DNA of 64,000 bases from Bugula neritina. Its lineage: Eukaryota; Animalia; Bryozoa. Made by a program: the position numbers and the translations under genes. Below, piece after piece: positions 1 through 64,000 of the stretch. The stretch's first letter is position 1, and the number at the start of each line of letters is the position of its first letter. Location of the stretch: assembly GCA_964035545.1 (NCBI GenBank), contig OZ037768.1:62001-126000 (forward strand), written 5' to 3'. The notes below the pieces were generated by a model that saw only the letters and a program-made list of their open reading frames with translations, did not search any database and had not been told where the DNA came from.

Positions 1-167
1 TCCATCACTACTGACTATTCACTAGTGACTGTTGACTCATACTCCATCACTACTGACTATTCACTAGTGACTGTTGACTCATACTTCATCACTACTGACT
101 ATTCACTAGTGACTGTTGACTCATACTCCATCACTACTGACTATTCACTGGTGACTGTTGACTCATA
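1..167. repeat. 42-bp tandem repeat, about 4 copies, truncated by the window edge
   Basis: Unit TCCATCACTACTGACTATTCACTAGTGACTGTTGACTCATAC. Confidence 0.9.
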
Positions 168-206
168 CTACATAACTCTCCACCATATAGAACTAAAGTA
201 GTCATG

Positions 207-597
207 CACTGTTATCACAGTAGTAACTAGTGTAGTTACACATGTTATCACAGTAGTAACTAGTGTAGTTATACATGTTATCACAGTAGTAACTAGTGTA
301 GTCACACATGTTATCACAGTAGTAACTAGTGTAGTTACACATGTTATCACATTAGTAACTAGTGTAGTCACACATGTTATCACAGTAGTAACTAGTGTAG
401 TTATACATGTTATCACAGTAGTAACTAGTGTAGTCACACATGTTATCACAGTAGTAACTAGTGTAGTTATACATGTTATCACAGTAGTAACTAGTGTAGT
501 CACACATGTTATCACAGTAGTAACTAGTGTAGTTATACATGTTATCACAGTAGTAACTAGTGTAGTTATACATGTTATCACAGTAGGAACTAGTGTA
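207..597. repeat. 33-bp minisatellite, about 12 copies
   Basis: Unit CATGTTATCACAGTAGTAACTAGTGTAGTTATA. Confidence 0.92.
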
Positions 598-985
598 TTA
601 GGGATTTGGTGGCCATGTGATTAAGTTACCATTTCCCTTTAGCTGGTGAATAATAACAGATTTCTAGATATAATCTCACAAATTACATTTTTGCGGTGAG
701 CATTAGCTCAGAGTTTTGATGAATGTGCAGATGTTGCTCAACACCAGGTCTAAAGTGCCTCTTATTAATATGTATGTATTTTATTGCAATAGTCCTTAAA
801 TTAAGTTATTTATTAAAACTTTTACACTTCACTACCCTTGCTTTAGTTTCACCGGTAAAGAGGTTTTGTTGATAGCTAACATTTCTCTCCTGGTCTCTCA
901 CATTGATAGGGAGAGCTCTTGGTGCTGGTGTTATGTAACAACAGCTAACAGTTAAATTAATTACCACACTAAGTGGATCGATATA

Positions 986-1430
986 TTACCTGTGAATACA
1001 TGACCTGTAGACACATTACCTGTAGATACATTACCTGTAGACACATTACCTGTAGATACATTACCTGTAGACACATTACCTGTAAATACATTACCTGTAG
1101 ACATCTTACCTGTTGATGCATTACCTGTAGACACCTTACCTGTGAATACATTACCTGTAGATACACTACCTGTAGACACACTACCTGTAGATACATTACC
1201 TGTAGACACCTTACCTGTAGACACCTTACCTGTTGATGCATTACCTGTAGACACCTTACCTGTAAATACATTACCTGTAGATAAATTACCTGTAGATGCA
1301 CTACCTGCAGATACATTACCTGCGGACACATTACCTGTAGATACATTACCTGTAAACACATTACCTGTAGATACACTACCTGTAGACACATTACCCGTAG
1401 ATACATTACCTGTAGACACATTACCTGTAG
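986..1430. repeat. 15-bp minisatellite, about 30 copies
   Basis: Unit TTACCTGTAGATACA. Confidence 0.92.
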
Positions 1431-1889
1431 GCTATTGCTACCTCTAACATGTTAACACATATCACTCAGCATTGAATTCATTGTCTTAAAACTAAGCATC
1501 AATATTAAACAGTTGTGAGGTTAGAAACTCCCTATTTAATATCTGGTGGAGAAAGACACAGCTGTAGCTCTATTATCTTTACTCACCCTCACCTAATCTA
1601 AATAATTACATTGAATAATAAACCTGCATAACAAACTGCTGTGTGGAAAGCTGAATAGCCACTATTATATTCATTCAAGTCTAACTCGGGTCTTATACAA
1701 TCATCGCACTGTTTCACTGTTCTCTTTAAAATGAATAATTATTTGCCAGCTTAAGATTATTAATAACACAGATGCTTGCCTCTATTAGTCATTTTGAGGT
1801 AGCAATTTGTACTATGCATTGCTTACTTGTGTGTGTATTGTTGGCTGTGTAACTGTACTCGTAAAAAATTTCAGGTAAGCTTGTAGTTT

Positions 1890-2318
1890 TACATGTGCTG
1901 TGTGTAGTAACACATGTGCTGTGTGTAGTAACACATGTGCTGTGTGTAGTAGCACACGTACTGTGTGTAGTAACACATGTGCTGTGTGTAGTAACACATG
2001 TGCTGTGTGCAGTAACACATGTACTGTGTGCAGTAACACATGTGCTGTGTGCAGTAACACATGTGCTGTGTGTAGTAGCACACGTACTGTGTGTAGTAAC
2101 ACATGTGCTGTGTGTAGTAACACATGTGCTGTGTGCAGTAACACATGTACTGTGTGCAGTAACACATGTGCTGTGTGTAGTAACACATGTACTGTGTGCA
2201 GTAACACATGTACTGTGTATAGTAACACATGTGCTGTGTGTAGTAACACACGTACTGTGTGTAGTAACACATGTACTGTGTGTAGTAACACATGTACTGT
2301 GTGCAGTAACACATGTGC
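1890..2318. repeat. 21-bp minisatellite, about 20 copies
   Basis: Unit ACATGTGCTGTGTGTAGTAAC. It ends just upstream of a putative acceptor (TTCTATTCACAG). Confidence 0.92.
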
Positions 2319-2418
2319 TCCATTTTCTATTCACAGAAACTGCTTTTGAGAGAATTACAAGCACTAGTCTGACACACACCGCAGGTAGAATAATCAGGTC
2401 TTATACCTGCAAGACACC

Positions 2419-5400
2419 ATGACATACACTGCACTTTTATCTAGGAGTACAGTAAATATTGTGTGTTACTTCCTCCTGCCAACGGTTACACTAGCTATAG
2501 CTATGCTGTCTACCTCTATGGACATTAACACCACGTCCACACTCCCTCCTTCTCCCAGCTGTTCTGCTCTATTTCTGGCCCGAACATTGCCATTGCCTAG
2601 TCAGTGTTATTTTTCTATCACTATGGAAATGGTCACCTTGACCTGCCCTAACCTCTCGGAGTTCCCCACCATATCACAGGAATACAGAGCGTGCATAACG
2701 CAGCTGTAAGTGTAGTGTATAACATACAACATTTTAGTAATATTATGTTACATATTATACAATATTTTAATAATATTATGTTACATATTATACAATATTT
2801 TAGTAATATTATGTTATATATTATACAATGATTTAGTAATATTATGTTATATAGTATGCTATATTTTAGTAATATTATGTTATATAGTATACTATATTTT
2901 AGTAATATTATGTTATATATTATACTATATTTTAGTAATATTATGTTATATATTATACAATATTTTAGTAATATTATGTTATATATTATACAATATTTTA
3001 GTAATATTATGTTATATATTATACAATGTTTTAGTAGTATTATGTTATATATTATACTATATTTTAGTAATATTATGTTATATATTATACTATATTTTAG
3101 TAATATTATGTTATATATTATACTATATTTTAGTAATATTAAAGATTGCCAGCGACCTTTAGGTGACCTCAAGGAACTACACATATCTCTCTACTCTAAC
3201 CTGCTTTCATTGTAAGTGTATATTTATATCTACTCTCTGACACATATATCTACTCTCTGACACATATATATACTCTCTGACACATATATATACTCTCTGA
3301 CACATATATATATACTATCTGACACATATATCTACTCTCTGACACATATATCTACTCTCTGACATATATATCTACTCTCTGGCACATATATCTACTATCT
3401 GACACATAAATCTACTGTCTGACACATATATCTACTCTCTGACACATATATCTACTCTCTGACACATATATCTACTCTCTGACACATATATCTACTCATA
3501 ATTGTAGAAGTATTACAAACTGTGGACTAACAAGTGTCGACTCAACAACTTTTATTTCAAATCGAGAATTAGAAAGCCTGTAAGTATACTACGTATATAC
3601 TCTTTGAGTGAGTACTAACTACTATAACATGAGTTATATACTCTTTGGGTGAGTACTTACTGTTATAACATTAGTTATATACTCTTTGGGTGAGTACTAA
3701 CTGTTATAACATAAGTTATATACTCTTTGAGTGAGTACTACCAATTATAACATGAGTTATATACTCTTTGTAGAGATCTGTCCAACAACCATCTGGAAGT
3801 TGTTAGTTATGACACAATATTTACAATCAGGAAGCCGCACTCGATGTGAGTTGGAACATATTTTACTCTTGAATTCATCCCTCCTTGTAATGATTGAACA
3901 GCTCTTCTCATATTTTACACTCTGTGCATTGATTTTCATCTTAGCAACTTGATGGAAAACCCTTTCGTCTGCAACTGCTCCATGGCATGGATGTCGACAG
4001 CATTGTCTTCGAATTTGAATTTTTCTAACATATTTGTTGGTTTCCCAAAATGCAATGGGACGATACATTTGAAAAATTTGACTCTACCAGAATGTAAAAG
4101 ACCAGACGTTAGTGTAACCCACGAATCACCGACCACCAATTTGTCTGCAGGGGCGGAGCTTACATTGTCTTGTTATGGGACCGGGTCCCCGCCTCCCCAG
4201 GTAAATACTCATCAGAATGATAAACAAGTCATTGCTGTGAATCTTAACCTTTTCTTAGTGGTTGACACTGATTGATTATTTATTGTGATAGGTAGTATGG
4301 TTGACAGAGGATTTAAACTCCTCGTTTACACTCTCTGGCGTGGAAACACAGAATCTAACTCTCCATATCACCAACATTTCAAAGGCAGATAATGGACGCC
4401 AATTAGCTTGCTATGCTAAAAATGTCGTCTTTCATAAGAGAGATACAGTCGTACTACAAATAAACAGTGAGTGTGATTAGCAATTAACTAGTTAATTACT
4501 GCTAGTTAGTTACTACTAGCTAGTTGCTAGTACTAGTTAGTTACTACTAGCTAGTTACTACTAGTTAGTTACTACTAGCTAGTTACTAGTAGTAGTTAGT
4601 TACTACTAGCTAGTTACTACTAGCTAGTTACTAGTAGTATTTAGTTACTATTAGTAGTTAGTTACTAGCTAGTAGTAACTAGCTAGTAGTAACTAACTAG
4701 TAGTAACTAACTAGTAGTAACTAACTACTAGTAATAACTGACTGGTAGTAATTAACTAGTTGCAGTAACAAAATTGAGTAACTGACTACCAGAGTTCAAG
4801 TAATATGCTATGTGGAGAACGAATAACAGTAGTATGTGGTAGTCATGTGGTAGTCATGTGGTAGTATGCGGTAGTATGCGGTAGTATGCGGTAGTATGCG
4901 GTAGTATGCGGTAGTATGCGGTAGTATGCGGTAGTATGCGGTAGGATGTGGTAGTATGCTGTTACACGGATATGATTTATTACCAAATCTTTTATACTTG
5001 TGATGGCATTTCTTTTTGTTTTTATAGTTGCTGTGAAAATCGAAAAGTTCACGTTTTTAAAAGACAAAGCCTGTCTAAATTATGTCGTATATGGAACAGC
5101 ACCCTTTCAAATGACCTTGAGCCTTCAAGGGTCATTGCTACAGATAAGTATGTTTTGCCTGTGTTAGTGACATGTAGATACTATGTGTCTACTATAGTAC
5201 TGTAGTAGTAGATACTGTGTGAATACTATAGTACTGTAGTAGTATATACTGTGTGAATACTGTAGTAGTATATACTATGTGAATACTGTAGTACTGTAGT
5301 AGTATATACTGTGTGAATACTGTAGTACTGTAGTAGTATATACTGTGTGAATACTGTAGTACTGTAGTAGTATATACTGTGTGAATACTGTAGTACTGTA

Positions 5401-8400
5401 GTAGTATATACTGTGTGAATACTGTAGTAGTAGATACTGTTGCAGGTGAACTGTTCTATGACAATGTATGTAACACCACTACTTGCCGCACGTATGAGTT
5501 TGACAAGAGTAAAGGGTGTCTGACATGGAAGGCGGGGATAGTCGGAGGCAGCTACATGATGAACGTGTCGAACAGATTTGGCTCAAACATAGCCTACGCG
5601 GATGTGTCAGGAAGTGACTCTAATGTCCATCCATCCAACAGCAATCTCCGCACACTTGACTTGGGAACAGACCGGGTGACTACTGCTCTTGTTGTGCATA
5701 CGACAGCAGGCCAGGTGGGTGACCAAGTTGTAACTAAATATATCCTTTGACAGCAAGTCATTTAGTATGTCAATTGAATGTATCTGTGGCAGTGGGGTGC
5801 AGGTGTGTGTCGTATGTTTCAGGTCTCCTATGTGGCCGTGGTGACACCAGTGGTTTCTATAGCACCGGTAATTGCTCTTCTCTGTGTAGCCTTCTACTGC
5901 AGGCACCGGGCACACAGGAAGAGGAAACAACTTGCTAGAATGGGTGAGTAATGGGGAGATAAGTCATATGAAACTAGTAGTATATAGTATAACATAGTAG
6001 TATATAGTATAACATAGTAGTATACAGTATAACATAGTAGTATATAGTATAACATAGTAGTATATAGTATAACATAGTAGTATATAGTATAACATAGTAG
6101 TATATAGTATAACATAGTAGTATATAGTATAACATAGTAGTATATAGTATAACATAGTAGTATATAGTATAACATAGTAGTATATAGTATAACATAGTAG
6201 TATATAGTATAACATAGTAGTATATAGTATAACATAGTAGTATATAGTATAACATAGTAGTATATAATATAACATAGTAGTATATAGTATAACATAGTAG
6301 TATACAGTATAACATAGTAGTATATAGTATAACATAGTAGTATATAGTATAACATAGTAGTATATAGTATAACATAGTAGTATATAGTATAACATAGTAG
6401 TATATAGTATATAGTATAGTATATAGTATAACATAGTAGTATATAGTATAACATAGTAGTATATAGTATAACATAGTAGTATATAGTATAACATAGTAGT
6501 ATATAGTATAACATAGTAGTATATCGTATAACATAGTAGTATATAGTATAACATAGTAGTATATAGTATAACATAGTAGTATATAGTATAACATAGTAGT
6601 ATATCGTATAACATAGTAGTATATAGTATAACATAGTAGTATATAGTATAACATAGTAGTATATCGTATAACATAGTAGTATATAGTATAACATAGTAGT
6701 ATACAGTATAACATAGTAGTATATAGTATAACATAGTAGTATATAGTATAACATAGTAGTATACAGTATAACATAGTAGTATACAGTATAACATAGTAGT
6801 ATATAGTATAACATAGTAGTATATAGTATAACATAGTAGTATATAGTATAACATAGTAGTATATAGTATAGTATAGTAGTATATAGTATAACATAGTAGT
6901 ATATAGTATAGTATAGTAGTATATAGTATAACATAGTAGTATATAGTATAACATAGTAGTATATAATATAACATAGTAGTATATAATATAACATAGTAGT
7001 ATATAGTATAACATAGTAGTATATAGTATAACATAGTAGTATATAGTATAACATAGTAGTATACAGTATAACATAGTAGTATATAATATAACAGAGTAGT
7101 ATACAGTATAACATAGTAGTATATAGTATAACATAGTAGTATATAGTATAACATAGTAGTATATCGTATAACATAGTAGTATACAGTATAACATAGTAGT
7201 ATACAGTATAACCCTAGTAAGCTTGTGTATCTCATTACAGAAGACAAAAGTTACGAGTTGTCTCCCCTAACAGAGTTACCTCCCATGACAGATAACCCTC
7301 ACTACCATCTCCTGTCTCAACAGGTTACAAAGAGTAAGTATTAAGCTCCCCTACAAGTCCAAATAGCGAGACATAAAACTAACTAGTGTGTTACAAGTGC
7401 TCATAGCTCCATCAAACTGCTAGACTAGATCTGCTTTTCATTGCAGAGCTGCGAATTATAGACTCGAATCAGCTAATATTCATCAAGGAGCTGGGAGAAG
7501 GGGCATTTGGCAGAGTCTACCTGGGATCCTGTCTTAACCTGTTGACAGGTAAAGCAGTGACTGTAACAGCTCTTCATCTCAACACTGCCGTATCTCTCTT
7601 ACGTCACGTATCATCATTTTATTGATTTTCAAACTTCAGTGGCCGATAGCTTCTTTTTGTTTAGAGTAGATGGGAACCCAATATATGGGGCAGTTACTGT
7701 ATGTCAATGTACATGTATGTGTGTGTATGTGTGTGCGCGTGTGCGTGCGTGTGTGTGTGTGTGCGTGCGTGTGTCTGTGTGTGTGTGTGTATGTGTGTAT
7801 AATATATGTGCGTGTATAATATATGTGCGTATAACTTAGGGGATGAGAGAACAATGGTGGCCATTAAGACTCTCAAGACTTCAGTCACTGAAGAGGCAAT
7901 GAAAGACTTTGAGCACGAAGCGGAGCTGATGACAGACATGAGTCATGAAAACATCGTGTCTTTCTACGGCATCAGTTATAACGGAGAGAATCTTATGATG
8001 ATATTTGAGTACATGGAGAATAAGGACCTGAACAACTACTTGAGGTAGAGAGATATACTATATATAGTGTTAGTATACTGCTACTGGTATAGATATATAC
8101 TATATAGTGTTAGTATACTGTTACTGGTATACTATATACTACATAATATTACTATATTATGTATTGCTAGGAGCAACGGGCCGGACGCATCGTGTCTGGG
8201 ATACTCCACATGGAAAAGTTCTCCACTCTTGATGATTCAGTTACTCTACATATCACAGCAAATAGCAGCAGGTAAGTGAAGGTGTTATTACAGGTGTGTT
8301 ATGTTACAGGTGTGTTATGTTACAGGTGTGTTGTGTTACAGGTGTGCTATGTTACAGGTGTGCTATGTTACAGGTATGAAGTATTTGGCTGAAAGACACT

Positions 8401-9560
8401 TCGTGCACAGAGATTTGGCCACAAGGAACTGCTTAGTGGGAGAGAAGTTGACTGTTAAGATTGGTGATTTTGGTATGAGCAGGGACGTGTACAGCACAGA
8501 CTACTACAAGGTAAGTATAGTAAGTACATTCACGACATGGTCAGTAGTACAGTGTATATCTAGAGATGCATACAAGTTTGAAGATGGTGTTATTCAGGTC
8601 GGAGGTCAGACTATGCTGCCCATCAGATGGATGCCTCCAGAAAGTGTATTATACAGAAAATTTACTATTGAGTCAGACGTGTGGAGCTTTGGTGTGGTTC
8701 TGTGGGAAATATTCAACTATGGCCGCCAGCCGTGGTTTGAATTATCCAATATGGAGGTAAAAGGTCATATAGATATTACTTGTAGGTCATATAGATATTA
8801 CTTGTAGGTTATATAGATATTACTTGTAGGTCATATAGATATTACTTGTAGGTCATATAGATATTACTTGTAGGTCATATAGATATTACTTGTAGGTCAT
8901 ATAGATATTACTTGTAGGTCATATAGATATTACTTGTAGGTTATATAGATATTACTTGTAGGTTATATAGATATTACTTGTAGGTTATATAGATATTACT
9001 TGTAGGTTATATAGATATTACTTGTAGGTTATATAGATATTACTTGTAGGTTATATAGATATTACTTGTAGGTTATATAGATATTACTTGTAGGTCATAT
9101 AGATATTACTTGTAGGTCATATAGATATTACTTGTAGGTTATATAGATATTACTTGTAGGTTATATAGATATTACTTGTAGGTTATATAGATATTACTTG
9201 TAGGTTATATAGATATTACTTGTAGGTTATATAGATATTACTTGTAGGTTATATAGATATTACTTGTAGGTTATATAGATATTACTTGTAGGTTATATAG
9301 ATATTACTTGTAGGTTATATAGATATTACTTGCAGGTCATAGAGTGCATCAAAGAAGGACGAGTGCTGAGTAAGCCAGCTGACTGCACAGATGAACTTTA
9401 CCAACTCATGTTGTGCTGCTGGAAAACCCAGCCAGCTGATCGAGTGAGCATGTGCAAGATGTACGACATCCTGTCAGACTACCTGGCACCCGGCAGCCCT
9501 TATAACAACAACAGCAGAGCCGTCAGCAACAAGGAATCTCCGTTTCCTCTCCTAACATGA
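2419..9560 (+). CDS. NTRK: Trk-family neurotrophin receptor tyrosine kinase (signal peptide, Cys/LRR, 2 Ig, TM, NPxY, kinase), 16 coding exons
   Basis: Phase-compatible exons: 2419-2705, 3134-3211, 3508-3579, 3774-3845, 3945-4200, 4292-4466, 5028-5147, 5446-5714, 5823-5943, 7241-7333, 7447-7548, 7840-8044, 8171-8271, 8374-8510, 8598-8756, 9336-9560. Motifs: [68 protein letters not shown], and the Trk activation loop [29 protein letters not shown]. The start codon is the least certain part. Confidence 0.93.
2725..3141 (+). repeat. 33-bp array copying the Trk exon 2 acceptor plus the first 8 exon nt
   Basis: Unit ..TATTTTAG|TAATATTATGTTATATATTATACAA; the real junction is TATTTTAG|TAATATTAAAG at 3133/3134. 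Confidence 0.9.
3226..3497. repeat. 20-bp intronic minisatellite
   Basis: Unit ACACATATATCTACTCTCTG. Confidence 0.9.
4480..4790. repeat. Fold-back (inverted) microsatellite
   Basis: TAGTTAGTTACTACTAGC-type units switch to their reverse complement GCTAGTAGTAACTAACTA near 4668. Confidence 0.75.
5975..7212. repeat. 20-bp intronic minisatellite, about 62 copies
   Basis: Unit TATATAGTATAACATAGTAG; it fills the Trk intron after the TM exon. Confidence 0.95.
8286..8376 (+). repeat. 16-bp AG|GT-containing array, 6 copies
   Basis: Unit GTTACAG|GTGTGYTAT; the last copy is the real acceptor (8373/8374). Confidence 0.9.
8762..9341 (+). repeat. 22-bp array copying the last Trk acceptor, about 26 copies
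   Basis: Unit TAGATATTACTTGTAG|GTYATA; the real junction is TTACTTGCAG|GTCATAGAG. Confidence 0.93.
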
Positions 9561-10039
9561 AGTATAAGACATCTGGTAGTCATATGGAGAACTGTGTACT
9601 ATAGAGAGATATGTTTATATTAAGAACTGTGTACTATAGAGAGATATGTTTATATTATCTGGTAGCCATATTAAGAACTGTGTACTATAGAGAGATATGT
9701 TTATATTAAGAACTGTGTACTATAGAGAGATATGTTTATATTAAGAACTGTGTAGTATAGAGAGATATGTTTATATTAAGAACTGTGTACTAAGTATTTA
9801 TGCAATGGGTATGAATTATTTGTACAGTTATATTTTGTTCATATTTTCAGATGACATAACATAATATTTGTTTTGAACCAGTCCTGGTGTTATATTTAAC
9901 TAAAGATGTATAATGATACTCTTGTATATAAATAATCATTACAACAGCATCTGCTGCTTCACTTGTTTACCATATTTGGCACTTAAAACGGGAGATGAAT
10001 ATATAGTAAACTACTAACATTACCATATTACCCCAAACC

Positions 10040-10592
10040 CCTCACTGTTTCATATACTTCCTATAGTGTAGCTAAGTCCCTCCCCCTTACTGTATCATAT
10101 ACTTTCTATAGTGTAGCGAAGTCCCTCCCCTTACTGTTTCATATACTTCCTATAGTGTAGCTAAGTCCCTCCCCCTTACTGTATCATATACTTCCTATAG
10201 TGTAGCGAAGTCCCTCCCCTTACTGTTTCATATACTTCCTATAGTGTAGTGAAGTCCCTCCCCTTACTGTTTCATATACTTCCTATAGTGTAGCTAAGTC
10301 CCTCCCCTTACTGTTTCATATACTTTCTATAGTGTAGCTAAGTCCCTCCCCTTACTGTTTCATATACTTTCTATAGTGTAGCTAAGTCTCTCCCCTCACT
10401 GTTTCATGTACTTCCTATAGTGTAGCTAAGTCCCTCCCCTTACTGTATCATATACTTCCTATAGTGTAGCTAAGTCCCTCCCCTTACTGTATCATATACT
10501 TCCTATAGTGTAGCTAAGTCCCTCCCCTTACTGTTTCATGTACTTCCTATAGTGTAGCTAAGTCCCTCCCCTCACTGTTTCATATACTTCCT
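10040..10592 (-). repeat. 44-45-bp array copying the DSCC1 last codons and stop, about 12 copies
   Basis: The minus-strand unit contains AGGAAGTATATGAAACAGT(G/A)A, i.e. RKYMKQ-stop. Confidence 0.9.
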
Positions 10593-12640
10593 AGTGAAGT
10601 ATTTGACTCCAGAACTGCTGAAAGACCTGGCATGTTTCATAACCAACACACTAACTGTCAGTTTACCAACTGTCAATGGTTCTATATACGGAGTTATTTC
10701 CTCCAATGACCAGCGATCTTTAGAATCAAAGAGTTCTTCAAACCTCACTTTGATGTCTTCAGATAAGTTTTGAACAGGAAAATACCTGATAACTGCAGGC
10801 TGAGTTTCTGACTCCAGGAAGGCAATACCTGAGAGATACACAACATAGTCTACTAGATTCACTTAAACATCATGCTTATCTCTTCACTTAAACATCATGC
10901 TTATCTCTTCACTCAAACATCATGCTTATCTCTTCACTTAAACATCATGCTTATCTCTTCACTTAAACATCATGCTTATCTCTTCACTTAAACATCATGC
11001 TTATCTCTTCACTTAAACATCATGCTTATCTCTTCACTTAAACATCATGCTTATCTCTTCACTTAAACATCATGCTTATCTCTTCACTTAAACATCATGC
11101 TTATCTCTTCACTTAAACATCATGCTTATCTCTTCACTTAAACATCATGCTTATCTCTTCACTCAAACATCATGCTTATCTCTTCACTTAAACATCATGC
11201 TTATCTCTTCACTTAAACATCATGCTTATCTCTTCACTTAAACATCATGCTTATCTCTTCACTTAAACATCATGCTTATCTCTTCACTTAAACATCATGC
11301 TTATCTCTTCACTTAAACATCATGCTTATCTCTTCACTTAAACTGCTTATTGACTGTAGACAAACCTCTGAGCTGAGTGAGTTGCGTCATCATTCCTTCT
11401 GGTACACTGTCTTTCCAAGCAGTCAAAAACTCTTCCAAGTTAAATTTTGTAGTTGGTCTGAGTAACATTTCAGCAAAAAATCTACAGACCTATACCAAAG
11501 AAAAAGTTTAAATAACAATCAATTTAGAACCCAAATGGATTAAAGTATTGCACATGACCAAACTTAGCTAGCAAACTATGACAGCGTAAGGGTATTACAG
11601 ATATTCACCTTCTCTTCATCAAGCTGCCAAATATCACTGTGAGGGTTGGCAGGATCTAAAGAAGATCCATAGGATTGTAGAGTGTGGTCAATTATTTCCC
11701 TGGGGTATAATTCCTCGAGAGTTGCTAACGTTTCTAGGCGGCTAAAAGAGCCAAAATGCCATGAATTTTCTTCAATAAGTGCAGAAATAGAAGAAATGAT
11801 TCGAGCCAAATAATCAAAATCAACCATTCGCACGTAACCATTTAATTCTACAATGTTTAGAGAAGACAAGGCACACACAATCTCAGTGTTACTAGCGGGT
11901 AAAAGAGAAACAAGGTCATTCATGGTTAATTTTCCAAATACATCTGCTTCGTGTTCTGGACCATCATAAGAAGTTGGGCCAAGTAGCTTCATTATTGCAT
12001 TAATTCGTGGCTTTATAGGCCGCAGTTCGAGATAACAATGGCAAGTTGAGCTAACGCGTATCTTGCTCAAACGAATATGAGACTTAGACGGAGTCACTGC
12101 TAAAGTATTACTGCCACATTCTGCATGACTATTCGCCTGAACATTCCCAGCGACACCATCATTATCCTTATCATGATCACGATAATCAGAATCCTTAGAC
12201 TTGTCAGTGCCATTATCATTATGATTACGTCTAGCATTTAGTTCTCTATCAAAAAGAAAATTTTTATCAACTTTTGACTGAGACTGAGCAGGCAAATCAA
12301 AGTTTGCCCCAGAAACCAAAAGCAAAGCATTGGATATTTCCGCATCCTTAACGTCAAATGTTGCTTCATCAGTACACAAAACACAATTCTCGGAGTTTAA
12401 TCCTTTCAAAATCAACTTTCCACCATTTTCTAAATGATGAAGAGTAGAAGGGTTGAGTTCCAGCAATTTTAACCCATCTGGTTGGAGATTATTATCAAAG
12501 TAAACTTGTTGAACATCAGGCTTCAAGTCATTTATATCAAGTTTTGCAAATTTTAAAATTTTCTTTACGACCTCAGTTTGCTGAAGTGTATGATTTTCCT
12601 TGTTCATATGCGATGAATAATCTTGTTCACCAAGCTCCAT
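10572..12640 (-). CDS. DSCC1: Sister chromatid cohesion protein DCC1 (Ctf18-RFC subunit), 3 exons
   Basis: Exons 12640-11609, 11489-11366, 10828-10572. Motifs KLLEL..LENGGKLILKG..NCVLCTDEATFDVKDAEISN, FLTAWKDSVPEG and RFEELF..KDRWSLEEITPYI. Start taken at MELGEQ (12640); the upstream ORF extension is probably UTR. Confidence 0.9.
10858..11349. repeat. 25-bp intronic minisatellite, about 19 copies
   Basis: Unit CACTTAAACATCATGCTTATCTCTT; it fills DSCC1 intron 2. Confidence 0.95.
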
Positions 12641-13916
12641 CTTACTCTGATGCGATTGCTGTGAATATGCGGTAGGAAATTCCAGTTTTGTTGCCGCGCT
12701 GAAATTAGCGCACGATTCAAAGCCTCTGGTAAACTTGAGTGCAACGAAAAACACAGATAACATTAGTGTACACAAAGAAATGAGACACTGACTGTTCAGA
12801 TTTTGGAGCACTGAATTAGGACTTCTGTAGTACAGAGCAATGAGTTGAAGATTAATGCACCACTCTGGTTTAAAGAACTGTGCTTTATTGCTACATATTA
12901 TATGATTTTAGACTGTTGTGGTACAGACTACAGAGTTAATTAAAAATGATGTAGCACTTCAGATGCAGCAATATTATAACTGTTGACCGCAGGCTGTGAT
13001 AATTAGTTTAGCGGATCAATTATTGACATTTCGCATTGTTTTAGTCCTAGTGCAGTCCTAGACAGGTATAATATACCAATGTGTGCGTAAAAGTTGCTTG
13101 ATACGGCACACAATGTGAGGTCACTGAGTGCAGTGGTGCAGTGTCTCAAGTTAGGGTTAAAGTTCGATCCATAAGCACTGCACTCAGCGTCTCCAGATAT
13201 CTTGCTGCATCTAGCGGTGCCCTGTATATACAGTCTCGTTACAGAAGTCATTGATACATAAATATTTACATTTCAGAGACAGAGGCGCTTGGAACACAAG
13301 CCCGCTACCTTTTTTTACAGTTTACTGGATACCAGCTACAAGCTTCTTATTTATTGCTATGATTGTCTTAGTTGATATTTTCCTCCACAAAATCATTTAA
13401 TTTCTTCTCTATTCTATTAATAGTTGACATTATTAGACTCTTGAACTTGACAATATCATAATTATTGATTAGAAATAGAAATACTATTGCTATTACTATT
13501 AGTATTACATTTACTATTACTACCAGTATTAGTATTACTATCACATACTCATACTGATAGTGATACACTTACAGTGATACTGATACTTGATAACTTATAC
13601 TTATAGTGATACTGATACTGTTAGTGTCATAGACCATAGTCAATGTCATACCCATAGTCAATGTCATAGCCATACTCAACTGATACTGCCACTGATATTC
13701 ATATTGATAGTGATACTCATACACTTGACCTTGTACTCGGACTCCACTACTTGTAGTCTCAATTGGGCAATTAGAATTGGTAATTACTAATAGTAATACT
13801 ATTAGTATTAGTATACTATTAATATCACTATCACGATTAAACAGTTAAACTTAATGTTAGTATCGCAACTAGTACTAATACTACACGTTCTAGTAAGTGA
13901 ATTTTCAATTTCAAAG

Positions 13917-16900
13917 ATGTTTCGAGTATACGCAATAATACCAGCTGCTGGAATGGGTCAGCGACTTAACTCCTACCCAGCTAAGCAGTTTCAGCTAATT
14001 GAAGACAAGCCGGTCATTTCTTATACTATATCCTCATTTGAAAGGTGGGTATTACAAATACAATCACAATGACTATTAGTAATATAATAATAATATTATT
14101 ATAGTAATAACAAAAACCTAATCTGTACTGCTACATAGTTGCTCAAACTCTAAGTCTCACTCAGTCACTACAACTCCTACTGACCAAGCAAGACTATACT
14201 TATATTTACAATGACAATCACTAGGAGTAAGATTATGACTATAATCGTAATCAATATCATAATTGTAATCATAGTGATAATGGTACTCAGTCTCATCTAC
14301 ACTTCTCTTCTTACTCACACTATGCTAGTTAATATTATATTCATACTGATACCATGATACTGATGTGCTCACCTTCATTTAAGTGACTGCTACACTACCA
14401 GTATTTCAGCATTTTCATGCTAATACTATTTTTGTGTACTTTCTTGTGTATATTTTTTTACTTCATCTTGAGTTATCATGTTTTGTCTTAGTACTACTAA
14501 TTATCGTAAGATGTAATATTTACACCATGATATTATTTTAGTTAGATCTAATATTTGTATTGTATAATTATTAAATAAGATTTGCTCTTTTTTACAACTT
14601 GTAGGTATTTATTTTGCTCCAACCGCAATACAACCATTTTTATTTCTTGTCTGAAAGTAAAATGTTACAATTTTGCCACTGGAGTCCAGGGTTATGATTG
14701 CAGAGTGTTAGTTTCTGTCTTTAGCATGCTGTGGATGGAGAAGGTCATAGTGGTGGTGTCGGTGGAGGAGTTTGACAGGATGAGGAGGATATTGAAAGAC
14801 CACAATCACTCAGAGAAAGTGGTGCTGGTTCCAGGGGAGCCAACACGTCATGGCTCTATATTCAACGGCATTAAATACATGAAGTCTGGACACAGTGAGT
14901 GTCTCTATGGATGTGTATCTAATTAAGGGTTACTTGCTGTAGACATGTTAGTGGGCGGGACATGTTAGTGGGCGGGGCGTGTTAGTGGGCGGGATATGTT
15001 AGTGGAAGGAACATCTTAGTGGGAGGGGCATGTTAGTGGGAGGGACATTTAGTGGGCGGGACGTGTTAGTGGGCGGGACATGTTAGTGGGAGGGACATGT
15101 TAGTGGGCGGGACGTGTTAGTGGGAGGGACATGTTAGTGGGCGGGGCGTGTTAGTGGGCAGGACATGTTAGTGGGCGGGACGTGTTAGTGGGAGGGACAT
15201 GTTAATGGGAGGGACTATACTGACTAGAGTATTATATTGTGCAGATGATGTCCCCCCAGACATTGTGATTGTCCACGATGGATGTAGAATGTTTGTGGAA
15301 GATTCTGATCTCAACACTATTGCTACTGAAGCGTTCAAGAACGGGGCAAGTGTTTAGCGTATTTACATAATGTACATATTCACATAATATAATATACACA
15401 TATAGTATATAGTATAATATACACGTATAGTATAGTATACGGTATAGTGTATAGTATTATATACACGTATAGTATAGTATATTCGTATAGTATAGTATAC
15501 ACGTATAGCATATAGTATAATATACACGTATAGTATAGTATATAGTATAGTATATAGTATAGTATATAGTATCTGTATATAGTATACACGTATAGTATAT
15601 AGTATAGTATACACGTATAGTATATAGTATAATATACAGTATAGTGTATAGTATAATATACACGTATAGTATATGGTATTTTAGGCAGCAGGGTTCACCA
15701 GGCCACTGATATCTACAGTAGTTTCCAAAGACAAGGACAGTTATTTGCAGGATGTGTTTGATAGATCTCTTTGTTATGCCAGTGAAATGCCTCAAGCTTT
15801 CAAGTTTGAGTTCATTAAAGAGGCATATGAGTGTGTGAGTCATAATCATATGTCATATAATATAATATATATAATACGACATATAATATAACATATATAA
15901 TATAACATATATAGTATAACATATAATTTAACATATAATATAACATATATAATACGACATATAACATATGGCATATATAATGTAACATATATAATATACA
16001 TATAATATAACATATATAATATACATATAATATAACATGTATAATATATCATATATGCATATAGTACGACATATATGTGAAATTTGCAGGCGAGCAAAGC
16101 GGACATCGAACACGGAACTGAGTGTCTGTTACTGGTGAAGAAACATTGTCTGGGAGCTCGTGTTAAATTAATAGAGGGGGCGGAGCATCTCTGGAAGATC
16201 ACGTATCAGCGAGATTTATACTCGGCAGTTGGTGTTGTTAAAGGTAGTGCTTACTATACACTGTATACTATATACTGTATGCTATATACTGTATGCTATA
16301 TACTGTATGCTATATACTGTATGCTATATACTGTATGCTATATACTGTATGCTATATACTGTATGCTATATACTGTATGCTATATACTGTATGCTATATA
16401 CTGTATGCTATATACTGTATGCTATATACTGTATGCTATATACTGTATGCTATATACTGTATGCTATATACTGTATGCTATATACTGTATGCTATATACT
16501 GTATGCTATATACTGTATGCTATATACTGTATGCTATATACTGTATGCTATATACTGTATGCTATATACTGTATACTATATACTGTGTACTCTATACTGT
16601 ATACTATATACTGTATACTATATACTGTATACTATATACTGTATACTGTATACTACACACTGTATATTATATACTATACACTGTATACTAGTACACTGTA
16701 TACTATACACTGTATACTATATACTGTATACTATATACTATACACTGTATACTATATACTACACTGTATACTATACACTATATACTATATACTATATACT
16801 GTATACTACACTGTATACTATATACTATATACTGTATACTACACTGTATACTTACTATACACTATATACTCTATACTATACACTGTATACTACACTGTAT

Positions 16901-18519
16901 ACTATACACTGTATACTATATACTGTATACTATATACTGTATACTGTATACTATATACTGTATACTACACACTGTACACTATATACTGTATACTACACAC
17001 TATATACTACACACTATATACTACACACTATACACTGTATACTACACACTGTATACTGCACACTATATACTATATACTATATACTACACACACTGATGTA
17101 TTGGTAATCAATACTGCATTATTTTACTAACTGACATCCTTTTCACGTCAACAATGAAGTCATTGATTGAACTATTATTGATCATTTTCTGGGCTACTAT
17201 ATCCGCACACCACAAACTCACACTCACTGTGAGATGAAGCAATGATTCCTGCCTCTATTTCAGAGAACAACAGCCACATGGTGTTTGTGGGGCCTGAGGA
17301 GTTGACCTGGAGAAACCTGCTGCATGCTGTCACAAGGTCAAAGGTAGGTCACAGAGTCATGAATACAGCGCTAACTGTAGAGAGTGAGTAGTATTGAGTA
17401 TAGAGTGAGTAGTGCTGTTAGTACAGAGTGTAGTAGTACTATTAGTACAGAGTGTAGTAGTATTATTAGTATACAGTGTAGTAGTACTATTAGTATAGAG
17501 TGTAGTAGTATTATTAGTATACAGTGTAGTAGTATTATGAGTACACAGTGTAGTAGTACTATTAGTATAGAGTGTAGTAGTATTATTAGTACAGAGTGTA
17601 GTAGTACTATTAGTATAGAGTGTAGTAGTATTATTAGTACAGAGTGTAGTAGTACTATTAGTACACAGTGTAGTAGTATTATTAGTACAGAGTGTAGTAG
17701 TATTATTAGTATAGAGTGTAGTAGTATTATTAGTACAGAGTGTAGTAGTATTATTAGTATAGAGTGTAGTAGTATTATTAGTACAGAGTGTAGTAGTATT
17801 ATTAGTATAGAGTGTAGTAGTATTATTAGTACAGAGTGTAGTAGTACTATTAGTACACAGTGTAGTAGTAGTATTACTCTGTTGACATAATTTCAGGATT
17901 CCTGTACAAGTGCGACTGTTAGTGCAATTCCGAAGCCCACAATAAGGAATGTGATACTATGCTACAATCGCTACAGCGCGTCTTCCCTCACCATGGATAC
18001 AAAGGAAGTTGTGGAATACTTTGCTAAATTTTGTATGAAAAACTGCACAATTATAATCATAGTGGCCACATCCAAGATGGCCGAAGCACTGACTGAAATG
18101 AGAAATCAAGTGCAGCTAATAGCAAAAAATGTCTTAGATAAAAGTGTTGTTGTTTACGGGATATGTACTGGGAAGGTGATTAATATATGTACTTACTCTG
18201 TAATATATGTACTTACTCTGTAATATATGTACTTACTCTGTAATATATGTACAAGTTGCAACCTAATATATACTCACAATGTAATATATATACTTACACT
18301 GTAATATATATATATATATACTTTGTAATATATGTACTTACTCTGTAATATATATATACTTACTCTGTAATATATGTACTTACTCTGTAATATATATATA
18401 CTTACTCTGTAATATATATATATTTACAGGACCCGGTTATCAACGTCATCAGTAAAACTATAGCATCTGTAATCAGAGACAGAAATAGAGATCTTACGGG
18501 GCAGCTCTTCATCTTCTAA
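13917..18519 (+). CDS. CRPPA: CDP-L-ribitol pyrophosphorylase A / ISPD, 8 exons
   Basis: Exons 13917-14044, 14725-14894, 15245-15345 (GC donor), 15685-15834, 16090-16243, 17264-17343, 17897-18175, 18430-18519. Motifs AIIPAAGMGQR..PAKQF, TRHGSIFNG, IVHDGCR, ASEMPQAF, GTECL..LWKITYQRDLY, and C-terminal IASVIRDRNRDLTGQLFIF. Confidence 0.92.
14942..15215 (+). repeat. 17-bp G-rich intronic array, about 16 copies
   Basis: Unit GTTAGTGGGMGGGACAT. Confidence 0.9.
16255..17095. repeat. 14-bp TATACTGTATGCTA array grading into degenerate 7-bp units
   Basis: Direct inspection; ISPD intron 5. Confidence 0.9.
17410..17875. repeat. 27-bp intronic minisatellite
   Basis: Unit AGTACAGAGTGTAGTAGTATTATT with variants. 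Confidence 0.85.
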
Positions 18520-18931
18520 CCTCCAAGTGGCGAGAACATCTTCTACTCCCGGCTTGAAGGCTCATTATACATCTATTGATCTCAAAACTGGCTTTGTGCA
18601 ATCAATCATGTTTACTTATAGGACAGGTCATTGCACTAGTCCGGACTAGCGAACTGTATGTACATATTATACACTTGTATAGTAACACTAATGTATTGTT
18701 TTATTATAACTGTAGTCAATTTTACACTTTTTACACCTTTTGGTGTTTTTATTATTCTACATAATATCACAAAAATATAAAAGGGGTGGTTTGACACTCA
18801 GACATTGCCAAAATAAAATAAATAAAAATAATATAAATATTTATATTGTGCGAGACAAATGATATTGTACCTTCCAATATACAATTATTTCTATTTTTAC
18901 AATTCTCATTTGGTATTATCTTCTCCTGGTA

Positions 18932-21900
18932 TCAAAACGTACTCTGGTTTAATATAAATAGTCTGCTCTCCTCCCTCTTTATCCATCTAAGTAGTTTATA
19001 TACAGTAGAGATAGCAGTTTTCTTATCCGAGAGGGGACTGAAGACAGCGTATAGTTCGAACCCCTGCGTTATCTACATACAAGTACACAACAATTAAGTA
19101 CTGTAAGTCACTGTAAGTCAAAGTAAATACTGTAAGTCACTGCCAACTGGAGTGTGTTACACAACAGATACTGTCAGCTTACCCAGCCAAGGATGCTTTC
19201 GTATGCATAGGTTTGGTAGAGAATGCGTAGAGGTCTGTGTGCACAATGCATTCTGCCATGGATGCTCATGTAGAGGTCTTGTAGTCTGTGTCTCTGCACA
19301 TCCGTCACGTACGGAGCAGTCGGCTCGGGGCTGGTCATGTGACCACAACTCTTAGACTTATAGACAAAGTGCCACAATTCCGGCATTCCAACCTACACAC
19401 ACTTACACTGTACATACATAGTACATACATTGTACATACACTGTACTTCCACTTACATTGTACTTACACTGCACATACACTTACACTGTACATATACTTA
19501 CACTGTAAATACACTTACACTGTACATATACTTACACTGTACTTACACTGTACATACACTTACACTGTACTTCCACTTACACTGTACATACACTTACATT
19601 GTACTTACACTGTACATACACTTAAACTGTACATACACTCACCTGTTGTGTTGAGTAGCCATGGGAACTGACAGACTCTGCTATGGACTGTAAACAGCTG
19701 TATCTATTCAGTCTCTAAAATATATCATGTTACACTTACACTACATAGAGATGTACTTACACCTACATAGAGACGTACTTACACTACATAGAGACGTACT
19801 TACACTACATAGAGATGTACTTACACCTACATAGAGATGTACTTACACTACATAGAGATATACTTACACCTACATAGAGATGTACTTACACCTACATAGA
19901 GATGTACTTACCTCAACTATTCGAGTCTTACAGTCGGACAGAACGGGGAAATGCTCGCTATCAACTGTGAGAAGCAGCAGGCAGGTGTTGCAGGGTTCAT
20001 CTAAATACGAGATGTAGGCGTACAGGAATCCGCTGTAACGTAATATATGCTCAGAATAACGTAATATATACTCAGAATATTGTAATATATACTCAGAATA
20101 ATGTAATATATACTCAGAATATTGTAATATATACTCAGAATATTGTAATATATACTCAGAATAACGTAATATATACTCAGAATATCGTATTATATACTCA
20201 GAATAACGTAATATATACTCAGAGTAACGTAATATATACTCAGAGTAACGTAATATATACTCAGAATATCGTATTATATACTCAGAATAATGTAATATAT
20301 ACTCAGAATATTGTAATATATACTCAGAATAATGTAATATATACTCAGAATAATGTAATATATACTAGGAATATCGTAGTTAGCATATTTATACTCAGAA
20401 TGAGGTATTTAGTATATTCATACTCAGAATAAGGTGAAGGGATAGATAAGCAGACGTTACCTGCTATCAAACTTGGGTAAGCACACAGGAAGCCATGATT
20501 CAGCAGTTTTGAAGGAGTCAGATGATTGCACCATGTTGAGCAAAAGGTGAAGGTCAAGTGAGTGTAAAATAAACTTTTTCATTCTCACTGAGCTGACTAA
20601 TTGATTATGACTAACAACGACAGCAAACACCAAGTCCTGTAACGACAGCAAACAAGTATTACTTGAGGATATTGTGCAACAGAGAGGAGTTAGTGTAACA
20701 GAGTGAAGACACTGGGAGAAGTAACAGGGGGATATAGATACAGTGAAGACACTGGGAGAAAGCTACTATAGAGTAGAGCCACACCTTGACCTTGCTACAG
20801 CACTGGACTATAGTTTGAGTGAACGTGTCTCGGACACTGGACTGTAAGGGGAGACACCTGACCGCTCCTAGTATGTAGCTAGGATCCCTGTCTATCACAT
20901 TGAGTAGGTTATCTATGAACTTTTCTGTGCCAGACAGCATACGTCGCAGGTCAAAGTTCACTCTGTCTTTGAATATCTTGTTGAGTGAGGTGAGAGTGAG
21001 AACACAGAGTATCTGGTTGTAGACATAGTTGAGTTGAATGTGTAAGTGTCTTACTGATTCTTCCCCGCTACAACACGTGACTTACTATAACTTACTATAA
21101 CATCTTACTTACTATACCATGTAGCTTACTATAACATGTAACTTACTATAACTTACTATAACATGTAACTTACTATAACTTACTATAACATGTAACTTAC
21201 TATAACTTACTATAACATCTTACTTACTATAATGTGTTACTATAACTTACTATAACATCTTACTTACTATAATGTGTTACTATAACTTACACTTATTATT
21301 TAAGTTTCACTCATCATAACATATACTTATATGATGTGCATTGACAGCAATTTACAGATAGCATACTGACTGTAAATAATAACCCACCTGGTTACAGCAA
21401 CTAATGTCAAATGCTCTTTTATTAGGAACACAAACCGCCGATCACCAGCAACTATCATTTTCAGAACGTCCCTTTGACCCCCGTGAGCAATGAAGGATAC
21501 TAAGGCTTGCATGACTCCGTACACCGTAACCAACTTTTCCTCATTCCCGTATCTAACAGCAAACCGCGTAGAGATATACCTACTGAGAAACCTGGATATT
21601 CTTTATGTTCACAACTCACACCCACAACTCACACCCACAACTCACACCTACAACTCACACCCACAACTCACACCCACAACTCACACCTACAACTCACACC
21701 CACAACTCACACCCACAACTCACACCCACCTGCTGTATATCGGTTTGCCTGACTCGCTCAACACAAACACATGTTTCCGTTTGTTCTTCCAATCGTCGCT
21801 CTGAACATACTCGAGATCGGAGTCGGACTCTGATATGAGTGAATCGCTCCTCATTATCTTCAACTTCTGCATCGTATCAGTGATAGTGGAAGACTGGCAA

Positions 21901-22638
21901 ATACAGCAATACTTGCTATTCACTAAACCTACACACAAATTACTCATTACAAATAACTTGCTGTTATATAATATAGAAGTAAGTCAACATGACACAGTGA
22001 GAAAGTACTCTCACCATGTTTGTAGACTTATCACATTCTTGAGAAGCACCGTACTCGTAGTCTGACTCAGACTCCGAGACGTTGGCACTAGCAGACGAGC
22101 TATTGCCAACTTCATCCGTAGAAAAGGACAAAACTGAATCACTTTTCTTCAATGACTCCACGGAGGTCATCTGCTTCTTGATATCCTGTTTAATCTGGTT
22201 GATGACTCCCCCTTGACTTCTGCTTCTATGTCTATGTTTTGGTGTGACATCCCCTAAAGTATCTATCTGTACGCTACATTCACCCCCCTCCCAGCTGTCC
22301 TCTACTTCCCCCAACACTTGCATCAGACTCCTTGTTCTCCTCTCCTCTGAGTGACGAGGTGGAAGCAGACTATTCGCCTCGCAAGTCTCCGACTCTTTCT
22401 CCAACTCCATCTCACTTTCAGTTGAAATCTCTACTCGGTCACGTGTGGGAGTGCCACTTGAAGTGTCTTTCAGCACACTTCTGTCGAGGTGAGAGTTTAC
22501 AACTCCACTACTTTCAGGGCAATGATTAGTGTCATCATTTGAAATTTTGTTTTTATCTATAAATGATGGGTTGGGCTCATCATGATTATGACCATCAGAA
22601 ATGTCAACTAGAATAGCATCCTTAGCAGTGGAGGACAT
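18932..22638 (-). CDS. MON1: Vacuolar fusion protein MON1 (Mon1-Ccz1 Rab7 GEF subunit), 9 coding exons
   Basis: Exons 22638-22015, 21893-21730, 21552-21388, 21067-20785, 20636-20461, 20032-19912, 19714-19643, 19392-19183, 19072-18932. Motifs KHVFVLSESGKPIYSRYG, NFDLRRMLSGTE, ESWLPVCLPKFDSSGFLYAYISY, LLRWIKREESRLFI. Confidence 0.93.
19395..19911 (-). repeat. Two donor-seeded arrays in MON1 introns (19395-19640, about 17 bp; 19730-19911, 21-22 bp)
   Basis: Minus-strand units GTAAGTGTATGTACAGT and GTAAGTACATCTCTATGTAGGT start at the real donors. Confidence 0.8.
20037..20410. repeat. 21-bp intronic minisatellite
   Basis: Unit GTAATATATACTCAGAATAAC; it abuts the MON1 acceptor at 20033. Confidence 0.9.
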
Positions 22639-22899
22639 AATAATGAGTACCCATTAAATTATGGACAAGATACCAGACACCAGGAGTACGACTCAGTTTG
22701 ACTAGTAAGACTCAATTTGATAAGTACGACTCAGCTTTATACTCCAAGTTTGTTGTTTAACTTCAAATGTTTTCGGTTTTCAACTTGTTGGAGTCTATTC
22801 TGAACCAACCAGCTTTCCCCAAGAGTAATACAGCCAACTCAAACTCAAACAGATTCTAAAAGTATAACATAAACATAGCCCTTGCAATAGCACAAGGTA

Positions 22900-23397
22900 A
22901 AATGAGATGTAGGTTAGTGTACATACAGTATGTGAGATGTAGGTTAGTGTATATACAGTATGTGAGATGTAGGTTAGTGTACATACAGTATATGAGATGT
23001 AGGTCAGTGTACATACAGTATATGAGATGTAGGTTAGTGTATATACAGTATATGAGATGTAGGTTAGTGTACATACAGTATATGAGATGTAGGTTAGTGT
23101 ACATACAGTATATGAGATGTAGGTTAGTGTACATACAGTATGTGAGATGTAGGTTAGTGTACATACAGTATATAAGATGTAGGTTAGTGTACATACAGTA
23201 TATGAGATGTAGGTCAGTGTACATACAGTATATGAGATGTAGGTTAGTGTACATACAGTATATGAGATGTAGGTTAGTGTACATACAGTATGTGAGATGT
23301 AGGTTAGTGTACATACAGTATATGAGATGTAGGTTAGTGTACATACAGTATGTGAGATGTAGGTTAGTGTACATACAGTATATGAGATGTAGGTTAA
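22900..23397. repeat. 30-bp minisatellite, about 16 copies, upstream of the MON1 CDS
   Basis: Unit TATGAGATGTAGGTTAGTGTACATACAGTA. Confidence 0.95.
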
Positions 23398-25384
23398 TCA
23401 AATAACCAGTGCAGTGCAGTAGTCTAATATATCCCTATCAGTGAAATAAATGAAGGCTTTTGGCAATAAACTGTGTTTATTTCCTATTTAAATTTACAGA
23501 TTTAACAATTATGGAAAGTCACAAAAATTTGCTCAAACATAATCTATTCTTGATCCAGTAATTTCAAGACATTCGCATCAGTAATCATATTCATATTGAT
23601 ATACTTATACTCTATAACTTATAGTAGTATAAATATTGATTTTTCATTTTCAGCTTGAGTAGAAAATAATTCTAAGTTATCAACATCAATATGATTTCGA
23701 TAATTCATAATAATAGCAATAGAGAATCCAATGATCATTATAACTATTACAAATATGATTTTAATAATGATCTTAAAGTAATAAAGTTAAACTGATAGTA
23801 ATTGATTATAACCTACAAGTATAATTTGTACTACAAGTGCGAATATTTCAGACATTTTAAATCCCTAACTCTAAGAGTAAATCTAATGATTATGATGATC
23901 ATCATAGTCATTTGTATTTATAATGATAATCATTATGATTATATTTATTGATTATGATACTAAAATTAATAAGAATAATAATTTTCAATTTAAATATTAA
24001 TATTATACATCATCATCTGAACATGATCAAACCTTATATTTTTCAATTCCAGTGACACTGACACTGCCAGTGACACTAACACTAACTCATTACTCAAATT
24101 GAAACTGTGATACTCCAACTTAAACTGATACTAATACTAATACTGAGTAATACTAATAGTAATACAATTACTAATAGTAATACTAATAGTAATATTAATA
24201 TTCAATTTAATACCCATACTGATACTCATACTGTAACTTTCACCTTGATAGTCAGTCACAGTATCACACTCAGTAACTCACTAATTCTGAGTCTCAGGCT
24301 GATAGCATTGATAATGATAATCAAATTCAATCATAATGCTAATCAGTCAATTTAATCACATTCATGATTCAATATGAATAATTTAATTTCAAATTCATCA
24401 CCATTGTATTTGTAATACTAATAGCCATATTGATATTTAGCATTTTTAGCGAATATGATAATTATCAAAATGTGCCAAAAAGTTTAAAACTCGGCTGACT
24501 CCAATTTATTGCAAACCACAATGGCAATCATAATGTGATTCAAAATTGTTGTGTATTTTTTATTTTACTAGAAATATTAAATTACTGTATTGGTATTGGT
24601 ATTACTATTGGTTAATTAGCTACTCCTCTTTTGAGGTGTCACACGGTAATATCGTCGTTATTAAGCTACATGCGTAATTGTTAGATATTAAAATATAAGT
24701 AATGCTTTATTTGATAGATCATCTTTCAAATAATTTTATTTTTATTGTTTAATAAAAATATATAATTTAGTAAAATTCAATTGTTTCGTTCAATGCCATT
24801 ACAGAACTATAATATATAACATTGTCGACTTTAAATAACAACAATACTGCGACGTCACGCGTGTAAACAAATACAATAGTAGCAGCGATGGGCTAAAATT
24901 CGTTTGTTCTAAATCCCTTTATTGCTATAATGATGATCATTATACAAAATTATTCACATTGCGATTGTGTATAATAGAGTATTAAATTTCGTTTCTTATA
25001 TAATTCTATTGCTGAAAAGTGAAAACAGTCTATCGTCACACCAAATTGAAATAGTCAAGACAGCTCAATATCAATTTAATCTCATAAACTTGAAGTAGCA
25101 AAACACTAACACTAACAGCAACTTGACTTAAAAGTTTAAACTGAGATAATTTTCACTAGTACTAGTAGTACTGGTTGGTTGGACTCGAAGTTGATAATAA
25201 TACGACTTTGTAGTTGACAAAAAGTAAGTACAAATGCGCATTTACTTTTCATTAACTACTAAAACTTAACGTTACAGTTACACTCACACAATTCATTAAA
25301 ATATTGTTATATATATATGTAGAACTTAGTGTAATTGTTTAAGCATCATGGAATGTATTAGTAATAATTCCACTTTCAGTGAAC

Positions 25385-26619
25385 ATGGAAGGCGAAGTAT
25401 CACCTTCAGATATTAAGTTAAAGCCGCCTCCATCTAAAGCAGATGTGATGAAGATAACATCTGAAAATGCTGAGCTGTCAGCTGAAGGTTCATCTGGTAG
25501 AGAGGATACTAAAACATTCCCTCCACCAGATGAGATACCAGCAGCATTAGAAGGTGATCTAGCAGCAGCTGATCATACTCCAACTGCTTCTGTATCTGAC
25601 AATGGTAACTCCGTGATGTACTCCTCGACCTCCAACAGTCAGAACATCCAGGTGAGTGAGTCTTTTGTTGAATTACTAACTGTGTACTATACTTACTAAT
25701 TACTAAGTACTATACTTACTAATTATTGTGTACTATACTTACTAATTACTATGTACTATACTTACTAATTACTAAGTACTATACTTACTAATTACTATGT
25801 ACTATACTTACTAATTACTGTGTACTGTACTTACTAATTACTATGTACTGTACTTACTAATTACTATGTACTATACTTACTATGTACTATACTTACTAAT
25901 TACTATATACTGTACTTACTAATTACTATGTACTATACTTACTATGTACTATACTTACTAATTACTATGTACTGTACTTACTAATTACTATGTACTATAC
26001 TTACTAATTGTTATGTACTATACTTGCTAATTACTATGTACTGTACTTACTAATTACTATGTACTATACTTACTAATTACTATGTACTATACCTACTATG
26101 TACTGCACTTGCTATATACTGTACATTCTATGCGCGTGAGTTGTTTACAGCAGTCTGTTGAAGCTTCTACTCCCCACGAAAACACTCCACAGTATTGGCT
26201 TGATCGACAAAAACCGGTGAAAGAAAAAAATTTGAAAGTTTACAAACTCATTTCGGTCTTAGCCATCATCCTTTTCTTCCCTCTTGGCATTGTAGCCTTT
26301 TGGCATTCGCTTAAACTAGAGCAAGATTTCCACCAGGGAATACTCAAAGGTAGCAGTTTTAATCTTTTCCAATATATTAAAGTTACAATCTGTTTATTGC
26401 TACTTCCTGTCATCACATGAGAGTTTGCCATTTCCCCTCCTAACTCTCCCTTCTCTTGCAGGTGACCTTTCAGAATGCAACAAGAGAGCTCTAAGACTCA
26501 ACAAATTGCTTATACTCAGCTTTACCTGCAGTCTATTCACTGCTCTAGTAGCGCTGGCTCTCATTGGTGGAATCAATGGACATAATGGTCATAGCCCGGC
26601 TTACAGTGTCATTCCATAG
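25385..26619 (+). CDS. CD225/dispanin-family membrane protein (PRRT/SynDIG/TMEM233-like), 3 coding exons
   Basis: Exons 25385-25651, 26151-26349, 26462-26619. A disordered Pro/Ser/acidic N-terminus is followed by LISVLAIILFFPLGIVAFWHS...GD...RAL.. and a second hydrophobic helix, which is the CD225 pattern. Confidence 0.7.
25673..26100. repeat. About 23-bp intronic minisatellite
   Basis: Unit TACTTACTAATTACTATGTACTA. Confidence 0.88.
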
Positions 26620-27883
26620 CTTGTACTTTACTCTAACTGGTATATCTCTGTGATATCCTCAGTATCTCTAGAATAAATGCATAATAACTGAATCTCTAGC
26701 AACTTACCTTGATCTATCATTTGTTATGAGGTGTTTTTTATTTGTTGTTTCTGGTTACAAAATCTGATGATTATTAATCATTTTAAGCTGTTTTATTTTA
26801 AGTATTGTATCAATATTTCTATTTTGTTCTATAACTGATAGTTTTTTAGTTATTTCCAATTTTACTGATTTCAACTATTTTCAGCACGTTTTATATTTTT
26901 TAGTTTTATGTAACTTTAGAGTAATATATTTTTGTATCATGTGAAATTTACTAATATATAGTATTTACTGTATGATTGTATAGTATTTACTGTATGATTG
27001 TATAGTATTTACTGTATTATTGTATAGTATTTACTGTATGATTGTATAGTATTTACTGTATGATTGTATAGTATATTACAACTAATTTGTAAAAAGTTTT
27101 GTTTAATTCACACTACAAATCCATCTAGCAAATGGTGTAATAAAATACGGTGTATTTCAAGTCAAATAGAAGAGCTGAAAGTAGACAGATAAAATATGCA
27201 TGAAGATTTACACAAGATAAACTCCAACCAGAAATTTAGACATAAAAATATATCTTCCATTATATATTTAGTTACAACCTAGCATGTCCAGCTACAGTGG
27301 TAACTTTATCAAGTAGTAGGATTAGAACCCAGCATGTCCAGCTACAGTGGTAACTTTATCAGGTGGTTGAAAGACATGCAGATTCTTTGAAAAATGGAAA
27401 GTAATTATTGAAGTATAGTGAAGTATGAAGTTTAATGTAGCATGTTTTAAAACAATAGTTGGAAATAATATAAGAATTTACAGAGGCTAAAATGGGGTAT
27501 TCGAGAGTCGTCTACACTATTGACTTTCCAATACAGCAATAGAAAACTAGTCTAAAGAAAAATACTATAGATATAGGATAGAATGAAATACTATAGATGT
27601 AGGATAGAATGTAGTACTATAGATGTAGGATAGAATGTAGTACTATAGATGTAGGATAGAATGTAGTACTATAGATGTAGGATAGAATGTAATACTATAG
27701 ATATAGGCAGTCGCCAGTTAAAAGAATTGTGAAACAGCAAGTGACAGCTTGTAAACATAAAAAAAATAAGAGGAAAATATTTGGCAAAAATAGAGAAGCA
27801 GTACAGGATATACTGCACAACCTCACTGAAGAAAATGTAGAGGATGTAAAGCTATGCGGTTGTCTAGGCAACAGGTAAACAAA

Positions 27884-30800
27884 TTAAGGAATGTAGGTTT
27901 CTATACAGAGAATGGCCAGCAGAGAATCACAGGTGTGAGCTGATTGGCCGAGGAGGTGCCCTCTGGTGAACAGACTGGAGGCGCCCACTTCTGTAGAGCT
28001 GTCGCTGGTCCAGGCCTGGCAGTACTGGCTGACAGCAACGTGGCCAGTGCTGCTGGCTCCGTGCCATGTGTAGCCTGTGGACCTGCAGTACAGTAACATT
28101 ATATTACTATGTATTACTACGTATAATATTATATTACTATGTATAATATTATATTACTATGTATTACTATGTATAATATTATATTACCCTGTATTACTAC
28201 GTATAACATTATATTACCCTGTATTACTATGTATAATATTATATTACTATGTATAATATTATATTACTATGTACTACTATGTATAATATTATATTACTAT
28301 ATATTATTACGTATAATATTATATTACTATGTATTACTACATATAATATTATATTACTATGTATTACTATATATAATATTATATTACTATATATTATTAC
28401 GTATAATATTATATTACTATGTATTACTATGTATAATATTATATTACTATATATTATTACGTATAATATTATATTACTATGTATTACTACATATAATATT
28501 ATATTACTATGTATTACTATATATAATATTATATTACTATATATTATTACGTATAATATTATATTACTATGTATTACTATGTATAATATTATATTACTAT
28601 ATATTATTACGTATAATATTATATTACTATGTATTACTACATATAATATTATATTACTATGTATTACTATATATAATATTATATTACTATATATTATTAC
28701 GTATAATATTATATTACTATGTATTACTATGTATAATATTATATTACTATATATTATTACGTATAATATTATATTACTATGTATTACTACATATAATATT
28801 ATATTACTATGTATTACTATATATAATATTATATTACTATATATTATTACGTATAATATTATATTACTATGTATTACTATGTATAATATTATATTACTAT
28901 ATATTATTACGTATAATATTATATTACTATGTATTACTACGTATAATATTATATTACTATGTACTACTACGTATAATATTATATTACTATATATTATTAC
29001 GTATAATATTATATTACTATGTATTACTATGTATAATATTATATTACTATGTACTACTACGTATAATATTATATTACTATGTATGACTATGTATAATATT
29101 ATATTACTATATATTATTACATATATAATATTGTATTACTAATAGAGACAACGTGGAAAAGAATAAAGCAGTGACTCACCACCTGTTATTCACACGGATA
29201 TCTGAACCATCAAATGTGTATATGGGCACCCCGGGTCGGAGGTCACTTTTACCGTCAGCAATGGATTCCCAACTTGTGAGGAGTTGTTCTCCCTGTACAG
29301 AGAATTACTCATTGTACACCCACCTTACTATACACCCACCTCCCTATACACCCACCTCACTATACACCCACCTTACTATACACCCACCTTACAATACACC
29401 CACCTCACTATACACCCACCTTACTGTACACCCACCTCACTATACACTCACCTCACTATACACCCACCTTACTATACACCCACCTTACTATACACTCACC
29501 TTACTATACACCCACCTTACTATACACCCACCTTACTATACACCCACCTTACTATACACCCGCCTTACTATACACCCACCTTACTATACACCCACCTTAC
29601 TATACACCCACCTCACTATACACCCACCTCACTATACAGCCACCTTACTATACACTCACCTCACTATACACCCACCTCACTATACACCCACCTTACTATA
29701 CACCCACCTTACTATACACCCACCTCACTATACACCCACCTTACTATACACCCACCTCACTATACACTCACCTCACTATACACTCACCTTACTATACACC
29801 CACCTTACTGTTCACCACCTGGTAAGTTCTGTATGCGGGGAATACCAGAGATGAAATATCTTGAAGTCGAGACGCCAGCACTGCCCTGAACTCCCCTTCC
29901 ACACCAGAGTTTGCAGCGTGTCTGTAGCAGTGGCCGTCGGCTCCTGCAATACCTCCCAGACTGCCATTCATTGGCTGGTTCAGAGCAAAGAGGCGGAGCT
30001 AGAAGTATACAGTGAATTACATAATAATACTGAGTATATAGTTAGTAGTATACAGTGTATTACATAATAATACTGAGTATACAGTTAGTAGTATACAGTG
30101 TATTACATAATAATACTGAGTATATAGTTAGTAGTATACAGTGTATTACATAATAATACTGAGTATACAGTTAGTAGTATACAGTGTATTACATAATAAT
30201 ACTGAGTATATAGTTAGTAGTATACAGTGTATTACATAATAATACTGAGTATACAGTTAGTAGTATACAGTGTATTACATAATAATACTGAGTATATAGT
30301 TAGTAGTATACAGTGTATTACATAATAATACTGAGTATATAGTTAGTAGTATACAGTGTATTACATAATAATACTGAGTATATAGTTAGTAGTATACAGT
30401 GTATTACATAATAATACTGAGTATATAGTTAGTAGTATACAGTGTATTACATAATAATACTGAGTATATAGTTAGAAGTATACAGTGTATTACATAATAA
30501 TACTGAGTATATAGTTAGTAGTATACAGTGTATTACATAATAATACTGAGTATAGAGTTAGTAGTATACAGTGTATTACATAATAATACTGAGTATATAG
30601 TTAGTAGTATACAGTGTATTACATAATAATACTGAGTATATAGTTAGTAGTATACAGTGTATTACATAATAATACTGAGTATACAGTTAGTAGTATACAG
30701 TGTATTACATAATAATACTGAGTATACAGTTAGTAGTATACAGTGTATTACATAATAATACTGAGTATATAGTTAGTAGTATACAGTGAATTACATAATA

Positions 30801-33800
30801 ATACTGAGTATAGAGTTAGAAGTATACAGTGTATTACTGTCTGTTTGAGAGGAGATACTCACAGCTGGCTCACTTTTAGCCTCAGTGAACTCTCTAGCCA
30901 TGTACGCAGGTGGGGCGGGGGCAGGAGCATCCATCCACATGGGTATAACATTGGCCAGCTCAGTCTCCATCAGAGGCACAATGTGGCCCATCTACACAGA
31001 GCATATAACAGACTGAGAAGAAGGCAGCGACAGTCTGGCAAGTGGGCACGGCATTGTGGGTGTAGCACTGGTCTAGTCACACAGCACACTGGTCTAGTCA
31101 CACAGCACACTGGTCTAGTCACACAGCACACTTGTCTAGTCACACACTGGTCTAGTCACACAGCACACTTGTCTAGTCACACAGCACACTTGTCTAGTCA
31201 CACAGCACACTGGTCTAGTCACACAGCACACTGGTCTAGTCACACAGCACACTGGTCTAGTCACACAGCACACTGGTCTAGTCACACAGCACACTGGTCT
31301 AGTCACACAGCACACTTGTCTAGTCACACAGCACGCTTGTCTAGTCACACAGCTTGGTACTGCAGAAGTATCAAGTCTCACCTGAACAAGCTGCCAACCG
31401 AGTCGCACTCTGAGATAAAGGGCTTGCTGGTCGGACACAAACCCCAAAGTACCGATTGGAATGGCCAGAGATGCTCGGGACATTGCGTTCTCAGTGGAGA
31501 AGAGCAGCACCTGGTAAGTAGAGCAAACTATTCTCAGAGAGAGGGAGAAAGAGAGACAGTATAGGTACCGAGTGCCATTGCTCTCTCAAAAAGAGAGTTG
31601 CTGCTAAATCATAGAACAGAGACTAAACTATAGAGTGAGAACTAAACTTATAAAAGTAGAACTGAAGCTACACTCTAGATACTTCTACATAGAAAGAAGC
31701 TTTAGCGACAGTAAATACATAGATTCCTTCACAGCTACGACTAGACTACTGAAACAACTTTACTTACTCCTGAATCCGAGAGCGAGTACTACAAATAGAA
31801 TTCATCACAATATGCTAAAATACGCTATAAAATCTAACAGCATGTCACGCGACTCAGAAGCTGTGCAATCGGAAAAGAACTTACGCCGTGAGTGTAGCTG
31901 CTTTGCAAGTCAATATTCCTGCCACCACCTGGTCTTCCGGGAGGTCCAGGTCTACCCGGAGGTCCAGGTAGACCAGGCGAACCTGTAGCACCTCTCAGTC
32001 CAACAATAGACTCTCCAGGTGGTCCCTACAGGAAATACCAAGTGGCAACATGAGATAATATGAGATAGTATGAGATAATATGAGATAGTATGAGATAATA
32101 TGAGATAGTATGAGATAGTATGAGATAGTATGAGATAGTATGAGATAATATGAGATAATATGAGATAGTATGAGATAATATGAGATAATATGAGATAGTA
32201 TGAGATAATATGAGATAGTATGAGATAGTATGAGATAGTATGAGATAATATGAGATAGTATGAGATAGTATGAGATAATATGAGATAATATGAGATAGTA
32301 TGAGATAATATGAGATAGTATGAGATAGTATGAGATAGTATGAGATAATATGAGATAGTATGAGATAGTATGAGATAGTATGAGATAGTATGAGATAGTA
32401 TGAAATAATATGAGATAGTATGAGATAGTATGAGATAGTATGAGATAGTATGAGATAGTATGAGATAGTATGAGATAATATGAGATAATATGAGATAATA
32501 TGAGATAATATGAAATAATATGAGATAGTATGAGATAGTATGAGATAGTATGAGATAGTATGAAATAATATGAGATAGTATGAGATAGTATGAGATAGTA
32601 TGAGATAGTATGAGATAGTATGAGATAGTATGAGATAGTATGAGATAATATGAGATAATAAGAGATCACAAGATACGGCTAAAGCTATCCTTGACTATAA
32701 TGGGTGCTTTATACCTGTCTACCAGGAGGCCCAGATGGTCCAGGAATGACCACAAACCCATCTGATGTCTCAATAACACCAGGAGGTCCAGACTCTCCTT
32801 TTTCACCCTTTGCACCAGTGTATCCTGGTCTACCTGGAGGTCCTTTTAATCCGGACAAACCTAAAGAAAGCACCATGCATCAAGCAACAGCTAAATTACT
32901 GTAGAGTTCAAATAAAAGTGAAATCACATTGCATACTGCGATACCTGGTAGTCCATCCTGTCCACGCTCTCCCTTCTCACTGACACCAGTGCATTCACTT
33001 TTCATACAGGTGCCGTCTCTGCCGGGCGGCCCTCGAATTGATTCTCCGGGTGATCCGGGAGCTCCGGGTCTACCCTAACAAACCCAATGCCACATGAGTA
33101 ACTATGTCCAGAAAGTCATATAGCTATGTAAGTAACATATCTATAAGGTCATATAGCTAAGTAAGTAACATATCTATAAGGTCATATAGCTATGTAAGTA
33201 ACATGTCTATAAGGTCATATAGCTATGTAAGTAATATATCTATAAGGTCATATAGCTATGTAAGTAACATATCTATAAGGTCATATAGCTATGTAAGTAA
33301 CATGTCTATAAGGTCATATAGCTAAGTAAGTAACATGTCTATAAGGTCATATAGCTATGTAAGTAACATATCTATAAGGTCATATAGCTAAGTAAGTAAC
33401 ATATCTATAAGGTCATATAGCTATGTAAGTAACATATCTATAAGGTCATATAGCTAAGTAAGTAACATGTCTATAAGGTCATATAGCTATGTAAGTAACA
33501 TATCTATAAGGTCATATAGCTATGTAAGTAACATGTCTATAAGGTCATATAGCTATGTAAGTAATATATCTATAAGGTCATATAGCTAAGTAAGTAACAT
33601 GTCTATAAGGTCATATAGCTATGTAAGTAACATGTCTATAAGGTCATATAGCTATGTAAGTAACATATCTATAAGGTCATATAGCTATGTAAGTAACATG
33701 TCTATAAGGTCATATAGCTATGTAAGTAACATGTCTATAAGGTCATATAGCTATGTAAGTAACATATCTATAAGGTCATATAGCTAAGTAAGTAACATGT

Positions 33801-36800
33801 CTATAAGGTCATATAGCTATGTAAGTAACATATCTATAAGGTCATATAGCTAAGTAAGTAACATGTCTATAAGGTCATATAGCTATGTAAGTAACATATC
33901 TATAAGGTCATATAGCTATGTAAGCACCGGAAACCCAGGTAAGCCATTGTCTCCCTTAACTCCAGGTTCTCCATGACTTCCAGGCAGTCCGTTAACACCC
34001 TGCTCTCCCTTTTCTCCTTTCACAGCACCAGTCCCTGCGTTTGAACCTGAATATCCAGACTCTCCTTTATCTCCCTGAAACACACACACACACCGCCTTG
34101 ACTGTCTGTAAGTGAAACACACGGAGAACTAGTTACAATTGCCACATTAGTAGTAGACTGGGAGAAGATAACTCTACTGGTGTGTGGAATACCTTCATGG
34201 CAAACAGTGGAATCAGTTCCAATATATCTTCATATGACATTGAACCTGGCAACCCAACTTCTCCCTTTTCTCCCTTAGCACCATCTTGTCCCTACAAGAG
34301 AACACAACTACTATACTGGTGATATATTCAACAGATCATATCTCTACATGTCAACACAACTACTATACTGGTGATATACTCAACAGATCATATCTCTACA
34401 TGTCAACACAACTACTATACTGGTGATACATTCAACAGATTAGGAGAGCAACTAGTGCTGAAAGAATACATGTGAGAACATAGGCTAACTGAAGCATGTG
34501 TCTAGTTTGGGGGTTAGAAAACCTGCCCCGTGGTTTGGGGGTTAGAAAACCTGCCCGTGCACTACTACTTATGTTATGATCTGCAGTGAAGTCACAACTG
34601 CTATATTTAAACTGCACAATGACATCTATGTTATAATATGTTAGATGGGATACTTAAGTAGATAAGTGCTCTAGAGATAAATGTCATACTACATCATCTC
34701 TCCAACACCCACTAACTACTGCTACTACAAAATACCCACTAAACCTACATCTGTAAAAGCTACCCATAATGCTATGCATATGCTACCCATAATTCCAGTC
34801 TATTACATTACCCATAATTCCAGTCTATTACATTACCCATAATTCCAGTCTATTACATTACCCATAATTCCAGTCTATTACAGTACCCATAATTCCAGTC
34901 TATTACATTACCCATAATTCCAGTCTATTACATTACCCATAATTCCAGTCTATTACATTACCCATAATTCCAGTCTATGTTGAACAAAGTTGAGGTAGTC
35001 CTGCTACAAGCACAGCAGGCAAGTTGAGTAGACTTTTACTCATCAAGTCTGACACTATTTCTATTGGTTAGAGAACCATGTACACAAACACTTCTGACAA
35101 TGAGCTCTATCACGGTGATAGTCTAAGTATAATACCATAGTGTGAGTACTATACTAAGGTACTAGCTGGTAAGGGGATAGACTGAGTACTATACTAAGGT
35201 ACTAGCTGGTAAGGGGGTAGACTGAGTACTATACTAAGGTACTAGCTGGTAAGGGGATAGACTGAGTACTATACTAAGGTACTAGCTGGTAAGGGGGTAG
35301 ACTGAGTACTATACTAAGGTACTAGCTGGTAAGGGGATAGACTGAGTACTATACTAAGGTACTAGCTGGTAAGGGGGTAGACTGAGTACTATACTAAGGT
35401 ACTAGCTGGTAAGGGGGTAGACTGAGTACTATACTAAGGTACTAGCTGGTAAGGGGGTAGTCTGAGTACTATACTAAGGTACTAGCTGGTAAGGGGGTAG
35501 ACTGAGTACTATACTAAGGTACTAGCTGGTAAGGGGGTAGACTGAGTACTATACTAAGGTACTAGCTGGTAAGGGGGTAGACTGAGTGCTATACTAAGGT
35601 ACTGGCTGGTAAGGGGGTAGACTGAGTACTATACTAAGGTACTAGCTAGCTGGTAAGGGGGTAGACTGAGTACTATACTAAGGTACTAGCTAGCTGGTAA
35701 GGGGGTAGACTGAGTACTATACTAAGGTACTAGCTGGTAAGGGGATAGACTGAGTACTATACTAAGGTACTAGCTGGTAAGGGGGTAGACTGAGTACTAT
35801 ACTAAGGTACTAGCTGGTAAGGGGGTAGACTGAGTACTATACTAAGGTACTAGCTGGTAAGGGGGTAGACTGAGTACTATACTAAGGTACTAGCTGGTAA
35901 GGGGGTAGACTGAGTACTATACTAAGATACTAGCTGGTAAGGGGATAGACTGAGTACTATATTAAGGTACTAGCTAGCTGGTAAGGGAGAGTAACTACCT
36001 TCAGCTGCCGCAGATCTTCCTCTTTACTCAACCAATCGCTGCCAAAGAAAGGGCGACTCAAGGATGTGCCTGGAGGTCCAGGTGGACCGGGTAACCCCAC
36101 TCCTGGTTCTCCTTTTATTCCCTTTTCACCATCTCTGCCTGCATCAACATGGAGCAGTGTGAGAAATTACACAAAGTTTGATACAATTTATCTGCTATTT
36201 CCTTTTTCTAATTACATACCTGGAGAGCCAGGTGTGCCTTGGCGTCCCGGGTAACCATTAGCACCAGGCAGGCCGTCGGCACCTTGGGAACCAGTTTTGC
36301 CAGGAAATCCCCGAACACCTGAAGGACACAAACACAGGTCACTAAAACATAACACCAATAGTATGACATATCTCGTGTTTTATTACAGTACATTTATTAT
36401 AATACCTTTAAGTCCAGGAGCACCAGGAAAACCCGGAGGTCCTCTTAAACCAGGTTGACCCTTGTAACCTCTCTCCCCGTCCAATCCTTGCCTGCCACGT
36501 GGGCCCGGAATAAGCACAATCTCCTCCCCTTTTGACTACAAGATACCATAATACAGCGTAGTGCAATATGGTATAGTGCAGTACAACAAAGTGTAATACA
36601 GTATAGTATAGTATAGAGTAATACGGTATAGTATAGTATAGTATAGAGTAATACGGTATAGTATAGTATAGTATAGTATAGTATAGAGTAATACGGTATA
36701 GTATAGTATAGTATAGAGTAATACGGTATAGTATAGTATAGTATAGAGTAATACGGTATAGTATAGTATAGTATAGAGTAATACGGTATAGTATAGTATA

Positions 36801-39800
36801 GTATAGAGTAATACGGTATAGTGTAGTATAGTATAGTATAGTATAGAGTAATACAGTATAGTATAGTATAGAGTAGTGTAGTGTGTAGAGTGTATATCTA
36901 CTCACTGTGATGAGTGTGCCAGGTTCTCCTGGTGGTCCTTGCAAGCCGATTTCTCCCTTATCTCCCTTTGCACCGTTGAAACCAGGAACTCCCAAACCAC
37001 CTGTATCTCCCTTAATGCCGGGTTCACCCTGAAAACACAATGTGAAGTGCATAGAGCTGCTAAACTTAGAGAAATGAAAACCTCTCCATATACATATAAA
37101 CTGCGACCAGCTCACCTTATCACCTGCAGGCCCGGATGAGCCTTTTTCTCCCTGCGCACCACGCCGCCCTCGGTCACCCTAACAGGTAAAAACAAACACT
37201 GAGTGTACATAGAACACCGCAACTTGAGGGAATATTCTGGTGTCATTGAAATGTTGAGTTATACTTACCATCACTCCTGGAGGTCCGGGTAACCCATCAG
37301 CACCATCTCTCCCAGGTCTACCTGTCACATTCTTACACACACCTGGTTCACCTGAAACCATAAGTCTGTATCAGAGCAGAACTTTATATGAGGTTGTGAG
37401 CAGGTAACACAAGTATATACATTAACTCAGTCTTGTCTATTTGTCACAGTAACAGCGACTCCACTACTTACCTTTCTCCCCCACAAAGCCCATGAGGGGT
37501 GAGAGTTTAGACATGATTTCTTCACTGGACACTGAGGCTAAGAACTTCAGTTCCTCCGCTAAACTTTTCCCTGGCAGTCCAGGTGGTCCGACTATGGCTT
37601 CTCCCTGAATAGCACCAGTTTATACCTTTCTAGTAATATACTAGACACTTGCTAACAATATACTAGACACTTGCTAACTATATACTAGATACTTGCTAAC
37701 TATATACTAGACACTTGCTAACAATATACTAGACACTTGCTAACAATATACTAGACATTTGCTAACAATATACTAGACACTTGCTAACAATATACTAGAC
37801 ACTTGCTAACAATATACTAGACACTTGCTAACAGTATACTAGACACTTGCTAACAGTATACTAGACACTTGCTAACAATATACTAGACACTTGCTAACAG
37901 TATACTAGACACTTGCTAACAGTATACTAGACACTTGCTAACAATATACTAGACACTTGCTAACAATATACTAGACACTTGCTAACAATATACTAGACAC
38001 TTGCTAACAATATACTAGACACTTGCTAACAATATACTAGACACTTGCTAACAATATACTAGACACTTGCTAACAATATACTAGACACTTGCTAACAGTA
38101 TACTAGACACTTGCTAACAATATACTAGACACTTGCTAACTATATACTAGACACTTGCTAACAATATACTAGACACTTGCTAACAATATACTAGACACTT
38201 GCTAACAATATACTAGACACTTGCTAACAGTATACTAGACACTTGCTAACAGTATACTAGACACTTGCTAACAATATACTAGACACTTGCTAACAGTATA
38301 CTAGACACTTGCTAACAATATACTAGACACTTGCTAACAGTATACTAGACACTTGCTAACAATATACTAGACATTTGCTAACAATATACTAGACAGTTGC
38401 TAACAATATACTAGACACTTGCTAACAATATACTAGACACTTGCTAACAGTATACTAGACACTTGCTAACAATATACTAGACACTTGCTAACAGTATACT
38501 AGACACTTGCTAACTATATACTAGACACTTGCTAACAATATACTAGACATTTGCTAACAATATACTAGACAGTTGCTAACAATATACTAGACACTTGCTA
38601 ACAATATACTAGAGACTTGCTAACAGTATACTAGACACTTGCTAACAATATACTTGACACTTGCTAACAATATACTAGACATTTGCTAACAATATACTAG
38701 ACAGTTGCTAACAATATACTAGACACTTGCTAACAATATACTAGAGACTTGCTAACAGTATACTAGACACTTGCTAACAGTATACTAGACACTTGCTAAC
38801 AATATACTAGACACTTGCTAACTATATACTAGACACTTGCTAACAGTATACTAGACACTTGCTAACAATATACTAGACACTTGCTAACAGTATACTAGAC
38901 ACTTGCTAACAATATACTAGACACTTGCTAACTATATACTAGACACTTGCTAACAGTATACTAGACACTTGCTAACAATATACTAGACAGTTGCTAACAA
39001 TATACTAGACACTTGCTAACAATATACTAGAGACTTGCTAACAATATACTAGACACTTGCTAACAGTATACTAGACACTTGCTAACAATATACTAGACAC
39101 TTGCTAACAGTATACTAGACACTTGCTAACTACGTACTAGACACTTGCTAACTACATACTAGACACTTGCTAACTACGTACTAGATGGTTTAAAGTGTTA
39201 CATAACTACTAGCTAGTAATACAGGTGTTAGTACAACATAATACAATATATACAATACCGTACAATATACATTATACACCATATATTACATAACACAATA
39301 TAATACACTACAGCTTTATAGGTAAGAAAAGTGAGAAAAATATCAAAATGTACTACAATATAATACAATACAGTTTAATATAATAATAGAACATAATACA
39401 GCATAATAAAATATATTGAAATACGTTACAAAATAATGAAATATATTATTACGTAACATGATAACATAATAACATGCTATATTATAATGAAAATAGAACT
39501 CTAGGTAATATTTTTCTATTAATACACACAACATTAGATATCATTTTCCTATTTTTGTCTTTAACACATAACACTAACCCGTTCTCCTTTTTCTCCGGGG
39601 GCACCCTTGTCTCCAACAATAGAAACACCAGGTTCTCCTTGTTCACCTGGAGCGCCCATCACACTGTCCCCTTTTTCACCCTAAATGAGCCGCACCAGAG
39701 GAAATTAATATTGTAATAATTAACAACACAAATATTGCATAATTAACAGAAATGTACTTTGAAATAGCCTACCTTTGCACCCTGCTGTCCACGTGGTCCA

Positions 39801-42800
39801 ATGTCTCCCATCCCACCAGGTAGCCCATTCACCCCAGGAGCACCTGGTGGGCCAGGACTACCAGTATCTCCTTTTTCACCTTTCACAGCTAAATAAATAT
39901 AGAGAAGATAACCCCCAAATAGTATCTACTGTGTTTAATTCCCTTTCACTTCATCCTGCCTTTGTTGTTACATATCCTTGTACATAATATATACTGTATC
40001 TATCCCTAGTTAACTCTATCCGTATCTTCTGTATCCACTCCTAGTTACCTCTATCAGTATCTACTGTATCCACTCCTACTTACCTCTATCAGTATCTACT
40101 GTATCCACTCCTAGTTACCTCTATCAGTATCTACTGTATCCACTCCTAGTTACCTCTATCAGTATCTACTGTATCCACTCCTAGTTACCTCTATCAGTAT
40201 CTACTGTATCCACTCCTAGTTACCTCTATCAGTATCTACTGTATCCACTCCTAGTTACCTCTATCAGTATCTACTATATCCACCCCTAGTTACCTCTATC
40301 AGTATCTACTGTATCCACTCCTAGTTACCTCTATCAGTATTTACTGTATCCACTCCTAGTTACCTCTATCATTATTCGCTGTATCCACTCCTAGCAGAGT
40401 CCCACTATTTGGCAGACGTCCAGCAGCTGTTAGAATCCCTTCAGTAGACTGAGTCCCACCAGTGATAGTTTGAGATGGAAGGATTGTAGGCTGCACCGTA
40501 TAGTCTTCATAACTTGTGTCCCCCGAGGCTATCCAGTCCTCAGCCTATCAAACACTCTGCTGGTGTACATGTGAATAGAGAGGAGACGACTCTTAAACAC
40601 TTAGAAGCAAACTATGCATAGACAAGCGGTTACCTCATCATCGGGAGTTATCCCTCCATTAGGAGTTATCTCAAACTCCAGTTGATCAGTTGCAGCAGAT
40701 TCCTGCTTCTAAAACACAAGATGGACGTTACAGTGTGACAGAGCAATAACAATCCTATCAAAGAGTGCACTGGTCTATCAAGTTGTCATCTTATTCCAGT
40801 TTAGAATCAATCAAATATATAACTGTGTAGAAGTATAATATAGAGACACATGTGTGGAGGCATCTTTGATTGGAGATAGGCTTCGTTATAATATAGTCAT
40901 GAAATTCTTGATACAAAAGCTTAATGTTAGCAGTTTCAAGTTGTATGTGTCATATAGTAGCAGGTGCTCTAGACTGATGCATCATAGGAGTGCCATATGG
41001 CTTTGACACAGCTGAGCAGGTGCTCTTTCTGTACAACAAATCAATAACTGATAGCTTATTGTTTGACACTATTTATAGTTATTGTAAACTAATTGGGCGC
41101 TATTAATTATTGTTAATATAATTAACATCTTTTTATACAAATCAATTACAATCAGCACTGAATGCAGCAGATAAGAGTGAGTATTAAACAATGCAGGTAG
41201 GCAGTTAATTGGTACAGGAAGTTGTGATAGTACGCCAAATTCTCACCTCTCTCTGATATGACTCATCACATTGTAAAGCTGCATCCTCTACACTGTTTGA
41301 AACAAGCAGCTCCTGAATATGCCCCTTCAATATGACACAGTATGACATAGTACGGCGGAGTATGACAGAGCGTGACAGAGTATGACAGAGCGTGACAGAG
41401 TATGACAGAGTGTGACAGAGTGTGACAGAGAGTAACACAGTATGACAGAGTATGACATGTAATAGCATGCGCATCACATAATAACTGCAATAAAACAGCA
41501 TGCAATGTAGTATTGGTTTTATTAAATAATATTATGAAGTCTCAATTCAATAAAATAGTAGATGCTTTAAATTCAATAAAAAAATAGGCTACATACTTTA
41601 CAACAATAATATAAATTTAAATTTAATAGTTTCGTTTAGAATTCATATTAATTAGAGCAAGATAAATTTTGTCTTATTTGAATAAATGATTTGAAATGAA
41701 CAAGGTTGTTGTGAGAGTGAGAGAATAATGGTGGTCCTTCCATATCCATTACCTTGAAATCCTGTTGAATGAGACCCCCAGCGTGGCCGATGACCAGCAG
41801 ACTATCTTCTGAGAAAGAGAGAGACGTCTGTGACCTAGTTACATCGACCACGGTGTAGTTGTGACAGTACACGAAGAGATTCACTTTGTCTTCTGTCACA
41901 CTCAAGGCAAACCGTGACCATCTGTCTACCATGAGAGGGACAGTGAAACTAGCCAGCTTAGAGGAGCCCTGTAGGTGTACTATACTATGTAATATATTCA
42001 CAACTATGCAATACACTACAATACACTTACAATCAGCCAAATATTATATTTTTAATATTGATTATTATATTCCAACAGAAATAAATTATAATATACAATC
42101 AAACTCTGAAAATAATACATAAAGAATAATACATTCAACTGTAAAATTACATGATACATTTTTCTGAAACATATCAATTAAACACAAAGTAGTAGTGTGG
42201 GGGAGGTGGAGGAAAGGCATGTGTACAGAGCCACACGGTACTTCTCACACGTGAGGAGTTGGTGTAGTGTTGGTTATACAGAGGAGATGGTGTAGTGTTG
42301 GTTGTACAGTAGAGATGGTGTAGTGTTGGTTGTACAGTGGAGATGGTGTAGTGTTGGTTATACAGTAGAGATGGTGTAGTGTTGGTTGTATAGTAGAGAT
42401 GGTGTAGTGTTGGTTGTACAGTGGAGATGGTGTAGTGTTGGTTGTATAGTAGAGATGGTGTAGTGTTGGTTGTACAGTGGAGATGGTGTAGTGTTGGTTA
42501 TACAGTAGAGATGGTGTAGTGTTGGTTGTACAGTGGAGATGGTGTAGTGTTGGTTATACAGTAGAGATGGTGTAGTGTTGGTTGTATAGTAGAGATGGTG
42601 TAGTGTTGGTTATACAGTAGAGATGGTGTAGTGTTGGTTGTACAGTGGAGATGGTGTAGTGTTGGTTGTACAGTGGAGATGGTGTAGTGTTACTTACATC
42701 TGTGTCCTTGGTAGACTCATTTGATGCCTGTATTAAAGTACGACAAGTGGTTGGACAAATCAGTTAGTTAGTGTCGCTATGGTAACAGTATTCTACTACA

Positions 42801-45800
42801 TCTAATGGTAATGATAACTGCGGAGAGACAACCCCTGCTACAGACCAACCTTGCGTACATTCTGGGTGTACCACAGGTCTATAACCTGAGTGTAGTCATT
42901 ATCCCCCCTGGAAATACTCAGTCCAAACTGTACCACAGACTCTAGGCTGTCCATCACAGCAAAGAGGAAACCTCCTTCCAACTCCTCTGGCTTCATAGTA
43001 ACAAGTATAGAGAATTCTGACCAGAGAGTGGGCGGCAGGTAGTGCTTCAACTACAATATATCAATCAGTGCAGGTATAAGAGAAATAGTCAAGTGAAAGT
43101 TGCATAATACTTCTACAGCAACACAATCTGCAGCACAAAACATTCTGTAAGAGTTTCTGGAGCATGTAAACCTGACATACAAGTTGTTACTCAATTCAGA
43201 TTTGAACAGAGAGAGTTTTACCGGAGCATTAATACTGGAAGAAGGAGGGAAGTAGTAAGCCGGTTTGCTCATGAATACATCTGGAACTATTTCTATTTTA
43301 TCATCTCTCTCTTTGCTAATCACGTTGACGAGATCAACTTCAGTAGCAGCAAAAGCCACATCTGGTAGGAAAATAATCATAACACGTTATATACTGTATA
43401 CTCAACACGTTATATACTATATACTCAACACGTTATATACTATATACTCAACACGTGATATACTGTATACTCAACACGTTATATACTGTATACTCAACAC
43501 GTGATATACTGTATACTCAACACGTTATATACTATATACTCAACACGTGATATACTGTATACTCAACACGTGATATACTGTATACTCAACATGTGATATA
43601 CTGTATACTCAACACGTTATATACTATATACTCAACACGTTATATACTATATACTCAACACGTTATATACTATATACTCAACACGTGATATACTATATAC
43701 TCAACACGTTATATACTATATACTCAACACGTGATATACTGTATACTCAACACGTGATATACTGTATACTCAACACGTTATATACTATATACTCAACACG
43801 TGATATACTGTATACTCAACACGAGATATACTGTATACTCAACACGTGATATACTGTATACTCAACACGTGATATACTGTATACTCAACACGTGATATAC
43901 TGTATACTCAACACGTGATATACTGTATACTCAACACGTTATATACTATATACTCAACACGTTATATACTATATACTCAACACGTTATATACTGTATACT
44001 CAACACGTTATATACTGTATACTCAACACGTGATATACTGTATACTCAACACGTACATTCACAGTTGGGCATGCTCGGCTCCTCAACTCTAGTATTCGGT
44101 ACTTCCTCTCCACTCTCTTCCTCTACGCACCAACACCAGCCATCATAGCACTGGTTCTGTTTGAATGTGCCATCTGGTTTGCAGAGCGGGACAAAACCCC
44201 CATTAAACACAGCAAAATACTTGGCCATGGTGCATGATGAGCCTGGAAAACATTGTGAGCTTTATAGTTTGGTCTGTTGATATTAGGAGGTTATCTCCCC
44301 TGGAGGTGGGGTGTGAACCCTTGCAGTATCAACTCTCTTAGCAGAGTAGGGGTGGAGCCCCTTCCCCTCCTCTACCAGATCAACATAAGACTGGCAGACT
44401 GACAAGTGACAGCAAGTGTCTCTGTTAGGCACACAGCTCAGAGAGAGACTGACAAGTGACAGCAAGTGTCTCTGTTAGGCACACAGCTCAGAGAGAGACT
44501 GACAAGTGACAGCAAGTGTCTCTGTTGGGCACACAGCTCAGAGAGAGACTGACAAGTGACAGCAAGTGTCTCTGCTAGGCACACAGTTCAGAGAGAGACT
44601 GACAAGTGACAGCAAGTGTCTCTGTTAGGCACACAGCTCAGAGAGAGACTGACAAGTGACAGCAAGTGTCTCTGTTGGGCACACAGTTCAGAGAGAGACT
44701 GACAAGTGACAGCAAGTGTCTCTGTTAGGCACACAGCTCAGAGAGAGATAAAACAACAACTTGATGAATGAAATCTGCTGAGAGATTTCAAGGAAATTAA
44801 ATTCAATTGTCATTCATGGAGTTCAAACATCAAACAGACCTTTTATATAGAGAGTGAATTCCGGCAATGACAATGCCTGTCAACAAAGAACTCAAGGGAA
44901 CTGATATTTATACTGATAAGTGATAAGATCTTTCATTTAGATGTCATTGTAGATGGGAATACTGCACTCAACTGTACATATGTCAACACCTGATGGTATC
45001 ACGGCATACTGTGAGTAACTTGACTATAGCGGCAGCCAATAGAAACAGCCAATAGAGACAGACGACAGCAGCAGCCATTAGTGGCAGCAAATAGTAGCAA
45101 CCATTAGCGGCAGCTAATACTGGTCGAAATATAAGCGAAAGAGCCAATAATGGCAAAGACGGTGGGTTTGAGAAGGTGAAGTAAATGTGACCCAGACTTG
45201 AACTCTAGAAATGCTTAACCTGGCCTGGCTATCGGCAGCAATGTGATGCTTGCAGTATGATACTACATGTCTACTGTGTACATCTACTGTATATTATATA
45301 TTATATTTACTGTATCAGTTACTAAATTCCCGCAGGGCAAATTATGAGAACAACAACTGAGAGTCAAATAAAATATTCCAACAATGTGTTGCACCCTTGT
45401 ATATGCGTTTATATATTATATACTATATATATTATATACACTGTATACTGTATATATTATATATACTGTATACTGTATATATTATACTAGGCATACTGTG
45501 TATCATATGCTGTATATAATGAAAACTCACCTCCAATTCCATGATATTTGCTGACATCAATAGACAAGGCAGCGGCAAACAGCAAGACTAACACCAGGTA
45601 TCTACAGGTGAATAGGTAGGTCTATGTACAGCAATATGTAATATAGCAATATAACAATATATAACAGTACATATATAATAATATATAATATAACACTATA
45701 TAATATAATAATATATAATATAACAATACATAATATAACAATATGTAATATAATAATATATAGGCTAATATAACAATGTGTAGTATATTTATATATAATA

Positions 45801-45994
45801 TAACAATATATAATGTAATGATATATAATATAACAACACATAATATACCAATATATAATATAATAATACATAATATAACAATATATAATGTAAAGATATA
45901 TAATATAACAATACATAATATAACAATACATAATATAACATAGGTAATACAATACATAAAATAACAAACTTCACCTCATAGTAGTCACGTCCAT
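27884..45994 (-). CDS. Collagen XV/XVIII-type multiplexin: signal peptide, thyroglobulin type-1 module, TSPN/LamG, interrupted Gly-X-Y, trimerization domain, endostatin
   Basis: Exons include 45994-45975 and 45601-45531 ([20 protein letters not shown]), 44242-44057 (TY1), 43361-43222, 43050-42850, 41968-41753 and 41324-41247 (TSPN), 40708-40634, 40544-40364, many Gly-X-Y exons between 39888 and 31885, 31510-31382 (trimerization, [13 protein letters not shown]), 30991-30863, and 29998-29804, 29292-29180, 28082-27884 (endostatin: [35 protein letters not shown]). Confidence 0.9.
28098..29140. repeat. 30-bp minisatellite with 150-bp higher-order structure
   Basis: Unit GTATAATATTATATTACTATGTATTACTAC; the variant order ABCAD repeats over 28291-28890. 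Confidence 0.92.
29315..29810 (-). repeat. 16-bp array copying the collagen exon end plus donor, about 31 copies
   Basis: Minus-strand unit AGTRAG|GTGRGTGTAT; the real junction is AACAGTAAG|GTGGGT at 29804/29803. Confidence 0.92.
30001..30837. repeat. 43-bp intronic minisatellite, about 19 copies
   Basis: Unit TACAGTGTATTACATAATAATACTGAGTATATAGTTAGTAGTA; its terminal copy supplies the acceptor at 29999. Confidence 0.93.
31065..31352. repeat. 21-bp intronic minisatellite
   Basis: Unit CACTGGTCTAGTCACACAGCA. Confidence 0.9.
32050..32665. repeat. 10-bp intronic array, about 61 copies
   Basis: Unit TGAGATARTA. Confidence 0.95.
33115..33925. repeat. 33-bp intronic minisatellite, about 24 copies
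   Basis: Unit AGGTCATATAGCTATGTAAGTAACATATCTATA; it abuts the donor at 33927. Confidence 0.93.
35143..35990. repeat. 40-bp intronic minisatellite, about 21 copies
   Basis: Unit TGAGTACTATACTAAGGTACTAGCTGGTAAGGGGGTAGAC. Confidence 0.94.
37632..39185. repeat. 22-bp intronic minisatellite, about 70 copies
   Basis: Unit TACTAGACACTTGCTAACAATA. Confidence 0.95.
39990..40394 (-). repeat. 35-bp array copying the last 31 nt of a collagen exon plus donor, about 11 copies
   Basis: Minus-strand unit CTAGGAGTGGATACAGTAGATACTGATAGAG|GTAA; the exonic copy is CTAGGAGTGGATACAGCGAATAATGATAGAG|GTAAC. Confidence 0.9.
42260..42690. repeat. 28-bp intronic minisatellite, about 15 copies
   Basis: Unit ATGGTGTAGTGTTGGTTGTACAGTRGAG. 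Confidence 0.92.
43380..44054. repeat. 23-bp array filling the intron after the thyroglobulin exon, about 29 copies
   Basis: Unit CAACACGTKATATACTRTATACT; it begins at the donor 44056. Confidence 0.93.
44397..44748. repeat. 50-bp intronic minisatellite, 7 copies
   Basis: Unit GACTGACAAGTGACAGCAAGTGTCTCTGTTAGGCACACAGCTCAGAGAGA. Confidence 0.93.
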
Positions 45995-47247
45995 TACAGC
46001 TGAATTCACACCAACAGTACTTGTGTCTTGTGAGAAGATGACTCTATGACATCACTTCCTCCTACAAAGTACACTGGATAGTTTATTCTTCTTAACTTAC
46101 CTTTAACTTACTCCGTTAACCTACCTCTAACTTACTCCGTTAACTTACCTGTAGCTTACAGCTGTTTGAAATAATTTTTTCAAATCCAAGGGAGGTTATT
46201 TAAAGCACACTGAGTAAGCACAGAGCAATACACACCTGTAAGAGTAGAGTAATGAAGTGTGTACAGTATGTCACTGTATAGAATGTGTGTGTGTAAGTGT
46301 GTACAGTATGTCACTGTATAGAAGTAAATAAAGGGGCACACTGTATAAAGGTATATAAAGGGGCACACTGGGGGCACTTGGCCAATAGGCTGCACCCAAT
46401 GACAATCCGTAGAAACAGGTACAATTTCAGACAAACAAACAATAGAAGGCTTAGCATTGTGGCCACGCTCATTATGTTACTTTCAGTTATTAGAAATAAA
46501 GTTTAGAGAAATGGGGACAGGAGAGGGTCGTTGAGTGCAGTTATATTGTCAAACTGCCGGTGTGTACCAACAGTAACACACTTATACAATGAGCGTTGTG
46601 TTGTTTCATTAAATACTTTCTACTTATGCAAGCATAAATTAGTTACCCACAGCTTCTTCAATAGCTTTCAATTAAGTGTTATATAAAACACCATCTAACA
46701 AACCATATTTATTGGTTGTCCCCCCTTTCAAGTGTCCTACCAATTATCATACTTCTCCATCCTTCAACTGTCCACCCCTAACTTTTCTATCCACAGTTTA
46801 CAATATAATTATACACGACTACTACGGAGAGCATTATGGGTAGAGGAAGTGCACACTGTTACAGAGAGCATTATGGGTAGAGGAAGTGCACACTGCTACA
46901 CAGAGCATTATGGGTAGAGGAAGTGACTGCAGTTCCATAAGAGCAAGGACTGAGTGATATTTATTGTCTCCATGAGTTACAGTGACTCACAATACATACA
47001 GTATTATATACAATAGCGTCCACTCTAACACAGATATTATAATTATATTATTTCCACATAACCATAAATACTTTAAAAATAAATATACACTGTGTGGCTA
47101 ACAACCCCCCCCCCCCCTGCTGGCGTTACATATCTACATGTAGTGACCCCCTCCCCTCAGTTCTCAGTATCACATGCTAAGTTCTAACCAGCAGACACAC
47201 CAACACCCCTAGCCTCAGCACCTGGTCTGAGGACCTAGCCCGAGGCC

Positions 47248-56763
<9,516 letters not shown>

Positions 56764-57214
56764 CTCTATATCTGCCAAGCATAGGTATCACACATAAAAT
56801 ACTTGTTTATAGACAAACTATGCATCAGTGTTCGGGTACAACAATGTACCATGTGCTGAGTGTACAGGTACCTACCATGTGCTGACTATACAAGTACCTA
56901 CCATATGCTGACTATACAAGTACCTACCATGTGCTGAGTGTACAGGTACCTACCATATGCTGAGTGTACAGGTACCCACCATGTGCTGAGTGTACAGGTA
57001 CCTACTTTATGCTGAGTGTACAGGTACCTACCTTATCCTGACTATACAGGTACCTACCATGTGCTGACTAAGTGTAAACATTAGTTTGGAAAGTAAGCTA
57101 TAATTTGTCTGGTTACAGATATTTCTATCAGTATAGCTAAGACTACCAAATAAACACCGTATGTACACCACAACGTCTCTGGGGAGCAAAGAATCTCTAG
57201 AGCTACGATACTTG

Positions 57215-57815
57215 TTCATCTAGACTCTAGAGTCACTAGTAGCTATTCATCTAGACTCTAGAGTCACTAGTAGCTATTCATCTAGACTCTAGAGTCACTA
57301 GTAGCTATTCATCTAAACTCTAGAGTCACTAGTAGCTATTCATCTAGACTCTAGACTCACTAGTAGCTATTCATCTATACTCTAGAGCCACTAGTAGCTA
57401 TTCATCTAGACTCTAGAGTCACTAGTAGCTATTCATCTATACTCTAGAGTCACTAGTAGCTATTCATCTAGACTCTAGACTCACTAGTAGCTATTCATCT
57501 AGACTCTAGAGTCACTAGTAGCTATTCATCTAGACTCTAGACTCACTAGTAGCTATTCATCTAGACTCTAGAGTCACTAGTAGCTATTCATCTAGACTCT
57601 AGACTCACTAGTAGCTATTCATCTATACTCTAGAGTCACTAGTAGCTATTCATCTAGACTCTAGACTCACTAGTAGCTATTCATCTAGACTCTAGAGTCA
57701 CTAGTAGCTATTCATCTAGACTCTAGACTCACTAGTAGCTATTCATCTAGACTCTAGAGTCACTAGTAGCTGTTCATCTATACTCTAGAGTCACTAGTAG
57801 CTATTCATCTATACT
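57215..57815. repeat. 31-bp palindrome-rich minisatellite, about 19 copies
   Basis: Unit TTCATCTAGACTCTAGAGTCACTAGTAGCTA, which contains the perfect 12-bp palindrome GACTCTAGAGTC. Confidence 0.93.
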
Positions 57816-59913
57816 GGGGCACACATTGAAAGAATAGTGGTGGAGCACACAAACTGGAGGGTGAGGTGCTACCCTTTAGTATATCCCCCTAAGCTGACGT
57901 AAATGGCGGAGATGAAATGACCTTTGCATAGAAGTCTGTCTGTCCGTCTGACGCTCAACCACATATGGCAAAAGTTCAGTGGCTGTCTTACACACATAAC
58001 CACCCCTAACCCATAATTAGTGGCATGATTACCTCTTTATTTAAACCTTTTTGATCACCAAACTTACACGAATCTGCATTTCTTCTAATTCTGAGCATAA
58101 ACACCTCATATTGTACAGTTTCAGATTGTTGGACTTCAAAAACCCCACTCCCACTATAGATATGATGTTCTCTTTGAGTTCAAGTAATTCTCAAACATAG
58201 TGACTACACCACCTATGCTACTCAGAAGCTGAACACCTTATCACGCTACACCAGTGTGCAACTGGCTCAGTGCTATTTCCACATGACAGCATATCAAACG
58301 TGTAATATATCAAAAGGATGAGAACATATGAAATAATACCAACAAGTAACAACTATAAGTATTTCTATTGGCATTAGCTGATAAAAGTAGTAATTGATAT
58401 CAACCTTATAGTTTACTTGAAATAAATCAAATGTTCACAATTACTCATTGACTATACACATTAAACTATTTTTATGAAGTCTATAATTACAAGTACAACC
58501 TTTATTAACCAGCACTTTGAGTTTTAAAAATACTAAAATTAAAAAAGTTTAAAGCAGTGCATAAGCTATAGCCATATCTATAAAAGATATACTTATAGTC
58601 TATAAGTAAAATAACATAATTCATAACTAAAATTAAAACTACTTAGTTAGTATTACATTTACTATTAATGTTACCAACACTAACACTTAACAGTAACTTT
58701 TACTATAGACTACCACCTTTACTCTAAAACTTTAGTAATAAATAGAATAATATTAATAAATAGTTATAGGAAGAGTCTAAGACTAATATTTAAATAAGTG
58801 AAAGTTTAATACTAACAGAGTAACACCAACACTAAATCTAATAACTAATTACTAACACCAACAGTTACACTTTGACTTACAGTAACTTACTCAGTTAGTA
58901 ACAGTATGAGTAACACTAACATTAACTGCAACTTTAAGACCAAGTGTTAGTAAGACTAACTCTAAGTGTGACACCAACAGTAACTACACGGACACTAAAG
59001 GCCCTCGAGTCTCTAACTCTAAGACTTAAGACTTAAGAGCAACTGCAAGAGTAAGACTAAAGTCTAAGTCACTTTAAGTTTAACCTAAGTTAAAATTTAA
59101 ATTCACCAGTAAAGTGATTACTAGTTTCAGTTTTAAGTGTGCAAGTGCTAGTATTATTCAATTTTCATATCATATTCTTATTGATTGCTAAAAATAACAG
59201 TAGCTTGTGTAATACTGTCAAAATCACAGTCACACTCATTCACTCTGCGTGACCAATGTAGGTAAAACGACGGCCAGATAATGAACCAATCGCTAAATGC
59301 AGCCAAATTTTAGATGGGGTTACTAAGTGCAGTGTTATACGAACTTCAAATCTCCAACTCTAAACTCAGGACCCCTCCCCCAAACCACTGCGTTCAGGGA
59401 TCAACTTTGCGCTGCTCCAAGCGATTTCCAATCTATTAAATAAAATATCGCTCAAAGCAGCACCGCGACTGAGTATTGTGATTGTGTACACGTCTTTGTC
59501 CCTCTTTCCACCCACTGCTCCCCTCGGCCCCTCCTCACCAACGCACTCAGTGGCTGCAAATTTGGTGCTGTTTCAAGCGAATTTTAGCACATCATGAAGC
59601 TAGTATGAGAACTTTCAAGGCTATTATATAATTGAGCAAAGGTCGCTACAGATAAACCAACATTTTACACTTCTAGTATTTGGGTTACGTGTCGCATAAC
59701 AAACCTATTTCTATTGGCTTCAATAACAAAACAATGGTCGCAATAAACGAATGGTGTAGTCGCTTATATACGTTATCGGGTGTAAAATCCCACCAAACCT
59801 CTAAGTGATTACATGATGGATAATCTGCTCCAGCCTGACTCAAACTACTCGCAGTCGGCTCTTCATTAATAAAAGTAAACCTTAGATAAGCTACTGACTA
59901 AAAAGTAAATGTA

Positions 59914-62900
59914 ATGACTGACTCTGATGTTTTGCCACTTCCTCTCACGGATGACGACGACTTTTTCTCAGATCTTAGTGGAGATGAAACGTATATCAAT
60001 ATGCGACGACCGATGGCGATTGGCAAAGGGAGCAAGCTGATAATTGATCATCAACCTGACCATGATCACAATATAAATATTAGTGTAGGAAACAGTATGA
60101 CTGTGCGCAACCATAATGATGCTGGTCATAGTGATATGCTTGCTACTCAAACAGTGAATGCATCAAATGTTATTTCATATGATAACCACAATGTTGGGTC
60201 ATTAGCTGGAAGGACTAATCCTTTCAGCTTCAGTACACCAAGGTCGCGGAATGTCAATGCGAATCACACTCACAGTGACAGTGCGAGGAATAGTCATAGT
60301 GATAGTGCTAGTCACACTCGAAGCGAAAATCATGATTCGGAAATTACGGTTGGGAGCCACAGAGACGAACATTCTCACACAAAATCCCAATCTGGTGTTT
60401 CTGGCAATGATTCTACTAGTAATTACTCTCATGTTCACAAGCAAACTAACTCTCACAGCTCTTCAAATAACAGTCACAGTGCGTCCACTGCAACATGGGA
60501 CCATTGCCATGTCCCCCTCAAGCCGAATGATAACACAGTTAGAAATCAACTGATAGTTATTTCAATTTTTACTACAGTGTTTGGAGTTGCGGAAACTGTA
60601 GGTAAGCATATTAAAACTTTCTTTTAAATCTAACAGTAACAGCTGGTATCAAATTTATTTTATGGACTTTAAGTTTATCACCCATCGATGACAATGATGA
60701 TCATCATCATGGCTGTTATTATTAGCTTATCATAAGACATGATGAATTAGGATCAGCATGATCGTGAGACTGAGTGAATTAGGATCAGCATGATCGTGGA
60801 ACTGGGTGAATTAAAATTTATTGGTGTATCTAATAACTTGTGTTATTCCTTAGGTACAACTTGGTCAAAACTTATTTCTCTTAGGATGACCTTCAACCTT
60901 ATTGCTAAAAACACGATAACCATTCGTGGGTATATGAGATTGGTTCTAATCAAATGAATTCAAACGGTACAGCCATGTTTTAAAATTTACTGATAGTTTA
61001 GAGCTATTTTTGTGGAAAGCTCGTGCCTCACAGGCCACTGTTGACTGTAGTGTTGATGGCTTTATTGTGAAAGCAGTTGTTTAATAGTAAGGCTAATTTG
61101 TTATGTAATCTTATACCATACATTTTACATTGTATTGTAGTAATTCAATAGCGGTCAAGCAATTGGTACTGGGTATGTAAAACCTTCTGCCTCCACCAGG
61201 AATCGAACCTGGAACCTCCAACTTTCCAGCTTAAGATAATTACCCTTTCAATTAATCGAATGGATCAGCAAATAATACAGTTTAATATTTTAGCTCACTG
61301 TTTACTAGGGTATCTCTATCAACTGCATCTAAACTAATTCACAAACTTCTCTCAAGTTACCTAACTCAAGTTACCTATCTCAAGTTACCTAACTCAAGTT
61401 ACCTAGCTCAAGTTGCCTATCTCAAGTTACCTATCTCAAGTTACCTATCTCAAGTTACCTAGCTCAAGTTGCCTATCTCAAGTTACCTAACTCAAGCTAC
61501 CTATCTCAAGTTACCTAACTCAAGCTACCTATCTCAAGTTACCTAACTCAAGTATTTCAGTTGTTGGGGTCTTGAAATAATGACAGCCAATGATTATATA
61601 CTCTGAAGATTTTGCAATTTTCTATTTGGGATCAACTGATCATACTAAAGTCTTTATCTAAATTCTAGTACAAAGTATAATGAAGTTAATTATATTTCAA
61701 TTTAGTGATATACTAATAAGCACTCCCACACGCAGGTAGAAATACTAAACTCTTATCAGTGTCCTTCGGCCAGCACTGATAGCAGATTCCGTGTGACCAA
61801 CAGCAGCTGTTGATCAGCTCCTATCAGCTGCTATCAGCTGCTACCAGCACTAATCTATTAACATAGCTCCATATAAACCCTACTGGGTGTGTGACATGTG
61901 TAAACACTAAACATAGCAGTGTTATATAACTATAGCTAGACATAGCAATATAGTATTGTGTTGTATAATATAGTATTGTATTGTATAATATTGTATAATA
62001 TTGTATACTGTCCACCCAGAGGCTGTATACTCTGGTAGCATAGTATAATATTGTATACTGTCCACCCAGGGGCTGTATACTCTGGTAGCATAGTATAATA
62101 TTGTATACTGTCCACCCAGGGGCTGTATACTCTGGTAGCATAGTATAATATTGTATACTGTCCACCCAGGGGCTGTATACTCTGGTAGCATAGTATAATA
62201 CTGTATACTGTCCACCCAGGGGCTGTATACTCTGGTAGCATAGTATAATACTGTATACTGTCCACCCAGGGGCTGTATACTCTGGTAGCATAGTATAATA
62301 TTGTATACTGTCCACCCAGGGGCTGTATACTCTGGTAGCATAGTATAATACTGTATACTGTCCACCCAGGGGCTGTATACTCTGGTAGCATAGTATAATA
62401 CTGTATACTGTCCACCCAGGGGCTGTATACTCTGGTAGCATAGTATAATATTGTATACTGTCCACCCAGGGGCTGTATACTCTGGTAGCATAGTATAATA
62501 CTGTATACTGTCCACCCAGGGGCTGTATACTCTGGTAGCATAGTATAATACTGTATACTGTCCACCCAGGGGCTGTATACTCTGGTAGCATAGTATAATA
62601 TTGTATACTGTCCACCCAGGGGCTGTATACTCTGGTAGCATAGTATAATATTGTATACTGTCCACCCAGGGGCTGTATACTCTGGTAGCATAGTATAATA
62701 TTGTATACTGTCCACCCAGGGGCTGTATACTCTGGTAGCATAGTATAATACTGTATACTGTCCACCCAGGGGCTGTATACTCTGGTAGCATAGTATAATA
62801 CTGTATACTGTCCACCCAGGGGCTGTATACTCTGGTAGCATAGTATAATATTGTATACTGTCCACCCAGGGGCTGTATACTCTGGTAGCATAGTATAATA

Positions 62901-63933
62901 CTGTATACTGTCCACCCAGGGGCTGTATACTCTGGTAGCATAGTATAATACTGTATACTGTCCACCCAGGGGCTGTATACTCTGGTAGCATAGTATAATA
63001 TTGTATACTGTCCACCCAGGGGCTGTATACTCTGGTAGCATAGTATAATATTGTATACTGTCCACCCAGGGGCTGTATACTCTGGTAGCATAGTATAATA
63101 TTGTATACTGTCCACCCAGGGGCTGTATACTCTGGTAGCATAGTATAATATTGTATACTGTCCACCCAGGGGCTGTATACTCTGGTAGCATAGTATAATA
63201 TTGTATACTGTCCACCCAGGGGCTGTATACTCTGGTAGCATAGTATAATATTGTATACTGTCCACCCAGGGGCTGTATACTCTGGTAGCATAGTATAATA
63301 TTGTATACTGTCCACCCAGGGGCTGTATACTCTGGTAGCATAGTATAATACTGTATACTGTCCACCCAGGGGCTGTATACTCTGGTAGCATAGCTATTGG
63401 CACAGATGTTATGCACTTGGCCAGTGACCTCCTCTCCTTTGTCATCAGTCTCATAGCAGTCTACCTGGCTAAGAAACCTCCCACTGCTAGATTTCCTTGG
63501 GGATTCCATAGAGCAGGTAACTCCTAACTACTAATATACCGTATTCACTATATTCACTGTCCCTAGCGTGTGGGAAGTAGCAGTATCTAGGTATGTTGTG
63601 TTACTTGATGTCTACAGCGAGACTATGTTGTGTTACTTGATGTCTACAGCGAGACTATGTTGTGTTACTTGATGTCTACAGCGAGACTATGTTGTGCTAC
63701 TTGATGTCTACAGCGAGACTATGTTGTGTTACTTGATGTCTACAGCGAGACTATGTTGTGCTACTTGTTTGTGCAGAGGTGCTTGGTGCCCTACTCAGTG
63801 TGTTTGTCATATGGGTGGTGACGGGCATACTCGTCTACCTGGCTGTGGAGAGGATCATCACTAAAGACTACGACAGTCTAGAACCTTCCACTATGCTCTA
63901 CACTTCTATAGCTGGTGTCATCTTCAACATTAT
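59914..63933 (+). CDS. SLC30A: SLC30/ZnT2-like cation diffusion facilitator (zinc transporter), 5' partial; continues beyond the window
   Basis: Exons 59914-60601, 63370-63516, 63777-63933 join in phase: ..FGVAETVG|AVYSGSIAIGTDVMHLASDLLSFVISLIAVYLAKKPPTARFPWGFHRA|EVLGALLSV. This has the TM2 HxxxD motif and the CDF signature GFHRAE. Confidence 0.92.
61188..61230 (-). pseudogene. tRNA-derived fragment (T-arm/B-box), possibly a SINE remnant
   Basis: Minus strand reads GGAGGTTCCAGGTTCGATTCCTGGTGGAGGCA: CCAGG/CCTGG stem around a TTCGATT loop. No 5' half is recognisable. Confidence 0.4.
61993..63393 (+). repeat. 50-bp array copying the ZnT exon 2 acceptor plus 24 exon nt, 28 copies
   Basis: Unit TATAATAYTGTATACTGTCCACCCAG|GGGCTGTATACTCTGGTAGCATAG; the last copy continues into exon 2. 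Confidence 0.96.
63592..63767. repeat. 32-bp intronic minisatellite, about 5 copies
   Basis: Unit TATGTTGTGTTACTTGATGTCTACAGCGAGAC; it ends about 9 nt before the acceptor at 63776. Confidence 0.9.
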
Positions 63934-64000
63934 GTGAGTCTATTATCCTCTTTCTAGTTTCTACTCTCTTTATACTCTCTACTCACTCTATACTCTCACT

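Follow-up and report, generated by a model that had tools for sequence, protein, structure and literature searches.

The 64,000-nt stretch of Bugula neritina DNA analysed here (the window) holds eight genes, identified exon by exon with Pfam: a Trk-like receptor tyrosine kinase (RTK) gene, DCC1, ISPD, MON1, a CD225-family gene, a collagen XV/XVIII-like gene, methylmalonyl-CoA mutase (MMUT) and ZnT (Table 1). The Trk-like label is taken from the Watersipora orthologue. Eighty coding introns were placed; all have GT/GC-AG ends, and the reading frames are open.

Table 1. Genes, tandem arrays and an array-free intron in the window (arrays as unit length x copy number)
Positions	Strand	Feature	Details	Basis
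2419–9560	+	Trk-like LRR-Ig receptor tyrosine kinase gene	16 coding exons	
2724–3141	+	RTK intron-1 mirage	33 nt x12.7; acceptor 3133 with 8 exonic nt; decoy use adds 11 aa in frame	
3846–3944	+	RTK intron 4	99 nt, array-free; 25-nt segment bounded by TTGAA at 3869–3873 and 3894–3898	
8288–8375	+	Array flush with acceptor 8373	16 nt x5.5; exonic part just 2 nt; not a clear mirage	
8762–9341	+	RTK mirage	22 nt x26; acceptor 9335 with 6 exonic nt; unique intron remainder 5 nt	
10038–10593	-	DCC1 array	44 nt x12.6; covers the final 23 coding nt plus the stop codon, enters 3′ UTR; non-splice control	
10571–12640	-	DCC1 gene		Pfam, intron model
10858–11343	-	DCC1 intron-2 array	25 nt x19; private in genome; identical unit in diverged individual	
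14704–18519	+	ISPD-like gene	5′ end not placed	Pfam, intron model
18950–22638	-	MON1 gene	3′ end not placed	Pfam, intron model
19394–21729	-	MON1 introns	Arrays flush to donors 19642, 19911, 21729 and acceptors 19393, 20033, 21068; units without exonic bases	
25388–26620	+	CD225-family gene		Weak Pfam match, E 0.003
27880–45994	-	Collagen XV/XVIII-like gene	Thyroglobulin repeat and endostatin domain	Pfam, intron model
29315–29820	-	Collagen mirage	16 nt x32; donor 29803 with 7–13 exonic nt	
37635–39185	-	Array in collagen XV/XVIII-like gene span	22 nt x70; one exact 34-nt copy at C4:3,415,482	
39988–40394	-	Collagen mirage	35 nt x11.6; donor 40363 with 31 exonic nt	
47248–56763	-	MMUT gene	RNA contig matches five introns	Pfam, RNA contig
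51219–52877	-	MMUT intron-10 array	16 nt x~100; siblings at C4:290.3–291.3 kb and C4:306.0–306.3 kb	
54439–54697	-	MMUT mirage	21/26-nt units; donor 54678 with up to 19 exonic nt; in-frame decoys +21, +42; exon-adjacent site in RNA contig	
55045–55212	-	MMUT intron 6	40-nt array, donor-like copies within; another individual's is shorter by 61 nt; splicing from the exon-adjacent donor	
59914–63933	+	ZnT cation-efflux gene	Extends past window edge	Pfam, intron model
61947–63393	+	ZnT mirage	50 nt x28; acceptor 63369 with 24 exonic nt; in-frame stop on decoy use	

Tandem arrays occupy 51 of the 80 coding introns and 25,333 of 35,213 intron bases (72%), with at least one array per gene. This bears out the initial annotation, which described arrays filling introns across all eight genes and repeat-free introns of about 85–120 nt: array-free introns have a median of 110 nt, and 23 of 29 are within 79–125 nt. 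Its term ‘intron-specific’ is too strong, as 18 arrays sit outside coding introns, one of them across the DCC1 stop codon. Coding introns are nonetheless about five times denser in arrays than intergenic gaps (P ~2e-6): 3.7–4.6 per collapsed kb, vs 0.2–0.7 in divergent 5′ gaps (n=3) and about 2 in 3′ gaps. An assembly artefact was considered and is rejected, since array depth in unitigs of the likely source run is 130–500, relative to 109 in single-copy DNA, and other individuals have arrays at the same places.

The arrays have not simply been added to introns. When collapsed to a single unit, 30 of 50 array introns fall under 79 nt, the length of the smallest repeat-free intron, and therefore arrays have replaced unique intron DNA. 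The length of the unique flanks does not drop with rising copy number (rho 0.08), thus erosion does not simply follow array size.

Six arrays have units that contain 6–31 exonic nt and so span an exon-intron boundary, compared with 0.08 cases under an exon-swap null; units of the remaining ~50 arrays do not. Seven junction copies had been proposed. Six stand (3133, 9335, 63369, 29803, 40363 and 54678), and in all six the decoys score at the level of real sites. The two exonic bases (GT) at 8373, however, are at chance level. Arrays also had been described as starting exactly at donors 19642, 19911, 21729, 44056 and 54311; they start 0–2 nt away, but at 44056 and 54311 the GT is outside the consensus unit.

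The junction-copying repeats are ‘mirages’ of the amphioxus type. As presented in the accounts of the amphioxus Adh3, globin, TnC and PGBD5 genes drawn on here, mirage minisatellites are locus-specific, span exon-intron boundaries at either end, carry AG/GT copies, vary in length between haplotypes and leave splicing normal, with units of 10–72 bp in Adh3 (PMC3087553; PMC3902484). The six window arrays share the boundary-spanning unit and the copied GT/AG signals. They differ in being from another phylum and in making up about one-tenth of the many arrays present, a share no higher than random expectation; the array population as a whole, moreover, is tied to chromosome ends. In the human F7 gene, the first unit of a 37-bp VNTR in intron 7 spans the exon-intron boundary, and identical pseudo-donors downstream are silent while the upstream site wins (PMC1557585). 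MMUT donor 54678 behaves likewise: a spliced RNA contig, which represents the dominant isoform only, takes the exon-adjacent site despite in-frame decoys. F7 is a single locus with donors only, whereas in the window, which belongs to a genome of short introns, acceptors form banks too, of up to 27 copies. Exon-adjacent splicing at the other five mirages is supported by reading frame and Pfam continuity rather than RNA; a full-length Bugula RTK protein from RNA was looked for and none was found, which leaves the acceptor mirages without direct RNA proof.

The origin of one array can be followed at RTK intron 4. In another individual, the 25-nt segment between its TTGAA repeats is amplified 6.2-fold with all flanks retained, a birth placed mid-intron, 23 nt inside. 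The claim that locally templated amplification inflates introns is upheld by this birth from the intron's own sequence. The case, one in number, shows the single-copy ancestor lying between short direct repeats (TTGAA...TTGAA), as in the Haber-Louis or microhomology-mediated tandem duplication model, where a single-copy segment so flanked gives rise to an array and such events are depleted from coding DNA (PMC13167724). The likeness, which is one of sequence, extends to the retained flanks and to the depletion from coding DNA; the differences are that only one birth is seen here and that arrays expand up to 100 copies. As support for microhomology duplication the case is suggestive only, because 5-nt pairs are common (1–8 spacings per array-free intron). 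Individuals differ in array copy number and units. The length differences are seen in neighbouring non-mirage arrays; contigs break inside the mirage array itself.

Array load follows chromosome position. On the 24.8-Mb chromosome, the tandem-repeat fraction is 0.48 in the window (0.1 Mb from the tip), 0.37 at 0.3 Mb, 0.15 at 0.7 Mb and 0.10 at 1.2 Mb; it is 0.00–0.07 at 2–23.5 Mb, one satellite block aside, and 0.47 at 24.25 Mb. The correlation with distance to the end is -0.77 (rho), based on one chromosome and 19 usable 10-kb samples. Look-alike arrays occur on all nine chromosomes, and 22 of 35 loci with look-alike arrays are within 1 Mb of an end, with 3.1 expected. Predicted introns carry arrays in 11 of 19 cases at ends and 0 of 16 in the interior, the interior introns having been predicted by a home-made parser with a precision of 0.79. 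Array-free introns have a GC content of 0.37 at ends vs 0.32 inside, and GC3 in the window (0.45) is modestly above that of the interior (0.41). The enrichment at chromosome ends is that of subtelomeric minisatellites, and GC agrees as a proxy for recombination, in place of a recombination map. Human subtelomeric minisatellites are recombination-associated tandem repeats at chromosome ends. In Timema, chromosome ends have the highest repeat load and GC, in association with recombination, and units of 20–60 bp are mostly confined to a single array and chromosome-specific (10.64898/2026.09.22.753450). The ends of B. neritina chromosomes similarly are higher in repeat load and GC, and their units are of a like kind; unlike in Timema, the zone is gene-dense, arrays form most of the intron DNA, recombination is judged by the GC proxy, and copying of arrays from intron to intron in cis is seen.

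This copying concerns the 16-mer of MMUT intron 10, which makes two further arrays ~180–190 kb away at the same chromosome end. The siblings carry its rare variants, one as a 104-nt exact stretch and the other as a 20-nt double variant. Relative to the host intron, a sibling array is oriented in the same sense as the MMUT array. Around the sibling arrays, neither common flanks nor terminal repeats were observed. The initial annotation had found no shared family among units. This is true of most: unit similarity reaches at least 0.7 in just 9 of 1,653 pairs, seven of them involving one low-complexity 14-mer, and four further units that were searched are private. It does not hold for the 16-mer with its three arrays, and the units have a common composition, TpA-rich and AA/TT-poor. 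Two other units each have one exact 34–36-nt copy elsewhere on C4, and a 10-mer unit matches three C2 arrays at 91–93%. A hairpin or palindrome mechanism was tested as well: units have double the frequency of palindromic hexamers found in unique DNA. Dinucleotide-preserving shuffles give the same count (69 vs 69.7) and equal folding energy, and the excess was therefore dismissed as an independent signal.

The observations are probably best explained by microhomology duplication, expansion by subtelomeric recombination and filtering by selection on exons. The setting would be a chromosome-end zone with a high rate of minisatellite formation and expansion. Segments of 10–50 nt in any non-coding DNA may be duplicated in place between short direct repeats, as seen once in RTK intron 4. 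Unequal exchange or gene conversion near the ends would then expand, homogenize and trim the arrays, whose polymorphism and homogenization are observed. The collapsed lengths suggest that unique intron DNA, deletable because the array provides spacing, is lost up to the point where array and splice signals adjoin and selection would halt the process. Random duplication in introns of ~100 nt should often cross a junction, as the null counts given below indicate, and such a duplication would survive if the exon-adjacent copy keeps the site, which leaves a mirage pointing into the intron. Occasionally, ectopic templated repair may copy an array to another intron at the same end, the MMUT 16-mer being the one clear case. 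Since the spliceosome keeps using the exon-adjacent site, at least at the one mirage donor with RNA, arrays can be looked at as tolerated filler.

It had also been proposed that arrays are seeded from splice junctions, perhaps in a splicing-coupled manner: the splicing reaction or a spliceosome-bound R-loop would expose junction DNA and template its duplication. The six true junction copies are in line with this, as are ten arrays flush with donors (-3 to +5 nt) vs 3.4–4.1 under an ancestral-length null, the near-exon position of long-intron arrays (8 of 13 are no more than 50 nt from an exon, against 3.3 expected; P ~0.005, post hoc) and the Watersipora orthologue, where three of four arrays are within 50 nt of a donor. 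Nevertheless, 6 of 57 arrays span a junction where random local duplication predicts 7.6–21.3, a number at or below every null tried, and the donor-flush count is not clearly above the collapsed-intron null (P 0.04–0.29). Furthermore, the observed birth was 23 nt into the intron, interior introns are spliced yet array-free, and the array over the DCC1 stop codon is at a place without splicing. Splicing-coupled seeding, which fails the check put forward in the initial annotation, is thus improbable. Because junction copies are no commoner than chance, the arrays look like a by-product of a recombination zone rather than a splicing-driven system. The interpretation of the initial annotation therefore survives for locally templated amplification and fails for junction seeding, and its null model of random slippage with selection on exons was essentially right, with the addition that chromosome position sets the rate. 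That decoy banks are kept by selection to supply alternative splicing or new introns is the least credible reading. Decoys are in frame at RTK 3133 (33-nt steps) and MMUT 54678 (21 and 42 nt), and there is a proposal that mirages give rise to introns (PMC3087553), but at least two strong decoys are found in only 8 of 50 array introns (antisense control: two donors, two acceptors), arrays turn over between individuals, and the main MMUT transcript is spliced at the authentic site. ‘Banks of decoys’ describes those eight introns, although the sole bank with RNA goes unused in the dominant isoform.

That the arrays are fragments of a dispersed transposon or satellite family is very unlikely. The three arrays of one unit, the exact copies on C4, the C2 matches and the common composition would fit. 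Yet a dispersed family or introner would have one unit with shared ends at many loci, and what is found is a single three-array mini-family with unshared flanks, amid private and dissimilar units, six of which, the mirage units, come from their own exons. A refinement that is compatible with the preferred explanation has end instability joined by a transcription or gene-body bias, where breaks or repair tracts, for example tracts at points where homology between diverged alleles ends, favour transcribed exon-adjacent DNA and introns gain arrays faster than intergenic DNA does. Uniform duplication alone fails to explain the intron-versus-gap density, the near-exon position and the donor-flush excess over the ancestral-length null. 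The first two argue for such a bias, as do the sense orientation of the sibling 16-mer array and the divergence between sampled individuals, which are 97–98% identical in exons and 93–94% in introns. On the other hand, the divergent gaps are three only and have constrained promoters and recent insertions (one, of 465 nt, is absent from another individual), and what look like long introns may be short ones enlarged by later insertions, or may contain exons that were missed. The bias is rated as doubtful.

Under the preferred explanation of duplication, end recombination and selection, the repeats that copy junctions are an oddity already known, present here as a statistical by-product. New are the positional load, the birth in another individual, the replacement of unique intron DNA and the sibling arrays of MMUT intron 10; the literature collection searched yielded no paper that deals with bryozoan intronic minisatellites. 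The origin of mirages was left open in the amphioxus account as drawn on here (PMC3087553), and the B. neritina genome provides an answer tested against nulls, a driver in chromosome position and births that are polymorphic. It is also a natural test bed where exon and intron definition can be compared, as its introns are short and its acceptor banks reach 27 near-identical copies, next to in-frame donors. As a tentative proposal, repair in transcribed genes at bryozoan chromosome ends might routinely copy minisatellite tracts from introns of the same end into exon-proximal intron DNA. If so, a sizeable share of the ‘private’ arrays would be imported, units would come to share the TpA-rich composition, and all that is left of an intron would be its splice signals and an array now needed as a spacer. 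The array copied between unrelated introns on one chromosome end represents a measurable trace of ectopic repair.

Tandem repeats called by TRF make up 47.7% of the window. Arrays are found in 51 of the 80 coding introns (60 arrays) and cover 72% of intron bases; 18 more lie outside coding introns, and array-free introns have a median length of 110 nt. The eight genes were annotated via reading frame, with gene identity confirmed by searching each exon separately, and all 80 coding introns have GT/GC-AG ends. The assembly was built from PacBio long reads at QV 53.7 (PMC11480708). The arrays are real DNA: in unitigs from the likely source run depth rises over the array, and arrays are present in other individuals with differing copy numbers.

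Seven sites had been named at which the unit copies the junction with its exonic bases (termed a mirage in amphioxus). Six stand, each with 6-31 exonic bases; that at 8373 has only 2. An exon-flank swap control gives 0.08 junction-copying units by chance vs the six seen. The five arrays described as flush with a donor start 0-2 nt from it.

The proposal that arrays are seeded from splice junctions does not survive comparison with a short-intron null. Each unit was placed uniformly in its own intron, junction-spanning placements being permitted if a working site remained; strictness took four levels, and introns were given either their collapsed length or one no shorter than that of array-free introns. 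Junction-spanning arrays number 6 of 57 vs 7.6-21.3 expected over all settings, i.e. no excess. Donor-flush arrays number 10 vs 5.5-8.2 (collapsed length) or 3.4-4.1 (ancestral length), and spanning and flush arrays together 23 vs 14.5-32.3. The shift from spanning to flush matches what array ageing would produce: the exonic portion of a unit could not keep pace as the array homogenises, and unique sequence in the intron would erode. Such erosion is indicated by the 30 of 50 introns that collapse to <79 nt, shorter than any array-free intron (minimum 79 nt). In RTK intron 15, 5 unique bases are left. One of the arrays outside coding introns spans the stop codon and last 23 coding bases of DCC1 and continues into the 3′ UTR, and therefore one-sided spread away from coding DNA is possible without splicing. 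A junction-directed or splicing-coupled system is not supported.

Array density per collapsed kb is 3.7-4.6 in coding introns, 0.2-0.7 in divergent 5′ gaps and about 2 in 3′ gaps, and in long introns 8 of 13 arrays lie ≤50 nt from an exon vs 3.3 expected. Promoter constraint, recent insertions or exon-edge-biased repair could each account for this excess. On the basis of a single sampled chromosome, a single RNA test and an inferred link to recombination, our verdict is that these are genuine, densely packed arrays of an ordinary type, namely subtelomeric minisatellites, of which six are mirages. These six behave like amphioxus mirages in the features open to test. The parts to follow are the gradient towards chromosome ends, the snapshot of an array birth and the copying of arrays.

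Banks of decoy splice sites were also proposed. By a weight matrix trained on these very introns, at least two decoys of real-site strength occur in only 8 of 50 array introns, and the idea does not extend to the remainder. RNA evidence for MMUT consists of one 2,326-nt spliced contig from a separate study. It joins at the exon-adjacent donor 54678, despite two in-frame decoys, at +21 and +42, whose scores reach that of the real donor; in intron 6, 211 nt are removed, the length predicted with the exon-adjacent donor. The donor choice in this contig agrees with human F7, where identical downstream donors are silent (PMC1557585), and with amphioxus mirages (PMC3087553; PMC3902484). Low-level decoy use may occur at MMUT donors, as contigs lose rare isoforms.

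The Darwin Tree of Life assembly comprises 216.00 Mb in 320 scaffolds plus the mitochondrion, with chromosome 4 at 24.8 Mb (PMC11480708). The window lies 0.06-0.13 Mb from the end of this chromosome (C4, 24.795 Mb). In twenty 10-kb samples along C4 alone, the repeat fraction is 0.37 at 0.3 Mb, 0.15 at 0.7 and 0.10 at 1.2, stays at 0.00-0.07 over 2-23.5 Mb apart from the sample at 15 Mb, which holds a 20-nt satellite, and is 0.47 at 24.25 Mb, near the opposite end. Introns predicted by a small parser (precision 0.79, leave-one-gene-out) carry arrays in 11 of 19 cases at the ends vs 0 of 16 in the interior. Array-free introns have a median of 143 nt and GC of 0.37 at the ends vs 333 nt and 0.32 in the interior; GC3 falls from 0.57 in samples from the ends to 0.41 in the interior, the window having 0.45. 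Genome-wide, 22 of 35 loci resembling window arrays lie ≤1 Mb from an end vs 3.1 expected, presuming that contig order is chromosome order. In Timema, chromosome ends are a joint peak of repeat load, GC and recombination (10.64898/2026.09.22.753450); by analogy, the Bugula array load may be tied to recombination. On small contigs of the assembly (e.g. C33, C66, C105, C176), dozens of kinase matches continue across in-frame TAA/TAG stops, a sign that the unplaced scaffolds may include a cobiont with the ciliate code.

Arrays were said to share no unit family. This holds for four of eight units searched genome-wide, which are private. Two have one exact 34-36 nt copy each at another C4 site, and a 10-mer matches three arrays on contig C2, possibly by convergence. 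The MMUT intron-10 16-mer does form two further arrays, both on C4 (290-291 kb and 306 kb); the search gave none on any other chromosome. The 306-kb array is likewise intronic, within an unrelated gene, and has the same sense orientation. Three variants of the unit and an exact match of 104 nt are common to it and the window array; its flanks are unit-like, and its outer sequence is not shared. The 290-kb array has a 20-nt double variant in common with the window. Judged from sequence, a tract of several units was probably copied in cis among the three. Units have a base composition in common (TpA 0.18 vs 0.10; AA/TT 0.04 vs 0.084), and this fully accounts for their palindromes.

Contigs L023 and L024, from another Bugula individual, span RTK introns 2-6. 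There intron 4 holds a 25-nt × 6.2 array; in the window this intron is array-free and has the single-copy state, with the unit 23 nt into the intron between two TTGAA repeats. Every flank was retained at birth, which fits the Haber-Louis/MTD model (PMC13167724). In intron 3 of L023 a unit variant has spread across copies, and the intron 6 array is 134 nt vs about 300 nt between individuals. The Watersipora RTK orthologue keeps the order of exons 2-13; its introns are longer and hold four clear arrays with unrelated units. Between the Bugula samples (window vs L021, L023 and sequencing run X14), exons diverge by ~2-3% and introns by ~6-7%, which is consistent with cryptic lineages.

Coordinates of mirages and side observations (window positions unless another sequence is named)
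Position	Feature	Reading
3133, 9335, 63369, 29803, 40363, 54678	splice sites with junction-copying units	mirages
13358-13822	465-nt insertion, missing in another individual (L021); degenerate 6-nt AT-rich repeats, likewise at 24124-24232 and several interior loci	probable dispersed element
15346-15684	ISPD intron, GC-AG, array-filled	
20615-20654	~26-nt two-copy duplication across the MON1 intron-4 acceptor (20637), under the TRF threshold	nascent or decayed mirage
44057-44242	N-terminal thyroglobulin type-1 repeat, collagen XV/XVIII-like gene	
46062-46159	87-nt intron, array repeating the donor motif; excluded from counts (putative UTR exon)	probable collagen 5′ UTR intron
54458-54555, 55046-55192	low-depth RNA-run contigs over MMUT intronic arrays, ~1-5% of exon depth	retained intron, pre-mRNA or DNA
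L023:270-616	347-nt insertion in the RTK intron-3 array, absent from the window; inverted ends ~14 nt, TAA target duplication	MITE-like
C4:15.00-15.01 Mb (sample L013)	whole 10 kb a degenerate 20-nt satellite	candidate centromere
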